Virus record (IMG/VR): IMGVR_UViG_3300021400_000138
Location: 64,001 to 128,000 of that record
Length of the DNA stretch: 64,000 bases
From: a virus
Taxonomy: Duplodnaviria > Caudoviricetes
Strand: one strand, 5' to 3'
The notes under the pieces were generated by a model. The model worked only from the letters and a program-made list of their open reading frames with translations, was not told the origin of the DNA and did no database searches. This document shows, piece after piece, positions 1 to 64,000 of the stretch. A program made the translations under genes and the position numbers. The first letter of the stretch is position 1, and the number at the start of each line of letters is the position of its first letter.

Positions 1-1
1 C

Positions 2-544
2 AATAACTGGATGAGAGAGCGGAAGATACCAGACGAAGTTATCTATCGCATGTATACCAACTGGCAGACACCTTGGTATTTTGAGGGATGGGATTACATA
101 AAGGTCATTAATAATTATATTGATTATCACAGATCTATTTTATATGAGGGCCTCGTATATTATAACCAGGGCAATCCTCATCATACAAAAACCCTTGGTG
201 TCCATATGCTTGCAGCAAAAGAATATATGCGTAGTCGGGGTGGTGATGAGATCATGATACTTGCTGCTACGTGGCACGATTGCGGGAAGTGTTTTACACG
301 TTCTGTTGGAGAAGATGGTGTTTGTCATTATTATAATCATCACAACGTTGGAGCATATGATGCATTATCTTTATATGATCTTCCTCTTGAAGTGTCTGCG
401 TTGATTACATATCATATGGCACCATTCTTCTGGGATGCTGATAAAAATCCCGAAAGATTGCATGATAAATATAGACATCTTTGGGGTGATAGTTTTTATA
501 ATAAGGTGATGTTGCTCCACGAAGCAGACGTTGCGGCGAGGTAA
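2..544 (+). CDS. C-terminal part of an HD-domain phosphohydrolase (probably a kinase-HD fusion), 5' end outside the window
   Basis: Frame is open from the window edge. HH..TLGVH, WHDCGK, HYYNHHNVGAY and LHEAD motifs are typical of HD domains. Confidence 0.7.
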   Translation, partial: NNWMRERKIPDEVIYRMYTNWQTPWYFEGWDYIKVINNYIDYHRSILYEGLVYYNQGNPHHTKTLGVHMLAAKEYMRSRGGDEIMILAATWHDCGKCFTRSVGEDGVCHYYNHHNVGAYDALSLYDLPLEVSALITYHMAPFFWDADKNPERLHDKYRHLWGDSFYNKVMLLHEADVAAR

Positions 545-548
545 ACGT

Positions 549-701
549 ATGGAAGAGAGAAGAATTTGCGAGAATTGTTTGTTTAACGACAAAGTTGATT
601 ATATGGGCAACGGTTGGTGTGACGAAAAAGAAGATTATGTAAGATGGAGTGATTGTTGTCTGGCTTGGAAAGAAAGGTATAAAAAAGATGAAAACGTATA
701 A
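549..701 (+). CDS. small Cys-rich hypothetical protein (50 aa)
   Basis: Translated by hand (MEERRICENC...WCDEK...DCCLAW). Fills the gap between neighbours. Confidence 0.55.
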   Translation: MEERRICENCLFNDKVDYMGNGWCDEKEDYVRWSDCCLAWKERYKKDENV

Positions 702-960
702 GAAGGTAATTATATTTATAGTTTTGTTTGCGATACTAGCATTTTTTGCAAGGAATGTCCATGGGTTTAACTTCCAATTTTTTGATACAACATGGTATTT
801 TGATGAGGCACAGATTGCTATGCCAGATGGCAGCGTGATCAGCGGACCTGTTGATACGTGGAAAGATTATGAAGACAGTGATATGGTCCAGGTTGTGATT
901 AATGATGTAGCGTATTATACACATGGATCTAATGTTGTGCTGATAAAGAAGGGTGAGTAA
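688..960 (+). CDS. hypothetical membrane-anchored protein
   Basis: N-terminal hydrophobic helix after MKTYKK. Overlaps the ligase start. Confidence 0.6.
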   Translation: MKTYKKVIIFIVLFAILAFFARNVHGFNFQFFDTTWYFDEAQIAMPDGSVISGPVDTWKDYEDSDMVQVVINDVAYYTHGSNVVLIKKGE

Positions 961-2878
961 TATGTCTTTAGATGAATTAATCAAAGAAATAAATCAGGCA
1001 AAAGAAGACTACTATTCGACAGGTCGGAGTAAATATACTGATCGAGAATATGATCTTATGGTTTCTCAGGCGGAGAAGCTCGGATATATTGAATCTGTGG
1101 GTGCTGCTCCAGTTAAAGAGATTCCGACTATTAAGCATGAACATTTGATGTTATCTTTGGATAAGGTACATACAGCTGAAGAAATAAAGAAGTTTATAAA
1201 AAAAGACTACGTCATGATGTATAAGGCGGATGGGCTTAGTGTGTCGGCAACTTATTTTGATGGTATTCTTACAAGACTGGAAACTCGTGGCAATGGAGAT
1301 ATTGGTAATGATATATTGTTCCATGCCAATTCTTTCGAAAATCTTCCAAAGAAGATTGATAAATCTGGCAAGTATGTAATAGATGGAGAATGTGTAATTC
1401 TATATTCTGATTTCGAGAAGATTAACGAAAACCTTATAGAAAAGTTTAGTAATCCCAGGAACCTTGCGGCTGGATCTCTTAATCAGCTAGATCCAAATGT
1501 TTCAAAGAAACGTCATCTTAGATTTTATGCATGGGATGTAATCGAGGGAGGCGAATCCAGTTCATTATTTGATAATCTGAAAAAAGCTTCTAATCTTGGT
1601 TTTGAAACTGTTAGATATTTAAAAACGAATGATTTTGAAATCGAACATATTAAGAACTTATTGGAAGATTTTCGACTCAGTGCAAAAGAAGAGGGATTTC
1701 CAATTGATGGTGTTGTTATCAAGTATGATTCAATTTCATATAGTAAAACATTAGGAAGAACAGAGAAATTTTTCAGAAACGCTATTGCTTATAAATATGA
1801 GGATGATAGATATCCAACTAAACTTCGCTCAGTAATATTTCAGATGGGGAAGACTGGTCAGCTTACACCAGTTGCGAATTTTGATCCCGTGGAAATCTCA
1901 GGAAGTGTTGTTGAAAAAGCTAGTCTTCACAACATTAGTATTTTAAAGCAGCTTCAATTAACAAATGGATGTACATGTTACATATTTAAAGCGAATGATA
2001 TCATACCACAGATTGATTGTGCTGATCCTGATGGTGATGGAGAAATTGAAATACCAAAGATCTGTCCTGAATGCGGTTCTAAATTAAAAATCATAAAAGA
2101 AAACGATTCGGAAGTTCTCTATTGTACAAATGATACTAATTGTCCAGGCATAATCCTCGGCCTGTGGAAGACATTCGTATCAAAACAAGGTATGGATATT
2201 GATGGACTTTCAGAAGAAACGCTGCGGAAATTTTTGAAACGTGGATATCTTACAAATATGTTCATCAGTATATATGAGTTACACATCTTTAAGGACCAGC
2301 TTTATAAGATGAGTGGCTTTGGCAAGAAATCCATTGATAAACTTCTGGCATCTATAGAAGCAAGTAAATCAGTAGATCTGGTACATTTCCTGACGGCGTT
2401 TTCAATTGAAGGTGTTGGCGTAGGACAATCAAAACTTCTGGCAAAGAGGTTTAAAACATTCGAGGCTTTTGCCCAAGCTTGTGATGACGGGTTTGACTTT
2501 TCTAAAATTAATGGCATTGGACCAGTTCTGAATGCAAATATTCACACCTGGTGGGTTAATAACCATATTCAGATGATTGACGTTGCGGGAGTTGTAAATT
2601 TTGCCTCAGATGAATTTATGAATCCGCCTACTGGAAATTATCCATTGGCCGGGAAAATTTTTGTAATCACAGGAAAAGTTAATCATTTTCCAAATAGAGA
2701 TGCCGTTAAAGAAAAAATCGAGTCACTTGGTGGCAAGGTTACTGGATCTGTTAGTAAGAGTACGGATTATTTGATTAACAATGATAAAACATCAACCTCA
2801 GGAAAGAACAAGAAAGCGCAAGAATTAAATATCCCCGTTATATCTGAAGATGATTTTTTGAAAATGATAGAGGTGTAA
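953..2878 (+). CDS. ligA: NAD-dependent DNA ligase
   Basis: MLSLDK, KADG adenylation motif, TRGNG, NPRNLAAGSL, DGVVIK, AIAYKY, Cys4 zinc finger, HhH and C-terminal BRCT (GGKVTGSVSKSTDYLI). Confidence 0.97.
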   Translation: MSNMSLDELIKEINQAKEDYYSTGRSKYTDREYDLMVSQAEKLGYIESVGAAPVKEIPTIKHEHLMLSLDKVHTAEEIKKFIKKDYVMMYKADGLSVSATYFDGILTRLETRGNGDIGNDILFHANSFENLPKKIDKSGKYVIDGECVILYSDFEKINENLIEKFSNPRNLAAGSLNQLDPNVSKKRHLRFYAWDVIEGGESSSLFDNLKKASNLGFETVRYLKTNDFEIEHIKNLLEDFRLSAKEEGFPIDGVVIKYDSISYSKTLGRTEKFFRNAIAYKYEDDRYPTKLRSVIFQMGKTGQLTPVANFDPVEISGSVVEKASLHNISILKQLQLTNGCTCYIFKANDIIPQIDCADPDGDGEIEIPKICPECGSKLKIIKENDSEVLYCTNDTNCPGIILGLWKTFVSKQGMDIDGLSEETLRKFLKRGYLTNMFISIYELHIFKDQLYKMSGFGKKSIDKLLASIEASKSVDLVHFLTAFSIEGVGVGQSKLLAKRFKTFEAFAQACDDGFDFSKINGIGPVLNANIHTWWVNNHIQMIDVAGVVNFASDEFMNPPTGNYPLAGKIFVITGKVNHFPNRDAVKEKIESLGGKVTGSVSKSTDYLINNDKTSTSGKNKKAQELNIPVISEDDFLKMIEV

Positions 2879-3000
2879 GATGAAGAAATTTTTTAGAAAA
2901 CTAATCCCTCGATTATATTTCTGCCGGGATGTGATCGTTATATACTGGATGGATTATGAATTTATTGTAAAGAAGTAAATATGAATAATAAAAAATTATG

Positions 3001-3029
3001 TTGACACATTATGAAGTGGGTAGTATAAT
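3001..3029 (+). promoter_or_regulatory. consensus SigA/sigma70 promoter at the head of the small-gene array
   Basis: TTGACA (3001-3006), 17-nt spacer, TATAAT (3024-3029), with an A/T-rich tract upstream. Confidence 0.85.
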
Positions 3030-3047
3030 GCATGATGTAGAAAAGAG

Positions 3048-3629
3048 GTGATTCATATCAGCGTCTACAGTGGGAAATGTGATCTAAAAGACACATTAGA
3101 TATCTTTGGAGTAAATGAAATTATTAATAAATACAAAATCTATGCACCAAATCAAATATTACCTCTTGAAGTAAATGACCAAGAAGATCTTATCCCCTAT
3201 TATCCCTTTTTAGTATCATCTATGAGCAGTGATAAAGCTCTCGGAGGAACAATACATCTTGCTTCTGAGTCATATGTAGATACAGAAGAGCGTGAACATC
3301 TAACCTGGACACTAAATGATCTTATAAGAATCTGGAAGCGTTGTAAGAGAAAAAAAATCCCATTTGACAAAGAAGAAGCATTATCACAAACAACTTTATT
3401 CACACCTCGCGAACACGAGGAAGAAATTGCAAACAGAGTTGCCGAATTTGGAGATAAGGCCACAATTGATGGCATTCACTTAAAGTTACATGATAGGTAC
3501 CGTCAGGATCTATATGAAGAAATGATAAAAAATGGATGGGATGAATCCAGATCATATATTTGGTGTTTTGGATTTGACAGATGGGTAAAGAGGAATAAGG
3601 AAGAGAAGGATGTTTTGGGTAGTATTTAA
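3048..3629 (+). CDS. hypothetical protein
   Basis: 193-aa ORF directly after the consensus promoter and a GAGGTG RBS. Confidence 0.75.
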   Translation: MIHISVYSGKCDLKDTLDIFGVNEIINKYKIYAPNQILPLEVNDQEDLIPYYPFLVSSMSSDKALGGTIHLASESYVDTEEREHLTWTLNDLIRIWKRCKRKKIPFDKEEALSQTTLFTPREHEEEIANRVAEFGDKATIDGIHLKLHDRYRQDLYEEMIKNGWDESRSYIWCFGFDRWVKRNKEEKDVLGSI

Positions 3630-3764
3630 TCTGGTAGTTGCAGCTTTTTGTTTTGGCACTTCATATATTTCACATCTTGAAAAAGAAAAAGGTTGTACTA
3701 TATATTTCGCATTAATGGGAATATTTAATATGTTGGTATCATATTTAAATTTCTGGAGGTTAAG

Positions 3765-4055
3765 ATGAGTTACAAGCTTAAAGAAATTTTAGAATATCTT
3801 GATGAGTCGGAATCTCCGGATGAATTGGAGATCCAGTATAGAACAAGAGTTGAAACTGAAGATGAAGTGCAGGACATTTTTGCTGGATCATGTAGATATG
3901 ACTTTGAAACTGGGCAGCTGATATCTGAAGACGGCGATAATTATTCATTAAATGATAGGATTGTAGATTATGTTTATGAATATTATGATCCGGAAGATGA
4001 AGATGCTGGCGTATATTTGATTGTCTGGTATGAAAGTGGGGATGTAAATGTTTAA
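3765..4055 (+). CDS. acidic hypothetical protein
   Basis: GGAGG RBS, 96 aa, very D/E-rich. Confidence 0.7.
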   Translation: MSYKLKEILEYLDESESPDELEIQYRTRVETEDEVQDIFAGSCRYDFETGQLISEDGDNYSLNDRIVDYVYEYYDPEDEDAGVYLIVWYESGDVNV

Positions 4056-4230
4056 ATACGGAATGCGACTCCGTGGATTTGCTCCTGGTTGTCAACCGTT
4101 GATTGGATTCGTTAGGCGCGAAGATGATCCGCTTGGAAAATACTATGACATTTTGGTATATAGCAGACCTCTCAATGATCACGAACAAGATGGTTATGAA
4201 TTGGATTATCTTGGAGAAGTAAAAGAATGA
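4048..4230 (+). CDS. small protein resembling the DarA C-terminal domain family
   Basis: YGMRLRGFAPGCQP...YYDILVYSRPL...YELDY pattern recalled from memory, not verified. Confidence 0.4.
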   Translation: MFKYGMRLRGFAPGCQPLIGFVRREDDPLGKYYDILVYSRPLNDHEQDGYELDYLGEVKE

Positions 4231-4419
4231 AAAAAGTAATTACGATAATTTTGGTAATATTAATTGCATTGGCTATTAGCTTCTTCAGTACTGCGGGACT
4301 TATTAAACTTGCATGCTGGGCTTTTGGTTATACATTTTCGTGGAAACTATCTGTTGGAATATGGGTTGTGTTGTGGCTGTTAGGATCTTTTTTTAAATCT
4401 TCGAAATGAGGCAAGATAC

Positions 4420-4812
4420 ATGACAAATCAGGAAGCAACAGAAATTCTTAAACGACTTCAGGAACCAGAAGTATGGGAACCGCAAATAACAGATAAGACG
4501 TTTGATGCACTTGGTATGGGGATTGATAGTCTTCATAAAAATATAAAACTTTTAGATTATGTTAAGAGAAAATGTTATGAAATTTTAGCTGAGAAGCATT
4601 ATTATGAATCCATAAAACATAATTTCATTTACCAGGCTGATAAGATAAAAAATGGAAGTATTATTAGAACAAGTAATATTTATGAAGAGGCTGTAAACTT
4701 AAAAGTAGAACAAGAAAAATTGGATGTTCTGATATACGATATTTCGCAACTGTGTCATATTCTCGGTGGCGAATATCTGAAAATGTGGGAAGAGATTGTT
4801 CAGGGGCAATGA
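4420..4812 (+). CDS. hypothetical protein
   Basis: 130-aa ORF with GAGG RBS. Confidence 0.65.
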   Translation: MTNQEATEILKRLQEPEVWEPQITDKTFDALGMGIDSLHKNIKLLDYVKRKCYEILAEKHYYESIKHNFIYQADKIKNGSIIRTSNIYEEAVNLKVEQEKLDVLIYDISQLCHILGGEYLKMWEEIVQGQ

Positions 4813-5283
4813 ATAGATATGAATCAATCTAATTTAAAATTAATCATGAGTGCGAGGGAATATATGAATCAAAAAGAAGAGAAGAATCCACGTCAAATAT
4901 TTATTGACTGGGCAGAGAATGTAAGACAATATGCAACAAAAGGTAATTATGCGCTGAAACAAGATAATGAATCTAAATCCAAATCCATAGATACTGCATC
5001 AGATTATTTCAATTCGATAATTGGTGCCTGTGATACAATGCTAACCATTTTAAAAAGTGGTATTTAATATGAATAATAAAGAATGTTGTAAAAACTGTAA
5101 GTATCATTTAAAGCTGCTGAAATGGGATTATTCTCATGGTGGATGCGAACATTCTGAATATGATGGATTTGCTTGTATTGCATTGGCTAATGAAGGAGTA
5201 GTAATACATCAAGTACATTCGGATAATGCATTTGCCGAGGAGAATGATTATTGTGAGATGTTTACTCTGAAGGAGAAGGCAAT

Positions 5284-5610
5284 ATGAGGATATTAAATAC
5301 GGCAAGACAGCTTTTGTTTATAGAAGAAGATATGCGGAGGAAGGATCCCGAAAAAGAGTTCGACATATATATGTTTGAACAAACCTGGGGATCCACGGCA
5401 TTAGGATTTGGCGAAATGGGTGGACAAGCAATAACTGGTGAGACAACGTTCGTGTTGATTCCGTATGACAGAGAAATAGCTTATGTATTCTTCGGTGCAA
5501 ACTTTGCGTACAAGATTGAAGGATATAATGATCTGTTTAAAGAAGATTTGCGGAAGCATCGCATGGCAAGTGTTCGCGAGAGTGGAAAGTATAGAAGAAA
5601 CAGAGAATAA
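5284..5610 (+). CDS. hypothetical protein
   Basis: 108 aa, ATGA-coupled. Its TAA is the left arm of a TAAAA-N6-TTTTA site. Confidence 0.7.
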   Translation: MRILNTARQLLFIEEDMRRKDPEKEFDIYMFEQTWGSTALGFGEMGGQAITGETTFVLIPYDREIAYVFFGANFAYKIEGYNDLFKEDLRKHRMASVRESGKYRRNRE

Positions 5611-5647
5611 AATTTTGGTTTTACCAATTTGTATAAGGAATTAATTC

Positions 5648-5902
5648 ATGAGCAAACATAAGCATAAAGGTCGATTAATCGATCATCTCTGGACATTTAT
5701 CAAATACAAACATGACGAAGCTATCTATGCACGTTGTAGTTGTGGATTTGTATATTCCTGTTATAAGCATGTTGATGAACTAGGCTTAAAAATAGTTATT
5801 GCTCCAGAAAAGCCATATCCATATTGTCCATGGTGTGGTGCAAGAAAGAAAAGATATGATGAAGAAGTGAAGAGAGTGGATTATTCTTGGTGGGAGAAAT
5901 GA
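5648..5902 (+). CDS. zinc-ribbon hypothetical protein
   Basis: CSCG...YCPWCGA motifs. Confidence 0.65.
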   Translation: MSKHKHKGRLIDHLWTFIKYKHDEAIYARCSCGFVYSCYKHVDELGLKIVIAPEKPYPYCPWCGARKKRYDEEVKRVDYSWWEK

Positions 5903-5903
5903 C

Positions 5904-6146
5904 ATGCCAGAAAAATTTAGCATTATAAGAAACATTGATATCGAAGTTTTAGAGCGTAAGCTGGATGCCTGGAATATTACTCATGATTATTTTCCAATTA
6001 TATTGATATCAGTAGATACATTTAAAGATCTTCCTCCTTTCATGAGTGAGGATGTAATTATTAGTACTGAATATAATTACATATATCATGGATTCAAGGT
6101 ATTTATTGATCCAGAAAAGACATATGGAGATGTTGAGTTAAGATGA
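5904..6146 (+). CDS. hypothetical protein, 'YGxV' paralog family copy 1
   Basis: Aligns by eye with the 12903, 25072 and 30411 products. Confidence 0.7.
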   Translation: MPEKFSIIRNIDIEVLERKLDAWNITHDYFPIILISVDTFKDLPPFMSEDVIISTEYNYIYHGFKVFIDPEKTYGDVELR

Positions 6147-6475
6147 ATATTGAAGCAAGATGGTCAGGATCATATCCAACTTTATGTTTTGGACATTGGA
6201 CATTGCTGATCGATGGAGAAGATGTATCAGAAAAAATTCCAGAAGATGTTCGTAAAAGCCCGATGAATACCTTCGGAATCTATCAGGATTGGCATTTTGA
6301 AAACTGGATGGAAGTTTTCGAAAATTATGCCGATGGATTACTTTGCGATGAGTGGATTGAAGAAAATGATTATTGGCTGAAAGATATAACCGATGATTAT
6401 AGTGTTAAAGAAGAAATCTATGATGCTTTTAATTCAGAGGATTTTCGATATGGAAGCTGCGGTGGATGTATATAA
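6143..6475 (+). CDS. hypothetical protein ending in CGGC
   Basis: 110 aa, ATGA-coupled. Confidence 0.7.
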   Translation: MNIEARWSGSYPTLCFGHWTLLIDGEDVSEKIPEDVRKSPMNTFGIYQDWHFENWMEVFENYADGLLCDEWIEENDYWLKDITDDYSVKEEIYDAFNSEDFRYGSCGGCI

Positions 6476-6941
6476 GGGGTTATAAAATATGAAAGAAAAA
6501 ATTTCAGAATTGTTGTATCAACAACTCGGCGGAATTTATTGCGATAGCTGCGAGTATCAAGATAATGAAGATTATTGCGAGGGATGCCATCGTAAGTATA
6601 TGAAATGGGCGATTAGCAAAAATGCTACTGATGGATTGGCGGAAGCAATTATGGAGATAGTTAACGAATGAAATTACATACACGTTGGAAAAGAAAATAC
6701 CCGAACATAATCGGCAAACGATTCTTTGATGGCGGTGAATACGGTCTAGGATATTTTACGGTGCTTAAGGCTTGGAAATGCAAAGAGTATTGTAAATCCG
6801 CATTCGCTCCAGATGGTACACGTTGGTTTGATAAAGAGATGATTCTGATTAAAACAGATACGGGATTAAAGTACAAAGTTCCGTTTTGTCCCTGGGCAAA
6901 AATAACCGATGAAGATGGCAAATGGTGGAGTAAATACTTTA

Positions 6942-7406
6942 ATGAAAAACCTTGGTAAAGAATATATCCATTACGGACATACTTTATTTGATCAGGACAT
7001 ATTCCAGCCAGTAAAAAATCAGGAATGGGGTGCCGCAAAACCGTTAGGTGGCTTTTGGGCATCTCCAGTAGATGCAGAAAGAAGTTGGAAGAATTGGTGT
7101 GAAGATGAAGAGTTTCGTCTGGAAAATTTGAATACCAGTTTCAGATTTCATCTTAAAGATGATGCTAGAGTATTTCACATCTATAGATCAGATCAACTTC
7201 AGCAGCTTCCAGAACTTGATACAATTATTAAAGTAACCTGGTATTGTATAGACTTTGAAAAAGCCGCCGAAAATTGGGATGCTATTGAACTTCATTTATC
7301 TGAGGAGATTTGCGATGATTACTTGGAAAGCTTATACTTTCGCCTTTATGGTTGGGATTGCGATTCTATATTGATTATGAATCCGGAGATTATATATAAT
7401 GTTTAA
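6942..7406 (+). CDS. hypothetical protein
   Basis: GGAG RBS before ATG 6942. Contains KPLGGFWASP and LYGWDCDSILIMN motifs. Confidence 0.7.
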   Translation: MKNLGKEYIHYGHTLFDQDIFQPVKNQEWGAAKPLGGFWASPVDAERSWKNWCEDEEFRLENLNTSFRFHLKDDARVFHIYRSDQLQQLPELDTIIKVTWYCIDFEKAAENWDAIELHLSEEICDDYLESLYFRLYGWDCDSILIMNPEIIYNV

Positions 7407-7582
7407 TTTTGATGATCGTGAAATGGAAATTATAAATTATACAATGGAGTTACTTAATGGATTTTTGCTTAGGTTCAGTGAATTGGAAGAAAGAGTGTCG
7501 TCCTTAGAAAAAATGTTGAATATTGAAAAAGTTAAAGGCACAAGTCTTGAAAATCAGTTTATTCAAAATGAAGGAGTTCATC

Positions 7583-7849
7583 ATGACACATGAACTTAAG
7601 GTTTTGCCAGAATATTTTGAGGCTTTGGTTAATGGAAGTAAAACATTCGAGATTAGAAAAAATGATCGAAACTTTCAGGTTGGTGATTGGCTATTATTAA
7701 AAGAATGGAATCCAGAAACTGAAGAATATACTGGTTATTCTGTTCTGCGCTATGTAAGTTATATTCTTTATGATTGGCAAGCTGGACTGAAAGATGGTTA
7801 TTGTATTATGGGATTAAAACATGGTGCGCCAACGGCAACACTTGATTGA
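7583..7849 (+). CDS. DUF3850 / ASCH-like (PUA fold) protein
   Basis: HELKVLPEYF...GSKTFEIRKNDRNFQVGD.L.L.EW...YTG signature and AAGGAG RBS. Confidence 0.85.
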   Translation: MTHELKVLPEYFEALVNGSKTFEIRKNDRNFQVGDWLLLKEWNPETEEYTGYSVLRYVSYILYDWQAGLKDGYCIMGLKHGAPTATLD

Positions 7850-8067
7850 GGGGATAGTATGGCAGTTGTTGTAAAAGATCTTAAAATGCCAAAATGTTGT
7901 AATGAATGTCAGATGTGTTATGAATATGTCAAAGAACATTGTTGGAAGAATGGCGATTGGTTTTCACGAAGTGGATTTGATCCAGAAAAGAGCAGATTAC
8001 CTGAGTGTCAGTTAATGGCAGCTAAAGTTGTAAATGCTTGACGAACGTCAAGTAATAAGGAGAAAAA

Positions 8068-8442
8068 ATGAATTATATAGTTAATCCATTATGGTTTTAT
8101 TTGATAAGTGTTGCGGAAGGTATTGATATAGCGGCTTTTGTTGTATGTACAATAACTTTGATTGCATTGTGCGTCTTTTCATTAATTCTTTGTTTTTACT
8201 ATGATGAAATAGATGATTCCGATAAAAAGACGATTGAATCTATATTTAAGAAATCTATCATTCTATTAATAACATCATCGATAATTGCCATAATAGTTCC
8301 TGGGCGAGAAGATATGGAAAAAATGTTGATTGCTTCTTATGCTACCGAGGAAAATGTTTCCGCAGCAACTAACTATGGTAAGGATTTGGTTGATTATATC
8401 TTTGATAAGGTTAATGGCGTTAATAAAGAGGAGAAGAAATGA
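8068..8442 (+). CDS. hypothetical membrane protein
   Basis: Two or three hydrophobic segments and AAGGAG RBS. Confidence 0.7.
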   Translation: MNYIVNPLWFYLISVAEGIDIAAFVVCTITLIALCVFSLILCFYYDEIDDSDKKTIESIFKKSIILLITSSIIAIIVPGREDMEKMLIASYATEENVSAATNYGKDLVDYIFDKVNGVNKEEKK

Positions 8443-10459
8443 GCTTATTGATCAAAGGCGAATCAATGCCAGATAGTTGTTCTGTTTGTCCTCTTATGCA
8501 TGATAACGGTTGTTGTATAACTGGTTATCAATGGATATCTCGAACTTATATTGATATAAATTTTGATTCAACTAAAAAGAGATTGAAAGATTGCCCATTG
8601 GTTGAAATAAAATCACATGGGGATCTAATTGACAGGGATGTTCTCAAACAGGATTTGAGCGATTTTTACACAGATATCGTGACAGCGAGACGATTAAAGT
8701 AAGCAGAACAGTTGAGTGGTAATAGATAATGAAAGAAGTAAAGGTATATCAATGTGAAACATGCGGAACGAAATATAACGACAGAGGAACAGCTGAGTGG
8801 TGTGAAAGATCACACAACGACAAGCATTTATTAGAGATGACTTACTTATACTTGTTATTAGCTCAACAGCTAGGAATAAAATTTCAGGAGGCACAACATG
8901 AACTTTTATGAGGTATGAGAATGCCAAAATTCGGAATATTAAATGATCCATTTTCAGAAAGGGAATATAATCGACCCATTTGTAGTAAATGTATGTTTTA
9001 TGATTTTAATGAGATGTCTGATGAAGCATATTGTGCCGCCAAAGATTATGAACCGATTCAGTTATATCGAAAACATCGTCCTAACTGGTGTCCAAGATTG
9101 GAAAATATATATGGATATTATTTATGATGAAGATTATCTCGTTTGCGAACCATGTTTAAGCTGCGAAAAATCATATACAGAAGATATATGGTGGGAAACA
9201 TTCTGCGATGAAAAAGAGTGCATTCATAAGAAAGAATACGAAAATCAGATGAAAAAGCTGCCAGAAGAAAGGATATGACATTTTGAAAGATCGAATAAAT
9301 TTAATTCTTGACGCAAAAGAAGTAGATATTGTTATTGATGCGCTTGATTGTTATGTATATATGGCCTCTAGTCTTTCAGAAGTTAATAAATACATAGAAA
9401 TTAATACAGTTAGAAATCATATCTATGAGAAATGCCAGAAGGAATTTGATGAGGAATTATCTGTATGAATGATGGTTATATTATCTGTGAATACAAAGGT
9501 GATTTAGTTCGTGTTCAATTTGATAATGAAATGAGCGGTTGGTATCCAAAATATGATTCTGCCAAAGTTATTAAAAAGAATTGTCAACCATTGAATGATT
9601 ATGGGCTGCTTTGCGAAAGAGATTGGGAATTTTCTTATAAACTTGTTAAAGATTCATGGGATGGATTTCAGCCAGTTGATGATATTGATTTGGATAAAGT
9701 GGATGCTATAGATATTGTAATTGATATTCTCCTACAATTTAGACATGGAATAATGGATGGTTACGGATGCAAAAAAAACAAATTATGATTGGTGAATTAA
9801 AAATTCCTAGATCTCGTTGTGATGAAACGGCGAAAGATTTATTAATAAAAATAAGTGAAAGTTATTATATGGGTAGAACTAATACGGATGATGAGTATAT
9901 TTACTTTGAAATATATGATAAAGATGAATTTAGTAAATATAGTAGCCCTGTAAATGTAGATTGTTTAAAGGATGATTTTTATAAATGAAGTTTATCTTAA
10001 ATGGTTGTGACATTAGCTTTATTGCTGAAGCGCCAGATGATATAACCTTAAAGCAATTAATAAAACAATGTGATAAGATCAAACCAGATTGGTGTGCTTG
10101 CGGAATATGTTCTCTAGAATATGAAAATTATCCAGAAGATACTGAAGTCGAAATCATTTTTGGATATGATTCAGTTAGAAAAGCCAATGAAGATGTTAGT
10201 TGTAGGATTACAGAAAGCAGTAAATGGATTGAAGAATAAATATGAGGTATAAGATGGTTAAAGTATTTACGACAAATAGCAACGGGAAAATAGAATTTAC
10301 TAAAGAAGAACTTGAAAATCTGCTTAATGAAGTTTGGCAAGATGGATATCAATCAAATAAATCTTATTGGTGGACATCACCTACGATTACTACACCGCAT
10401 CTTCCAACGAATATTATATATAGTAATGAAAATTAAAAGAATAAAATGAGGGATTAGAA

Positions 10460-10966
10460 ATGATAATTATCGGATACCAAGGAATCGGGAAGTCTACTTT
10501 GGCAAGATCAGAGAATGGATATATAGATCTGGAAAGTGGATGCTTTTGGAATGATGGTAAACGCCCAGATGATTGGTATATCTATTATTGCCAGATAGCA
10601 GAGCATTTATCTAGGCAAGGTTATGTTGTTTTTGTATCTTCTCATCAGACCGTCAGAGATTTTCTTAGAGAATCGGCAGAGATTGTGATTACTATTTATC
10701 CTTCAATTCTTCTTGCCGATAAGTGGAAGAACAAATTAAAGAAAAGATATGAATCTACAAGAACCGAAAAGGATTATAAAGCCTGGATGAACGCGGAAAA
10801 TTATTATCATGTAAATATCTCGCATTTAATGATGTGTGGAATTCTTCATTTAGAGATTGAGAATATTAATTATGATTTGGATAAAATGATACGTGCCGTG
10901 ATTAAGAAAAATCCAAAAGTGTTTCCGGACGATTCATACAGCAAATTAATGTGGGTAGAAGAATAA
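10460..10966 (+). CDS. P-loop NTPase / nucleotide-kinase-like protein
   Basis: N-terminal Walker A, IIIGYQGIGKST. Confidence 0.75.
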   Translation: MIIIGYQGIGKSTLARSENGYIDLESGCFWNDGKRPDDWYIYYCQIAEHLSRQGYVVFVSSHQTVRDFLRESAEIVITIYPSILLADKWKNKLKKRYESTRTEKDYKAWMNAENYYHVNISHLMMCGILHLEIENINYDLDKMIRAVIKKNPKVFPDDSYSKLMWVEE

Positions 10967-10977
10967 AGGATTAATTT

Positions 10978-11376
10978 ATGAGAACAATTTTGTTATATAT
11001 AATGATTTTTCTTCATATAGTAGATGACTATTATCTTCAAGGAATACTTGCCAGTATGAAGCAGAAATCCTGGTGGGAGAAGAATGCGCCAGACCAACTA
11101 TATAAAAACGATTACAAGGTTGCGTTGATTGAACATGCATTTAGTTGGACCTTTATGGTCATGTTGCCAATAACTGTGCTGATGGTGGCTAACAATAATA
11201 TATTGATAATTCCATGGAGTATAGCATTTGTTGTTAACTGGATTATCCATGGATGGGTGGATCATTTAAAAGCTAATGTTAAAAATTGTAGTCTTGTAGT
11301 TGATCAAATAATTCATGCATGCCAGATTTTTGCAACATGGTGTGTAATGACAGAGTTAATGGGGGTTGTCGGATGA
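10978..11376 (+). CDS. DUF3307-like membrane protein
   Basis: HIVDDYYLQ, H..VDHLKAN and DQIIH His/Asp motifs between TM helices. Confidence 0.7.
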   Translation: MRTILLYIMIFLHIVDDYYLQGILASMKQKSWWEKNAPDQLYKNDYKVALIEHAFSWTFMVMLPITVLMVANNNILIIPWSIAFVVNWIIHGWVDHLKANVKNCSLVVDQIIHACQIFATWCVMTELMGVVG

Positions 11377-11660
11377 GTGTCTTGATTAAAGGTATAAAGA
11401 TGCCAGAGAGTTGTCTGGATTGCCCCATATACGACAGTTATTATTATCATTGCAATCTGTATGGTTACGGCATTCCAGCAAGACATGACTATGATCCATC
11501 AAAAATACCAGAATGGTGCGAACTCGAAGAATTCCCAGAACATCATGGTAGATTGATTGATGCGGATGTTCTAGCTGCGGAATCACTTGCGGATGGTGCT
11601 TATGGATATGTGGACACAAAAGAGATTTACGATGCACCTACGATTGTTGAAGCGGAATGA
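11373..11660 (+). CDS. Cys-rich hypothetical protein (MSxLIKGxxMPxSC family)
   Basis: Paralogous to the 7859, 8439, 11673 and 23811 products (MPxxCxxCP, HGRLIDAD). Confidence 0.7.
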   Translation: MSVLIKGIKMPESCLDCPIYDSYYYHCNLYGYGIPARHDYDPSKIPEWCELEEFPEHHGRLIDADVLAAESLADGAYGYVDTKEIYDAPTIVEAE

Positions 11661-12902
11661 AGGGTGGCAACGATGATTAAATTAGATCTTGAAATGCCTA
11701 AGGATACCTTTGAATGCCCGTTTTTAGAGGAAGATACGGATAGTGTTCTTTGGTGCTATTTTGCACCGCAAGTTGAGAAAAGATGTATTGGATTATTTAA
11801 GGGTGAATGTCCAATAATAAGAGAAGAAAATTCAGAATGAAAGGGTTATTTGATGGAAGATAGTATGCCTTATTTTTTGGCTTGTTTTTATATGACATAT
11901 ACGGAAGAACATGATAGATTATTATCCAATATAAGATCTGAACATGATCCCACAGAAGCCATTGTAGATTATGGGTGTAGAAAGTATTCTGATAGATATG
12001 CAATAAACTGTAGAAAGTATTTATACAACTTATATCCGCAATTTAAAAAAGCATGGAATGAAGAGATACGTAAGCATAACAATTATTCTGCGCAACATTG
12101 GATAGACGAATATGAAAGATTAACCAATGATGGCTGGAATATTAAAGGATATCGCAATCACGATTTATTTGCTGTTTTTGATAACGAGGGGCTTATTTGA
12201 TGAGATTCAGTCTTGTATATAAAAAGAATAATAAATTCAAAGAGTTATATTCAATTATGAAAAACAATATTGAAGAAGCTTCAAAAACATTTAATAGTAA
12301 TTTACCCAAAGATAACAAGGACTATTATATAAGAGTTATCAGACCAAAAGCTGAATATTATGATTTAAGCGGGAAACCTATTAATATAGAAGTTGGATGA
12401 GGGTTATTTGATGTGCAAGTTTTGCGATAATTTATCGGAAAGAAAAGAACGAGAAAATTTGTATGGATATTTTGACCCGGAACTTGGTAGATGGATACAG
12501 GAATATACTGTTGCATTAGTGATCCATAGTTGGTATCAAAAACGTGGCAAGAAGTCTGCATTTAGGACGGTTGACTTCAGAAACAAAGGTTTAGGATATA
12601 AATTGAATTATTGTCCAGAGTGCGGGAAAGAATTATAAAGTGGGGCTATTTGATGAACTATAAAGAATTTGCGAAAACATTATTCGATTCTGAAGACCAA
12701 ATGTTTCCAAATGGTACAGACGCACAGACTTGTTTAAATATTTTGGCGGAGCATTTCTTGGGAAAAGATTTGGTGTTAAATTATCCAGGTCATATAACTC
12801 AATGGAATTCTGAAGTTACTCACGAAATTTTGAGAAAATATCCATCTGGAAAAATTAGAAGGATACATAAATAAAACGATTTTTTTACTGAGGGGTATAT
12901 AA

Positions 12903-13168
12903 ATGCCAAAATATTTTAGTATTTTACGCAATATTGATACAAAAATCTTAGATGAACAAATTGCTGATTGGTTTGATGAACATAAATACGATCCGATAAT
13001 ATTGATGTCACCAGATACATTGAAAGAAATACCAACACTTGAGGACTTGGGAATTCATATTACGAAAAGTACGTATAATAAAATTGCACAGGCAGAGTTG
13101 GCACATACGAGGGAACAAAAGTATTTAGCGATCCAAGCATGAAATATGGTGAAGTTGAATTGAGATAA
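12903..13168 (+). pseudogene. frameshifted 'YGxV' family copy 2
   Basis: N-terminus matches the 5904 product. The family C-terminus (TKVFSDPSMKYGEVELR*) lies in another frame ending at TAA 13166-13168. Confidence 0.6.
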
Positions 13169-13659
13169 AATAAGTTTTTATGGTGAGGCATATGAAAGTA
13201 TATATAGTGACTTCTGGTATATATTCGGATTATATGATACGAAAGATTTTTCTAGATAAAGACAAAGCTGAGGAATATAAAGAATGGATTCCAAACAGTA
13301 ATGATATTGAAGAATATGATACTTCAGATGAAAATATTATAGATAAGTTATATAAAATCAGAATTGATCTAAGATGGTATCCGAATAAAGAAGAAAAACT
13401 TTTTGCAAGTGCATGTAAAGATTGTGAATCGGATTATAATTACAATCATTACTCCAATTACAGTGATATATGGGAAGAATTGGTTGTTGTAAGAACAGTA
13501 AACGGGGAAAATTTTAACGAAGAGTTTTGGAAAGATAAATTAACAAAGTATATATATGATTTAAAAGCCTATGTTAAATATCTTAAAACAGAAGGCTGCA
13601 ATGAGAAACAAATAAGAGATGCAATAGAATTAAAATGAGTTTTTGATTAGGATTATATT

Positions 13660-14142
13660 ATGAGTAAATCTTTAGATTTTTGTAAAAGTAGAGCATCTAA
13701 CCCGGAAATTTCAAGCTATGCCGACCGCAATTGGGATAATGCGGTTGAACAGAATATAACTAATTGTTTAGATTTTATTATAAAAGGTGTAAGAAATTAT
13801 AAACTTACATGGTATTTAGATGATGGTACAGTAGCGTTCTATAATGTCAATTTAGAAATAAATCCGAATGCTGACTTTGATTATTTTACATCTGATTCTT
13901 TTATATGTGATGGCACGTTAATATTTCTTGCTGAGTCAATTGATAAGATGCTACGAAAAATTCTTAGTCTTGGAACATATAATAAAAATTTGGGTGAGCC
14001 TCCTAATGGTTGCACTGTAAATTATGTTATTGGCAATGCTGTTATTCTTTCGGAATATGATGGCGATTGGATACCAAATGGCAAACAATGGATGCGAGAA
14101 AGAAATACCGTACTTATACCGCTAAAGGTTTGGTATGAATAA
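13660..14142 (+). CDS. hypothetical protein
   Basis: 160 aa, flanked on both sides by TAAAA-N6-TTTGA sites. Confidence 0.7.
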   Translation: MSKSLDFCKSRASNPEISSYADRNWDNAVEQNITNCLDFIIKGVRNYKLTWYLDDGTVAFYNVNLEINPNADFDYFTSDSFICDGTLIFLAESIDKMLRKILSLGTYNKNLGEPPNGCTVNYVIGNAVILSEYDGDWIPNGKQWMRERNTVLIPLKVWYE

Positions 14143-14168
14143 AAAGATTATTTGAATGAGGTATCTGT

Positions 14169-14579
14169 ATGGAATTGTTATTAAATGGTTATCTAACTAA
14201 AGACTATGATGGTCATCCAGCTTTAACAGAAAAACCAACATCATCTAAATACTGGGCAAAATCAATTCCCAGAGAAATACAGTATAAATTTGGAAAAACA
14301 TTTTATGACGATAAATGCCTTGGAAAAGACATTAGTTATATTCCAGATTGCTGTATGAGTATCTGGTATACAGATGGAGAATGTACTTTTGATGAAGCCC
14401 AGGAAGCTTTATGTAATTATTTGGACGGTTATATGACGGTTGAGGTAGCATATCAGGGTTATTCTGAATGGACAATTACTGGATTTGATTTAGAAGAATT
14501 CAGAATCGGCGGACATAACTTGGAGAAAGAACTTGAAGATCATATGGGCGAGTATTGTTGGATAAGAATAACGAGGTAA
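14169..14579 (+). CDS. hypothetical protein
   Basis: 136 aa with GAGG RBS. Confidence 0.7.
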   Translation: MELLLNGYLTKDYDGHPALTEKPTSSKYWAKSIPREIQYKFGKTFYDDKCLGKDISYIPDCCMSIWYTDGECTFDEAQEALCNYLDGYMTVEVAYQGYSEWTITGFDLEEFRIGGHNLEKELEDHMGEYCWIRITR

Positions 14580-17357
14580 GAATTTATGAGAGTAACAATA
14601 TCAAATGAATTTACACCTTCTCCGCAAGATATGATTGAAGAATTCTGGGAGAGCACCGCTGAAAGACAGGCGGAAATATTGTATTCATTAGCATTGATTT
14701 GTAAATATGATTTATATTCATTCTGTATGCAAATGTCTTATGTGTCAAATGAATTGGATGAATTGGATAAAGATGCCAGAGAAGATATTCTGTTTTGTTT
14801 GAAAGAAATGGTCAATCAAATTGAAAGATAATGCAGAGTGATATGGATAAAGAATATATTATTAATGTAATAACAGCAAAGATCAATAAATTTATATTAG
14901 AGATAAGCGAGAATTCTAAACATCATGCTGATTTTATTCAAGACAATACCAATATGGTTGTATTTGGTGCTGAAACAGCTTTAGATATTATGAAGGAAAC
15001 AATACTGGATTTATTTGATGATGTTTAGAATTGGAATAGATGAGGTTAAAATATATGACATACGAAGAAAAGCGTGAACTTCGATTACAGATTAGTCAAC
15101 TACTTGCAGACGCTGGAATCAATCAAGAATATCTTAAAGAACTTGCACGAGAAGAACTTGAAAAGAAAAGTGAACGTGCAATTAAACAGGTGGTTGAAAA
15201 TAGAGTGAAAGAAATCTTGCCAACTATGTTAAAACGAGAAATCCAATCTAGTTTATATTCTGCTGTAAAAGGTGAAATCCAAAATAGGATCATCCAAGTT
15301 GTATTAAAGGATTGCGAAAATGGATAAGGAATTATTAATATGTCCAGTATGTGGAAAAGAGAATAAATACGATTATTATTCAGAAATTGAATGGGGCGTA
15401 GTCGAGCAGCATTATTATTGTCCACGATGTACATATTTTGTTGATCAAGTATATAGCCCAATTATCAAAGGCATTAGTACAGATTGTCCAGAGGAATATA
15501 TTGAAAAAGCCAAAGAGTTAAAATTGGATTTTTATAAGCCAGAGGAGATACCATAAATATCATGATTGACTTCGGATTTGGGACAGCATTTAGAAATAAT
15601 TTAACTGATAAAGAAGAAGCTGCTCTGGATCATCTATTAAATATGATGACTGCTATAAAACAACAAATTCTTTTAAGAAGAGCGATGAAAGAAGAGTCAA
15701 ATATTTATAGGAAAAAAGATAAGCCAGAGGAAATACCATGAAATATGATTTTCGAAGAATATTTAATCCAACAGAAGAAGAACAGGAAGAAGATCGACGG
15801 AAATATAAAGAATTGCATTATGAACTGGCGGAGAAAAAAGGTTGTTCAACTTGCAAACATTGTATTCACGTTAGAACTTATCCAGATTATGTAACAGGCG
15901 AAGAATGTGAATGCTCTGCTGGTTTGGAATGCGATACCGTTTTATTTTCGGTAACCAATTGTCCAGAATGGATAGATGATTTTGAGGAGTTATCATGATA
16001 CTTAAAGACATTAGTAGTGAATGTCAACGCTGCGTTAACTTGAAAGCATGGAATATCCGTATGAATGGCGAACATGATTATTGTTGTAAACGCAGACCTA
16101 CAAAATTTATTGATAAGTATTTGCATCAAGAACCTTGTGAGGAGTTTATAAATATAGATTGTATTGATTGTATTAACCATGGCGGTGATTGGGAATGCGA
16201 TTATGTCCACTGCCATAAAGGAGAAAGTCATGAGTGAATATATCGACAAATCCAATGCGATAGATATTCTGGATGATCTTTGGAATAGGGATAGGAATAA
16301 TAGTAGAGCTTTCTATTTACGATTACGAAAAGCCATATATGATTTACCAACTGAAGAAATAATCCATTGCAAAGATTGTAAATACTATTGCAACGTTTTA
16401 TATCAGGGTACTCAGTTTGAATATGGCGAATGTGACGCAGTCGATGAGTTTTATATTGAGAATAAAAAACCACATGATTTTTGTAGTATGGCGAAGTTGA
16501 AAGAATGAAGATGGGATATTATGCTAAAGAACCTTTTGATGAATTAATAAAGACTTTTAAGGACTCCGGTCAATATGATTTTCTTGAAAAACTTACCGAG
16601 GATGAACTTTGGAAAATATTTTTATTAATTACATTTTTAAATCTCTATGGGTCTTATTCCCCGCAACTTGCTGCAGACAAACTAAGCGAAGCTCGGGCTG
16701 ATACCCCGCAGCAAGCTGATGACATGAATTTACAGGAAAAAGATTTACATCAAGTTAATAACAAAGATGTTCTATTAATTAATATCAAAACATCAATTAA
16801 TGACTTCATTACAGAATTACAAGAAAATGCAAAATATCATGCTGATTTTATAAAAGACAATGTAAACCTGGTTGTGTTTGGAGCTGAAGAAGCTTTGAGA
16901 ATTGTAGAAGAAACAATAGAAAAATATGAAGATATGTAACGCTACTGGCAACGGTATTTGTATTAATTGCAATCGAATTCCGCCAAAAATCAATGGATAT
17001 TCGTATGGAAATATCTGTAGAATTGATGTCGAAGATATATTAGCTGCTTTGGAATGTGGTAATCTTGTTTGTTATAACTCAGATAACGGTAGATTTTATG
17101 AAAAGATAATGTATGAACATCCGAGAGATTTTATAGATGATGAATGGGAGTGTATTGGATGAATGATGATGAATTCAGAATCTGTGATCGAGTGTTTTTT
17201 TCTGGAAAATATGGTCTTGGTTATTTTGGAAACATAGAAAAGATTGATCACGATGGACAAAAATTGTTAGTACGAACTGATGATATGAGACTATATGAAA
17301 TATCTATGGATAAAGTTACACTCTTAAAACATAGATAACCAATAAAAGAAGTGTTTT

Positions 17358-17528
17358 ATCTGCGGTAGACAAGCATTAAAAGTCGATAAGAAAATGAAGC
17401 TCCGGGAAAGGGACACAGGCGTAGCTATGGCTCCGTCGATTGGAGAGACACCTTTGAGACAATAACCTCAGAATCTTCGTTGCAACCCGTAAGGAGATGC
17501 GTGTGATTGAAACTGCACACCCGCAGAT
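17358..17528. ncRNA. candidate structured non-coding RNA (~170 nt)
   Basis: GC-rich intergenic island closed by an 8-bp stem ATCTGCGG/CCGCAGAT with several internal hairpins. Confidence 0.5.
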
Positions 17529-17583
17529 TTGGAGATTAGTAAATGAATAAAAATTGGAATGCATGTAATAGGAGAGATTAGTA

Positions 17584-18123
17584 ATGGCTGAATATATTAA
17601 CAGTGGTGTTAAAGCGGTTGGTATTGGTGACAATGTGGGAATTGATATTCCAAAGCCAATTGCATCAATAAATTTTGATGCACTTCATGCTGGAACGTAT
17701 GTAGTGGATGTTAAACAAGATGGATCATATTTGGCTACTTTTGTTGGAACGATGTATGAAAGTGAATTAAGGAGCAAGATTATGACAGGATTAGAAGAAC
17801 TTAAGGATGTATATGAAATAATTAAAAATGGGTATGGTTATCTTTGCAAAAGTATATCTTTACCATACGAGGATAACGAATATACAAAATTTGTATTTGA
17901 ATATCAAGGATTTCCAATAAAGCATTCATTTTCATATTTGCTATATGAGAGTCCATACGGAGAAAATGATGACGTTGAATTCTTTGATAGCGAGAATAAG
18001 GTAATATTTACTGTGGCACAATTGTTCGCCATTGCGTATCTTGTTAGAACTATTCAGAAAAACAGAGACGATAAAAATACGATTAATGGGTTTATTGAAT
18101 ATCTTAAGAAGGATATCAGGTGA
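17584..18123 (+). CDS. hypothetical protein
   Basis: 179 aa with GGAG RBS. Confidence 0.7.
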   Translation: MAEYINSGVKAVGIGDNVGIDIPKPIASINFDALHAGTYVVDVKQDGSYLATFVGTMYESELRSKIMTGLEELKDVYEIIKNGYGYLCKSISLPYEDNEYTKFVFEYQGFPIKHSFSYLLYESPYGENDDVEFFDSENKVIFTVAQLFAIAYLVRTIQKNRDDKNTINGFIEYLKKDIR

Positions 18124-18126
18124 TTT

Positions 18127-18459
18127 ATGAAAATTAAAAGCGGCAAAGAGAAAGAATATGAGATTTGTGTGGAAAACAATAGTAAGGACGGATATTCTAA
18201 AGCAGTCATAGACTATTTGGAACGATGGGCAAATTTAATGGAAAAAAGAATTGCTGATGGTGATAAAATCTGTGACATTGCAAAACAAACATCTCACGAA
18301 GCCGATACAGAAGGAATTACTGGTTTTATGTACGGTTGTGCAGTAAATATATTATCGCAATTATGGGAATATGGGGAAGATCTTCGTAAATGGCATAATA
18401 AAGAATATGGGTATGAAGGAGAGAGGGTTGTTAATCCGGCAGTGTTAACAGTTGGATGA
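18127..18459 (+). CDS. hypothetical phage protein
   Basis: 110 aa, ADTEGITGFMYGCAV...W.YGE.LRKWHN. Confidence 0.7.
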   Translation: MKIKSGKEKEYEICVENNSKDGYSKAVIDYLERWANLMEKRIADGDKICDIAKQTSHEADTEGITGFMYGCAVNILSQLWEYGEDLRKWHNKEYGYEGERVVNPAVLTVG

Positions 18460-21400
18460 TGAATTTTATACGAAATTCAACTGTGAAATTTACTTGAAAG
18501 GGGAAACATATGTGGGATCCAGAAAAAGATGCTTGTGATTATTGCTTTGAATGTGAATATTTTTTAGATGATTATTGGAACTGTCAGGGTGGCATAGAAC
18601 CTTGTTGGGAATTTGTTCCAAAGAAAGATTCTAAATATAAAAAAGTTGAAATAGAAATAACTAATGAAACAAGTCTTTGATAAACGATTATGAAGAAAAT
18701 TTTGATAACTAAGAATGGGAATATCCCAGTTGGAGTCTATAACGTTGAAGCAGTTGATGAACATTGGAGTTGGGGATATCACTGGTTTGATTTTCAGCTA
18801 AGTGATGGGAGTAAATCAGTGTATTATCCAATACCAATGTACCATTATTATATTGTTGCTGATAGAAATTAGATTCAATGAGAAGAACAATATGGATATT
18901 ATAGAAGAGTTGTATAGTATTATTATTAATGGAATTATTCATAGATTTCCATTAGAGACGTTTACTAATAAACGCGGAACATTTGAATTGATAGAATTAA
19001 TGGTAGAAGAAATATGCGACAAACATATAGACAATTTTTATAAGTCATATTTTGATAAGTTTGTCGATGTTAAGGACTTTGGAAATTAGATTTGATTGGA
19101 GAAGTAATTATGAATAACAAATTACCGCAACCGATAGATCCTACCGTATGGTTTAAACCGAAAACACAAGATGATATTCTGATTGAAGGCATCACAAGTG
19201 GAATTAAAGCTGCCGGGGTTCGTGGAGAAGATGTAACAGTGCTGTTAATCGAAGCATTAAAGAGCATGGGTAGAAAAGATTTAGTTCCACCATGTTGTCA
19301 GTAGGAGGGAATGAAATGACAAGACAAGAAGCAATTAGAAGAATCAAGGATCATATAGATATCCACCGCATGTATGAACCAAAAGGAACTAAAATTTCAG
19401 AAGCTTTAGAAATGGCAGTAAAATCTCTTGAGAAGCCAGTTTTATTCGTATACAAAAAGCCAGGAGTAATGGTAGGTCACAATTTTACAGATGATGTAGC
19501 AATAACATATGCGACAACCAAAGAGGAGGCTATAAAAAAGTTTAAAGAATTTTATAGTGATGTAAATAATGAAAACGTATCTGAGCCATATTTTAATTAT
19601 GCTAGAGTTGCAATACTTACTGATTACTAATGATGACTGAATTTTGATGGGAGAAAATATGAACTATAACGAGAACGGTATTTGTAAATTTACAATAGAA
19701 CGAGAAGATAGTCATGGTTCACAGCAAAAACACCCGCTGCAATTGGTGGCGAGAATAGATGTTGATGACCTAGTAAAGCTATTCGATGAAGCCTCGACAA
19801 ATTTTGATGGTGAGAACCCCATTTGTAAAGTAAAAGATCCAATTAAATTTACGGAGTTTGTTATCAGAAGGTTGTGGGATGATGCACCATATGAAGCCGA
19901 TGACGTTGTTTGGGCGCAGCCGTTGACTTATATCTTTGAACAATTGCTGGAAGATTATAAGCCAGAGTTTCTTGAGTATTTTGATGAAGTATAAAACAGT
20001 GGTTAATATGGACAATATAAAATACGTTACAAAAGAAGAAGTTGATGAAGAAAAATATAGTTATGCAGTATGCGAATGCACAGTTTTTGGTCCAGACTAT
20101 GGTATACAAGTACCGAGGAAAAAGTATAATGATTTTGTTGAATTTAAATGTCCAAGATGTGGCAGAAAACTCGGACTATTTGTAAGAGGTACCGATTTGA
20201 ATTGTGATTATTTTAATGTATGTTAAAATTGAGGTTTTATCGGGAAAATGAAAATTAAAGATATTACTGTGAAAAAGGTAGAAAAAGTAGAATGGCATAC
20301 TGAAACCCCAATAAATACAGGAGTTTTGGACGCATATTTGGATGCTGATATGGATGTTAAGCGAGAAATCGTTATAGTTCCCCAAATTGCACCCAATTAA
20401 TGGTCTGGATTGCATGGATAAACTTCGTGATTGGTGTAAAATTGAAAGGAGTCTTTGAGGAGGAAAAATATGTATAAAGAGATGCCACCAGATGCTATGC
20501 AACCACATGACACTTGGGTTATTGCATTTTGTCCAGATACAGATTCGTTCTTTGTCACCAATCAAAGAGCATTCTACTGGGAATCCGAAGAAGAATTTGA
20601 ATCAGAAGAAGCTGGAATATATTTTTTTGAGCATCAGATTCAATACTTCATTGATGTAGAAGAAAAATTAATGAGCGACATGTTTATTAATGCTTGGAGT
20701 ACTGATCGTGTTTTTCTGGAGAACACAAATAGACAATATTTTAAAAACTAAGTTTTATGGGAGAGGTTACATATTAATGAACACACTATATAATATAACT
20801 TCAACTAATATTGGAATTTTTTATAAAGATCAAAAGTGGAAGGACGATCTATTTAAAGAATTGGTACGTGAAGCGCATGAATGCAAAACTCTGTATAGCT
20901 ATAGTGTAACCGAAAATAAAATTCGGTTTTGTGATACATATATTAATATCAATATTATTTTCGTGGGAGCAAACGAACATTCACGAGGACATAGATTTGA
21001 TAGGATCTATTATCAGAATGACATTGATCAAAACACTTTCTCAATGGTGATACGTCCATTGTTTATGCCGAAAATATTTCCGTTATAATTAGATGAAAAA
21101 TTCATAGATAAAATAAGTATTTCATCCAAAAAGGAGTAAAAATGGATAAATTTGAAAAAATAGCTCAAATTAGGTGTTTTGACCAAAATGCAACAAAAGA
21201 CGTTGTGAAAACTCTTGAAAAATCTGGGTTTTATATATGCTTTGAAGATAATTATGGTCCAGATGGGAATGACTTTATTTTAATGAAAAAAGTAACCCAA
21301 TAAAAATTTACTTTTATTGAGAAACGGGAGAATTCTATGACCTACGAAGAAAAATATATGACTTTTGAAAAAGGTGAAAAAAATTAAATGGCAACTAAGA

Positions 21401-23069
21401 AAAACTTTTTTAGTGAAATAACTCCGGCACATCCGGTATTTCCGAAGGATGAAAATGAACGCCGGGATTGGGAATTGTGGAGCGCGGTATCAACTGCAAT
21501 CCATATGTGCGGTTATAGCGGCGAAGACGTAGCAGCGATGTCTTTTGAAGTAATGAAGGAAATTGGAAGACAAGATTTGCTTCCACCGTGTGATAGATGA
21601 GGTATCTAATTTATGATGTTATCTATTAATGAAATTGAAAGATCAAAATGGATTGTTGATAATGAAGGAAGAGATTATATAGAGCAAAGGTTTTAAAGAT
21701 GATTGAAGTTAAGTTTAAAGTTAAAATCCAAAATAGATATGGAGAAATAGAATCAAATCTAAAATAGAAGATTCAACATCTTAAAAACAGCAAGAGATTG
21801 TCCTATATGTATAGATGGAAAATGTATCGGAGTAATAACAGACGTTGACACAAAAACTGATGAATGTTATGGATATATTTTTGATCAAGACGCTGTTATT
21901 GAATTATCACAAGATTTTCAAGAAGTGGTTTCGGTAGAAATTATAGATTCCAAAACAGGATGTGGCTTATGAATATCAAAGATCTATTTGAAAAAAGATC
22001 AATAAATGCCTATAAGGCCATATATAACAATGGCTTACCATGTTTATATAAACGTAATGATCTATGCACTTGGGCGGAAGAAGCCTATGAAAGAGGAGAA
22101 AAATACTTCTATTGTAGGCCAGTTGATCCAGATGACCCATATGGTAAGTTTGAATTATGTGAGCCAGAATATAGATGGTTTATTAAGGATAAGAATGGTT
22201 TGACAGAAGAACAGTTTAATCAGATTTGTAATGCCATAACAGCCCCGTAGAAGATTGTGAGTTGAAAGATGACGCGGTTGATGGTATGATGTGCGAGGAT
22301 ACATTAACTGCCTGATGCAAAGAAGTAGGAGAATAATCATGGATTTTAAAGTTGGAGACAAAGTAATAGCCAATCATTTCGGTGGAATGGAAACAAGATC
22401 TATTGGGACTATAGTCAAGATAACACCCAAACGGCAGGATATCGTTGTTGATTTTGGAAATTACCAAGAAACATTTGATAAAACAGGATGGCAAAAGGGC
22501 AGTAATATATGGTATAAGAGTTCGATTGAATTACTTACGCCTGAGATTGAGAAAGAATTGCAGGACGCTGCTCTGATTAGAAAATGCAAGGATGTTTTTA
22601 ATAAAACTGAGCTTACGCCAGAAATTGCCGCAAAGATATTGGAGGTATTAAATGAAGTGGACGTACATTAAACGAGATAAGGTCTGGAAGAAACAACTCC
22701 ATCATTACTGGACAACTGTGACAGATGCCTGGGGTGTTTCTTCTGATGAAAGATATAATTATAAGATTGACACTTATTTATACAAATGTTTTTCATTCAA
22801 GCATGGTTTTTGGTATCAAGTGAAAGTGCCAAATTTTACTGCGAATAATAAAACACTTGGTGGAGTATTAGATCAATTGTTTGGATATCTTTATAGAGAT
22901 GGCGGGACACCTTGTTATCAAAGGCTGGAAGATGAGTTGATAAGTAAGGGGTTCTGGAAAAAATTAGGATAAATTTTGATTTAGTGAACAATCTGTGTAC
23001 AATTCCCAAAATCTAACATAAATAATATATAATACAATATATAATTAATAAACAACAAGAGGTATTTAT

Positions 23070-23354
23070 ATGAGATCAGCAGAATCAGCAAGATTTCAAA
23101 GTGAACATAGAGCAAAGATTAACACATTCATAGATGATATAAGCCAAAAAATTGAAGAAGCTATAGATGACGGCAGATATAGTTGCAAATATGATATTCC
23201 AGTTGACACAGACCAATTAGTAAGAAATGAATTGGAAAAAATATTAAAGGATAATGGTTATAGTGTAAATATTCCGGTAAAAGAAGATTATAGTAGATAT
23301 CCATGTGATCAAATGCGTTATTGGGATGAGATAAGAATAGGTTGGGAAATATGA
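23070..23354 (+). CDS. hypothetical protein
   Basis: GAGG RBS after an AT-rich intergenic gap with TATAAT-like boxes. Confidence 0.7.
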   Translation: MRSAESARFQSEHRAKINTFIDDISQKIEEAIDDGRYSCKYDIPVDTDQLVRNELEKILKDNGYSVNIPVKEDYSRYPCDQMRYWDEIRIGWEI

Positions 23355-25071
23355 AAATTATTGGTAAATCAGAAGACGGATATATATTAACCGCATCGAA
23401 ATCAGATGTCGCGGCGATTGAGGGATTATATAGTCATGAAAAAAGATATGAGATTGGCGATATCATAGATATAGAGGGTTTATTTAGAGAATATACAATT
23501 GTAGATAATGCCCTTAAAAATATAGATAAGCTTCGCCATACATCAGAGTTGTTAAACGATGCAGTTGATTGGATTGAACAATTTAGAGGAGAGAAAGAAT
23601 GAGAGATCCGAATAGATTAGATGGATTTTATGATGAGTTAAAAAAGATTCACAAGAAGAGCTGGGCTGACATTCGCTTTGGACAATTGTGCAGTAATTTC
23701 TTTGGTTGGCTTCGTGTAGAAAAAGGCATTGATCTTTTCTTTCCGGAGGAAGATCAGATGATGGAATATTTTAAGGAATATACAAATACAAATTCTCATA
23801 TGTATAGAGGTTGGAAATGATTTATATACCAAAACCACACGGAAGAATTATAGATGCAGACAAACTTGCGGATGATTTAGAATGGGACGCAGAAAGAATA
23901 AGTGAGGAACTTGAACAACTAGATCCGTTAACCGCAGAATACGTACAAAAAAGAATTGAAAGAGACACAAAACAAAATGCTGCCTGGTGGATACGAGATG
24001 AGGCTGATAAAAATTGTCTCGTTCCTGCGGAGAATTGACAATGACTGTTAAAGAATTTTATGAATACTGTGTAGAGAAGCATATTGAAGATTTTGAAATC
24101 TATGTAGATCAAATATCTGTGAATGGTTGTTTTATTGGGTATGATAAATTAACTAATGAAAAAATAGATATTGGTTATGGCGAAAAAATAATATCTCTTG
24201 GGTGATTATATGGATAAACTATCTGGCGGCGAAATAATAAAACTTTTAGATAATCTCATTGGTCCGACCGAAGCTGTTGGTGAAACAAATGCAGATAATA
24301 AAATCAAGAAGAATGTTGACACTTTAATAGATGTTACTTATTGGTGTCTTGATAAGCTTATTGATTCTTCCAAAACTGCGGACAGGCCAGAAGCTTCAAT
24401 GAAAGAAATCGGAGAACTTGCGCAGAAGGCATTAGATGAATACAAAGAATATTATTGTTCTTCTGGGTGGACATCAGTTAAGGATCATAATCCGGAAATT
24501 GATATGTCATATCCTCATAGCGATACTTACTGGGTAAAGTATAAAGATGGTGGATATGATGTAGCGAGATTTTGTAACTATAATAGATTTTGGGTTCATC
24601 AGGTTCTTGAACCGCCTTGGTGGAACTGTGCGCAGTATTGTGAAGTAGAAGCCTGGAGGAGGATTGATTTATATGACGGAGAAAAACCAGAATGAATTTA
24701 AACCCATGAAATTTACCGCTCATCATGATGCGTATGTAGATCATAATGGCTATGAATATAAGGAATATAATTCAGAATTTGAATCACCATTTGTTCCTAG
24801 TATTGATGGATTGAACAGACGTTGTTGGGTTATCTATCAGGGATTTTTTGGAAAGTATAAAATTCGCGAATGCATAGTAACCGCAATTGTTTATACGAAC
24901 TGTTGGCTATGGAAGATGGATAATGGATGGACGTATTTTGCCGATTACCTTGGTAAAGAAGTATTTCTTCGTGATCAGTTGGGTAAGGCGATTAAAATCT
25001 GTGAAGAAAGAAACCGTATGAGAAAAGTAAAGGTTAAACGTTTATGAAGGGTGAACTAGAAGGAGAATAAT

Positions 25072-25395
25072 ATGAACGGTATAAAATTTGATGGAGAAAA
25101 GGTAAAGAGATGTATTGATGCTTATTATGATCAGCATGGAAGTTATCCGTATTTGATTATGAATAGTAAAACATATGATATTATACCGCTAGAAAAACCA
25201 GGTATAATTTTGGACAGTAATTCATTAACGGTTAGCAGTTATACACTTTCCAATGTGAACGTTGCCCCGGTTGATGAAATAAAGGTTGGTAATAATACAT
25301 ATATTTTAAAACGAGATCCTGTTTATAAAAAATGGTATAATGCAAAAATTCTTGTTGATGAAGAATTGAAATTTGGGGAGGTACATATTGGATAA
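25072..25395 (+). CDS. 'YGxV' paralog family copy 3
   Basis: HGSYPYLIMNSKT...AKILVDEELKFGEVHIG and AAGGAG RBS. Confidence 0.7.
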   Translation: MNGIKFDGEKVKRCIDAYYDQHGSYPYLIMNSKTYDIIPLEKPGIILDSNSLTVSSYTLSNVNVAPVDEIKVGNNTYILKRDPVYKKWYNAKILVDEELKFGEVHIG

Positions 25396-26149
25396 AGAAG
25401 GAGGTGAAGAAGATGACGAATGGCGACAGAATACGAGTGATGAACAACACACAGCTGGCAGCATTGCTTGATGATTCTCGTGATTTTTTCTCTTGCAACG
25501 ATTGTCCGCTAGAAGAAGGATCCGATGAATGCGAACGTGGATGTATTCCGCAGATTTTGGATTTCTTAAACCAGGAAATTTCTTTTGATGGTACTTATAA
25601 GAAATATAAATTATATAAAATCGCTCATAGTGGTAGAAAAGGTCCGCGAGATGCTCCGCTAAATAATTGCAAATATGACGGAATGGTTGATTCTATTGTC
25701 AGGTCTTATGATATAAGATATCTACATCCTTTCCAGAGGTATCATTTCAAATTTCTTAAAACAAAATCTCCGTATGAATCATGGATAACGAGTGAAGTTG
25801 TTAGACTTATTGAACTGGATACTGGGATATTTATGTTAGAGACAGTAAATACGTTATATTACTTCGAAGAAATTAAATAAAAGGGGAGTGGACGTAGTGA
25901 TCAGCTACGCCCACAGCGGAAGTATGAAAAAGAATCCGCCAATTGATATTATATCACATTTGTCAAGGAGATGGATACATGCAGGATAAAGATAAGCTGG
26001 AAAACATTCTTCATCAACTTAGAATTCCACATTCTTTTTCAGATAATGTAATGTATATCTATTGTATCTCCGGGACCATTGCTGTTTATTTTACAGATTA
26101 CGGAGAGTATTTAGATATAGAGTCAAATAATCATAGAAAGGAGGAGTAA

Positions 26150-26719
26150 ATGGATTGGAAGAAGTTATTCTGGAGAAAAAGTACGCTTATACAAGATTTG
26201 GAGTACTACAAAAGAATAAATAAAGAGTTAGAAGATACCGTAAAAGAATTACAAGCGGATAATTTAGCAAAACATAATGCATTAGAAGAACTTCAAAGAC
26301 AAGTTAATAAATTGGTGCATGTAAAAGATGATAATCTGTGTTTGATAGAAAAACATAATAAAGAGATAGAAGATCTAAATAATCAGTATAAAGATTTATT
26401 TGATACCGCGAATAAAGAATATGCTGATAATATCGAAAAATACAAAGATATCGCCGCGAAAGAGATAGAAAATTCCAAATCATCAGTAGAAACAAGTAAA
26501 GCACTTGCGGGAATTATTGCTTCACAACAATCTTCTATAAGTGCTTTGGCGGAAGGTATTTATAATCAGGAACACATTGAATTCTTTGCTCTTAAGACAT
26601 ATAGAGGTTGGAAATATATTTGTGTGAATGGACAGAAAATTACCGACTTTAATAATGTAAACACAATTAATGTGTCTTGGAATAAAAATGATACGAGATT
26701 AAAAGTAGATATTAAATAA
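26150..26719 (+). CDS. coiled-coil hypothetical protein
   Basis: Strong GGAGGAG RBS and heptad-like composition. Confidence 0.7.
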   Translation: MDWKKLFWRKSTLIQDLEYYKRINKELEDTVKELQADNLAKHNALEELQRQVNKLVHVKDDNLCLIEKHNKEIEDLNNQYKDLFDTANKEYADNIEKYKDIAAKEIENSKSSVETSKALAGIIASQQSSISALAEGIYNQEHIEFFALKTYRGWKYICVNGQKITDFNNVNTINVSWNKNDTRLKVDIK

Positions 26720-26766
26720 AAACCGTACATTGAAACTGTACATTGATTAGCAAAACCGTACATTGA
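26720..26766. repeat. three direct repeats AAAC(C/T)GTACATTGA, possible operator
   Basis: Copies at 26720, 26733 and 26753, intergenic, upstream of the gene run leading into nrdD. Confidence 0.7.
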
Positions 26767-26782
26767 ATTAAGGAGAAATAAT

Positions 26783-27211
26783 ATGACTAGAAAGGACATT
26801 AAGTTTTTTGTAAAACCCGAAGAAAGAATTATTGTTGGTGTTTATGAATATGACGAGGATGATCTGTGGCAGGAAGTTTATGATAAGTTTCCGGGATGGA
26901 TGCTTGACATCATTGAAGCAGCAGTTAGTAGCGAAAAATTTCCGGTTTATCCTAATGTGATCAGAGCAACTGCCGTTTGCAGTATTGACGATGAATGGAA
27001 CGAAGAGATTGGAAAGAAAGTTGTTGAGGCGAAGATTAATCTCAAGAGGCACTATAGGGTTTACCGTATGATTTCACATATTATTATTATGTTGAGTGAA
27101 ATTGATGATAGATTTTCTGATCTTTGCGAAAATCATTTAGAAAAAATGCAGTCAATTGAAAACGATATTGTAGATTATTTTAATGACGGAAAGGCTGGTG
27201 AGAATAGTTGA
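26783..27211 (+). CDS. hypothetical protein
   Basis: 142 aa, A.CS.DDEWNEEIGKK motif, AAGGAG RBS. Confidence 0.7.
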   Translation: MTRKDIKFFVKPEERIIVGVYEYDEDDLWQEVYDKFPGWMLDIIEAAVSSEKFPVYPNVIRATAVCSIDDEWNEEIGKKVVEAKINLKRHYRVYRMISHIIIMLSEIDDRFSDLCENHLEKMQSIENDIVDYFNDGKAGENS

Positions 27212-27771
27212 AATCGCTTTATGCGGGGATAAGTATTGGTCTTGGAGGAATAATCTTTCTAAACTGTGTGGATAAAACTCTTGGAGCGCTTCTGTTTTCT
27301 ATTGGGTTATTTGCGGTTCTGGTATTTGGTTTTGATTTATTTACCGGAAAAGTTTGTAACAAAGATTATTTAAAAAGACCAGTTGATTTGATTGAAATTT
27401 GGCTTGGTAATTTAGTTGGTGCTGTACTTATGGGACTCGTTGCATCAACGAATGTTAATACGTATCAGGCGGCAAATGTTATTGCCAATTCCAAATTAGA
27501 AAAATCAATCCCGCTTGTTCCTGGGTTTATTTGTGGGATCTGCATTGCTATTGCTGTCAAGGGTTATCAAAAAGCTGAAGGATTTGGAAAGTATCTGGCT
27601 ATTGTACTTGGCGTAATGGTATTTATTCTTTGCGGATCGGAACACTGCGTGGCGGACATGTTTTATTTTGCTGCCGCAAGGATGTGTAATCTTGAAGTTG
27701 TGAAGTTTATTTTGATTGTAACTATTGGAAATGTTTTAGGCGGAGCTTTGTTCTCCGAGATTGAGGGATGA
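27208..27771 (+). CDS. formate/nitrite transporter (FNT) family channel
   Basis: AGISIGLGG, LFSIGL...LFTGK, WLGNLVGA, FILCGSEHCVADM and GNVLGG are FNT signatures. Confidence 0.88.
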   Translation: MKSLYAGISIGLGGIIFLNCVDKTLGALLFSIGLFAVLVFGFDLFTGKVCNKDYLKRPVDLIEIWLGNLVGAVLMGLVASTNVNTYQAANVIANSKLEKSIPLVPGFICGICIAIAVKGYQKAEGFGKYLAIVLGVMVFILCGSEHCVADMFYFAAARMCNLEVVKFILIVTIGNVLGGALFSEIEG

Positions 27772-27772
27772 T

Positions 27773-27976
27773 ATGAAAGTAACTTTGTATTCAACTAATT
27801 GTCCAAGATGTATTGTTTTGGAGAAAAAATTGAATCAGAAAAATATTGAATTTGATCTGGTTTCTGATGAAGATACGATGATAAATAAAGGATTTATGAC
27901 CGCTCCAATGTTGGAAGTGGGTAACGAGGTATATGATTTTAAAGGTGCGGTAGATTGGCTTAATGGACTGGAGTGA
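27773..27976 (+). CDS. glutaredoxin-like (NrdH-like) protein
   Basis: LYSTNCPRC redox motif and TAPMLEV cis-Pro region, directly upstream of nrdD. Confidence 0.8.
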   Translation: MKVTLYSTNCPRCIVLEKKLNQKNIEFDLVSDEDTMINKGFMTAPMLEVGNEVYDFKGAVDWLNGLE

Positions 27977-27983
27977 TAATTGA

Positions 27984-29942
27984 GTGAATATAAATATTAA
28001 ATTGATGAAAAATTTTGTATCTCAATACAACAAATTACAGGCAGAATTTGGGACAGAAATTGCAAAGATTAATGGTTTTGATGACGGACAATTGAGTTAT
28101 ACGGATTTCATTGACAATTTTGTTGATGAAGATACTGTTGCAGATGCGAGTATTGATGGTAATTCTAATGTTAGTCATAAAGATATCGTGACTCTTGAAC
28201 GAGAAATGCCAAAACCTCATTCAAAACTTCTTGCATTTAATAAAATTTATTATGAGATTAATAAAAAATTTGGATTCAAAATTGCTAATGATTGGCTAAG
28301 AATGGAATGGATGGGATATCTTTACATGCATGATGCTCCATCGAGTACATTTAGAAGTTATTGTTTTGCTTATGATTTAAAGGATCTGGCTGAAAAAGGC
28401 TTGTATTTTATTGATGGTCAAAATGCTGAGAGAGCAAGACATTTGACCACATTTGTTGACTTCATTAAAGAATTCGTTAGTTTTGCATGTAATCGAACAA
28501 GTGGTGCCGTGGGTCTTCCAAATATTATCCCCTATATGTACTACTTCTGGAAAAAAGATGTAGACAGTGATTATCTTGGAATTAAAACATCTGGTCAAGA
28601 AAAATATTACGCTCGGCAGAATTTCCAGCGTTTTATATATGCAGTAAATCAGCCATATGTACGTGATGGATCGCAGTCGGCATTCACAAATACAAGCGTA
28701 TTTGATCATTCTTATTTTGAAGCTTTGTTTGGTGGCGCAGAATTTCCTGATGGATCTTTTATGATTGACTACGAAGAAGAAATTATAGAATTCCAGAAAT
28801 GGTACATGGAAGTAATGTCCGAGATTCGTAGTACAAATATGTTTACTTTCCCAGTTAGTACAATTTCTTTACTTCGCCAGGATGGAAAATTCGTAGATAA
28901 AGATTTTGCACTTTGGGCCATTAAGCACAATATGAAGTGGTCAGATAGTAATCTGTTTGTTGACAGCAGCGTAAATTCTTTGAGTAATTGTTGCAGATTG
29001 AAGTCTAATATTGAAGATCTGGGCTATTTCAACAGTATCGGGGGAACCGCTCTCAAGGTTGGTTCGGTAAAAGTTAATACCATTAATCTTGCAAGAATTG
29101 CTCTTGATACAAAAACAGAAGAAGAATATCTAGAAGAGCTTAAATATAGGGTTTATGTATGCCTCTGCGCACTCGATTCAGTAAGATATATTATTGGTCG
29201 TAATGTTGATAAAAACATTCTTCCGAATTTTTCATACGGACTGATTGATTTTGAACATCTTTATAATACCATTGGATTCATTGGAATTTATGAAACAATG
29301 AAAAAATTTGGTTATATAACAAAAGATGAATTTGGAAATACATTCTATACAGATAAAGCTTCTGCGTTTGGAGAAAAGATATTTAAAGTAATGCGTGAAA
29401 CGGCAGATAACTTTATTAAAGAATATGAATGTAATTATCAAATAAATACAGAACAAATTCCAGGAGAATCAGCAGCCGCAAAATTAATGAAGAAAGACAA
29501 GTTCTTCTATCCAAGAGCAAAAATTTACGATCTTCCTCTCTATGGTAATCAGTTTATTCCTCTTGGAATCCAGACAACACTTCAGGAGCGAGTAAGAATT
29601 CAGGCAATGTTTGATGGATATTGCAATGGTGGATCTATCTTACACGCCAATATTGATGCTCCATTTGATAGTTTTGATAAAGCATGGAAGATGGTTAATT
29701 ATATTGCAGAACAAGGTGTAACATATTTTGCATTTAATACGAAGATTCAAGCTTGTGAAAACAATCATGCTTTTTATGGAAAAGTTTGTCCGACATGTGG
29801 AAAACCAGTTGATAGTGAATATACAAGAATAGTTGGATTCTACACGAAGATTAAGTCGTGGTCTGATGAAAGAAAAAATGAGTACAAACTTAGAAAATGG
29901 GAACCAATTAATGAAACATCTGAGGAAATTTTAAATGCCTGA
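27984..29942 (+). CDS. nrdD: anaerobic (class III) ribonucleoside-triphosphate reductase
   Basis: YMHD, QSAFTN, FTFPV, SNCCRL, EQIPGES, C..NH...CPTCG zinc site and TRIVGFY glycyl-radical loop. Confidence 0.93.
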   Translation: MNINIKLMKNFVSQYNKLQAEFGTEIAKINGFDDGQLSYTDFIDNFVDEDTVADASIDGNSNVSHKDIVTLEREMPKPHSKLLAFNKIYYEINKKFGFKIANDWLRMEWMGYLYMHDAPSSTFRSYCFAYDLKDLAEKGLYFIDGQNAERARHLTTFVDFIKEFVSFACNRTSGAVGLPNIIPYMYYFWKKDVDSDYLGIKTSGQEKYYARQNFQRFIYAVNQPYVRDGSQSAFTNTSVFDHSYFEALFGGAEFPDGSFMIDYEEEIIEFQKWYMEVMSEIRSTNMFTFPVSTISLLRQDGKFVDKDFALWAIKHNMKWSDSNLFVDSSVNSLSNCCRLKSNIEDLGYFNSIGGTALKVGSVKVNTINLARIALDTKTEEEYLEELKYRVYVCLCALDSVRYIIGRNVDKNILPNFSYGLIDFEHLYNTIGFIGIYETMKKFGYITKDEFGNTFYTDKASAFGEKIFKVMRETADNFIKEYECNYQINTEQIPGESAAAKLMKKDKFFYPRAKIYDLPLYGNQFIPLGIQTTLQERVRIQAMFDGYCNGGSILHANIDAPFDSFDKAWKMVNYIAEQGVTYFAFNTKIQACENNHAFYGKVCPTCGKPVDSEYTRIVGFYTKIKSWSDERKNEYKLRKWEPINETSEEILNA

Positions 29943-30417
29943 TATTGAACTAAAGGGAATTATTGATGAGGATTTTGTTAACTATAAAAAGGTTTCAATG
30001 GTACTAATGTTTCCTTGCTGTACTTTTAAATGTGGGAATGAGTTCTGCCAGAACTCTTCCCTTGTTAATGAACCTGATATAAATATCGAAATCACAAAAT
30101 TATGTGAACGGTATTTATCTAATGATATCAGTGAAGCTATTGTTCTACAGGGTATGGAACCATTTGATAGTTATATGGATGTTTTAAATTTTATAAATAC
30201 TTTGAGATACCAGTATAAATGCAATGATGACATAGCTATTTATACCGGGTACACAAAAGAAGAATGTTTAGAAAATGGTTTTATACAACCTTTGAAAGAC
30301 ACGAAAAATATAATCATAAAATTCGGCAGATATATTCCAAATCAAGATCCTCATTATGATGAAGTATTAGGAGTCAATTTAGCCTCTGATAATCAATATG
30401 CAGAGAGGATATGTTAA
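29935..30417 (+). CDS. nrdG: class III RNR activating (radical SAM) protein
   Basis: CTFKC....CQN, GMEPF, IYTGY and LASDNQY motifs. Overlaps nrdD. Confidence 0.85.
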   Translation: MPDIELKGIIDEDFVNYKKVSMVLMFPCCTFKCGNEFCQNSSLVNEPDINIEITKLCERYLSNDISEAIVLQGMEPFDSYMDVLNFINTLRYQYKCNDDIAIYTGYTKEECLENGFIQPLKDTKNIIIKFGRYIPNQDPHYDEVLGVNLASDNQYAERIC

Positions 30418-30623
30418 TGAAGAAACTAACAACAAATATTTCAATAATAAATCCAGATCTTTTTTCCAAGGCTTATTCAGCATTTGTGCAAACATATGGG
30501 TATGCTCCTGGCACAGCATATCTAAATAAGGATACATTAAATTCCATGGATAAAAATCTTGATATATCAATAATTTTTGAAGTCGATGAATTCATGCCGT
30601 ATGGAGAAGTAGCTTTCGGATGA
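30411..30623 (+). CDS. 'YGxV' paralog family copy 4
   Basis: YGYAPGTAYLNKDT...VDEFMPYGEVAFG. Confidence 0.6.
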   Translation: MLMKKLTTNISIINPDLFSKAYSAFVQTYGYAPGTAYLNKDTLNSMDKNLDISIIFEVDEFMPYGEVAFG

Positions 30624-30886
30624 AAGTGATTGGATTAGGAGATGTGGTGTACTGGGCCAGGGTACACCATTTCACTGGTGTTTACGAAGTTTATGAACTT
30701 ACTGTCCGCACAGTATATGAAGATTGTTTTATTGGAACTGATAAAGAAACCAGCAGAGCTTTTATAATCTCATATGATGAATGCGACGAGACGGTATTTG
30801 ATAACCGAGAGGACGCTCTTAGAGTTGTGAAAAATGCAGAGAAGAAAAAGAAGGAGTTTACTATAATAGATGGAGATTTTGAATAG
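30620..30886 (+). CDS. hypothetical protein
   Basis: 88 aa, ends in TAG with an in-frame TGA six codons later. Confidence 0.65.
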   Translation: MKVIGLGDVVYWARVHHFTGVYEVYELTVRTVYEDCFIGTDKETSRAFIISYDECDETVFDNREDALRVVKNAEKKKKEFTIIDGDFE

Positions 30887-31389
30887 TTATCCAGTTCTAA
30901 TTGAAAAGAATTCTTATCTGGCTGCTATATTCTTTACACTATTATTATTGTCTCCTGGTTTAGCTGCAATTATTTTTAATAAATTTTATACATCTATAGG
31001 TGTAGTTTTGATATTATTAATAGTAACGTTGTCTACCATTGGATTTAAATATTTTGAACAAGACATACCATCTGAAAAATTAGAATATCAAATTATTATA
31101 TCTGATGACTACTCTGCTAAAGACTTATATGAAAACTACGAAGTAATAAAAACCGAGGGCAAGATTTGGTATATCAGGGATAAGGAGAAGAATAATGAAA
31201 ATGTTGACAATAAATGATAAGCAGCTGAAATGGCTAGAAGAAGAACTTGGATATCTTATGGAGCAGAAAGAAAAAGATCATGACGATTTGATCAGAGTAA
31301 CTTCTGTATTAGATTTTCTGGTAAATACCCAGACGAAAGAATTAGAAACTGCAATAGATAACGATTGGAAATAATTTTATGGGGGAGTT

Positions 31390-31920
31390 ATGGAAAAACG
31401 TATTGCAAAGTTTGAAAAAGTTAGTTTTAAGCAATTTGATGAAGATTATAGAAATGCCAGGAAAACACTTCTGATATTTGGCGAACCAGATACAGAGGAG
31501 ATAGAGGAAATTTATAAAGATATAAAACTTCCGAAGAGATCAACTGGCGGAAGTGCTGGGTATGATTTTTATTCTCCGATTTATTTTATCCTTGTTCCAG
31601 GAGAAGATATTGTTATTCCTACTGGAATTAGATGTCAGATGGAAGAAGGTTGGGGATTGTTTTTGTATCCCAAGAGTGGATTAGGATTTAAGTGTTATAC
31701 ACGCCTAGCCAATACAATTGGTATCGGGGACGAAGATTACTATTATTCAGATAACGAAGGTCATATTTTAATTAAGTTAAGAAATGAAAGTAAGGATAAA
31801 ACTCTCGTTATTAACCGAGGAGACAAATTCATTCAGGGAGTTTTCCATGAATATGGCATTACTTACGATGATTTTGTGGATACAGTAAGAAATGGTGGTT
31901 TCGGGAGTACTGGAAGATGA
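31390..31920 (+). CDS. dut: trimeric dUTPase
   Basis: SAGYDF, IPTGI, PKSGLG, GIGDEDY, GDKFIQG and RNGGFGSTG (motifs I-V). Confidence 0.95.
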   Translation: MEKRIAKFEKVSFKQFDEDYRNARKTLLIFGEPDTEEIEEIYKDIKLPKRSTGGSAGYDFYSPIYFILVPGEDIVIPTGIRCQMEEGWGLFLYPKSGLGFKCYTRLANTIGIGDEDYYYSDNEGHILIKLRNESKDKTLVINRGDKFIQGVFHEYGITYDDFVDTVRNGGFGSTGR

Positions 31921-32127
31921 CAGAACAAGAATTACACGCGATACCTTTCTATTTTTGCGATCTTAAAACAGGAGATCAGGAATGTGACAAAAAAGACACT
32001 TGCAAGAGATATGTGTTTATTAAAGATCTCGATTATAAAGATTATAAAAACTATCCATTTGCTAGATTGAATAATGTATGTAAACGTACAAATTACAAAA
32101 TGTATTTGAAAGTAGATGATGTACAAC

Positions 32128-32367
32128 ATGAAGACAGCAACGATCAGATTAAAGAACAGTGAAGACGTTAGTTTAGCCTGTGCTATTTTCAATACATATA
32201 TTTGGGACATTGACGCAGTATCTGGTAGGTACTGCGTTGATGCTAAAAGTGTATTGGGGCTATTTTTATTGTTAGATCAAAATATAGATATTTATTTACA
32301 CTCTGATGTATATGACATGCACAAAGAGTTACGAGAGGAGTTAAAAGATTGGCTCATCAAAAACTAA
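32128..32367 (+). CDS. HPr-fold protein (PTS phosphocarrier-like)
   Basis: DIDAVSGRYCVDAKSVLGL matches the HPr Ser46 region. No His15 motif is visible. Confidence 0.7.
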   Translation: MKTATIRLKNSEDVSLACAIFNTYIWDIDAVSGRYCVDAKSVLGLFLLLDQNIDIYLHSDVYDMHKELREELKDWLIKN

Positions 32368-32742
32368 GTGAAGAAGAGGCTAGACAGCCAGAAGAACATA
32401 TCAACCAAACATTTTATCAGTTGATAATGCAGAAAAATTTGTTAAAGCCTGAACAGTTTGATATTGATCCCGCAGATGAAAATATCTGGGAACTTATTCT
32501 GGAGAGGGCGAATAAGATCAAGATGGAATATGTTGCGATGCGAAGAAATCCCAAGATTGCATTTCGTGACCAGCGTATGAGAGATAGCTTTCATAGATTC
32601 TGTTGCCTTATTGGAGGATTTTATGTTCAGGAGTGGAGCATTGTTCACTCTGAAGTTGAGGGTTATAAAAACCGTAAGCAGCGAAGAGCCGAAATGAAAG
32701 AGGCGAAGTTGAAGAGGCAACAAGAGTGGAAGGAGAGAAAGA

Positions 32743-33387
32743 ATGAAAATTGAAAATACAGAAGTATGGGGATTTAAAGGAGCAATTCGTGGTGCAAGAA
32801 ACCCAATGAATTCCTGGGATAGAATGGACAGCACTTTTGATAATGAAATTGTAATTGGCCCAAATGATCTTAAACTCTGCCAAAGTCTTGTTAAAGCTGG
32901 TACGGAACACGCAAAATTTATGCGAATGATCCATGTTCAGGCGGATTTAACTTTGCCACGTTTTATATGGAGTGAATTTGATACATATAAATTTGTGGAA
33001 AAGAATAGTCAAAGTACGATTCATAAATTATTGAATACGTTTAACGAAATTACTTTAGATATGTTTGAAACAGATTATACATGGAATGAGTTTTATCTTA
33101 AAAGAGCAGCAATTGATGAACTTGAAAAACTTCGGAAGCAATATGCCGAGGTTAAAGCATCAAAAGATGTTGAAAATAAACAAGAAATCTTAAATGAATT
33201 ACTTTTCCGCGCAAAAATGATCCTGCCAGAATCTTTTCTTCAGTTAAGAACCATAGATACAAATTATGCCGAACTTCGAAATATATACTTTCAGAGAAAA
33301 AATCATAAGATGCCACAATGGCATACAATTTGCGATTGGATTAAAAGTTTACCATACGGTGAAGAACTGATAACATTAGGAGAATAA
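32743..33387 (+). CDS. ThyX-like (flavin-dependent thymidylate synthase fold) protein
   Basis: ARNPMNSW, EHAKFMR, PRFIWSEFDTYK, ILPES, NYAELRNIYFQRKNHK motifs in a nucleotide-metabolism context. Confidence 0.7.
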   Translation: MKIENTEVWGFKGAIRGARNPMNSWDRMDSTFDNEIVIGPNDLKLCQSLVKAGTEHAKFMRMIHVQADLTLPRFIWSEFDTYKFVEKNSQSTIHKLLNTFNEITLDMFETDYTWNEFYLKRAAIDELEKLRKQYAEVKASKDVENKQEILNELLFRAKMILPESFLQLRTIDTNYAELRNIYFQRKNHKMPQWHTICDWIKSLPYGEELITLGE

Positions 33388-33390
33388 TAT

Positions 33391-33840
33391 ATGAAGATAT
33401 TAAAAAATAACTATAATGAATCTACTTGCGAATGTGAAAAGTGTGGTTCTGTTTTATGTATTAGCGAAGATGATTATTACATGGACGAAAACAACAATAC
33501 ATATTGGAGATGCCCACTTTGTAAAGCAAAAAATATTGTTAAAGAACCAGAAATAACTATTGAAACAATTAAGTTTCCGGAATCATTTCATGAGTTTTTG
33601 TCTGAAGAAAAAGGTGGAAATGCTACAGAAATTAAAGATGAAGAAACCAACGACTGGATTAAGGAGTGTTTAAAGTTTCTTAGAAGAAATCCAGATGAAA
33701 CATTTAGATATATTTCGTCTGGAGATACTTTTGTGGCGGTTTTTAAACATTATAGTGATGATGAATATCTTGCTATCGTAAGTAAAGATCACTATGAGTG
33801 TTATATACCTTTTGAAAATGAGGACTTTGAGTATGAATAA
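33391..33840 (+). CDS. zinc-ribbon hypothetical protein
   Basis: CEKCG...CPLC. Confidence 0.65.
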   Translation: MKILKNNYNESTCECEKCGSVLCISEDDYYMDENNNTYWRCPLCKAKNIVKEPEITIETIKFPESFHEFLSEEKGGNATEIKDEETNDWIKECLKFLRRNPDETFRYISSGDTFVAVFKHYSDDEYLAIVSKDHYECYIPFENEDFEYE

Positions 33841-34396
33841 AAAAATAATTTTATTGAATGGAAGTGCGGCGGCTGGAAAAGACACGTTTGCATCTATGAT
33901 TTCTTCAATCATACCCTCTATGTCATATTCCTCTGTCCAGTATGTTAAAGAAGCCGCAAAAGTTCTCGGCTGGGACGGAGTGACTAAGGATGAAAAGTCC
34001 AGAAAGTTTTTGTCGGATCTTAAGATTCTCGCCACAGAATATAATGATCATCCATACAAGATGTTATGTAAGGTGATTAATGATTTTTTACAAGATGATA
34101 TTCATGAATGGCTTTTTCTTCATGTTCGTGAACCTGGAGAAATTAGAAGATTGGTTAAGGTTTTCCCCGAAATTATTACGGTTCTGGTTATTAATCCGAA
34201 TGTTAGTCCTGTGACGAGTAATATGGCTGATGCAGGAGTGAATCACTACTATAGATATAACGAGAAGATTTTGAATGATGGCAGTCTTGCTGATCTTCAG
34301 AAGAAGGCGGAAGAATTTGTGAGGAAATATAGAATTGAAGACAGTAGAAGAAATGATACGGTCGAAAACTCCGGAAGGGTGGCAGAAGATTATTGA
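33833..34396 (+). CDS. deoxynucleoside monophosphate kinase-like protein
   Basis: LNGSAAAGKDT P-loop, LGWDG..KDEKSRKFLSDLK and HVREP motifs. Confidence 0.8.
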   Translation: MNKKIILLNGSAAAGKDTFASMISSIIPSMSYSSVQYVKEAAKVLGWDGVTKDEKSRKFLSDLKILATEYNDHPYKMLCKVINDFLQDDIHEWLFLHVREPGEIRRLVKVFPEIITVLVINPNVSPVTSNMADAGVNHYYRYNEKILNDGSLADLQKKAEEFVRKYRIEDSRRNDTVENSGRVAEDY

Positions 34397-34507
34397 TGAA
34401 GAAATGAAAAGATTAGGATTGAAATTTGTAAAAAGGGGGGGGGAAAGGTGTCGATTGTGGGCATCTTCTTCCTGAAGATTTTTAGATATAGAGGTGAATA
34501 ATAAAGA

Positions 34508-35314
34508 ATGAATGAAAGAGAAGAAATTTTAAGTAATCATAAATATAATATATGGCAGAGAAAGAATGGAAGTTGGCGATCTTATCTTCCAGATAAAACC
34601 AGAAAGAGCGGAAAGCGTGAAGTCGAGCGCATACATAAAGAAGACCTAGAAGATATAATAGTAGATTTTTATTTAAACCGAGAAAAATATGAAGCTGAAG
34701 CAGAAGAAAATGCCAGGATTATAGAAAAGACCAAAAAAGAAATAGAAGAATTTGAAACCAATAAATTATTAAAGGATGCTGCAACCTTTAAAGAGATTGA
34801 TATCTGGGATATAAAACCAACTTTATACTTAGCTAAACCTACTGGAGAAATTATATCTCGTGAAGCAAATAAGCCGATGAATTTCTATGTAGATGATACT
34901 ACTGAAACTTATGCTGGCTTGCATTATGTGGTATTAAGAACTAATGATGGGCCTAAGCGTTTTTGTGTACCAAGAATTATCTGTGCATTATTCAACGGCA
35001 TGCCACCAGAAGATATGAAAGATCCTACAGTAGATCATATTGACAAGAATTCGTTAAACGATTACTACCAAAATCTGCGCTGGATTGAACGAGAAGCAAA
35101 TTCTGCGATACGAGATAATCGCGCCACAGGCGAACTTAATGGTAGGGCATTGCTTACCACAAAAGATGTAATAGATATTTGTAATCTTTTGGTTAAGAAA
35201 GTAAAAACCGTACCTCAGATTGCCAGGATGTATGGGGTAAGTGATGGATGTATTAGAAACATTAAAGAAAAGAAAAATTGGAAATATATCACTCAATGTT
35301 TTCAGTTTGATTAA
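34508..35314 (+). CDS. HNH endonuclease with an integrase-like N-terminal domain and C-terminal HTH
   Basis: TVDHIDKNSLNDYYQNLRW HNH core and PQIARMYGVSDGCIRNIK HTH. The first ~55 aa align with the neighbouring integrase N-terminus. Confidence 0.8.
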   Translation: MNEREEILSNHKYNIWQRKNGSWRSYLPDKTRKSGKREVERIHKEDLEDIIVDFYLNREKYEAEAEENARIIEKTKKEIEEFETNKLLKDAATFKEIDIWDIKPTLYLAKPTGEIISREANKPMNFYVDDTTETYAGLHYVVLRTNDGPKRFCVPRIICALFNGMPPEDMKDPTVDHIDKNSLNDYYQNLRWIEREANSAIRDNRATGELNGRALLTTKDVIDICNLLVKKVKTVPQIARMYGVSDGCIRNIKEKKNWKYITQCFQFD

Positions 35315-35393
35315 CCATTTATATAGGAAGAGATTATTTTAGAAGAAGGGAGAATTTTAATTATAAGTTAAACTTTGATTAAATAAATATTAC

Positions 35394-36617
35394 ATGAAAG
35401 ATAAGAATTTGAAAGATAAAGATAAAAATGATATAATGTCTTCGCTAGGTATCAGCGAATATATTATGTTGAGTAAAAAGGAGAAATATTTAGATAAACA
35501 CAAGTATTCAATTTGGCAGAGTAAAGATGGAAAGTACTGGTACACTTATTTTCCAGATAAAACAAAAAAGACTGGATACAAACAAATAAGAAGACACTCG
35601 AAGTTGGAAATTGATTTAGAGATTATAAAATATTATGAATCTCTTTCAGAAAGAAAGCTAATAGAAGATGTCTTTATTGAATGGAATGATCATCGCCTGG
35701 AACTAAATAAGATTAGCAAATCTACTCATTTGCGAAATGAACAAATTTTTAATAAGCATTTTGGTGATATTGCACAAGATCCAATTGATGAAATGTCCCC
35801 TGATGATTTTTCTGATTTTCTTGAAGAACAGATACCAAAACATTCTTTAACTAGTAAAGCTTTTTCTAATCTCAAAGGAATAGTTAAAGGGATGTTGAAG
35901 CTTGCGAGAAAAAGAGGATACATAAACTATACAGCTGATGACGTATTTGCAATATTGGATATTTCAGACAGATCATTTAGAAAAGTTATTAAAGAAGATG
36001 AAGATGAGGTATATAATGAAGAAGAGATGGAGATTATTCTGAAATATCTCACCGATAACAAAGATCCCAAAAATCTTGGTATTCTTCTTATGTTTGTGAC
36101 CGGAATACGAGTTGGAGAACTTGTTGCCTTGAAACATTCTGATTTTCAAGATAATGTTGTTAAAATCAGAAGGACAGAAACAAGAGTTCCAAAAGAAGAA
36201 AGATCTGGATCAGATTATATTGTGAAGGAATTCCCAAAATCTGCCGCCGGAGTACGATCAGTTGTTATTCCTGAAGAATTTCTATGGCTTGCCCAGGTTT
36301 TATCTTATGGCGAACCAGACGAATTCGTTTTTATTAATGAAGAAGGAGATAGGCTTACAACAAACGCCATCAGGAGAAGGCTTGAAAGAGTTTGCAAATA
36401 TCTTGGCATTAAGCAAAAGTCTCCACATAAGATAAGGAAGACATACGGATCGATACTTCTGGATAATAATGTGGACAATAATCTGATAAAAGGACAGATG
36501 GGACATACAGATATCGGATGTACTGAGACACATTATCACCGGAATCGGAAAGATAACGAAAAAAAATCTGAGATCATAAGCAATATCCCAGATTTTAAAG
36601 CTGTTAGTAACTTATAA
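35394..36617 (+). CDS. int: tyrosine integrase
   Basis: TGIRVGEL (R), PKS (K), HKIRKTY (HxxR), QMGHTD and THYH (Y) catalytic residues. Confidence 0.93.
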   Translation: MKDKNLKDKDKNDIMSSLGISEYIMLSKKEKYLDKHKYSIWQSKDGKYWYTYFPDKTKKTGYKQIRRHSKLEIDLEIIKYYESLSERKLIEDVFIEWNDHRLELNKISKSTHLRNEQIFNKHFGDIAQDPIDEMSPDDFSDFLEEQIPKHSLTSKAFSNLKGIVKGMLKLARKRGYINYTADDVFAILDISDRSFRKVIKEDEDEVYNEEEMEIILKYLTDNKDPKNLGILLMFVTGIRVGELVALKHSDFQDNVVKIRRTETRVPKEERSGSDYIVKEFPKSAAGVRSVVIPEEFLWLAQVLSYGEPDEFVFINEEGDRLTTNAIRRRLERVCKYLGIKQKSPHKIRKTYGSILLDNNVDNNLIKGQMGHTDIGCTETHYHRNRKDNEKKSEIISNIPDFKAVSNL

Positions 36618-36630
36618 ATAATTAAGAAGA

Positions 36631-36790
36631 ATCTCTTAACGATCTCTTAATTTTAGCCTATTGATGAGCTAAAAGCCCTGAAAATAGGCAAAAGAAAAGC
36701 TGCTGACGGGAATCGGAGAAGTGACCGCATGGCTTGAAAGCCCGTAAAATAGGCATTCTTTAAAAAAATAATCTTTTAACGTTTTTAACG
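36631..36790. other. attP region: tRNA 3'-end core with flanking arm-type repeats
   Basis: 36698-36717 reads TCCGATTCCCGTCAGCAGCT on the - strand (T-loop to acceptor stem, Thr-like). Direct repeats AAAGCCC..AAAATAGGCA at 36672 and 36737. ATCT(C/T)TTAA repeats at 36631, 36642 and 36771. Confidence 0.75.
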
Positions 36791-36841
36791 GCCAATAATC
36801 AGGAGGTCATAGCTGATATCTAGCAAATTTCAGCCGACCAG

Positions 36842-36893
36842 AAAAGCATATATGAAAGAATAGTTCTCATCATATTTTTTCATATATGCTTTT
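36842..36893. terminator. long inverted repeat, probable terminator between attP and the DUF262 gene
   Basis: AAAAGCATATATGAAA ... TTTCATATATGCTTTT. Confidence 0.6.
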
Positions 36894-37004
36894 TTATATC
36901 ACCACAGCGATACCTCGCCAAATTGTACTTTTTTCAATACAATCCTCATCTTATATACAAAAATTATTATTCTCCTTTATAATTAAATAAAAAGGAGGTA
37001 CATC

Positions 37005-38000
37005 ATGATAAATCTAAAATCTTCATCCTGGAATCCAAAACGTCTTTGCACTCAAATAGAAAAAGGTAATGCATCATTCGATAACGAGATCCAAAGAGCA
37101 GCAGTATGGAATGCCACTCAGAAATCTCTCCTCATTCATAGCATGATAATAGGCTATCCAATTCCGCCACTTTATGCAACACAGAATGACAAGATCATAG
37201 ACTTTCTTGACGGTAAACAACGTTCACTGGCGATATATGATTTCCGCAATAATAAACTGGCACTTCGTGAACTTCCGGAAATCAAAACAGATGATGGGCC
37301 AGTTGATATTACTGGTATGAAATATAAAGATCTTCCAGAAGAACTGAAAGATTCTTTTGACAACTATTCCCTAACCATCACAATCATGGATAATATTACC
37401 CGTGAAGAATCCGAAGAAATATTTTTCCGTCTCAACAACGGTACGGCGCTAAAAACAGCGGATAAAAACTTCGCCAAGGCTATATCTAAAGACAGCATCA
37501 TAAAACTATGTGAACACGAAATATTTGAACGTGCATTAACTAAGAATGCCCAGGCTAAACTTGCCCAAAGACCAATAGTTATACAATCCATAATGTTGTT
37601 ATCTGGTCAACACAATCTTTCTGCACGACAAATGGCCGAGTTTTTATCACAACATAAAATCACCAACGATGAATATGAACAAATTTCTTCTTTATACGAC
37701 AGATTAGATACAATCGCCGCAAGTATTGCTTCGGACGAAAATATAGCCACTACACAGCGCAAAAAGACCATACGTCATTTACTAAGCAGAACAAATCTTC
37801 CATCTGTACTTCCGCTTATGAGTTCCACAGAAGATGATGATAAACTACAAGGTTTCTTCGCAAAATTTTTCGGTAGTGATTCAAAATCTTCGATTAATGA
37901 AAGTTACAACGAAGCTTGCGGAGCGGGATCAACTCATTTGAGTAACGTAGAAAGAAGATTGGATATTCTAGACAAAGAATTCAAAAAAATAAAATCGTAA
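37005..38000 (+). CDS. DUF262 (GmrSD N-terminal / ParB-like) domain protein
   Basis: IQR..VW...KSLLIHS...YPIP, LDGKQR and IFFRLNNG motifs, with AAGGAGG RBS. Confidence 0.85.
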   Translation: MINLKSSSWNPKRLCTQIEKGNASFDNEIQRAAVWNATQKSLLIHSMIIGYPIPPLYATQNDKIIDFLDGKQRSLAIYDFRNNKLALRELPEIKTDDGPVDITGMKYKDLPEELKDSFDNYSLTITIMDNITREESEEIFFRLNNGTALKTADKNFAKAISKDSIIKLCEHEIFERALTKNAQAKLAQRPIVIQSIMLLSGQHNLSARQMAEFLSQHKITNDEYEQISSLYDRLDTIAASIASDENIATTQRKKTIRHLLSRTNLPSVLPLMSSTEDDDKLQGFFAKFFGSDSKSSINESYNEACGAGSTHLSNVERRLDILDKEFKKIKS

Positions 38001-38005
38001 AAAAT

Positions 38006-38030
38006 GGGGTAGGACATATAATCCTACCCC
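38006..38030. terminator. hairpin terminator between the convergent early and late blocks
   Basis: GGGGTAGGA-7 nt-TCCTACCCC flanked by A/T tracts. Confidence 0.8.
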
Positions 38031-38073
38031 TTAAAATATTGTATCTGATATCACATATAATATTTGTTAAGTA

Positions 38074-38409
38074 TTACTTTTCTTCAATCTTATCTTTGTC
38101 TTTATTGAAAATCTTATCAAGCTGAGTATAAGCGTATTTCTGCGCCGCATCAAATGTGGCCTATACCAGTCCACGAATAGTTTCTTTGGTAAAGATTACT
38201 CTCATTGGCGCAGGAATTTTATCAAAAATAAATGAGACCACAAACTCTTGTTTGATAGATCCAGCCTTCATTACCGAGGAGTATTCCATCTCAGCTTCAC
38301 AAATTTTTTCTTGCGCCATTTCAATAATGTTGGTGCGGGTTTTAAGATAAACGACAATAAATCCAAGTAAAATCCATGCGATATTCAGCAATACTGTTCC
38401 AATATTCAT
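38074..38409 (-). CDS. holin-like protein (111 aa with TAG=Gln)
   Basis: Single N-terminal TM helix. One TAG (38161) reads through to TAA 38074. Confidence 0.65.
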
Positions 38410-38422
38410 AAATCATTCCTCC

Positions 38423-38941
38423 TTAATACGTTGGAAATCCACTTTCAAGATATTCCGCATAGCGTTTCTTTATATATGCAATAGCAAGATCAACCTGTCC
38501 ATTTTCTAAATGATTTTCTACCAAAATCTTTTCATACTTGTCATATGTGGAAAGAATATGATCGAAATTTTCTTTGGAGTAATCCCGTTTTTGACATGCG
38601 TTACCAAAATCAAGTATCTCATATCTCATGCGTTCAATCTTGTCATCCAACATTGATTTCTTTATTCCATCAAGAGCGTCCATAATATTAGTTTGAAACT
38701 TTTTCATTTCTTCGTGATCAGATTCCTAGAGCTATTTAAGTTCTTGAGTCTCTTCTTCAATTTTATTAATCTTTTCACTCTACTCCTTTTCTCTCCGAGA
38801 TGCATTGGTACTAATACCAAACCTCTCTTTAAAATAGTCAAACAACTTAACAATCAACTAAAAAAATAACAACGCCGCCAAAATGGTAACAATAATTTCA
38901 CCTTTGTTACCAACAGATAATAATTGATTTAGCTCATCCAT
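38423..38941 (-). CDS. holin-like membrane/coiled-coil lysis-module protein (172 aa with TAG=Gln)
   Basis: AAGGAG RBS, ATG 38941 and a TM helix. Four in-frame TAGs (38858, 38780, 38732, 38726) precede the 94-aa fragment in the ORF track. Confidence 0.7.
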
Positions 38942-39018
38942 GACTCACTCCTTTCTAGACTTTACAATAAGTTAATTCCTTTTACTCAATATGATAAATT
39001 AAGAAATTAAATAACTTC

Positions 39019-39555
39019 TTAATTATCTTCTTTGTCATTATCAACTTTAACATTGGTTGTTTCATCCATAAAACTTAATACGCTAAGAAGATCATAATCT
39101 AACGAGGTATCATTTGGCAAACTATCAACAAAATCATCAATGTTAATTGTTGAAATTTCAATATCATTTTGTTCTCCCAATATTTCCTGTAACTTTTCAT
39201 TCAAATCGTTTACAGCGTTTGAATATTCATCATAATACTCATCTTTAATTTTTCTCATCTGAACCGTTTCTTCTGTTCCATCTTCTTTAAGAATAGGATT
39301 CCCATCGTCATCTTTTTTTACCTCGTAATATTCGGTTGATTTTTCTTCTGTAAAATATTTTCCTTGTAGTTCTTTTACCAGGCCGTCCCTAAATTCTTCA
39401 AAAGTTTTTACAATTGGTACAATTCTATCTATATTTTTTTTTAAATACCAACGCATTTTTGTCGGCAAGCTTTTTAATTGATCCTCTTCAACATTATTAA
39501 TAAATGCACAAATGTTAACAATGTCATACGTAGTAAATGTTTTAGTAATATTCAT
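39019..39555 (-). CDS. hypothetical late protein
   Basis: 178 aa, AAGGAG RBS, no TAG. Confidence 0.75.
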   Translation of the reverse strand: MNITKTFTTYDIVNICAFINNVEEDQLKSLPTKMRWYLKKNIDRIVPIVKTFEEFRDGLVKELQGKYFTEEKSTEYYEVKKDDDGNPILKEDGTEETVQMRKIKDEYYDEYSNAVNDLNEKLQEILGEQNDIEISTINIDDFVDSLPNDTSLDYDLLSVLSFMDETTNVKVDNDKEDN

Positions 39556-39585
39556 AATTAATTCTCCTTTTTATTTCATAATAAT

Positions 39586-40509
39586 TTAGATTAAATACAT
39601 AAAGTTCATTCTTAGAGATCTTCCGCTAGAAATAGCAGTCCTTGTAAAGATTCCAGTTGTTGTATTGCCGCCAATTGTGATTCTATGTAATTCAACCGGA
39701 ATGTATCCGTCAACGGTACTAAAAATTAAAACAGGTGTATTATTTGAAACATCGCCTATATTTGGCAGGCCTTTTACAATGTCTGAAAGAACGGGAACTT
39801 CTGTAGTAATATTTAATTGAGCACAGAATCCAACAAAATTTTCATTCTTTATGCATTTATAATTAAGTGTTCCATAATCTGTAGTAATACCAGTTGTTAT
39901 TTTCTCTGCACCCCCGCTTATGTTCAATGAAGCGATTGCTTCCTATATGGTTTGTGGTTTCCCCGCCAACACAGATTCACTATATTGTTCAACGATAGCT
40001 TTTGCTAAAACACTATAATCAACTTTTTTTGCGCCATTGTTTGATGTTATCGCAATCGCATCAGAATTAGAAATTGTTGTTTGACTTTGTAATCCACTTA
40101 ATGAATTACTTAAAACATCTTTAGCAGCTATCTTATTTAATGTAGTTCCTCCTTTACTCACTAATAGATAATCAGATGCTGGAGTAATTGAAGATGCAGT
40201 TGATACACCGTTTATGTCCTAAAATGTAACATATGATTTCGTTGAATCAAACGATAATTTCTCAAAAATTGCATTACATATATCTGGAAATTGAATTCTT
40301 TTTACTTTGCTTCCATCAGATATAAAAACATAGTAACTGTCTGGAATTATAGTTGATGCAGCTACTGTATTAATATCTCTACTTCCAGCCAAACTACCAT
40401 TTATTTCATTGGTAAATGTTGCATTGCCAGTAAATGTAGCATTTTTGGCGGTTAATTCCTATGTTTCAATTGCTTCAGCAACCAAGTTATCATAACGTGC
40501 ATCGGCCAT
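39586..40509 (-). CDS. putative tail-fibre-associated structural protein (307 aa with TAG=Gln)
   Basis: AGGAGGTG RBS and ATG 40509. TAGs at 40459, 40219 and 39943 join the fragments in one frame to TAA. Confidence 0.7.
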
Positions 40510-40541
40510 ATATTCTCACCTCCTAATCATTGGTTGTCTTA

Positions 40542-41129
40542 TTAACCTTTTAACTCATTATACATGCGAACAATTTGATCATACATTAACGAGATATTTG
40601 TGTTATAGTTACGGCAATTAGTTTCAGAAAGACTTGCCGTTTCGGCAGCTTCCGCCGCATTAGTTGCAAGTGTTACAAAATTTTGCCTAGTTGATTCCAC
40701 TCGATTAAGAAGCGCATTAATTGCTGCACTTTGCACTGGTGAAATAGCATCTTGGTCTTCTTGATTTAAAAAATTATCTTTGATAATAATCTTTGAAAAT
40801 TCATCGCTTACATATATCGCTTGACTTTGATCAAACGTATCTTCAGTAATTTCATATGCTAAATCAGTTACAATTAATATCATTGTCCATCTACCGGGGT
40901 ACACTGTTAATGAAGATGTAATTTCATAATAGTCATCAACTATTGGCTCAATAAAGTACTTATTCAAGGTGGGATTTTTTAAAGCAATATAAAAATTCCC
41001 GTCCAATGTTCCATCGTAAGTAAAATGAAATCGTATTGTTTGATTATCATATTTATTAATCAATATTTTTTCTGTACAAGTTAACTGTTTTCCAACCTGT
41101 ACAATCTCAAAATCTTTATATGTTATCAT
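40542..41129 (-). CDS. baseplate/BppU-like N-terminal domain protein
   Basis: Beta-rich N-terminus (YPGRWTMIL) plus helical tail, in the late module. Confidence 0.5.
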   Translation of the reverse strand: MITYKDFEIVQVGKQLTCTEKILINKYDNQTIRFHFTYDGTLDGNFYIALKNPTLNKYFIEPIVDDYYEITSSLTVYPGRWTMILIVTDLAYEITEDTFDQSQAIYVSDEFSKIIIKDNFLNQEDQDAISPVQSAAINALLNRVESTRQNFVTLATNAAEAAETASLSETNCRNYNTNISLMYDQIVRMYNELKG

Positions 41130-41491
41130 GGAGTAATATCCTCCTTTTCTATGCGTTTTATAACAGGAATGGTATTTTTGGCAATTGTATTTTCTATATT
41201 TCCTTTCTTAAGAAATACAAATAAATTAATGTCATTCCCTTCTTTTAACAAATCATTAGGAATTTTTGTTTTTACTGTATTTTTATTTAACGTTGATGTG
41301 GCAACCGTAGCCTTTTTACTATTTTTTGTCCAAAAATGAATTTCAATTTCAATATTTTCAATTTCGGAAAGGACAGTGAATTTATTCTCTGGTTTTAATA
41401 CGATAATAATTTCTTGATTTTTATCCCATTGATATAGGTATTCTAGTTTTTCACCTGATAATTTTTTGATAATACAATCCAAAGTATTCAC
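41126..41491 (-). CDS. hypothetical virion protein
   Basis: LYQWDKNQ...IHFW...IPNDLL...IPVIKR motif common in Firmicutes phage tail proteins. Confidence 0.6.
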   Translation of the reverse strand: MNTLDCIIKKLSGEKLEYLYQWDKNQEIIIVLKPENKFTVLSEIENIEIEIHFWTKNSKKATVATSTLNKNTVKTKIPNDLLKEGNDINLFVFLKKGNIENTIAKNTIPVIKRIEKEDITP

Positions 41492-41500
41492 TTCCTTTCT

Positions 41501-43033
41501 TTATTTTAGATTATTTCCCACCATAAAGCCTGTGGTTCCCTGATAAGATACTTTATACCAGGTTTGTCCCGCAGAATTCTTGACCTTTTCAAGGGCGGTA
41601 AGTTTATCTCCTTTGCCAAGTGTAAGTAGAATAGTATATGTTTTATCCGTGCCATTACGGATATATCCGGGGGACTTTTTGATTGTCATGGTTTTTGGAT
41701 ATTCGGGTTTAGTTGAATTGATAACTTCTATAATCTTATTCCAAGTAATCGGACCAACAACTGAATCTTGATCAAGATAATGCTTCTGCTGAAATCTTCT
41801 CACGGCACTAGCCGTTAATTCCCCGAAATCTCCATCAACATCAAGATCCTCACCAAGTTGATTCAGATACTTTTGAAGTTTTTCAACATAAGAACCTTCA
41901 GAACCCTTCTTGAGAAGAGGATATGAATCCACAATATTTTCTGATGGGAGAGGAATAGAAGCGGAACTCCCAGAATCCGAAGCTACAGAAGAGCCACTAA
42001 CAAGCGCAGCTTTAAAAGCATTCCATTTGTTTTCGTTATAATCCGGTCCAATAGTTGGTATCCAACCTGAAACTCCTGGGCAATTTTTACCGCTTACGTT
42101 CCAATGCCTAATAACGTTTTCAATTGGAATATTATATTCTTTCATTAAATATTTTGTAAGTTTAATAAGATTTTGAATAGTCTTTTCTTTAAAATGCCAT
42201 CCAGAAGAATCTTGATAACAACAAGTTTCAATGCCCATAGAATTGCTATTCATACAAATTCTAAAATGACTTCCGCCAGCGCCACCATAATAAGAATCTC
42301 CGCAATGCCAACTATAATATTTTCTTGGATTTGGATTATATTCGCAAATGTCATTTTCATCAACAAAATAATCTGCGGAAGCAGATCTATCGCCTCCATT
42401 AAAATAAGATATATTGTTACGAGCTGTGCCAGAACTAGCCGTATAATGAATTACAATATACTTTGGTTGTACACCTCTGGTAGATACATTACATCCCTGG
42501 AAACCAGTATTTCTTACGATATTAATAGATTCTTCATCTTTTTTATTTTTATCTGGATCAATAACCACAGTGTCATATTTTGTCAGTCCATAAGTAGTAA
42601 TAACTCTATATACATTCTCAACATAATCCAGAGAAGTTGCATATCCATCGGCACGAATAAGTTCAAGATATCTATGAGGATCTATTACGCCTTTAAGATT
42701 TGCGTAATTGCTCGTATTAATGAACTGAAAATACCCCTCAACACCTTTCTCCATATTTTTAAAAGCGTACCATTGATCAGTAATTTTATAATACGACCCG
42801 TCAGCGTTCTGCTCTGCGGAACCATCAACAAATGTCCCATCATTACAGGATACTCTTCCTGGTCTGTATTTGAGTCCAAAATAATTATGATGTTGTGCTT
42901 TTGAAGAAGTACCAAAGGCGGATTCTAAACAAGCTTGCGCTATGATTGGCGAGGCTACTTCGATTCCATATTTTGGCCCGATCTTCTAAACATATGGAGC
43001 GATTTTCTAAATGAAATCAGTTTGTTTACTCAT
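41501..43033 (-). CDS. endolysin: GH73 glucosaminidase + Amidase_2 + PG-binding + SH3-like (510 aa with TAG=Gln)
   Basis: AAAGGA RBS and ATG 43033, with TAG at codons 9 and 16. IIAQACLES..G, NYFGLK and GYATS (GH73); IVIHYT, SWHCG, GIE, IRHW..SGKNCP (amidase); VDGDFG..T..AVRRFQ (PG-binding). Confidence 0.9.
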
Positions 43034-43074
43034 ATACATCATTCCTTTCATAAACAAAAAAGAAGAGGCTAAAA

Positions 43075-46000
43075 TTAAGCCCCTTCTTTTGATAACAGTT
43101 TTATTTGTTTCCTAAGTTTTTCGTTTTCTTCTTCGAGAGCGCGGATTCTGTGTTCATGATCTTGGACTACGGGAATGGTAAGCATTTGAAGTTCGGTGTA
43201 GTTAACAGAGTACATATCATTTTTTTCGTCATAAGAAACAAGACTCAAATTTTCGCAATTATATTTTTCCATTAATTTTTTTAATGTCTATGCTCCAATA
43301 CCTAAATGATGCCTTTTATCATTTATTCCAAGATGGTTTTTCCAAGTAAATTCTATTGGATTCAAGGACATAAATAAATCTTTATGATCAATTGAACCTT
43401 TTATATCTTTGTATCTTTCATCAGAACTATGGTTTGTGGAAATAGCATACACATATCCGTTCCATGTAGAATAAAATGAATAAGATGAACCTTGATTATT
43501 CCATTGTCTAACAATTCCAAATGCAACATCATTATCAGCTCCTGGATTTGTTTCACACATACTAATCCATCCATGACAAAGACTATAAATACTACCTACC
43601 CATCCATGTCCATATTTATTAGCTATAACGCCACCGTCCCATTTCACAGTAAATCTTTCCGATGAAATAACATTATTACTATAAATAGTATTTTTTAACC
43701 ATACCTAAATAGCATTAGCTCCAGAATCTTGTGAATAACCTTGACCGACACTTACATATCCGTTTATACCGCTGGCGTCCCTTTTCTCAGAAACTAATTC
43801 ACCCGAGCATTTAATATTTCCAGCATTCATTATTTCCCACCAACATGCAGATTTACCAACGTTATATCCATTTCCGCCCGTCATACCTTGAGCCGCATCA
43901 ATATAATAGCCAGTTCCTAATCTATTAAAACTAGTTTTATCTCTGTTATGCATTATATCTGGAAAATTTGTAACTTTCAATGATCCAACTTCTAACTAAC
44001 CTTTTATATAAGAATTCCCCGTCTATGTATTTACCCAAAACATACTTTCAAAACTATCTTCATTATAATACTGTCTAGTCATTCCCAAATTAGCCTAATC
44101 ATATGATAAATAATTATAATAATATCCATCAACACTAACACTTCTTAGCGCAATACCGCCTGGAACAATCCTTGTAGCATAAGTCATTTTATCTTTTGAG
44201 TCATGTCTTAATGAAATATTCCCAGGTGTCCAACCATCTACTACACATTGGAAATAAAATCTATTATCATCTGTTCCGATAGCCAAAGAATTGGGTGCCT
44301 TTTCTGAAGTATCTTTACTGGTTGTATCAAGAATATCTCCATTTTCATAATATAAAGAAGAATCACTAATATTTAAGCTACCAATTACTCCACCTTTTGC
44401 CGTTAATATACCTGAACTATTTACTTTAAACTTATCTGTAATACTTATTCCGTTTACACCAATATATGCTGACCCACCAGTTGCACTTCCCCAATTCTCA
44501 TTGTTTCTATATATAGCTGTATCTTTTACTGTCCAGCCACCAATTTCTGCAATTGTATCTGATGTTTGTTTTTCACGGACAACTATATTTTTAAATATAG
44601 TGGCCAATAACTAATCTTTATCAGAATCATCTACATATATATATAAACGATAATATACGGCATTACTTGGTGGATTTTTTATATAAAACTAGTCTTTAAT
44701 TGTTGCATAGCTTGCTGTTTGAGTTCCGGATAAAGAGCAAGATGATCCATTGCCTACTGTCTTAAGAAACTCATAATTTCTATCATATAAATCCATCTAG
44801 AAGTGCAAACTATATGATTTATAAGTAATATTTTCAGGGTGGTGATAACGAACATAATCAAAACTAGCCGAAAAATTCTATTGTCGATTATCGAATTTTT
44901 TAAATCGAGTTAAAAATATTCGTTGTACTATCGCTCCACTCGTTGTCGTTCTTTGTGATGTTGATAATGGTATAAGCGTTCTATATGCTTTGTCATTAGG
45001 TACGACTACACCAGTTGATTCCCAATCATCAATAGTTTGATTATATGCATCATCTTTAGTTTCATCAACTTCAACCATATTTACCCCTAATCCAACTGCT
45101 ATTTTATCAGCAGTAAGCGTCCCAGTAATATGAGCAGCATCCACCTCAAGAAAACCTTTATTTATAGAGCATCCACCTATTTCCCCGCTTGAAGCAAATA
45201 TTTCACCCCATATAATCGCGTTTGCCGCTCGTAAAGTTCCATCACTTGATACCTTAAAACCAGTTGCACCCTCTGTTGGTTCTTCTCCAACTTTACCGTC
45301 TTTGGCAATATATATGGTTAAATTTGGTTTATTAAGTAAATCCGAGTAATCACCAGATGTTGCAATCGGAGAAAAACTCGTCCAAAGACCTTTTATATTT
45401 CTAAATAGAGTTCTAGCTAAATTTTCTGATGAATTAGCATAAAATAACAATCTATAATACTTGCAATCAGACGTATAATTAGTTAAAGTTATAGTTGCAG
45501 ACATCGATTTATCGGCGCTTATACTTGGATCGATATTCATGATTACGGAATTTGTTGCCTGCAATTTTTGCTTATTTTCATTATAGTAGTATATATAAGC
45601 AGTAAGCGTATATGAATTAGGGTTCCTTAAAGTAGTTGCGATATAATCAAAACTAATTTCTATTGTATCATTTACACTAAAATGTCCTGGCTTTAAAACG
45701 GACAAATATACTCTGTTAACAGAGTTGTTGATTTCCATATAAGTATCATCAAAATAATCATATTTTGACCAATTACTATCAACTTTTGTATTTCCATAAT
45801 TAGTTTTATTTTCACCAACGTCCACAAGAGATGAAATAATATTATCTGACGTAATAACCCCTGGAAAAGTTACTCCAGGAGATACTGTTAATGACGTTGC
45901 ATTGATTGCTCCTGATACAACTGCATCATTACAATATAACTTTCCATTAGTAGTAACACCAAATTGATTAGATATAGTCATCATCCAATCTTCATTAACC

Positions 46001-49000
46001 GTTGTGTCACCAAAAGTCATAGTTGAAGTGCTGCCTTTTGGTTTAATAAATGCCGAACCATTTATTCCTGGAGTAGAGCTTTTGTAATATATCTTTTCTT
46101 CATCTATTACCCATCCGCCTAGTTCACCAGATAATGCATGTATATCACCAATAAAATACGCGTCGCCACCCTTAATACCAAAATTAGGAGTAAAAAAGTT
46201 ACCCGTTTCCAAATCTAAAAAGCTTCCTGTTATTGAGAAATTTCCCGCAGGAGTTTCTTCACCATCGTTTGCTCCTGCTTTATAATTTCGAGACATAATA
46301 GCATTAGTAGCTAACGATCTAGATAAAATCGTATCTGTTTCAATTAATCCGCCTTTAATTGTTGTTGTTTTATCTTGCGCAGTTGTTGACCAATTATCAA
46401 CAATATCTTTTGCAGTAATTATATCCGTTCCGTTATTATATATCCAATCATGATAGTCACTTTCGCCACCAGATCTTACAGTAGATGCATTGCGTGGTGG
46501 AACATATAAATAAGCATCAACAATTTTTCCTTCTGAACCTGATTCAACGAATTGTCCCAAAACTATATCTCGTTCTTCGTTCCATAACCATGTACCTCTA
46601 ATATTATTCGGCGTAGGAGTTACCGCATATTTCCATCCGTCTTTATACCAAACCATATATAATGTGCCATTATCTGCATCTTTATTGGTTAAACGGAGTA
46701 CTAAATATATGGTTTTCCAATATGGTGGTACAATATTTGGATCTATCATTGTTTTACTAACATTTATTTTTCTTGTATTCCAGTACACGTATCCATCTAC
46801 ATCTGCTGCATTTCCATCTTCGTCATATCCATGTAAATAGCATTCACCAAAGTTTTCGGCCTCAAACGAAGAATGATTTATTTTCATACCTAAGCCAATG
46901 TCAATCTTTTCATTTGCCAAAGCCGCACTATCTTGTGCATCAATTATTTCCTATTGTGCGTCCTCAGCAAGACCATGAAAAGTTACCAATCCATAAAGAT
47001 TAATGTGATCCGCAACAAGTTGGCCAACCCTATCTGTGAGAGTAAATGTAGTAGAGGTGCCAGTTCCGTTATTTCCAATGATCCATGAAAATTTATTAGC
47101 TGTTTGTTGTGCTATGCTTTTTATTGAACTACTTTTATTTCCAAGTATATCTTCCGAGATAATTCGAGTATGTTCTGAAGCGGTATCAGTAACTTCTTGA
47201 ACTCGCCTAGCAATATCCTTTACTTCAGTGCCATCTGCTTTGGTCCTTACTGTGGAACTAATATCTGAAATATTTGTTTTTATTCCATCTACATTTTGTT
47301 CCATCTCGGTAACACGATCTCTAATCTGTTTTGCAGTACTACCATCATATTCGTTTACATAATTTGTAATATCACTTTGCCATACTTTATTAGTTATTTG
47401 TTTTTCAACTTCATCAACCAGTGATATAACACCACCAATGATTGTCTCACAATATGCCTCAGAATACAGTACACTCGTGTCGCTCATGATATTCTCGAAT
47501 CGTTTCCATAGATATTCACCAGAATATAATTCTTCTGGTTCTGTATATGACCATACTCCACCAATTAATTCAGTATCCGAAGTAGAAATATAAAACTATT
47601 GCATTTGTCTAACTATATACGTACCATCTTTTCCATCTTTGCCATTTACTCCGTTTTTGCTAATCGTATATGCAACAGTTTCTTCACCGTCAGTAAAAAT
47701 AAATTTTACTCTCGTCCACAAATAAAGTCCTTCTGGAATATTCTGCGGAATTTCTGTACTCCATACTGAGTCGATAAATATATTATTCTCATCTAATAAT
47801 ACATCGTCACCATCTGTAAAAGCTCCACCAGGAATAACCGTATCAGAATCTGATAATGCGTATTCAACTATATATTCTTTGATTCCATTTCCAACAGTTC
47901 CATCATTAACAATCGGTATGGTTTGATAATCTAATATCTATTCAGCTCCGCCAGCTTCATATAACGAAATTCTCAATGCCATAATTTGATGATCTTTATC
48001 TGTAACAGGAGTTATAAATTCATGATTCGATTCATCTTCTTCTGAAATATAATTTTCTGTCCAGTTTTCATTATCCAACGTTGATTCAATTTTAAAACGG
48101 CCTTTATATAATTCCATATTTCCGCTTCCAACTTGCTTGTAAGCCTGGCTGGTTACTGTTGGTGGATTATATTGTCCATCCCATGTTCTACTGATTATTG
48201 CACTTGAAAGAAGCAATGTATAAACAGTGGTACTTTCGCCAGCCAATGTAAGCGAATAACTGAATTGTTTATTGAATGTCTTATCATCAATTGTACATGG
48301 GATAGTAAGCACACCACTTCTTGAAACCATCTCATTTGTAACATTTACTTTAAATGAAGCATCTATTGTACCATTATTAAATATTGAGGTTGTCATTCCA
48401 ACTGGACATCCAGTTATTGTACCAATTGTTACTTTTTGTTGTACAGTGCCTTTATATCCAATAACATTACAAGTAGTATTTGCTGCAATAGCTGCCGATG
48501 TATCTCCAGAAAAGGTATGAGATTCATTACTCAAAACAATAGTATAACCATCCGTTCCATCATCGCCCCTATCACCATAAACACCTATAATTACAGGTGT
48601 TGTCGTCGATGTTTCTCCGTCAGTATATTCTATTACTTCATAATTCCAAAGATATTTATTTGTATTTGTAACCGTTTGAATTGTTGTAGTCCATCCTGAG
48701 GTAGAAGTAGTTATTTCAGAATTTTCCGTGGTAGCTAAATAGTATTCTATAATTGCTGAAATTCCTTTTCCTGAATTTCCTTGTTCTCCCCATACACCAA
48801 TTACAACCTTATCAGTAGTTGCGGTTGATCCGTCCGTATATGTTACGAGTTCATAATTCCAAAGAAATCTATTCGTAGCCGTCATGGCTGGAATTGAAGA
48901 CCCGGTAGAAAACTCACTATCTTTTGGAGTACTAGTAGATGATTTATTAACAGCATAATATTCCGTAACGGAGGCAATACCAATACCATCGGATAAAACA

Positions 49001-51393
49001 GGAATTACTTGCTGATCAACCAGTGTAGTCATCCCTCCAGCAAGATACAAACTACATTTAACAGATTTTATACCGTTTGGTATTGTAAATGTATAAGATG
49101 ATTCATTACTTTTAGAAGAATAACCACTTGTCCACGTAGAATTGTCGGAAGACACATCAATTTTAAATCTTCCAGAATAGTCAGATAATTGCCCGTCGCC
49201 CCGTTGACTTTTTGCATGAAGAAGAATGGTTGCGGGATTATATTGTCCATTATCTTGTAAAACTATAGCAGCGTGTGAAATCGTTAAGGAATAACTAGTA
49301 GCAGCATCTCCTTTATCACCCTTGATCGCCAAAGAATAACTAAATTGCTTATTAATCGTACGTCCATCTATAGTTACCGGAATATTTAAAACACCATTAC
49401 GAGTATTCATAGATGTTGTAACTGTAACCGTAAATAATGCAGAGGTACTATTATTATTTGAAATAGCAACAGTCATGCCTGTTGGACATCCAGTAATTTC
49501 TCCAATTGTAACATCCTATTGTATAGCTCCTTTATAACCAATAACATTACAAGTTGTACTTCCGCTAACAGCCGCAGATGTTCCACCAGAAAAAGTATGA
49601 GATTCATTGCTAAGAATTACAGTATATGCATCTTCTCCTTGTTCTCCATATGTTCCTATAATTACTGGTGTAGTAGTATCTGCATCACCAGTTGTATAAT
49701 TAATTATCTCATAGTTCCATAAATACTTTTTTTCCGGTGTTATTGTTTGTATCGTAGTTGTCCATCCACTTGTAGCCGTTGTAACATCAGAGCTTTCAGA
49801 CGTAGCAAGATAACACTCTGTAATAGATTCAATTCCTCGTCCTTCACTTCCATCTGCTCCAAATACGCCTATAACCACTTTATCTGTTCTGTCTATATGT
49901 CCATCAGTATATGTAACTTCTTCATAATTCCACAGATATTTATTGGTTTCACTCATAGTTGGAATTGTTGTATCAAAACTCGCATCGGTTGGTGCAGCAG
50001 AAGAGGAGTTGTTAACCGCATAATATTCTATTACGGAAGAAATACCTATACCATCTGTAATTATCGGTACAGTTTGTTGATCAAGAAGAGTAGATGTTCC
50101 TTCAGCCATATATAAACTAACACGTATAGATTTTATTCCCTTTGATATTTTAAACGTCGTATTTGATTCATTAGAAGTTGAAACATACTTTTCTGCCCAT
50201 GAAGAATTATCCTACGTTGTTTCAATCTTAAATCTCCCATTATAATCCTGTAATGTATTATTGCCTTGTTGATATTTAGCAGATATAATAATACTACCTG
50301 GATTAAAATTTCCCACAGAATCAAGTACTACAGCAGCATGAGATATTTGCATAGAATAAGATATTGCAGAATCGCCATGAACACCAATAATAATTGGTTC
50401 TGTTGAATCATATTCTCCAGTAGAATATTTAATTGTTTCATAATTCCACAAATATTTTAATGTTTCAGATATTGGCTGCGGGATTTCTGTCCATCCCGTT
50501 GTGTCTATTGTTATTCCTGTTGATTGCGTTGATGCAAGATAATAATTTTTTATACTTTCAATAGATCTTCCATCTTCACTATACATTCCTATGATATGTT
50601 TCTCTGTTGCCACAATTGATCCATCAGAATAATCTACTATTTCATAATTCCATAAACACCTATTTTGATTATCTAATTCTGGAATAGTAGTTGTGAACAT
50701 TTTATCTTCTGGCATAATAGAAATAGAAGTAGAAACAGCATACATTTCTGTAATATTATTAATACCATTACCAGGAGCGCCGTTAAATGAAAGAGAATAT
50801 GTGAATAATTTTTCGAATGTAAGATCTCCAACAGTTATTGGAATGGTTAGCGTACCATTTTTTGTAATCATTTCTTGTGTTACGCTTACCATAAATTTTG
50901 AATTTAATGTTCCATTATTTTGAATCATTACGGTCATTCCCGCTGGCATGCCAGTAATTTCTCCAATAGTTGCCGGAACTTTGTTTCCCCCTTGATACGC
51001 ATAAACATTACATACCGTTGAACTTTCAATTGCTGAAAGATAAGAAGCTGGGAATGTATGATTTTCATTTGATAAAATGATAGTAAACGGATTTTCTCCA
51101 TTTCTTGAAACATTATATGAAACTGTTGATGTCCCATCCGTATAATATGTTGTTGTTCTTATCCATAACCATTCGCCAGCAGATGTTGTCGGAATTTCTG
51201 TAGACCATATTCCAGAATATAATGGATTACCCTCTGTATCTAATAATACGTTTCCTTCATCATCGGTTATAAAAGTTCCTGGTATAATTGTCCCAGAATT
51301 AGAAACCGCATATTCTACTACGGTTCTTAATATACCAACACCAGATTCACCATCATTAACATTTAATAAATCTATCCAACTTACAGAAAGCAT
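43075..51393 (-). CDS. giant tail fibre/host-recognition protein with a C-terminal peptidase S74 chaperone (~2,772 aa with TAG=Gln)
   Basis: GGAGGTG RBS. Nine track fragments share one frame, separated by TAG (>=14). Internal tandem repeats. SSDERYK...GIGA*T...VNYTEL plus coiled coil at the C-terminus. Confidence 0.85.
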
Positions 51394-51423
51394 GATATTC
51401 ACCTCCTCTCAAAATGATGTATC

Positions 51424-53934
51424 TCATTCTTCACTCACCTCACAAATAAATAACATACGACCATTAATAATACTTGGATCTACATATATTACCCGTTGTG
51501 TTTTATACGGGGCAGACGTATCTAATAAATCACCATTTGAATTTCTTCTATAGTATCTATAAACTAAAGAATCTGTTTCTGTGGCATTTCCCCAAGATGA
51601 TCCAGAATACTTTTTTAATACACATGTTTTATTCGTTCTATCTAAGTGATAATAAAAATCTCCAGAAACTGGATTAACTGGTGGAGTTTCGCTAAATATT
51701 GTAGATTTAATTGGATCAACTTCTTCATTATTTCTATATATTCTACAATATATTGCCCCACAACCACTATTATTTTTGAATTCCGGAACAGAACAAAATG
51801 TATAACTTACATATGGATCCGCGAGATCGTCAACTGTAAAATATGCTTCATAAGTAGTACCATTATATATCGCACTTGCTTTAAAGAACGCTAAATCATC
51901 GACCATATCTGCCGTAACAACTAAAGATGTTTCTGTAGCTTCAGGGATATCAGTATAATTACCACTAGAAAATTTTGACCACTGTACTGATGATGGAGTA
52001 ACAGTACTTGCACCAGATACCATTCGAATTTTTAGTGTTGTCGTTCCACTTGAATTTCTTATTATTCCACCGTCTTCTGAATATATTTGAAGAATACAAG
52101 AACTGGTACCATCAACAGCTTTATTATTTTTTGTCCATGTATATTTTTGTTCAACAGTTTGATATTGTCCATTATATTCACCACGTAATGCTATTGTTAT
52201 CTGACCAGACATTAAGGAAGCATTACCAAAATTTGCTCCATTTGCTACTTTAAGAATCAATGTTCCATCTGCACTAGTCGTTCCAGCAGTATTTGTGCTT
52301 ACTGTTACTCCACCAGGGAGTGCTCCCGAACTAACCGTAGCAGTAACTGGAATTCTGGTTATTCCAGAATAAGCATAAAATGGAATAGTTAAATATTTTT
52401 CAGTTGCAGAAAGACCATTACTTGTACACGGAATGACATCTTGATAATTACCAAGACCCATAGAAATACCTGGGGTTCCATCGTCTCCATCTTGGCCTGA
52501 TTTCCCATCTCTACTAATTACGATAGTTTGTTCATCTAGCACAATTGATGAACTGCTTGCAGCATATAATGTACATTTGATATTTTTAATAGAATTCGAA
52601 GTCGGAGTGTATGTTGTACTATGTTCATTTACGGTAGAAGAGTAAGCAGTAGTATAGTTTTCTCCATCCGTTGATACAGAAATAATATATTTTCCTTCAT
52701 AATTAGATTTAACTAATTCTTCTCCTGTTTTACTAAAAGCGGAAAATGTAACAGATGTCGGATTGAATACACCAGATTCATTTAAATTCATTACATATGT
52801 ACTTGCTTCCAAGTTATATATTACAGCATCTTTACCATCAACACCAGCTTTTACTTTTGTTACAGTAAATCGTTTTGAAATTGTATCAAAACCTTTTTTA
52901 CATATAAAATCTACATAACCAACGTCACTCGTTAACGAACTTACAGTATAAGTAAGCGGAGTACTTCCGTCAGCATGAAAATCAACATAACCGCCAGACA
53001 TACCATCACTTTCTGTATATGTTATCGCCCAATCTCCATCAAATGTGACGTCAGTACCACCGTCATAAATGTGAATTTCTGTTGAAGCACTTGCATATGA
53101 CAATACTCTGCCATTTCCATCTGCTGGAACATAAGTACTTTCATTTGTTAAACTACATACAATATTGGAATCACCAGCCGCACCATCATATACTTTCACT
53201 ATTTGATGGATATCATAAACAGAAGAATCAGTAGTAGTTAATTTAATTGTTGCTACACGATCATTCCAGATATTTGTTTCTGTAGCGTAAACATTAAGCG
53301 TTCCCGAAGAATTTGATGAATTATTACCTTCTGTCACTGGGAAGGCAACAAAATTTCCATTTGAATTTTTATACTGCCATTGACTAACACTTACATTTGC
53401 TATATCAGCAGTTAATATTATCCTATTTGGTCCGACTATATTTCTTTCAGAATTATATAAAAAGGTTGTCTCGCCAGTAATATATGCATATTTAACTTCT
53501 GACGCCATTGACAAAAGAGTAAAACTTAATACTGCTTCAGTAGAAATCGGCACTCCCGTTTCTGGATCTGTGTATGTTGCACTGCATATATAAGTCAATT
53601 GCTTACTTGGAATTCCGGCCAATTTATTAGCCGAAACTGTTAATATATTTCCAGATACTGATTCGCCAGTTTCCAATTGTGAACTTTCTCCTGATCCTTC
53701 CTTTCTTTTAAATACAACATTCAATCCAATTGCATTAAGCGCAACGTTCGTACCATTATAAGTAATTACTGGTGTTATTACTAAATTATCCGTTGCCCAG
53801 TTTGGCGTATATGTTGAAGTATTTGGATCATATACAACGCTCGTGGGCTAAGTACTAGTTAAATACAATCCTAACTATCCAACATCTGTATAGTCAATTA
53901 CTGAGACACTAGAAAAACTTTGAATTTTAGACAA
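51424..53934 (-). CDS. tail protein with Ig-like beta repeats (836 aa with TAG=Gln)
   Basis: GGAGGTG RBS and TTG 53934. Two TAGs near the N-terminus, then the 766-aa open fragment. S/T/G-rich, and shares repeat types with the next gene. Confidence 0.8.
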
Positions 53935-53950
53935 TTAATCCACCTCCATT

Positions 53951-56900
53951 TTACGTTGTAGCTATAGTTTCTCCATCTACCTCAAATTTACACCGGAAAT
54001 TTGCATTAATGTGTACATCATCTCCGGTTATAATAATTGTTTTAGTTCCAGATGCATGTCGAATATTCCACTAAGTATCACCATCTGCATCTTTTGATTG
54101 CCGTGTCCATGTGAAATACTCAGCGTCCCATTCATCTGTTACATCTATGTTATTTTTAAATAGTTTTGCAGTTAATGTAATATTGTTTCCCCGTAAGTTT
54201 GTTCCGTTTGGTGTTTCAATAAACAGATCATACGTTGAGATATCATCAAGATCAGATCGTAGATTTTTAATATAATTATTTGTACTATCTTTAAATTCTG
54301 TATATTCCACACCAAATTTTCCATTACCTGTATATATTTGTTCTATAGATACAGTATCACCTTGTTTCATGACATTAAAAGCCAGTCGATCTTCCGATAT
54401 TGTTCCTTGTGAAATCATATTATTTATTATTAATCCATCAGCAATTGCATCAGAAGTTATTCCACTTGGATCAATAATTGTTGCCCCCTATTCATTTCTA
54501 AGGATAAGAGACGGCTAGTTATTTGTTGCATATCCTAATTGTACTCCCACGTAATCATTTCCCTAGCTATCCTTACCCATTATCTATAAAGCAGATCCGT
54601 TCATAATGAGCTAACCGTTTTCTGAAAGAATACGCATATTATCACTAATCGTAATATCCGAGGCAGCAAGATCGGATACTGTTATTTTACCAGCCACGGC
54701 TTCTTTAATGTATGCATCATTAATTACAGTTGTAGCAGAAGTAGAAGTGAATGTTTGCAAGCTTTTAAAGAATGCGGATTCCGATGTAATTAATTCGGAA
54801 TTAACTATATCAATATTAGCCAATGATGCCTCGATTTCGTCAGCCTATACTGCATGAGCAACAACAAGATTTGATTCTAGATAATCGATAAAAGCAGTAT
54901 CAGCCAAAAGACTAAAGTCATCAGCGTTATCAAGTTCTACAAGTCCAGCTACTATCTATTCACCAGTAACTTTTGTGGCTTCAATCACGCCAGAATTAAG
55001 ATGTTGTATAAAAGCAGAATTTACATCCAATCCATCAAAATCGCCTTTTTCTGCTTCGACAAGCTTAGCAATAACATTGTCCGTGGTGATTGTGCCTTCC
55101 GCAATGGTTGTAATTGTATCTGTCCCTATCCGAAGAACCTCCGCCACATCAATTTGATCCGCCCGTATATTCGCTGTAGAAATTGTATCTTCGGTAATTT
55201 TAGTAATCCCTTCTTCGCCGACCGTAATAACTTTTGCTGCAAGGTTATCAATAATACCTTCTTCCGCATTAACCAATTGTGACACAATAACTTTAGCACC
55301 CAAGTATTCGGTAAACATTTCTTCAAAATCTGCACGTTCACCTTTTATATTTTTAACGTGAATTACGCCAGGTTCAAGCTATGTTATTCCGAGATAATCA
55401 GCTATCATACTATTAATTGTTATTGGATCAACTGGGCCAGTAATACCTCCGGCAATTCCACCAACCGCCTAAGTAAATATAGAATTTTTTGTTAGAACAT
55501 TTAATAGAGAAGAAACATATTCCTGGTCACTTTTAGAATTACCAATTCCTATTGAAATAGAATTCTTAGATCCCCGATTGTTTTCTGTGTTTAATAACTA
55601 TGTTAAATCAGATCTACCAGAACTATTGGTAATCATACTTGAAAATTCAATAGACAAATTCGGATCAATTTCACAAGGATTATAAGTATATCCCATGATT
55701 CTTAATTTTACAGAATAATCATCTCTGATACCAACTCTTATAAAACTTAATAAATCAAAATCATCATGCCATGCTTTGAATTCTGGAATACGCAGAAGAT
55801 TATCAAGATCAACCGTGAAATTATACTATGGCTGACTTACTTCAGATAATTTATCTTTTGCGTCATCAAATAACTCTTTTTCTCTATCTATCGTAGTATA
55901 AGCCGTATCAATAGATGTAGTAAGAATATTTGAATTTGTATAATCTGTATCATGATATAAATTTGTAATTAAGTTTATTTCATTTTCAGTAAAAAATACT
56001 ATTCTTGTTTTTGCTGTTCCTATGGCTGATTTCTAACAGCCAAGTTTCATTAGTTCAACCCAGTTTAATCTCTCTTGATTTTTTACATTATATTGTTGCT
56101 GTAATGCATTTAATTCATCTTGAAGCTGTTTTAATTTATATTTTATTGTACCTGGTGTAGTATTATTTCCAATTGCATTTTCATAATGAACATACATATT
56201 ATGTCCAGCCTGATTATAATTATCTTCATTTGCATATTTTACTTTTCCGTATTCCTCTTCAGCTAATTCACTCCATGGTTTTTTAAAATCACTTAGAGAT
56301 ATAAGCTTGTCTTCATATTCTTCCAACTTGCCCTATAACTCTATCAAGCCATAAAGTTCCCAGTTTTCTGTTGCATCATTTTCTGGTTTCCTTTTTTCTC
56401 TATTTGGTTTATTAAGATTATCAAGAGCAAGTTCAATGTATGGAATAATATAATTTATAATTTCAATATAAGTATAATATCCGCCATACTAATCAATTAC
56501 AGCATAATATTTATTAAGATACCAATCATGATCTACTTGTCCATTTTTCTTCACTGGATTATACTATTGGGCTTCTGTTCCATAATTAATATATTTTTCA
56601 CTATTACTGCGGTCATCTATTGCAATTTGTAATGACTCTAAAAGAGATCTATAATAACCTAAGTTCTCATTCAATCCCTCTTCATTCATATTAGACCAGT
56701 TTTTCCAATATGATTCATCCGACGGAGTCTTATATTTCTTATCAATTATTTTTTCATTTAGCGACGTAACCTCTTTAGATAAATTCGCATAAGTTTCACG
56801 ATTAGCATCTCTAAAAGCATAATAATCTCGAATCTTCTATGCCAAGGATTCTTCCATATATGGTTCACCAAGGAAGTAGGAGAGATCATCATATCTTTCA

Positions 56901-57703
56901 TCATCATAGTTCCAATCACGAATAGTTAAATCGTTATCTCCACGTATACGAAATCTCGTAAAAATAGAATCTTCATTTACAGATATATTTACACTTTTTG
57001 CAAGATTTCTAAATCCAATAAATATACCAGTATCTATATCTAACGCATTTCTGGAATGAGCATTAATTTTACAATGTAGAAAATCAAATGTGAATAAGAT
57101 GCCAAGTCTTGGCCCAACTTCTGTAGTTAAAATTGCATACAAGTTTGAATTCTCTAAAGAAATATTCGGCACTTTCAATATTTCCATAATTCTATCAAAT
57201 TCACCTATGCTCCAGAAGGACATTTTACTAAGAATAATATCCAGGAGAGATAACTCTTTATTTGCATTAACTACTGTGACATAATTTTTAGCAAATCCAA
57301 GTTCGTTAACATTATTAGATGCCAAATATTCTAATGAATCGCTTTCTCCTGTATTTACCTTAAATCCAAGCCAATCCTTATCTTCAAATTCCTTCTCTGC
57401 GGAATAAGCCGTTACTGTTTTGTACTCCTCGTTACCATCGTATTGTTGAGTAGGAGCCTATATTTGAAAATAACCTATTTCATCAATAAACAAATACATA
57501 TAGGCTTTAAGATCTTCATAACCAGCAGATACAACTTGCTAACCATCGACAACAATAAAACGATCTACGTCAAACGATAATTCTGAATAATCCTTTACTT
57601 GTTTATGCAGCTCAACTGTTTCTGTACGAACACCATTTAATGCATACAAAACTTGCCTATCTGGGGTGCATAAATAAATAATCTTTACATCTTGAATCAT
57701 CAT
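53951..57703 (-). CDS. Tal-like tail tip/baseplate hub protein (~1,250 aa with TAG=Gln)
   Basis: ATG overlaps the Dit stop. Five track fragments share one frame and each ends in TAG. Ends at TAA 53951. Position directly after Dit. Confidence 0.75.
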
Positions 57704-58560
57704 ATCAACCAACCACCAACCTTTTTATATGGGGCATAATATGAGATTTCTAATGCAACATCTCCTTCGAGAACTAATGTATTATTCCCCGGTAATAATC
57801 TAAGCCAATAAATATCACCGACATCTCCCCATCCAAGATCTTTATATTTTACTATATCCAAATCAACCTAATGATTAATTCCTTGCATATATTCCCTAAC
57901 CATACATCTCTGACAATCAATTACAAAAGTAACAAGAGATCTACTGGTAGTTACTTGCATAAATTTATTATCATCGGTTACATTTGTTAATTTAAATGAT
58001 GATGTTGAGCTGCGAATTTTTCCCGTTACTTTAAACTCCGGATAAACATATTCCTCATACTCATTTGTTTTACAATTAATTACAAAACGCGTAGTAGAAG
58101 AGTAACCACTTGCATCTACATTGCTATAATTGTATTTCTCATATACATATGCATATGATCCATTCACTTGAAAAGTAAATGTACACAATATAAAACCGTT
58201 TACTCCAACAGTCCATTCCGTTGTTATAAACTTTCCAAAATATGAATAAGAATCCCCAGTACAATCAGTTATTTTTAATTCGGATGAAAATCGTGGTGAT
58301 GTTAGCCACGATTCAACTATAACCTGTTCCTATACAGTAAAATCAGTATCATCAGATTTCATTAAACTATATGTGAACTGTAAATGCTCTTTCTAAACTC
58401 CATATTCATTGATTATTGGCTTCGATGCCGTAATCTCTCCGCCTAGATTCGTTCTTGTAATACCTGGAACCGTATCAACAACAGTTCCGGAAACAATTAA
58501 TAATGGAACACCAATAATATTTTCTGTTGACTTATCATAATATTCAAATTTTGCCGTCAT
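57700..58560 (-). CDS. distal tail protein (Dit)-like (286 aa with TAG=Gln)
   Basis: AAGGAGG RBS. TAGs at 58393, 58330 and 57868. ESWLTSP, YVYPEFKV and WLRLLPGNNTL motifs. Follows the tape measure gene. Confidence 0.8.
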
Positions 58561-58591
58561 ATTATCCCTCCTTTCTATAATTTTTAAAATA

Positions 58592-58609
58592 GGGAGGCCG
58601 AAGCCTCCC
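58592..58609 (-). terminator. UUCG-capped hairpin after the tape measure gene
   Basis: GGGAGGC-TTCG-GCCTCCC then TATTTT on the - strand. Confidence 0.75.
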
Positions 58610-58614
58610 CATAA

Positions 58615-61600
58615 TTATCTTGCTCTGCCAGATTTTCGTAAATCTTTTGCCTGCTCTGAATTCACATAATTTACAATATTATTTAAAAACTTTCTGTTCT
58701 TTGCAAGATCTGATGCAACTTGTTGAATCTTATCAAGAGTAGATTCATCTACGTTTCCATTGACTGTTATTAAGCTGCTAATGTTTACGTTATTTGTTGC
58801 AGTATTATTTGCAATATTCTTTATAACTTCTGCTTGTTCTTGGTACTTCTTAAGTAATTCACTATTTGCATTCATTATGTAATCACGTTCATCGTTACTG
58901 GAGAATAAATCCGCATTTGATTCTATTGGTTTTAATGTACCAAATGATGTTTCTAAATAACCTTTAGAGTCTTCGTATTTTTGTATCTCTGAACGGATAT
59001 TATCCATTTGCTCTTTCGCTTGTTCGATATATTTATTAAGACTATCCTATATGTTATTATTATTTTCTGTATTTTCAATCTTAGCCTATTTTATCTGATC
59101 AACTATTTCTTCAATCTGATTATTTGCATTCTCATAAGAATTAACAATTCTATCAGTGTTTGCATCTATATTTGCCGGGATTTGTCTAATTGGAACAACT
59201 AATGATTCTATTTGGTTCTCTGTTGTTTTAAATCCATTATCAACCACGGAAACAATGTCTAGAACATGTTTTTCTATTTCTCCATCTTTCATTGCCATTC
59301 CAAGATTCATAAGTCCTTTTGTAATATCGGTTGGAATAACTCCTTCGCCACCAGAAAATGGCATAAATGTTCCTCTTCCTGTTGTTATAATCTCAGGGCC
59401 TTTTTCCCAAATTTGAGCAATACCAGGAGCGGCGGAAAGAGTACCTTTTGCATATCTTCTGTATGATATACCAGAAAGACCGCCTTTTGATTTCCAATAA
59501 TCATACGAATAATTCATTTGCTTTTTGATTGAAGAGGTATCAATTTTAGACTTATTCGCATTCCAATTTGAAATTACATTTTTTTGAGTGCCGTTTGCTC
59601 CACCCTATGCTGTAAGCTTCTTTCTATTAACAACAGCGTCCGCAGCTTCTTGTGCAGTGTTGAATCCTAAAACACTTCTGAAATTCTTTAATGCCATATC
59701 AGTTATAAGGTCTAATATATTTTGAAGTGATGTACCATCTTTAGTCCACCCTTTTACATTTACTTCTTGTCTTTCACTAGATGTTTTGGAAGCAGTAGTA
59801 ATTATTCCAGATCTGCCTCCCGAACTACCTGAACCACTTGATCCGCCTGAACCAAAACCACTTCCACTAAATAAACCGCCTCCTGAACCAGGTCCACCAG
59901 TACTAACGACACGAACAGTATTCGCAGCGGAATTAATAATATTCGCGCTATTTGAAGTCGGCTTAATATAAGAAGTGGAAGCCAAATGACTTTCAGATTG
60001 TTGCTGAACAGCTACATCTTTTGCTTGAATTGCCTAGATAACCCTATCAATATTCGTGGATATTGCACTTGCTGTACGTTCTGGAATACCATTTGTTATT
60101 TCTGAAAATCCATCTTTTATTGCCGTCATTGCGTTTGCGCCGTTTTCAAGAGTTGCCTTATTTGCGGTATAATCCCTGATTGCACTTGCAACTTTCTCTG
60201 TTTCTTGTTGGACGGCTCCAGTAATTGTTCCAATTTTTTCAGCTTCTGAAGCAGAAAGATTATCATAATAATGAACCATTTTTTCCGCAGCTGCCTCAAG
60301 TTGATCTTTATTCGGAATAGCTGTGGTATTTTCATGCTGAAGACTCTCAACGCCAACTAATGCCGAATTTAATGTGGGTGAGAACGTTTTAAGCCATGTA
60401 TCGATTCCAGCATTTGTTGCGGTTAAATATTTCTCCAGTCCAGTTGACAAATCATTTATTGTTCCAACAACACTGTCTGTATTAATCTTTAAATCTTTTA
60501 TAATGTTTTCGTAATTCTCATTTAAGTCATCACTAAGTTCACTAAGACCTTCAATCCGCATATCATATACATGTTGTTTTACAGTTTCATCAAGATCATC
60601 TTGAGATTCAGAAAGTCGAGCTTCAAGACGAGCTTTCTGGGCTTTTGATTCTGCATCTGTACATTTATCTTTACATAGTTCGCTACACTATGCCGTACTT
60701 TTGTACGCTCATGCTTTCACATGAGATGAGACTATATCACCTATGCATTAAATACATAGTCTACCATTTTGAATTACCAAACGCTTGCAATCCTACGAAG
60801 CTACACTCATCGCTTCTAGTCGTTGAACTTTATCCTATTCGGATCTTAGCTGCTGGTTGCCCAATATTTATTATTTTCAAACTTTCGCACCTGTACATAT
60901 TTCATTACTATGCTGTAGTTAATAAATCTCTAAGGGTTTTCCAGACAATTAGATAAAACGCCCTACATTTAAGGCCTTCCAGTGCGCGAATCTATTGCTG
61001 TATTAACTGTATATCTTTTGTTTTCGTTTTAAGTTGCCTGTCATAATCATACATCTCTTTTTGTTTCTGAAGTGCTTCTTGCCTTGCTTTTATTAATTCT
61101 TGAATATAACTAATTTCTTGTTTATACCTAGATGTATAAATAGAAATAATCTTCATTCTATAGCTATTTGCATCTTGTAATTCTTTTCTCGTAGAATCAG
61201 TAATTTCTTCTCTCTTCTTAAGATATTCTTCTGCCGAATATGAAGAATCATTTCTCCACCTTTCTTCATTAATTCTATATTCTTCTTGATACTTATTAAG
61301 TGCCTATAATGAACGTGTATATCCACTCATTGCGGCTTCTGCTGTGGCGAGACCGAACTGTGTATATTCTCCATCATCTGTAAAATACATATCTTCCGAG
61401 AACATGCCAACCAGCTCGTCCAAACTATCACGAAGTTTATTTACCTTGGCTATATATTCTTCGATTGGCTTAAAGTATAATACTTCACGAGATTCATCTC
61501 TTAATTTGTCAATTGTAATAATAGTATCATTCATTTTGTTTTGTAATTCATAAAGTTCATTTTGTGCCGTTCTATATTCTTCAGAATCTTCTCCGAGAGA

Positions 61601-64000
61601 AACACCAATTTCCGCCAATAACTATGATTGAACCTCCATGGACTTCTTCATATTATTATATGATTGATCAATATTATCAATCTGTGCCTAATAATTTTGG
61701 GAGAGGGTAGTAGTATCAGTTATAAGATTTCCATTTGCATCCATGCTACGACCAAGTTCATCAATAGTTTCACGAACTTTTTGATATGTATCCGCAAGCT
61801 TTTCATTATTTTCATATAATGATCTGTAATAATCGCCAGCATTTGAAAATTCTTTTGGATAAAGCGTTGCCATTGATTGAGCAAGTTCTCCTATTTTTTG
61901 CTTATTATTTTCTGTTTCTTTATCTAATAAATCTGTTACAGTTTTAAGTTCGCCAGCTTTTGTTTCTAGATTTTCAATATATGCATTCCACTGGTTAATA
62001 TAACTATATACCCATCCATTTAAATTTCCAGGTAATGTAGAAGTATCAATTTTTGTTCTATTTCTAACGGCATCAATGCCAGCCTTTTGAAGAGCAGGAT
62101 TATTCTAAATATTTGTTATTGCTCCCATATATTTTCCAGCATAAGCGTCAACCTTCTTCACATAAGAATCATAACCCTTTTGTGCTTTTTCCATTTCCGC
62201 ATTTAATTTAATTATAGTTTCATTTGAAACCTTTGTTTCTTCTTTTATTTTTTCAAGTTCGGTCTCAAGATATCTATTTGCTCCAACATATGTTTCACTC
62301 GCATTATAATAATTAGAATTCTGTATAGCCTCGCTTAAATCTTTAGATAAATTTTTACTCTTTGCGCTACCAAATGTTCTACTAGAAACATTATAATTAG
62401 ATTGCGCAGAAGCAGCCGCTAACTATGCGTATATAGATTGTTGCCCACGAGTACCAATATTGTTTCCTATTTGAGTAACGGATTGATACTTCTTTGCAAT
62501 CTGATTAAGCTTTTCTTCTGCCTGTTTAACGGGAATATTTGCGAACTCTTCATTAAGATCATGAACTTTTGATCGAGCGGAAACATACTCATTTTCTACG
62601 TTGATTATTTGAGTCATTGCTTTGCGATATTCTTCTGAACCATAACTGATTCTTCCTTGCGTCATATTAACTTCAAGTTCTTCTCTTAATCTTACGGCTT
62701 CTATTCTCAACTTATCTGCTTGTTGTTTATATCTGTTCATTTCCTTAGAATAGCTTTGTGCAATCTATGTGCCGTCCTCAAGATAAGAGCCTGTTTTTAT
62801 AATATAATCACGAGTTGTTGCCAAACTATTGGCTAAAGTTGCTTGCCAATCAGAAAGAGATTTATAATAATTATCAATATTATCCATTTTATCAAATACT
62901 GATTGAACTAAAGATTGCGCATATTCCGCAGCAGATTGGTTAGCTTTTTCAAATTGCTCATTCATTTTTTCTTGGGCTTCTGTTACTGCGCTTGACAATG
63001 CATTTGCTTCAGCCAAACACTGATTATAATAAGCAATTTTATCTGCGTACATACCAAATTGAGAAGCATCAAGGAAATCTCCATTTTGTAAAGCATCAAA
63101 TACATAACTTGGGAGCATTAATCCATTAAATGAATTTTTCGCTCCATTTAATCTGCTGTTAGCCGTTCTGGATTGACTCTTTAAATCATTGTAATTAATT
63201 TTGGACTGTTGATATGCAGCATTATTCTCATTTACTTGTGAACTCAAATTAAGTAGACTCTTTTCAATTTGATAATTAATTGACTCATATGTTTTTCCGT
63301 AAGATTTGATTAATTTCTTTGCTTGACTGCCACCAAATATCCCGGACAATACTTCATTAAGTTTATTAATTCCAGATTGTCCAGTCATAGTAGATATAAA
63401 AGAATTAATACTTTGCATCGAGTTCTAGAGTTTACTAATAGCCTTTTCAAGATCTTCAAATGGAAGATTAATCATATCACTGTAAAGACTACGAAGCTGA
63501 TTTGATAAAGTCTAAATTTGATTAGAAGCATTTATAGCATTATCTGTTAATTGCATATACTGTTGGGCGGCTTCATATAAGGCTTTGCCATGATCGGTAG
63601 ATGTATCAATCTGGTCAATTCTAAAAGCTCCATTTCTAAGATCTTCCAAATTTATTTCATTAGCAAGACTAACCGAATACTCTAATTGAGTTGATTGTAC
63701 AACTTTTAATTGATGTTGAAGATCATTAACCTAATTTTGTAACCATCTGTAATAATCGTTATCTCGATCACTTCCCATAGCGTTCATAGCGTTCTGATAG
63801 TCCGCTAATGCATACTACAAGTTCTTTTCAGCGTTTTTGTCAGTGGCGTAATATTTGTGATCAAATGCCTCTTTTATTGCCTCCTGTGTATACGTTGTAG
63901 CCGCTTTTGAATTAGCCCATAATTCCTAACTAATAGCATTGATTTCACTTCCTATGAGTTGTTTCTTGGTTGCGGTATCAACATATTGTGTAATTTTGTC
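58615..64000 (-). CDS. tape measure protein, 3' part (exons >64000-60972 and 60661-58615; TAG=Gln)
   Basis: Long helical A/E/K/Q-rich frame with >=16 in-frame TAGs. YAKGT...EKGPEII motif near the C-terminus. Lies upstream of Dit. Confidence 0.85.
60662..60971 (-). ncRNA. group I self-splicing intron (310 nt, no homing endonuclease ORF)
   Basis: P1 with a U.G pair at the 5' splice site, P10, GTTCAACGACTA and GATATAGTCT P7 elements, terminal G. Excision restores ...ALEGL-TDAESK. Confidence 0.9.

Follow-up and report, generated by a model that had tools for sequence, protein, structure and literature searches.

A gene-end inverted repeat of SPbeta-like phages as a candidate joint for in-register gene exchange

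Inverted repeats at gene ends in the window

The window, that is, the whole 64-kb stretch of phage DNA analysed here, carries an array of small genes in which the sequence TAAAA-N6-TTTTA recurs, and each window copy given below with both end coordinates lies on the plus strand. The original prediction named six perfect sites, and all six are present. At 5608..5623 (centre TTTTGG) the left-arm TAA is the stop codon of ORF 5284-5610, with the next ATG at 5648, and at 12872..12887 (CGATTT) it ends the Tad8-like gene 12653-12874, with the next ATG at 12903. The TAA is likewise the stop codon at 20224..20239 (TTGAGG; ORF 19984-20226) and at 21301..21316 (ATTTAC; ORF 21142-21303). The site at 17343..17358 (GAAGTG) opens a 245-nt gap, and that at 20742..20757 (ACTAAG) has the stop TAA of ORF 20470-20751 within its spacer. 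Two perfect sites had been missed: 15519..15534 (TTGGAT), within the last 37 nt of ORF 15320-15556, and 33838..33853 (AAATAA), which lies beyond the span then covered and whose TAA ends ORF 33391-33840.

Five imperfect copies also read as predicted. These are TGAAA-GGGTTA-TTTGA at 11838..11853, whose TGA ends ORF 11673-11840; TAAAA-TGAGTT-TTTGA at 13631..13646, where the stop TGA of gene 13192-13638 falls within the spacer; TAAAA-AGATTA-TTTGA at 14140..14155, whose TAA ends ORF 13660-14142; TAAAA-TAAGTA-TTTCA at 21109..21124, in the gap ahead of ORF 21142-21303; and a decayed copy with an N5 spacer (TAAAATAAGTTTTTAT) at 13166..13181, just upstream of gene 13192-13638 and similar to the TGAGTT site downstream of the same gene. 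Further variants are found at 18665..18680 (TGAAA-CAAGTC-TTTGA), where the right-arm TGA is the stop codon of ORF 18510-18680, and at 20443.

The eight perfect copies compare with 0.87 expected in the window, and at least eight were reached in 0 of 100 shuffles. In the whole phage genome (185,390 bp), the scan of which had been proposed together with a shuffled control, there are 12 matches at N6, and 0-3 at each other spacing from 0 to 14. Placement at gene junctions holds overall, as TTTTA follows at exactly N6 in six of the 27 called genes that end in TAAAA and at other offsets in none; an exception is 15519, inside the 3' end of an ORF. The left arm does provide the stop codon, as had been claimed, at six of the 12 perfect sites in the genome, but not at 13631 and 20742, where the stop lies in the spacer. 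Because stop codons make up only 2.2% of the TAAAA words, the probability of at least six among the 24 arms of 12 sites is ~1e-5.

The commonest right arm in the lineage of this phage is TTTGA, not TTTTA, and this variant occurs in 26 sense versus 2 antisense copies, without a mirror twin, which counts against the explanation favoured below. The conserved arms are 5-7 bp long in this phage; in the SPbeta sites a weaker symmetric consensus, TYTRRA-TAAAA, extends to 11 bp. In this phage the right arm usually stands 1-4 nt ahead of the ribosome-binding site, and the ATG follows it by 13-24 nt. Within this genome the sites are concentrated at 28.7-30.3 kb and 69.6-85.3 kb, two hyperplastic regions, and site-free junctions are the majority in the array.

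In the Paenibacillus prophage described below, the mirror-image variants TGAAA and TTTCA are found 18-19 and 20-21 times, respectively. Across 170 sites, A stands at position -1 in 73% and T at position +17 in 66%. When the flanks were analysed for covariation, complementarity within a site equalled that between sites, and the spacer was not self-complementary. A mirror-image arm consensus without covariation fits a double-stranded DNA site, putatively bound by a paired protein, and not a hairpin.

Distribution of the motif and the recombinases that accompany it

The gene order yopP-yopQ-yopR of SPbeta is present in this gut phage, formed by an Xer-like recombinase (genome 36751-37722), a YopQ-like protein (37736-38992) and a YopR-like protein (38985-39917). 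The phage also has homologues of YorJ, YorL, the YonF terminase, YomM and YonN; a YonO homologue was looked for in this genome and not found. Judged by this core lysogeny order and the replication and packaging homologues, the phage is SPbeta-like.

The motif extends to other phages of this type. Bacillus phage SPbeta has 34 copies at spacing 6 versus 0-4 at other spacings, 140 kb of Clostridium phage c-st have 26 versus 2-12, and a Paenibacillus SPbeta-like prophage has 28 versus 0-6. The left arm supplies the stop codon at 11 of the 34 sites in SPbeta and at 13 of the 28 in the Paenibacillus prophage. In the 7.9-Mb Paenibacillus genome, 33 of the 48 copies lie in low-GC phage-like DNA and ~15 in the remaining 7.7 Mb of the host, while a reversed-pattern control gives 66 matches in the same genome. 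The motif is restricted to phage rather than host DNA. Its arms are exactly retained although the core proteins of these phages share 21-30% identity, and in SPbeta, which has 34 perfect copies, single-mismatch copies are at background level. On these comparisons the motif is found here and in every distant relative of this phage, the model phage SPbeta among them, and is a hallmark of the entire SPbeta-like group, beyond what the original prediction could see. None of the papers found in a literature search describes it.

The original prediction had recognised in the motif the core-site geometry of tyrosine recombinases, and inverted arms around a 6-bp centre would fit simple Xer/dif-type sites, which have two inverted ~11-bp arms and a 6-8 bp central region (PMC5357621); the inner arm of difH reads ...ATGAAAA (PMC5357621). 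The centre length agrees, whereas arms of 5-7 bp, as in this phage, are on the short side for a recombinase. The window has one recombinase gene, at 35394-36617. It encodes a tyrosine recombinase, shares the strand of the array and follows the last array site at a distance of 14 kb; among solved structures its sequence is closest to Xer proteins. Both this protein and the Xer-like recombinase of the yop trio align with XerA, XerH and XerD, and both alignments cover the catalytic Arg, His-x-x-Arg, His/Trp and Tyr. The phage has a third recombinase of the YomM type (34% identity), and tyrosine recombinases are conserved across the lineage.

Centres, order and gene exchange among relatives

Every copy has its own 6-base centre. 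The spacer had been taken to be free, which is true between the sites of one genome; across related phages, however, the spacer of a given site is retained. Thus, 10 of the 11 centres shared with the relative G002 are in order (mean 5 and maximum 7 when the order is shuffled), as are seven of the eight shared with G004. GGGTTA (site 11838) retains its order in G001, G002 and G003, AGATTA (14140) is common to G001 and G002 and in order, ACTAAG (20742) retains its order in G002 and G004, and CAAGTC (18665) in G004. At the position matching 12872 both G002 and G004 have CGATTC, and at that matching 17343 G002 has GAAGTT; the 16-mer of site 17343 is itself identical to that at SPbeta 73669. SPbeta was compared with four relatives, in three of which (phi3Ts, Goe13 and Goe11) 12-13 of 13 centres are in order, with 53-69% of the DNA aligned. 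By blastn, the segment 116431-119414 of SPbeta matches nothing in any of the four relatives, yet all three of its centres are retained in each of them.

Identical 16-mers, centre included, are also found between differing gene pairs. In relatives, that of site 13631 (TGAGTT) recurs unchanged between four distinct pairs of genes (A|B, X|B, A|C and X|A), and that of site 21109 has an identical copy in G002, with other neighbours there. Blocks of 84-99% identity begin or end at the edge of a site at 11836, 13165, 13631 and 20226 of the window and at 30001 of the genome. A 175-nt block that holds a single gene and is 98.9% identical in metagenome contig L028 has site 20224 as its left border, and contigs from other animal-gut samples match 13168-13648, 20460-20758, 21299-21633 or 21153-21317 alone, followed by unlike sequence. 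As the original prediction had anticipated, the sites bound gene-sized units that are gained, lost or replaced among related phages.

Note that exchange also occurs at junctions without the motif, and some blocks end past the ribosome-binding site and not in the motif (window 14164 and 20766). In the 110-134 kb region of SPbeta, 12 of 81 block ends lie at most 20 nt from a site and 11 of 59 junctions carry sites, so there is no excess of exchange at the motif in this region. The array gene order is locally permuted between relatives, which is evidence against strict in-register exchange, since this would not yield it. In the laboratory hybrid Hyb2phi3Ts-SPbeta the crossover falls within a 1.4-kb stretch identical in both parents; general recombination is therefore active, and the event is uninformative on the motif.

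Candidate crossover joints and rival explanations

Since the centres are retained in order while the intervening genes are replaced, the sites behave as ordered crossover joints. The explanation we favour, and to which we give an even chance, is that the motif is a cis element of SPbeta-like phages, read by a paired protein and serving as an in-register crossover joint. The element would be the 16-bp inverted repeat (A)TRAAA-N6-TTTYA(T), common to all SPbeta-like temperate phages and read in double-stranded form by a paired phage protein. Its copies would sit in tiny gene-end gaps, the left arm often doubling as stop codon in this packed phage, and each would carry its own 6-base centre. Because related phages have the same centres in the same order, a crossover inside a copy would connect two genomes in register where one gene ends and the next begins, and whatever genes lie between a pair of copies would be swapped with no gene broken and the order unscrambled.

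The agent of such exchange can be named only tentatively: it may be a tyrosine recombinase of the YopP or YomM type, the centre being the overlap that needs to match. The phage's general recombination, acting on ~16-28 bp of identity, is an alternative possibility. It is conceivable, although we would not count on it, that exchange is addressed, in that a phage tyrosine recombinase of the YopP or YomM type would bind the arms at dozens of gene junctions and complete strand exchange solely between copies with equal centres. Because all centres within one genome differ, an addressed system would cause no deletions inside the phage's own genome. If true, accessory and anti-defence genes would pass in register, one slot at a time, between relatives that are resident or infect together.

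The main rival, and a serious one, is the alternative of a repressor or nucleoid-protein site raised in the original prediction. Here a phage protein would bind the gene-end palindromes as a transcription roadblock, an insulator or a silencer of the long arrays, and the sites would take part in exchange only as a side effect of the short sequence they share; we regard this as possible but not probable. A palindrome with arms of 5-7 bp, their centres ~11 bp apart, fits helix-turn-helix dimers (434 and CRP operator types), with which the consensus is compatible. L5 stoperators, to which such docking sites can be likened, were reportedly described by Brown et al. in 1997 as 13-bp asymmetric sites in one orientation to transcription, bound by the gp71 repressor. 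The stoperators of cluster A mycobacteriophages resemble the motif in forming dozens of short copies in small intergenic gaps, often overlapping stops, whereas the motif is palindromic, with mirror-image variants and a free centre. Protein docking would also suit the gene-end gap sites found on both strands, many away from start codons (as in SPbeta at 12496, 39886, 57148, 73669 and 88400), the two SPbeta sites that immediately precede the MrpR operator and promoter of aimR and yorE, and the eight of 26 c-st sites that adjoin a repeated AATTAAATTAAA box ahead of a -35-like TTGAC. The lack of enrichment for exchange points at the motif junctions of SPbeta 110-134 kb points the same way, as does an operator, repeated and scattered, which the group is known to use and to which a repressor with a recombinase fold binds (PMC10516654). 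That operator, SPBRE, is read by MrpR/YopR/SroF of SPbeta (PMC10516654; bioRxiv 10.1101/2025.11.27.690993), and a YopR homologue is present in this phage. SPBRE resembles the motif as a short repeated element dispersed in the same phage group whose reader has the tyrosine-recombinase fold, but differs in having about 10 copies, at promoters. Derived from seven upstream regions (yopM, aimR, yonT, yonX, yopV, yorE and yonP), it reads AAATACAAAWAATATGTATA, which differs from TAAAA-N6-TTTTA, and in a pattern scan just one motif site had an SPBRE-like copy within ~80 nt. MrpR ChAP-seq gave about 10 SPBRE peaks and the 34 motif sites of SPbeta were not reported, so the known repressor is not the motif's reader (PMC10516654). 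Moreover, a free spacer should drift, yet the centres are kept in order among phages with unrelated intervening genes, for which crossovers inside the sites are needed. This phage also has no promoter room, because the ATG follows so soon after the right arm, and neither promoter-like nor terminator-like sites exceed the number expected by chance.

The remaining explanations are less probable. An RNA or translation signal, in which the stop and A-run, and the U-run before the ribosome-binding site, would aid termination, re-initiation or mRNA processing, is improbable. The left-arm stops in all three phages counted, the closeness of the right arm to the ribosome-binding site and the nearly always sense TTTGA variant would suit it. 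However, five A-U pairs make an unstable hairpin, the variants disrupt pairing (A opposite G or C), covariation is absent, and mirror-image degeneracy would be meaningless in single-stranded RNA; in SPbeta and c-st many sites are distant from start codons or between convergent genes, and the host genome is without the motif despite having the same ribosomes. This alternative of the original prediction is thus disfavoured. A passive leftover, in which an ancestral linker was carried along when genes were copied and now lacks a function, is quite improbable. Clustering in the two hyperplastic regions is in its favour, but neutral sequence would have decayed, and neither the exact arms in such divergent phages nor the background level of single-mismatch copies in SPbeta fits this. 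The term integron-like does not stand either. An attC site, which is recognised in the form of a folded strand, spans 57-141 bp and comprises an imperfect inverted repeat with R''-L''/L'-R' boxes and a conserved GTTRRRY core. A true integron, with attC-like folded sites, an IntI-type integrase and an attI head with a common promoter, is highly improbable here. The resemblance lies in a one-directional array of small, promoterless genes, mostly without relation to one another, in which a site recurs at gene 3' ends, and in the tyrosine recombinase of the window. The motif departs from attC in length, structure and core sequence, and the integrase arrangement differs too: the 16-bp site with AT-only arms has no R/L boxes, GTTRRRY core or structure-preserving covariation, the recombinase matches Xer proteins best and lies downstream of the array instead of at its head, most array junctions are siteless, and exchange takes place at motif-free junctions as well. 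Both defining features, attC structure and an integrase-attI-promoter head, were tested and neither was found, and the integron was rejected.

Returning to the crossover joints, the motif can be compared with the pdif sites that bound dif modules in Acinetobacter plasmids, which are 28 bp long, with 11-bp XerC and XerD arms, and use host Xer proteins (PMC6449649). In both cases a single replicon has, in its accessory region, many dispersed short recombinase-type sites, each with arms and a 6-bp centre, and the accessory genes that they flank vary from one related replicon to the next. However, pdif pairs flank a module in alternating orientation, whereas the motif copies here are all co-oriented; the motif arms are shorter (5-7 bp, with the weak consensus to 11 bp in SPbeta) and nearly symmetric, the centre differs per position with its order retained, and the motif is confined to a phage lineage with its own recombinases. 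The PeSLs of T4-type phages are ~70-100 bp composites in which a strong sigma-70 early promoter is combined with a GC-rich stem-loop terminator, and crossovers between them depend on general homologous recombination (PMC2839356, PMC4122927). The motif differs from them in being a 16-bp AT palindrome with a site-specific centre and without promoter or terminator, there being no excess of promoter-like (96 versus 99.8 expected) or terminator-like sites (6 versus 5.9). Like PeSLs, its copies are conserved intergenic linkers in hyperplastic regions rich in small orphan genes, and they mark indel and replacement boundaries between close relatives, with insertion, deletion and replacement at gene boundaries.

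A six-base-spaced palindrome at gene junctions

The scan against shuffled sequence that the original prediction had proposed found 8 perfect copies of TAAAA-N6-TTTTA in the window, where 0.87 were expected, and none of 100 dinucleotide-preserving shuffles reached this number. Every site and variant listed in that prediction reads as claimed, although its list of perfect sites had overlooked those at 15519 and 33838. Over the whole virus record (185,390 bp with terminal repeats, 34.6% G+C), of which the window makes up bases 64001-128000, there are 12 copies at spacing 6 and 0 to 3 at each other spacing between 0 and 14. One-mismatch copies, whose right arm is mostly TTTGA, make up another cluster, at genome 28.7-30.3 kb.

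The sites had been described as lying at gene junctions, often with the left arm supplying the stop codon, and this was borne out. Using a simple caller based on codon bias and ribosome-binding sites (RBS), 27 genes end in TAAAA; TTTTA follows exactly six bases on in 6 of them, and at other offsets in none. Since stop codons account for only 2.2% of all TAAAA words, this use of the left arm is not a chance effect (P about 1e-5). Typically, the left arm carries the stop codon, the RBS lies 1-4 nt past the right arm and the start codon 13-24 nt beyond it. With the same caller, 7 of the 12 sites of this phage are intergenic or overlap a stop. Note that site-free junctions are the majority in the small-gene array of the window.

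Gene duplication was ruled out as the source of the repeats: the whole genome holds just 12 small paralogue families, none of which accounts for the sites. A promoter or terminator reading was also discarded, the counts matching the shuffled expectation, and a search of the window for known RNA families and tRNAs detected none.

Some features of the array were observed in passing. The 73-aa product of 12653-12874 matches Pfam Tad8, a type II Thoeris inhibitor (43.9 bits, cut-off 27), and thus the array includes at least one anti-defence gene; this gene ends in a perfect site. At 17343-17583, a 245-nt gap devoid of called genes comes after a perfect site and matched no tRNA or Rfam family. Directly after this site stands TCTGCGGTAG..., which recurs past motif copies in G002 and G004, two relatives of this phage. 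G002 (132 kb) has a second junction linker of its own among the relatives, AATTAATTATTAAAGGAG, present at about 13 junctions and consisting of stops in several frames followed by an RBS.

Distribution in the SPbeta-like group

The NrdD protein of this phage is closest to that of Clostridium phage c-st (42%), whose annotation lists many SPbeta homologues. The motif was found at spacing 6 in 26 perfect copies in c-st (140 kb; 2-12 at other spacings), 34 in Bacillus phage SPbeta (134,416 bp; 0-4) and 28 in a low-G+C Paenibacillus oleatilyticus prophage of about 160 kb, located via YopR alignment (0-6). The whole 7.9-Mb genome of that Paenibacillus contains only 48 copies, versus 66 for the reversed-pattern control; the prophage accounts for 28 of the 48, and a further low-G+C contig for 5. 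Thus, the motif belongs to the phage lineage, and a host-wide signal was ruled out.

Sites that are intergenic or overlap a stop number 27 of 34 in SPbeta, despite 85-90% coding sequence, 23 of 28 in the Paenibacillus prophage and 17 of 26 in c-st. Our own caller makes the left-arm TAA a stop at 11 of the 34 SPbeta sites; by the annotation of the record it terminates yoqG, yoqS, yoqY, yorT, mtbP, yorZ, yosC, yosF and yosR. The remaining SPbeta sites are in gaps, some of them flanked by convergent genes or with no start codon anywhere near.

Our phage also has the SPbeta-type order of the lysogeny module, encoded outside the window: an Xer-like recombinase (genome 36751-37722), a YopQ-like gene (37736-38992) and a YopR/MrpR-like gene (38985-39917). 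Homologues of YomM, terminase, YonN, YorJ and YorL are present. A signal specific for the YonO polymerase was rejected because tblastn detected no YonO homologue in this phage. A perfect copy at genome 39901 overlaps the stop of the YopR-like gene, and perfect copies also lie inside the yopR homologues of SPbeta (82017), c-st (26141) and the Paenibacillus prophage, an unusual position for sites that otherwise avoid coding sequence.

The shape of the motif bears on its nature. All single-mismatch classes are at background in SPbeta, and there a weaker symmetric consensus extends to 11 bp per arm. The common variants of the Paenibacillus prophage form a mirror pair, TGAAA (18-19) and TTTCA (20-21), both confined to spacing 6. 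Over 170 sites, A occupies position -1 in 73% and T position +17 in 66%. Flank complementarity is no greater within sites than between them, and the spacer is not self-complementary. This mirror-image consensus lacking covariation therefore argues for a palindrome in double-stranded DNA and not for a hairpin kept by covariation; judged from its sequence, the element bears the signature of a paired protein bound there. The RNA-processing signal that had been offered as an alternative is disfavoured because covariation is absent, five A-U pairs would make no stable hairpin and the host genome lacks the motif. Note that this phage has short arms and a one-sided TTTGA variant; TAAAA-N6-TTT[G>T>C/A]A is the consensus of the five genomes, and the relatives of this phage show no enrichment of the perfect palindrome.

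Position-specific centres and exchange between relatives

The six-base centres keep their order between related phages. With G002, 10 of the 11 centres shared by our phage are in order (shuffled order: mean 5.0, maximum 7), as are 7 of 8 with G004 and 6 of 9 with G003. In SPbeta 108-134 kb, 12-13 of 13 are in order in phi3Ts, Goe13 and Goe11, where 53-69% of the DNA aligns, and 7 of 7 (of SPbeta's 13) in SPbetaL1, where 39% aligns. Although blastn matched SPbeta 116431-119414 to none of the four relatives compared, each of them keeps all three centres of this segment. All 34 SPbeta centres differ; this is expected by chance with 4096 possible centres and carries no weight. Between more distant phages, the 16-mer at window 17343 equals that at SPbeta 73669, and a c-st site matches window 20224 at 15 of 16 bases, which is within chance given the pairs compared.

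Gene 13192-13638, which has a DUF7336-like N-terminus, has relatives on five viral and five metagenome contigs (44-80% amino-acid identity). Gene order is kept genome-wide among the relatives, with protein identity typically 40-70%; within the small-gene array, by contrast, the order shows local permutations, and a few genes there reach 88-99% identity. Identical 16-mers, centre included, were found between differing gene pairs. Thus, calling the adjoining genes A, B, C and X, TAAAATGAGTTTTTGA joins A to B in the window, X to B in G001, A to C in G002 and X to A in G004, and the same behaviour was seen for centres CGGTTA, GACACG, AGATTA, TAAGTA and TTGAGG. The TGAGTT centre adjoins gene 13192-13638 in six contexts, the gene standing upstream in some and downstream in others. 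In G002 this gene lies between two copies, and also in the window, where one copy has decayed (13166); the copies bracketing 13166-13646 are nearly alike, TAAGTT with a 5-base spacer and TGAGTT. Such bracketing is what unequal exchange, or the insertion of a unit at a site, would be expected to leave.

The proposal that breakpoints fall at the sites held in part. High-identity blocks have an edge at the edge of a site at window 11836, 13165, 13631 and 20226 (the last a single-gene block of 175 nt, 98.9% identity) and at genome 30001, whereas others end just past the RBS (14164 and 20766) or at a stop codon where the relative has no site (12874). Other animal-gut contigs match only 13168-13648, 20460-20758, 21299-21633 and 21153-21317, and then continue as unlike sequence; in this comparison, made with Logan contigs of four runs, uncovered stretches and joints of low likeness were excluded. 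Run X5 gave a joint 7391->13631, a hint only. Loss of gene adjacency at motif versus other junctions offered 2 informative motif junctions and was underpowered. The array had no megablast match among deposited phages, and a ligase search among viral contigs gave no relatives.

Readings of the element

A spacer that is free between sites but fixed at each site, among phages with unrelated genes in between, is the trace that would be expected of crossovers within the sites. We give about an even chance to the reading that these are lineage-wide junction palindromes, putatively read by a protein, whose position-specific centres make ordered crossover joints. The main rival, a regulatory docking site at which exchange is incidental, is a serious but less probable one; a purely regulatory site would not predict that centres are conserved site by site. 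Exchange can proceed without sites; of the 81 block ends in SPbeta 110-134 kb, 12 fall within 20 nt of a site, and 11 of the 59 junctions there have one. The laboratory hybrid Hyb2phi3Ts-SPbeta is uninformative here, since its left crossover can be placed only somewhere within 1.4 kb identical in both parents.

That a dedicated recombinase acts at the crossover joints is a tentative sub-case, which we consider doubtful. Both recombinases examined retain the catalytic residues, among them a 407-aa tyrosine recombinase (window 35394-36617), adjoined by an HNH_3 endonuclease-like protein (34508-35314) that shares a paralogous region with it; from geometry (PMC5357621) we infer a possible link between recombinase and motif. 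yopP is a conserved core gene of the SPbeta group (PMC10516654); yomM is annotated as a site-specific integrase only, and a literature search found nothing on its role. MrpR/YopR, the recombinase-fold repressor of SPbeta, was rejected as the reader because the operator published for MrpR/SroF differs in sequence from the motif.

The integron label of the original prediction was dropped. The closest known systems include pdif/dif modules (PMC6449649), PeSLs (PMC2839356), stoperators and SPBRE, the MrpR operator, whose published sequence is unlike the motif. A literature search (motif string, SPbeta intergenic palindromes) found no paper describing the motif.

Why the mosaic boundaries of phages coincide with gene ends is an old question, with selection on random joints and built-in linkers as the two views. 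The junction element found here is strict, lineage-wide and marked by position-specific centres, and one phage of the group that carries it, SPbeta, is a model phage of Bacillus subtilis 168 that is amenable to genetics; the question therefore becomes directly testable. Since the punctuated arrays carry accessory genes, including the Tad8 homologue, the element may govern how fast counter-defence genes are reshuffled in these phages. Should its reader be a dedicated recombinase, the element would represent a novel type of recombination site, dispersed and address-coded; should it be a regulator, SPbeta-like phages would have, in addition to SPBRE, a second operator system spanning the genome.

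Two further observations were made. The 12-mer AATTAAATTAAA occurs 29 times in the 140 kb of c-st, within 45 nt of eight motif copies and often with a -35-like TTGAC after it, and may be the c-st counterpart of the SPBRE operator. Finally, at window 38000-64000 (- strand) and beyond, many ORF fragments are parted only by in-frame TAG, with no RBS after it, and one of the three recombinase matches contains a TAG; TAG seems to be read as an amino acid in the late genes and as a stop in the early arrays.

What the first reader, a model, noticed from the sequence alone, without database searches (positions are those of the whole stretch)
34508..36617. HNH nuclease carrying a duplicate of the adjacent integrase's N-terminal domain
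Seen: LSNHKYNIWQRKNGSWRSYLPDKTRKSGKREVERIHKEDLEDIIVDFY (HNH protein) aligns with LDKHKYSIWQSKDGKYWYTYFPDKTKKTGYKQIRRHSKLEIDLEIIKYY (integrase). Known: the N-terminal domain of lambda-type integrases binds att arm sites. Inference: this fusion could aim a nuclease at att arms (homing of the integration module, or exclusion of competing elements), or compete for arm sites as a directionality factor. I do not know this architecture as a described system.
Basis: partly seen in the sequence, partly recalled or inferred. Interest (0 to 1): 0.7.

Follow-up and report, generated by a model that had tools for sequence, protein, structure and literature searches.

The report
Homing-type nuclease carrying an integrase arm domain
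A 185-kb gut phage encodes a DNA-cutting enzyme of the homing-endonuclease type fused to a copy of the DNA-binding domain its neighbouring integrase probably uses on attachment-site repeats; the fusion travels with the integrase and attachment site as one swappable cassette, so it may move or police integration modules, but this is untested.

Summary
ORF 34508-35314 (268 aa) and the integrase ORF 35394-36617 (407 aa) share a ~56-aa N-terminal domain (BLASTP E=7e-11, 39% identity). These are the only two copies in the 185-kb phage genome.

The nuclease has three parts: the N-domain (1-58), a long helix (59-94), and an I-HmuI-like NUMOD4/HNH_3/HTH core (95-268) with the catalytic D176-H177...N189...N198 conserved.

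The N-domain is the usual N-terminus of many Lachnospiraceae prophage integrases. Between the window and a sister phage, the integrase N-domain and the outer attP repeats were replaced together, while the rest of Int (95% identical) and the tRNA-Thr core stayed. That marks it as the arm-site reader.

The fusion is rare: 14 distinct proteins. In all six visible contexts it sits directly upstream of int. It was absent from about 150 other loci with related integrases, which have the same attP layout. So Int does not need it.

HNH+int+attP diverge as one cassette (55-70% nt) inside flanks that are 85-90% identical.

Best reading (~0.45): a homing-type, probably nicking, nuclease that captured int's 5' end and now drives or guards the integration cassette. 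A directionality-factor role is less likely. It is a new variant of known HNH-plus-DNA-binding-module homing endonucleases such as HNH-AP2. The same finding was also noted by the scan on an overlapping window of this genome.

The parts
34508..35314 (+). Gene for the 268-aa HNH fusion protein (P0001)
   Evidence: ORF, translation. Pfam HNH_3 and PHROG 59 hits. Fourteen full-length homologues.
34508..34681 (+). N-domain (aa 1-58): integrase-type putative arm-binding domain, predicted as helix, 3-stranded sheet and helix
   Evidence: BLASTP to Int at E=7e-11. Aligned with 46 homologous N-domains (7 from HNH fusions, 39 from integrases), with H11, Y13, I15 and W16 invariant. AlphaFold pLDDT about 85-95. 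VIA Z=4.3 to the Tn916 Int N-domain, which is not above background.
34682..34789 (+). Linker (aa 59-94): one long predicted alpha-helix rich in E and K
   Evidence: AlphaFold model has helix 58-91 with pLDDT 78-94. Its length varies among homologues.
34790..35311 (+). I-HmuI-like nuclease core (aa 95-268): beta-sheet NUMOD4-like region, HNH motif (D176, H177, N189, N198) and C-terminal helix-turn-helix
   Evidence: Foldseek 1u3e E=6e-6 and phmmer 1u3e E=0.043. 7,793 homologues, mostly about 175 aa with NUMOD4-HNH_3-HTH. Catalytic columns are invariant in A1. PADLOC 'HEase' models hit.
35394..36617 (+). Tyrosine integrase gene (407 aa, P0002)
   Evidence: Pfam Phage_integrase E=3e-21 and PHROG 1 E=4e-43. 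Catalytic R239, H345, R348, H371 and Y381 are invariant in A7.
35469..35657 (+). Integrase N-domain (aa 26-88), paralogue of the HNH N-domain
   Evidence: Against L183 it is 67% identical where the rest of Int is 95% identical, with dS 1.77 against 0.37. This indicates segmental replacement together with the outer arm repeats.
36630..36651 (+). attP left outer arm repeats: two tandem copies of ATCTCTTAA, 11 bp apart
   Evidence: Replaced by TTGTATAA-type repeats in L183. The same 2+2 layout with other motifs is seen in L001, L002, L182, L191, L200, L230 and L252.
36672..36690 (+). Left inner 19-nt direct repeat AAAGCCCTGAAAATAGGCA
   Evidence: only two copies in the 64-kb window. Analogous inner repeats also occur in the HNH-less L191.
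36695..36716 (-). attP core: the last 22 nt (T-loop to acceptor end, plus TTT) of a Lachnospiraceae tRNA-Thr(GGT) gene. Weaker similarity extends to 36728.
   Evidence: 65 of 401 Lachnospiraceae genomes match this segment. The matches lie inside tRNA-Thr(GGT) genes. Alignment.
36737..36755 (+). Right inner 19-nt direct repeat AAAGCCCGTAAAATAGGCA
36770..36793 (+). attP right outer arm repeats (ATCTTTTAACG and TTTTTAACGG)
36842..36893 (+). Hairpin (21-nt arms, 95% complementary) followed by a T run; likely terminator near the right end of the cassette
   Evidence: Inverted repeat I3. Nucleotide identity to L002 returns to 90% from 36934.

Best explanation
The gene encodes a site-specific HNH endonuclease of the I-HmuI type, probably a nickase. 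It carries an extra N-terminal DNA-binding module that came from the 5' end of a tyrosine-integrase gene, most simply the neighbouring int.

Shown here:
- The domain layout.
- Conserved catalytic residues.
- Homology of the N-domain with integrase N-domains.
- Strict position directly upstream of int.
- Patchy occurrence among related integration modules.
- Co-divergence of HNH+int+attP as one cassette.

Inferred mechanism: the N-domain, held on a helix about 5 nm long, anchors the nuclease to an arm-type repeat or a similar short site in or near the int/attP region of a related phage genome. The HNH centre cuts nearby. Recombinational repair from the co-infecting HNH-bearing genome then copies the nuclease gene, and with it int and attP, into the cut genome. 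On this reading the gene is an optional selfish add-on that makes the whole integration cassette mobile between related phages. It is not a part of the recombination machinery.
For: 1. The core is an I-HmuI-like homing endonuclease: Foldseek 1u3e E=6e-6, phmmer 1u3e E=0.043, PHROG 59 and PADLOC HEase models. Its homologues are about 175-aa NUMOD4-HNH_3-HTH proteins.
2. D176, H177, N189 and N198 are invariant across 15 fusion proteins down to 36% identity. The core has omega 0.035.
3. The N-domain is homologous to integrase N-domains. In Int it changes together with the outer attP repeats while the rest of Int stays 95% identical. It therefore reads short DNA repeats.
4. The gene is optional. 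72 loci with this N-domain on integrases and 80 loci with integrases 45-58% identical have no such gene. Some of these share the nrdDG-dUTPase-int order, and the att regions inspected in nine HNH-less loci show the same arm repeats, with the full layout where both arms are visible.
5. Window against L002: nt identity is 85-90% in the flanks. It falls to 55-70% from the HNH start (about 34490) to the end of attP (about 36930) and then returns to 90%. The two cassettes carry different tRNA-derived cores and different arm motifs. Nuclease genes sitting at boundaries of exchange between phages are a described pattern (PMC10448857).
6. The N-domain evolves about 4 times faster in dN than the core at equal dS. 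N-domain sequences are shared between HNH and Int genes of different phages at 77-80% nt identity. Both fit changing target specificity.
Against: No target site or cleavage is known. Both genomes compared across the cassette carry an HNH gene, and no close relative (flanks above 85% identical) without it was found, so homing into an empty site has not been seen. The conserved position, the short or overlapping gap to int and the single copy per genome would also fit a domesticated gene that works with Int. The integrase tree does not exclude one ancient gain followed by vertical descent. Structural similarity of the N-domain to the Tn916 Int or AP2 domains is weak (Z=4.3 and 3.7, within background).
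Confidence: 0.45

Rival explanations
1. Exclusion nuclease against rivals. The protein uses the integrase-type domain to find arm repeats of other integration modules (incoming related phages, or resident prophages and ICEs of the Lachnospiraceae host) and cuts them. This blocks competitors without necessarily copying itself.
For: In 5 of 6 genomes the HNH N-domain is closer to the integrase N-domains of other elements than to its neighbour's. Examples are the window HNH against the P0011/L099-type integrase at 51-55%, and the L002 and L001 HNH against the window Int at 62-68%. After integration the gene would lie at a prophage end, a usual place for defence genes. The gene across attP (37005-38000) matches the PADLOC model NsnA at E=3e-30. 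Each cassette's arm motif is absent from the other cassettes.
Against: Similarity of N-domains does not predict the DNA motif. The window and L183 Int N-domains have nearly the same sheet residues but different arms. There is no expression or cleavage data. The AU test cannot reject a single origin of all HNH N-domains (p=0.23).
Confidence: 0.2
2. Accessory factor of the integrase: a directionality factor, an arm-site competitor, or a nicking helper. It binds attP, attL or attR through the shared domain type and biases integration against excision.
For: It is always directly upstream of int on the same strand, with gaps of 0-79 nt or overlapping stop/start. It is inherited together with int and attP. 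attP holds two repeat families.
Against: About 150 related integrase loci lack the gene, and the att regions inspected in nine HNH-less loci show the same arm repeats; HNH-less L191 also has the inner repeats. Some of those are integrated beside complete tRNA genes (L196, L227), so recombination works without it. A DNA-bending or competing factor would not need an invariant HNH centre under strong purifying selection. Known directionality factors are small proteins without nuclease domains (own knowledge).
Confidence: 0.12
3. Ordinary free-standing homing endonuclease whose N-domain is a leftover of how it inserted, by partial duplication of int's 5' end. On this reading the domain serves as a generic extra DNA-binding module for a target unrelated to att arms, for example inside the int coding region.
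For: Homing endonucleases of this group freely combine with NUMOD, HTH and AP2 modules (PMC5714182). Adjacency plus paralogy is what an insertion-linked duplication would leave. The two N-domain coding segments still share 84% identity over 32 nt.
Against: The N-domain has been kept for a long time (omega 0.155, present down to 36% overall identity) and shows signs of exchange with integrase genes. That suggests its integrase-like specificity matters.
Confidence: 0.18

Closest known systems
I-HmuI and related NUMOD4-HNH_3-HTH homing endonucleases (His-Me finger group 2; Bacillus phage SPO1 and many phages)
   Same: Same catalytic core and same order of beta-sheet region, HNH motif and C-terminal helix-turn-helix. 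Phage-encoded and about 175 aa in the core.
   Different: Carries about 94 extra N-terminal residues: an integrase-type domain plus a long helix. It is not in an intron. It is fixed next to an integrase rather than in DNA-metabolism or structural genes.
HNH-AP2 homing endonucleases (Magnani et al. 2004, as cited in PMC10448857 and PMC5714182; 'IPA-HNH' genes of vibriophage ICP1)
   Same: An HNH nuclease joined to a small sheet-plus-helix DNA-binding domain. That is the fold class to which integrase arm-binding domains are also assigned (own knowledge: Tn916 and lambda Int N-domain structures).
   Different: There the AP2 domain is C-terminal and matches Pfam AP2. Here the domain is N-terminal, has no AP2 hit at E<=1 and is a direct sequence homologue of integrase N-termini.
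Arm-binding N-domains of heterobivalent tyrosine integrases (lambda Int, Tn916 Int)
   Same: Same place in the integrase, before the core-binding and catalytic domains. Same predicted sheet-plus-helix topology. attP has tandem arm repeats on both sides of the core. The domain and the repeats change together.
   Different: No detectable sequence match to the solved domains and only weak structural scores. Here the domain is also attached to a nuclease.
Homing endonuclease genes at boundaries of genetic exchange between phages (Barth et al. 2023, PMC10448857)
   Same: A nuclease gene lies exactly at the edge of a block that differs between otherwise similar phage genomes.
   Different: The block here is a lysogeny module (int+attP), and the nuclease shares a domain with the block's own recombinase.

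Membership tests
HNH_3 / I-HmuI-like homing endonucleases (His-Me finger group 2) | beta-beta-alpha-metal HNH motif with the D-H ... N ... N residues | tested here: met
   Pfam HNH_3 scores 26.0 bits against a cut-off of 24.8. VDHID...NLRW...N aligns with the I-HmuI motif. D176, H177, N189 and N198 are invariant in A1.
HNH_3 / I-HmuI-like homing endonucleases (His-Me finger group 2) | Overall fold like I-HmuI (N-terminal sheet region, HNH, helical linker, C-terminal HTH) | tested here: met
   Foldseek gives 1u3e_M as top hit at E=6e-6, probability 1.0, 152 columns. The model has mean pLDDT 84.7. Homologues carry NUMOD4 and HTH Pfam domains.
HNH_3 / I-HmuI-like homing endonucleases (His-Me finger group 2) | Sporadic presence among related genomes (mobile gene) | tested here: inconclusive
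   Absent from L182 and from 80 metagenome loci with related integrases, some with the same upstream genes. The integrase tree allows a single gain. No near-identical genome pair differing only in this gene was found.
HNH_3 / I-HmuI-like homing endonucleases (His-Me finger group 2) | Site-specific cleavage or nicking and homing | not testable with these tools
   Needs enzyme assays and mixed-infection or plasmid homing assays.
Arm-binding N-domain of heterobivalent tyrosine integrases | Sequence homology of the HNH N-terminus with N-termini of full-length integrases | tested here: met
   BLASTP E=7e-11 to the neighbour. E down to 1e-16 to Lachnospiraceae integrases. Alignment A3 of 47 domains.
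Arm-binding N-domain of heterobivalent tyrosine integrases | Three-stranded sheet packed on a helix, like the Tn916 or lambda Int N-domain | tested here: inconclusive
   The model topology fits. 1bb8 ranks third of 48,161 chains, but at Z=4.3 (rmsd 2.4, 47 aligned), level with unrelated small folds. 2gcc gives Z=3.7. Foldseek E values are 1.3-1.8.
Arm-binding N-domain of heterobivalent tyrosine integrases | Recognises repeated arm sites flanking the attP core | tested here: inconclusive
   Indirect support for the Int copy: the N-domain (67% against 95% identity, dS 1.77 against 0.37) and the outer repeats were replaced together between the window and L183. No evidence for the HNH copy. Binding assays are needed.
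HNH-AP2 homing endonucleases | Pfam AP2 domain C-terminal to the HNH domain | tested here: not met
   No AP2 hit at E<=1 for the protein or for 47 N-domains. The extra domain is N-terminal.
Recombination directionality factors (Xis-type) | Small DNA-bending protein without enzymatic domain, needed for excision by its integrase | tested here: not met
   The protein is 268 aa with a conserved nuclease centre. Most related integrase loci lack it, and the att regions inspected in nine HNH-less loci show the same arm repeats. The requirement for excision itself was not testable.

The most novel reading that the evidence does not exclude
The nuclease reads arm-type repeats of rival attP sites through a captured integrase domain and cuts there. 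Repair then overwrites the rival's int-attP with the attacker's HNH-int-attP cassette. This would be a gene drive that re-targets where related temperate phages integrate. Repeated swapping of N-domains between int and HNH genes would reset its specificity.
Probability: 0.18. Interest if true: 0.8.

Novelty: new variant of a known kind. Interest (0 to 1): 0.55.

Why it matters
Homing endonucleases are known to pick up assorted DNA-binding modules. Integrase arm domains are known to share a fold class with AP2 domains. A nuclease that shares its targeting domain with the recombinase next door, and that is inherited with that recombinase and its attachment site as one exchangeable block, has not, as far as I could find, been described.

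If the nuclease acts on att arm repeats, it would give a concrete mechanism for how whole integration modules, and so prophage insertion sites, are shuffled among related phages. Here these are large, stop-codon-recoded gut phages of Lachnospiraceae.

Two by-products are useful on their own. The window/L183 pair looks like a natural domain-swap experiment that links this uncharacterised integrase N-domain to its arm repeats. The modular layout (small DNA reader, rigid helix, nickase) is also of interest for engineering site-directed nickases.

Tried and rejected
1. I tested whether the inner 19-nt direct repeats (36672 and 36737) are the HNH protein's own sites. This is rejected as HNH-specific, because HNH-less L191 has the same tRNA-Thr core with equivalent inner repeats.
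2. I tested whether this is a recent local duplication. It is not. Identity within one genome is 28-53%, lower than to integrases elsewhere.
3. I tested for polyphyly of the HNH N-domains. The tree shows starred mixed clades, but the AU test does not reject one clade (p=0.23). I claim only 'intermingled'.
4. I looked for sequence matches of the N-domain to known families. There were no Pfam hits above cut-off, only sub-threshold DUF5633 in 31 of 47 members (best E=6e-4). There were no PDB sequence hits.
5. I looked for an excisionase in the small ORFs upstream. No family hit was found.
6. Rfam found nothing in 34300-38500.
7. Cultured-phage records (INPHARED) have no hit covering the N-terminal part, only HNH cores.
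8. IMG/VR and metagenome scans with the single integrase or the upstream kinase-like protein found no close relatives. No near-identical genome lacking the HNH gene could therefore be examined.
9. I tried to predict DNA specificity from N-domain similarity. This is unreliable, because the window and L183 Int have similar sheet residues but different arms.
10. No prophage carrying the fusion was seen among 54 hits in species-representative genomes.
Full report
WHAT IS THERE. The window is bases 64001-128000 of a 185,390-bp virus record with direct terminal repeats. Their N-termini align by BLASTP at E=7e-11, with 39% identity over the 56-aa core. A six-frame search of the whole phage finds this domain only in these two genes. 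The phage has a single HNH core of this type. Besides this integrase it has two shorter tyrosine recombinases elsewhere.

ANATOMY OF THE NUCLEASE. Pfam finds HNH_3 at residues 156-199, just above its cut-off, plus weak C-terminal helix-turn-helix matches. PHROG 59 'HNH endonuclease' covers residues 70-263. PADLOC's homing-endonuclease models also hit.

An exhaustive HMMER search gives 7,793 relatives. Nearly all match only residues ~95-268 and are about 175 aa long. A sample of them carries NUMOD4, HNH_3 and HTH domains.

The AlphaFold model (mean pLDDT 84.7) shows four parts:
- a helix, three strands and a helix in residues 1-56;
- one long helix at 58-91;
- a beta-rich region with the HNH hairpin and helix;
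- four C-terminal helices.

Foldseek's only significant PDB match is the nicking homing endonuclease I-HmuI (1u3e, E=6e-6). phmmer aligns VDHID...NLRW...N with the I-HmuI motif. D176, H177, N189 and N198 are invariant in all 15 aligned fusion proteins.

THE N-DOMAIN IS AN INTEGRASE DOMAIN. Pattern scans with an alignment of the domain found 54 loci in species-representative genomes, almost all Lachnospiraceae, and 18 more IMG/VR loci. In every case the domain heads a tyrosine integrase of about 400 aa, and no HNH core lies within 6-10 kb. The window's HNH N-domain scores as well against these integrases (up to 51% identity, E=1e-16) as the window's own Int N-domain does.

Sequence searches give no named family. 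There is only a sub-threshold DUF5633 signal and nothing in the PDB by sequence. A model of the domain alone (pLDDT 84.5) aligns to the Tn916 integrase N-terminal DNA-binding domain at Z=4.3 and to the AP2/GCC-box domain at Z=3.7. These scores do not stand out from unrelated small folds. The structural assignment is therefore only consistent, not shown.

THE INTEGRATION MODULE IS REAL, AND THE N-DOMAIN GOES WITH THE ARM REPEATS. Bases 36695-36716, on the reverse strand, equal the last 22 nt of a tRNA-Thr(GGT) gene. 65 of 401 Lachnospiraceae genomes sampled match this segment. The loci examined carry it inside tRNA-Thr(GGT) genes.

Around this core lie two inner 19-nt direct repeats (36672 and 36737) and two outer pairs of tandem repeats of the type TCTYTTAAC (36630-36651 and 36770-36793). 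Sister cassettes have the same layout with other tRNA fragments and other motifs:
- GAGTAAC in L001;
- AAACCCA in L002;
- TTGTATWA in L183;
- AAACATACC in L191.
Each motif is confined to its own attP. Two HNH-less relatives (L196, L227) lie next to complete tRNA genes, meaning they are integrated.

The most telling comparison is the window against L183. The integrases are 95% identical outside the N-domain. Inside it they are 67% identical, and 49% in residues 52-88, with dS 1.77 against 0.37. The outer repeats are replaced in the same pair, while the core and the left inner repeat are kept. This looks like a natural module swap, and it ties the Int N-domain to the outer repeats.

DISTRIBUTION OF THE FUSION. 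Fourteen distinct full-length fusion proteins, 36-90% identical, exist in the two large protein collections. There are none among 50,697 deposited phage genomes. Wherever the downstream DNA is visible, an integrase with the same type of N-domain follows directly, with a gap of 0-79 nt or an overlap. This holds for the window, L001, L002-4, L007, L008 and L010. In L008 the integrase is only interrupted by a scaffold gap. Contigs reach 127-199 kb.

The gene is nevertheless optional. L182 has related upstream genes (NrdD-like, formate channel, dUTPase) followed by int, without it. None of 80 metagenome loci whose integrases are 45-58% identical to the window's has it. That identity range is the same as for the HNH-linked integrases. 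Several of those loci share the nrdD-nrdG-dUTPase-int order. On the integrase tree the HNH-linked genes are scattered. The best tree needs four changes, but well-supported branches do not exclude a single gain.

ONE CASSETTE. The window and L002 are 85-90% identical at nt level on both sides. Identity drops to 55-70% exactly from the HNH start to the end of attP (34488-36933) and then returns to 90%. HNH (60% aa) and Int (56% aa) diverge together, while the flanking proteins are 84-93% identical. The two cassettes carry different tRNA-derived cores and different arm motifs.

HISTORY OF THE N-DOMAIN. Within a genome the two N-domains are only 28-53% identical. Across genomes the picture differs:
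- The L002 and L001 HNH N-domains are 68% and 62% identical to the window's Int N-domain. At nt level this is 80.5% over 113 nt and 77% over 123 nt.
- The L009 HNH N-domain sits inside a well-supported clade of integrase N-domains.
- P0007's HNH N-domain pairs with L008's integrase N-domain.

This suggests repeated exchange between int and HNH genes. With only 58 columns, however, the AU test cannot reject a single clade of HNH N-domains (p=0.23). Between the window and its 90% relative L188, the N-domain has dN 0.13 against 0.033 in the core, at similar dS (omega 0.155 against 0.035). It is still constrained but is changing faster.

HOW IT MOST LIKELY WORKS. The facts fit best with a homing-type endonuclease that acquired int's 5' end, most simply by an insertion-linked partial duplication. 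It would now use that domain, on a rigid helical spacer, as a third DNA-reading module. Its position at the cassette edge, its optional presence and its conserved active site favour a selfish or competitive role in which cutting a related genome leads to co-conversion of HNH, int and attP (confidence about 0.45).

A pure exclusion role (0.2) or an ordinary homing endonuclease whose target has nothing to do with att arms (0.18) cannot be separated from this by sequence.

A role as directionality factor or arm competitor (0.12) is least favoured. Most related integrases, with the same arm repeats in the att regions inspected, work without it, and such a role would not need the nuclease centre. 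I also tested whether the inner repeats could be its private binding sites. They are present in HNH-less L191 too.

COMPARISON WITH WHAT IS KNOWN. The core is a member of the HNH_3/I-HmuI group. That group is described as combining with NUMOD, HTH and AP2 modules (PMC5714182). HNH-AP2 genes are a recognised homing-endonuclease family (PMC10448857, citing Magnani et al. 2004). This protein is not a member of that family: it has no AP2 match and the opposite domain order. It follows the same design principle. Nuclease genes at the borders of exchanged blocks have been described in other phages (PMC10448857). Full-text searches found no paper describing an HNH nuclease fused to an integrase arm-type domain. 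I rate it a new variant of a known kind.

LIMITS. Nothing about binding, cleavage, expression or homing is shown. The host is inferred only from the tRNA match and from where the N-domain family occurs. The survey depends on pattern-based scans and on short metagenome contigs. Earlier notes of this scan report the same fusion on an overlapping window, the attP, and amber recoding of late genes in this phage. I re-derived the first two independently. I did not test the recoding, beyond noting that the HNH and int ORFs contain no in-frame stop under the standard code.

Noticed in passing
window 37005-38000 (+): The gene just across attP encodes a 331-aa DUF262/GmrSD_N-only protein that matches the PADLOC defence model NsnA over its full length (E=3e-30). 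After integration it and the HNH-int pair would sit at opposite prophage ends. It is conserved in L001, L002 and L183 but absent beside attP in L007, L010 and L182.
   Followed up: partly
window 34335-34487 (+), G run at 34435-34443: A small conserved ORF upstream of the HNH gene (55-71 aa in L002 and L001) is frameshifted in the window at a run of nine G. The conserved C-terminal part (GVDCGHLLPEDF) continues in the +1 frame and ends at a TAG. This could be a sequencing error, slippage or phase variation. No family match was found.
   Followed up: partly
window 35469-35657 vs L183:199-387; window 36630-36793 vs L183:1354-1530: Two integrases that are 95% identical elsewhere differ sharply in the N-domain (67% identity, dS 1.77 against 0.37). 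Their attP sites differ in the outer repeats only (TCTYTTAAC against TTGTATWA). This looks like a natural swap of arm reader and arm sites, useful for decoding this domain's DNA specificity.
   Followed up: yes
window 36800-36840 (+): A block of about 40 nt after the right arm (GGAGGTCATAGCTGATATCTAGCAAATTTCAGCCGACCAG) is 100% conserved in L183 and partly conserved in L007 and L182 (GGAGGGTCATCAATATCTAGCA). The strong hairpin 36842-36893 follows it. There is no Rfam hit and no obvious ORF under the standard code. Its function is unknown.
   Followed up: no
G000:C1:37162-37683 (+) and G000:C1:157320-157892 (-), outside the window: The phage encodes two more tyrosine recombinases in open frames of 327 and 313 aa, too short to hold the arm-type N-domain plus a full integrase, and the N-domain search found no third copy in the genome. 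The second has one in-frame TAG, in line with earlier notes that this phage reads TAG as sense in some genes.
   Followed up: no
L196:5300-5385 and L227:5290-5400: Integrases of the same subfamily in metagenome contigs lie next to complete tRNA genes with arm repeats on one side only. These are integrated prophages, which shows the subfamily integrates at tRNA genes without any HNH partner.
   Followed up: partly
window 32766-33437 and 38431-38834: Besides the HNH-int-attP cassette, two further short blocks drop to 20-45% nt identity between the window and L002, inside flanks that are otherwise 80-90% identical. These are additional mosaic replacement units with no nuclease gene noticed nearby.
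   Followed up: no

Follow-up and report, generated by a model that had tools for sequence, protein, structure and literature searches.

The late genes of this phage appear, from their sequence, to use a genetic code in which TAG stands for glutamine (code 15). We consider it very probable that this belongs to a joint arrangement of a code-15 late block, a phage-encoded tRNA(CUA) and early genes in the standard code, which together act as a lysis-timing switch. What the sequence directly supports is the recoding, the reading of TAG as glutamine, the confinement of recoding to late genes, and the presence of the tRNA; a standard host code, the temporal switch and the role in timing or safeguarding lysis are the parts that we infer. 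As the original prediction recognized, code-15 gut phages have been published (Borges et al., 10.1101/2021.08.26.457843), and the phage is a clean further example of the model of these authors, not a new phenomenon.

Genome organization and host setting

The complete genome of this animal-gut phage measures 185,390 bp and carries terminal repeats at its ends; its bases 64,001-128,000 form the window (the whole stretch of 64,000 nucleotides that was analysed). Early and replication genes occupy the plus strand, and a late block of virion and lysis genes runs on the minus strand from genome position 183 kb down to 102 kb; the window contains the 3' third of this block, with tail and lysis genes. 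A complete 205-kb relative (G001) shows the same strand and code architecture. By its gene content the phage appears to be siphovirus-like and related to SPbeta, with similarity at the family-profile level only. A gut member of the Clostridia, of the Lachnospiraceae type, is the probable host: homologs of both the integrase and the portal protein are found in Lachnospiraceae, and the endolysin domains indicate a Gram-positive host. In the portal family, TAG recoding is seen in close relatives and the standard code in distant ones, and the members with the standard code sit in Lachnospiraceae and Clostridia assemblies.

In-frame TAG codons in the late block

From position 38,074 to the end of the window, reading TAG as a sense codon converts fragmented frames into 13 long minus-strand ORFs, which make up the following features.

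38,074-38,409, minus strand: last late gene, 111 aa, one TAG (codon 83), N-terminal hydrophobic segment; phrog_15303; Shine-Dalgarno (SD) sequence AAGGAGG
38,423-38,941, minus strand: 172-aa membrane protein candidate, in which TAG makes up 4 of 9 Gln-type codons
39,019-41,491, minus strand: four small late genes (178, 307, 195 and 121 aa), with TAGs (3) only in the 307-aa gene
41,501-43,033, minus strand: endolysin with glucosaminidase, amidase_2, PG_binding_1 and SH3_3 domains (Pfam, PHROGs)
43,075-51,402, minus strand: tail fibre, 2775 aa, 14 TAGs, with a C-terminal Peptidase_S74 chaperone domain and an internal repeat (Pfam, PHROGs)
51,424-53,934, minus strand: tail protein, 836 aa, 2 TAGs (phrog_3267, E 1e-44)
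53,951-57,712, minus strand: 1253-aa minor tail protein, in which 19 TAGs supply 40% of the Gln-type codons; phrog_6211, weak YOMG_N
57,700-58,560, minus strand: late protein, 286 aa, 3 TAGs
58,615-60,561, minus strand: tape-measure downstream exon, 648-aa ORF, 4 TAGs
60,708-60,982, minus strand: predicted group I intron splitting the tape-measure gene (Rfam RF00028)
60,983-64,000, minus strand: tape-measure upstream exon, 13 TAGs in the window (phrog_4211, tape measure)

The 111-aa product of the last late gene may be holin-like. In total, the window contains 65 in-frame TAGs distributed over 10 of the 13 ORFs; more than 50 in nine genes had been proposed, so that the number of codons stands and the number of genes does not. 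All 13 ORFs terminate with TAA or TGA, as had been claimed, and the same is true of every late ORF genome-wide. Strong ribosome-binding sites had also been claimed, and most restored starts have them: SD sites of 6-7 nt precede 8 of the 13, compared with 1 of 22 internal code-11 fragments. Over the whole late block (to genome position 183 kb), 192 TAGs were counted in 23,696 codons of 49 ORFs; 13 of these ORFs have no TAG, and the partition between early and late genes is thus not absolute.

When gene calling with code 11 was compared with calling in which TAG is sense, the greedy ORF density of the whole genome rose from 0.843 to 0.927; treating TGA as sense gave only 0.854. The rise is limited to genome positions 102-185 kb, i.e. 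to the late region, where coding density increases from about 0.7 to about 0.98 (0.97-1.0) only with TAG as sense. The late frames contain no TAA or TGA interruptions and no frameshifts, the sole non-TAG break being the group I intron. The claim that every break on the minus strand is an in-frame TAG therefore holds except at 60,562-60,904.

This 343-nt stretch is the gap between the two tape-measure ORFs. The upstream ORF (4354 aa) leaves the window, reaches genome position 137,969 and contains 32 TAGs in all. The intron was predicted with a covariance model (RF00028, 51 bits against a gathering score of 50 bits; E 6.9e-12), and the TAA at 60,905 lies inside it. Of the two ORFs flanking the intron, only the upstream one matches a tape-measure family. 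The tape-measure gene would need splicing and suppression together.

Fragmentation of the late genes under code 11 is also what damage would produce if the phage were defective or in decay and its late genes had become pseudogenes, but the probability of this reading is negligible. Apart from the intron, TAG alone breaks the frames, and these become nearly fully coding once it is sense; the TAG sites are common to, or swapped for CAA or CAG in, five relatives; the genome is complete with terminal repeats; and a cognate tRNA is present. The TAG-only breaks, the conserved sites, the complete genome and the tRNA refute decay.

Amino acid specified by TAG

Alignment with homologs indicates that the TAGs of the late genes are glutamine codons. 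When homologs were aligned at the TAG columns, as had been proposed, Gln was the commonest residue of the relatives at 24 of the 67 sense-covered sites, against a background of 3.4% (p ~1e-18); the other top residues included Glu (6), Ser (5), Leu (2), Tyr (2) and Trp (1). In the poorly conserved tail genes of the window, relatives have Gln at only 5 of the 18 covered TAG sites. At the DNA level, the TAG positions of this phage correspond to CAA (34), CAG (14) or TAG (32) in relatives, and the non-Gln residues at the same positions are N (14), S (11), E (9), D (9) and K (7). Because CAA exceeds CAG, the signal is one at the amino-acid level and not of one-step mutation between TAG and CAG. In the reverse comparison, this phage has Q at 40 of 129 TAGs of its relatives, and Q is the commonest residue in five of eight TAG columns of the portal protein (118 homologs). 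No codon other than TAG departs from the standard code.

Standard-code cultured phages have Q at all three window TAGs compared with them. The two TAGs of the endolysin, codons 9 (43,007-43,009) and 16 (42,986-42,988) counted from the likely ATG start, both align with Q in the endolysin of Butyrivibrio phage Arawn, and where the tail fibre has a TAG at 43,288-43,290 (HLGIGA*), the S74 motif of three standard-code phages (Clostridium, E. coli) has an invariant Q. Within the internal repeat of the tail fibre, GYKGAIQ*DVTIGEITGCP (TAG at 49,516-49,518) aligns with GYKGTVQQKVTIGTITGCP. This alignment and that of the S74 motif had been quoted in the original prediction, and both are present in the sequence.

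Early and middle genes

The plus-strand features to which the argument refers are as follows.

953-2,878, plus strand: ligA, no TAG
27,984-29,942, plus strand: nrdD, no TAG
35,394-36,617, plus strand: tyrosine integrase gene (int), 407 aa, no TAG, last-but-one gene of the early block (Pfam Phage_integrase PF00589, E 3e-21)
36,618-37,004, no strand assigned: intergenic region after int, previously proposed as attP
37,005-38,000, plus strand: GmrSD_N (DUF262)-like gene, 331 aa, no TAG, last plus-strand gene (Pfam GmrSD_N, E 6e-14)

In-frame TAG is almost absent from the plus-strand early genes, occurring at 1.0 per 1000 codons in 106 early ORFs versus 8.1 in the 49 late ORFs. The out-of-frame TAG counts of the two groups are alike (329/274 in early and 468/406 in late ORFs), indicating that the in-frame contrast reflects selection and not base composition. 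TAG is missing from about 15 minus-strand 'middle' genes that precede the late block on its upstream side; ligA, nrdD and int are free of it, as originally stated. As a terminator, TAG is used by 7 of 136 early code-11 ORFs, six of which have a back-up TAA or TGA 2-11 codons further on. Being free of TAG, the early and middle genes should be translatable with the standard code of the host. The phage also encodes a PolC-type DNA polymerase III alpha subunit. The GmrSD_N-like gene, possibly a defence moron, is kept in G001 and adjoins int in L283.

If the host itself read TAG as Gln, there would be no switch, and the TAG-free early genes would need another explanation. We regard this reading as extremely unlikely, given that in-frame TAG is avoided in the 106 early ORFs despite normal out-of-frame counts, that the phage carries its own tRNA(CUA), and that standard-code portal relatives occur in Lachnospiraceae and Clostridia assemblies. 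To our knowledge, no bacterium uses code 15. Standard-code Firmicutes or Bacteroidetes hosts have been predicted for such recoded phages (Borges et al., 10.1101/2021.08.26.457843).

Suppressor tRNA(CUA)

A search of the rest of the genome, suggested earlier, identified a tRNA with a CUA anticodon and no release factor, glutaminyl-tRNA synthetase (GlnRS) or glutamyl-tRNA synthetase. The tRNA(CUA) gene was detected by ARAGORN and by the Rfam tRNA model (46 bits) at genome position c159,771-159,866, which is 31.8 kb past the window end and inside the late block, and homologous suppressor tRNAs are present in relatives. It lies on the same strand as the recoded genes and is preceded by a terminator-like hairpin; no clear or convincing promoter of its own was found. 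Since the phage has neither synthetase, a host enzyme presumably charges this tRNA.

The tRNA is 96 nt long, with A73 and a 23-nt extra arm resembling that of class II tRNAs. A long extra arm is a feature of bacterial Ser, Leu and Tyr tRNAs and would suit a reading of TAG as one of these three residues; Trp and Glu are further candidates, and Asn, Ser, Glu and Asp are also seen at TAG columns. Any such reading in place of Gln is very unlikely, because none of Ser, Leu, Tyr, Trp and Glu approaches Gln among the top residues of the 67 sites, CAA outnumbers CAG at the TAG sites in relatives, and Q is found in the S74 motif and at both positions of the Arawn endolysin. Moreover, the extra arm is unlike the Ser/Leu/Tyr type in that its loop copies the anticodon loop of tRNA-Gln.

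This loop belongs to a second hairpin (19 nt) formed by the variable region. Its sequence is CUCUGAA here and UUUUGAG, UUCUGAG or GUCUGAU in relatives, and the stems covary. In a motif-blind sample, YUGA was found at the apex of the extra arm in 19 of 21 distinct long-arm tRNA(CUA), compared with 4 of 39 long-arm Ser, Leu or Tyr tRNAs that contain it anywhere in the arm. Among 24 distinct tRNA(CUA) with long or short arms, 21 have G73 and almost all have a weak 1-72 pair. Like the supE-type amber suppressors (tRNA-Gln with CUG changed to CUA), the tRNA has a CUA anticodon and would insert Gln, and most of the surveyed phage suppressors resemble tRNA-Gln in G73, the weak 1-72 pair and G2-C71; unlike the supE type, the tRNA described here has A73 and, in its variable region, the additional 19-nt hairpin with a Gln-type anticodon loop.

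We tentatively suggest, as a possibility somewhat short of an even chance, that the Gln identity of the code switch is built into the suppressor tRNA through this spare hairpin. Reading of UAG on the ribosome would fall to the CUA arm, and the spare YUG arm would serve as the anticodon signal for the Gln-charging enzyme of the host. If the hairpin acts in this manner, such phages would need no synthetase of their own. Our literature search found no paper on a second Gln-anticodon-loop hairpin in a suppressor tRNA, and how suppressor tRNAs are charged without a phage synthetase was left as an open question by Borges et al. (10.1101/2021.08.26.457843). The wider interest of this genome is in that question, which the spare hairpin, common to many TAG-recoded phages, makes testable with simple tRNA variants; the design of the hairpin could also inspire suppressor tRNA engineering.

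In the favoured reading of TAG as Gln, the late block (genome position 183 kb down to 102 kb) would be terminated by TAA and TGA only, and its TAGs would be decoded by the phage tRNA(CUA). The tail, fibre, endolysin and holin-like proteins would remain incomplete until the suppressor tRNA accumulates; without suppression, the endolysin would stop after eight residues.

Integrase and the question of lysogeny

The phage was originally described as temperate with an intact attP. The integrase is real: more than 1600 homologs with about 55% identity were found, some of them annotated as site-specific integrases in Acetatifactor and Blautia, and the family is abundant in Lachnospiraceae chromosomes. 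No test supported the rest of the claim. In the intergenic region after int, a 19-nt sequence occurs twice as a direct repeat (36,672 and 36,737), and positions 36,842-36,893 hold a terminator-like hairpin; no tRNA-like core was found in this region and no attB match for it, only AT-rich chance matches in one Clostridia genome. Contigs from four runs showed no host junction, all having a circular or phage junction, and a contig of run X1 spans the intergenic region unbroken. Likewise, no integrated copy was found among 185,579 bacterial species genomes, which yielded one distant relative, in a Clostridia MAG. No Pfam HTH or CI-type repressor match was obtained for the 20 ORFs tested near the strand switch and int; a P22_AR_N antirepressor-like domain is present.

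A fuller reading is that the phage is temperate and that, in a lysogen with the standard code, its TAG-rich virion and lysis genes stay locked as long as no suppressor tRNA is made, so that recoding would safeguard or switch lysogeny; in our view this is rather unlikely. In its favour are the TAG-free integrase of a family common in Lachnospiraceae chromosomes, the antirepressor-like domain, and the order of int, non-coding gap, defence-like gene and converging lysis genes, an arrangement often met in temperate phages and shared by a relative with a 91% identical integrase. G001, G011 and G012 each have a TAG-free recombinase of 400-440 aa, G011 being a provirus according to IMG/VR, and recoded prophages with TAG-free integrases have been documented (Borges et al., 10.1101/2021.08.26.457843). 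However, no attB or tRNA-like core was recognized for the intergenic region and no repressor among the 20 ORFs tested, a related contig is in the phage form like the contigs of the four runs, the only match among bacterial species genomes is a distant one, and G001 and G003 lack a sequence ortholog of the integrase. In addition, the tRNA(CUA) gene is co-oriented with the genes of the late block, and leaky late transcription would produce the tRNA as well; as the gene has no clear promoter of its own, a lock independent of late transcription gains no support. The idea of recoding as a lock on the lytic genes of a prophage had been put forward by Borges et al. (bioRxiv 10.1101/2021.08.26.457843; Nat Microbiol 2022).

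Comparison with known systems and significance

The phage shares with the code-15 gut phages of Borges et al. the Gln meaning of TAG, recoding concentrated in structural and lysis genes, early genes that the standard code can serve, a suppressor tRNA, and close relatives that differ in code. This phage and its relatives are about 185-215 kb in size; the source is animal gut, the host is probably of the Firmicutes type, and in-frame TAG occurs in about a third of ORFs. The phage agrees with the Jade and Sapphire clades (large, ~200 kb, Firmicutes-infecting) in size, host type and recoded fraction only. The late genes form one contiguous minus-strand block here, whereas several recoded modules have been described for Jade and Sapphire. 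A 'code-change module' of release factor and synthetase is absent from this phage. The recoded Garnet and Topaz prophages (Borges et al., Fig. 5) likewise have a TAG-free integrase beside TAG-rich lytic genes, but they are 22-34 kb in size and were found as integrated copies with defined attachment sites in tRNA genes, whereas the present genome has 185 kb and the searches revealed neither an attB nor an integrated copy.

Late genes with TAG as Gln also occur in crAss-like gut phages, for which code 15 has been proven by proteomics (Peters et al. 2022, PMC9523058); these are podovirus-like, belong to Bacteroidota hosts and lack an integrase, and the recoding described here is deduced from the sequence. 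The weak YOMG_N match of the 1253-aa tail protein, the very long tape-measure gene and the PolC-type polymerase are SPbeta-like traits, and a standard-code portal relative in a Lachnospiraceae MAG (L034) has YonG, YonD, YonB, YomU, YomV and YomW near the portal gene (Pfam). SPbeta itself uses the standard code and a serine recombinase, and the likeness is confined to family profiles.

Standard gene callers shred the late genes of such phages, and records of this type need translation table 15. The present genome contributes a complete and well-resolved case of a large recoded phage, related to SPbeta and probably of gut Clostridia, with early and middle genes free of TAG and a contiguous late block that appears to be written in code 15.

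Coding capacity of the late genes

Under translation table 11, the minus strand of the window from position 38,074 on is a mosaic of short ORFs, which resolves into 13 long, tightly packed ORFs when TAG is treated as a sense codon. These 13 ORFs contain 65 in-frame TAGs within the window, and all of them end in TAA or TGA. Shine-Dalgarno sites of 6-7 nt precede 8 of the 13 restored starts vs. one of the 22 code-11 fragments, and both features agree with the original prediction, which had described the restored genes as ending in TAA or TGA and starting behind strong ribosome-binding sites. The late genes of the window are as follows.

Minus strand: tape-measure exons
Minus strand: 286-aa protein
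Minus strand: minor tail protein, 1253 aa, with 19 TAGs
Minus strand: tail protein, 836 aa
Minus strand: fibre, 2775 aa, with an S74 chaperone domain
Minus strand: endolysin with four domains (glucosaminidase, amidase_2, PG_binding_1, and SH3_3)
Minus strand: six small proteins, two of which have an N-terminal hydrophobic segment
60,708-60,982, minus strand: group I intron (RF00028, 51 bits), within the 343-nt gap (60,562-60,904) between the two tape-measure ORFs

The proposed comparison of genetic codes supports the recoding: when a greedy ORF cover was computed genome-wide, coverage rose from 0.843 to 0.927 if TAG was taken as sense but only to 0.854 if TGA was, and the gain in coding density from TAG was confined wholly to 102-185 kb of the genome. 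The claim that every break is an in-frame TAG fails at the tape-measure gene, where the break is not a TAG because the gap holds the group I intron. What looks like a TAA stop at 60,905 is part of this intron, which was found by a targeted Rfam scan and had been missed by a window-wide scan in E-value mode owing to a filter effect. Another group I intron (59 bits) is present in the head-gene region (L007:6436-6781, minus strand, L007 being a piece of the same genome).

The late block (genome 102-183 kb) comprises 49 ORFs with a length of 80 aa or more, and 192 in-frame TAGs were counted in their 23,696 codons. The 106 plus-strand early ORFs contain 20 in 19,942 codons, most of them artefacts that arise where ORFs were extended at the 5' end. 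Since TAGs occur out of frame in similar numbers in both sets, this contrast reflects selection on the reading frame. The plus-strand genes for NAD-dependent ligase, NrdD, DNA polymerase III alpha, the tyrosine integrase, and a GmrSD_N-like protein are free of TAG, as had been predicted for the recognisable genes of this strand, including those for the ligase, NrdD, and integrase. TAG is likewise absent from approximately 15 minus-strand genes that lie upstream of the late block, in the stretch that passes through the origin between 11.6 kb and 183 kb of the genome. Six early ORFs end in TAG and are followed by an in-frame TAA or TGA 2-11 codons on (genome 12,489-12,761; 30,749-31,540; 51,351-51,881; 82,802-83,089; 85,960-86,250; and 94,620-94,886). 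These second stops look like back-up stops and, being so close, would limit read-through after a code switch to a few additional residues.

The phage genome is a single contig of 185,390 bp, of which the window covers bases 64,001-128,000. The contig ends overlap by ~107 bp, and IMG/VR lists the virus as complete, bearing direct terminal repeats. GC content is ~33%, and the GC skew reverses at 38 kb of the window, the same place as the change of coding strand. A GC-rich hairpin (GGGGTAGGA...TCCTACCCC) at window 38006-38031, exactly between the converging plus- and minus-strand blocks, is probably a bidirectional terminator. The public runs holding the phage sequence are animal gut metagenomes, with no RNA run listed among them. 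A megablast search of INPHARED with 20 kb of the late block yielded no match, and no close relatives of the 1253-aa tail protein were found in IMG/VR. The architecture of the endolysin and its nearest matches point to a Gram-positive, Clostridia-type host.

Meaning of the TAG codon

To avoid circularity, the meaning of TAG was judged at the DNA level against five IMG/VR relatives, which were found via the portal protein (portals 67-92% identical). Positions occupied by TAG in the present phage correspond in the relatives to CAA (34), CAG (14), or TAG (32), and to codons for Asn (14), Ser (11), Glu (9), Asp (9), and Lys (7). Conversely, TAGs of the relatives meet Gln in the present phage at 40 of 129 positions. 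When each site was scored once, Gln was the most frequent residue at 24 of the 67 TAG sites vs. a background of 3.4% (p ~1e-18), in support of the predicted reading of TAG as Gln. Gln is also the commonest residue at five of eight TAG columns among 118 portal homologs, a result that was given less weight because some database proteins may have TAG already translated as Q.

Individual genes gave the same picture. Both TAGs of the endolysin (codons 9 and 16, counted from the likely ATG start) are matched by Gln in the Butyrivibrio phage Arawn endolysin, and in a tblastn search of cultured phages the TAG in the Peptidase_S74 motif fell on a position where Clostridium phage Amboise and two E. coli phages share an invariant Gln. 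The two internal alignments quoted in the original prediction, those of the tail repeats and the S74 motif, are both present in the sequence. When the S74 end of the fibre was searched against PDB sequences, no match was obtained, and comparison of the late proteins with one another for paralogous columns covered only three TAG sites, too few to be informative. In a codon-by-codon table, all other codons keep the standard code; reassignment of CGG to Gly is absent from the present phage, in which CGG aligns with Arg.

Suppressor tRNA and its extra arm

The proposed search for a tRNA with a CUA anticodon in the rest of the genome was successful:

Genome c159,771-159,866 (L006:19771-19866), minus strand: tRNA with anticodon CUA, inside the late block, 31.8 kb past the end of the window

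This tRNA(CUA) is 96 nt long and carries a long extra arm, normally a sign of a Ser, Leu, or Tyr tRNA. The hairpin in the variable region has a 7-nt loop, CUCUGAA, and suppressor tRNAs of the same type are present in the relatives. In an alignment of seven such tRNAs, the extra arm consists of a covarying stem and a loop with invariant U, U, G, and A and with C/U at the wobble-like position. Judged from sequence, the extra-arm loop is a copy of the Gln anticodon loop, and the arm may serve in the charging of the tRNA with Gln. Further tRNA(CUA) examples were supplied by a motif-blind search of IMG/VR (anticodon loop and T loop separated by 24-42 nt). Of the 21 distinct tRNA(CUA) sequences with a long arm, 19 have YUGA (CUG or UUG) at the arm apex, whereas among 39 long-arm tRNAs with a different identity just 4 have it at any place in the arm. 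As in tRNA-Gln, G73 is present in 21 of the 24 distinct tRNA(CUA) surveyed (long and short) and the 1-72 pair is weak or mismatched in nearly all, but the copy in the present phage has A73. Coding density rises under code 15 at all loci bearing the surveyed tRNA(CUA). A literature search found no paper describing a Gln-anticodon-like extra arm on a suppressor tRNA.

One of the long-arm tRNA(CUA) sequences (L231:8838-8923), from an IMG/VR contig of 412 kb, has a GAAA loop in place of the Gln-like one, together with G1-C72, A73, and a D arm of class-II type, and may represent a genuine amber suppressor that derives from a Ser, Leu, or Tyr tRNA. In two related phages, G001 (L010:11671-11960) and G011 (L142:409-693), the anticodon loop of the homologous tRNA(CUA) is broken by an insert of ~195 nt, presumably a small group I intron, and ARAGORN misreads the anticodon as a result.

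A terminator-like hairpin precedes tRNA(CUA), no convincing sigma-70 promoter was seen, and the gene may simply be co-transcribed with the late genes. Rfam detected no theta (HDV-like) ribozyme 3' of it, where one was sought following Kienbeck et al. 2024. Release factor 2 and a glutaminyl-tRNA synthetase, also named in the prediction as possible companions elsewhere in the genome, were not recovered, no release factor (PF00472) or Glu/Gln synthetase (PF00749) domain being found in the phage genome. The only bacterial relative belongs to an order from which 31 genomes were searched for glnS (TIGR00440), with only sub-threshold GluRS-like matches; since the host probably belongs to another order, this result is no firm guide to the charging route.

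Other RNA genes were identified in pieces of the phage genome. A tRNA-Ile with anticodon UAU, which reads AUA (L003:6502-6576, plus strand; Rfam, 51.6 bits), was overlooked by ARAGORN, and tRNA-Leu(UAA) and tRNA-Pro(UGG) are also present. A tRNA-Gln(UUG)-like gene with U1-A72 and G73 (L003:2021-2166, plus strand; genome 42,021-42,166) holds in its anticodon loop a tRNA-like insert of 66-67 nt, which scores as a tRNA by itself (Rfam, 36.8 bits). A skipping-rope RNA (L007:10369-10437, minus strand, 43.5 bits) and a twister-P5 ribozyme (L001:15925-15997, plus strand, 40.1 bits) were also detected.

Integration functions

The integrase is genuine, with >1600 homologs at ~55% identity, several of them in Lachnospiraceae chromosomes. 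The order of int, a non-coding gap, a defence-like gene, and converging lysis genes is a temperate-phage layout and is repeated in a contig with a 91%-identical integrase. The related phages G001, G011, and G012 each contain a TAG-free recombinase of 400-440 aa, and G011 is labelled a provirus by IMG/VR. No integrase ortholog was found in G001 or G003, and no repressor was recognised among 20 ORFs tested. Pfam gave no match for a set of 10 ORFs located around int and the strand switch. An attB search with window 36,600-37,010 against one Clostridia genome returned only AT-rich chance matches. Among Logan contigs of four runs over 33,000-41,000, one covers the whole stretch; no host junction was found in these contigs or in that with the 91%-identical integrase, although contigs cannot prove absence. 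A temperate lifestyle is plausible but unproven, and the attP of the original prediction is putative.

Two tyrosine recombinases are encoded besides int: a Xer-like one in the late block with two in-frame TAGs (genome 157,275-158,309, minus strand) and one in the early block that is conserved in G001 and G003 (genome 36,751-37,722, plus strand). The TAG-recoded G011 (L150-L160) contains an internal 20-kb island (~130-150 kb) of 47-52% GC vs. ~36% for the genome, with a recombinase gene at 132.8 kb.

Relationship to known recoded phages

Recoding of structural and lysis genes from TAG to Gln and from TGA to Trp was described in eight gut-phage clades by Borges et al. (bioRxiv 10.1101/2021.08.26.457843), including the ~200-kb Firmicutes phages Jade and Sapphire, together with recoded prophages with TAG-free integrases and the idea of a lysogeny switch; code 15 was confirmed through proteomics by Peters et al. 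(PMC9523058). The recoding found here is therefore not new in kind, as the prediction itself had stated, and is another case of an already published kind of recoding.

The complete 205-kb genome of G001 has the same layout as the present phage. Within the portal family, close relatives are TAG-recoded, and those at 35-42% identity mostly use the standard code, with a few that look TGA-recoded. SPbeta-type structural families are present in a standard-code member from a Lachnospiraceae MAG. A portal-profile scan of 185,579 species genomes yielded a single, distant match. Among distant members, coding density improves in L045-L049, L093, and L089 when TGA is read as sense, and L089 has a tRNA(UCA); lineages with the standard code, with TAG recoding, and with TGA recoding thus seem to coexist in the portal family.
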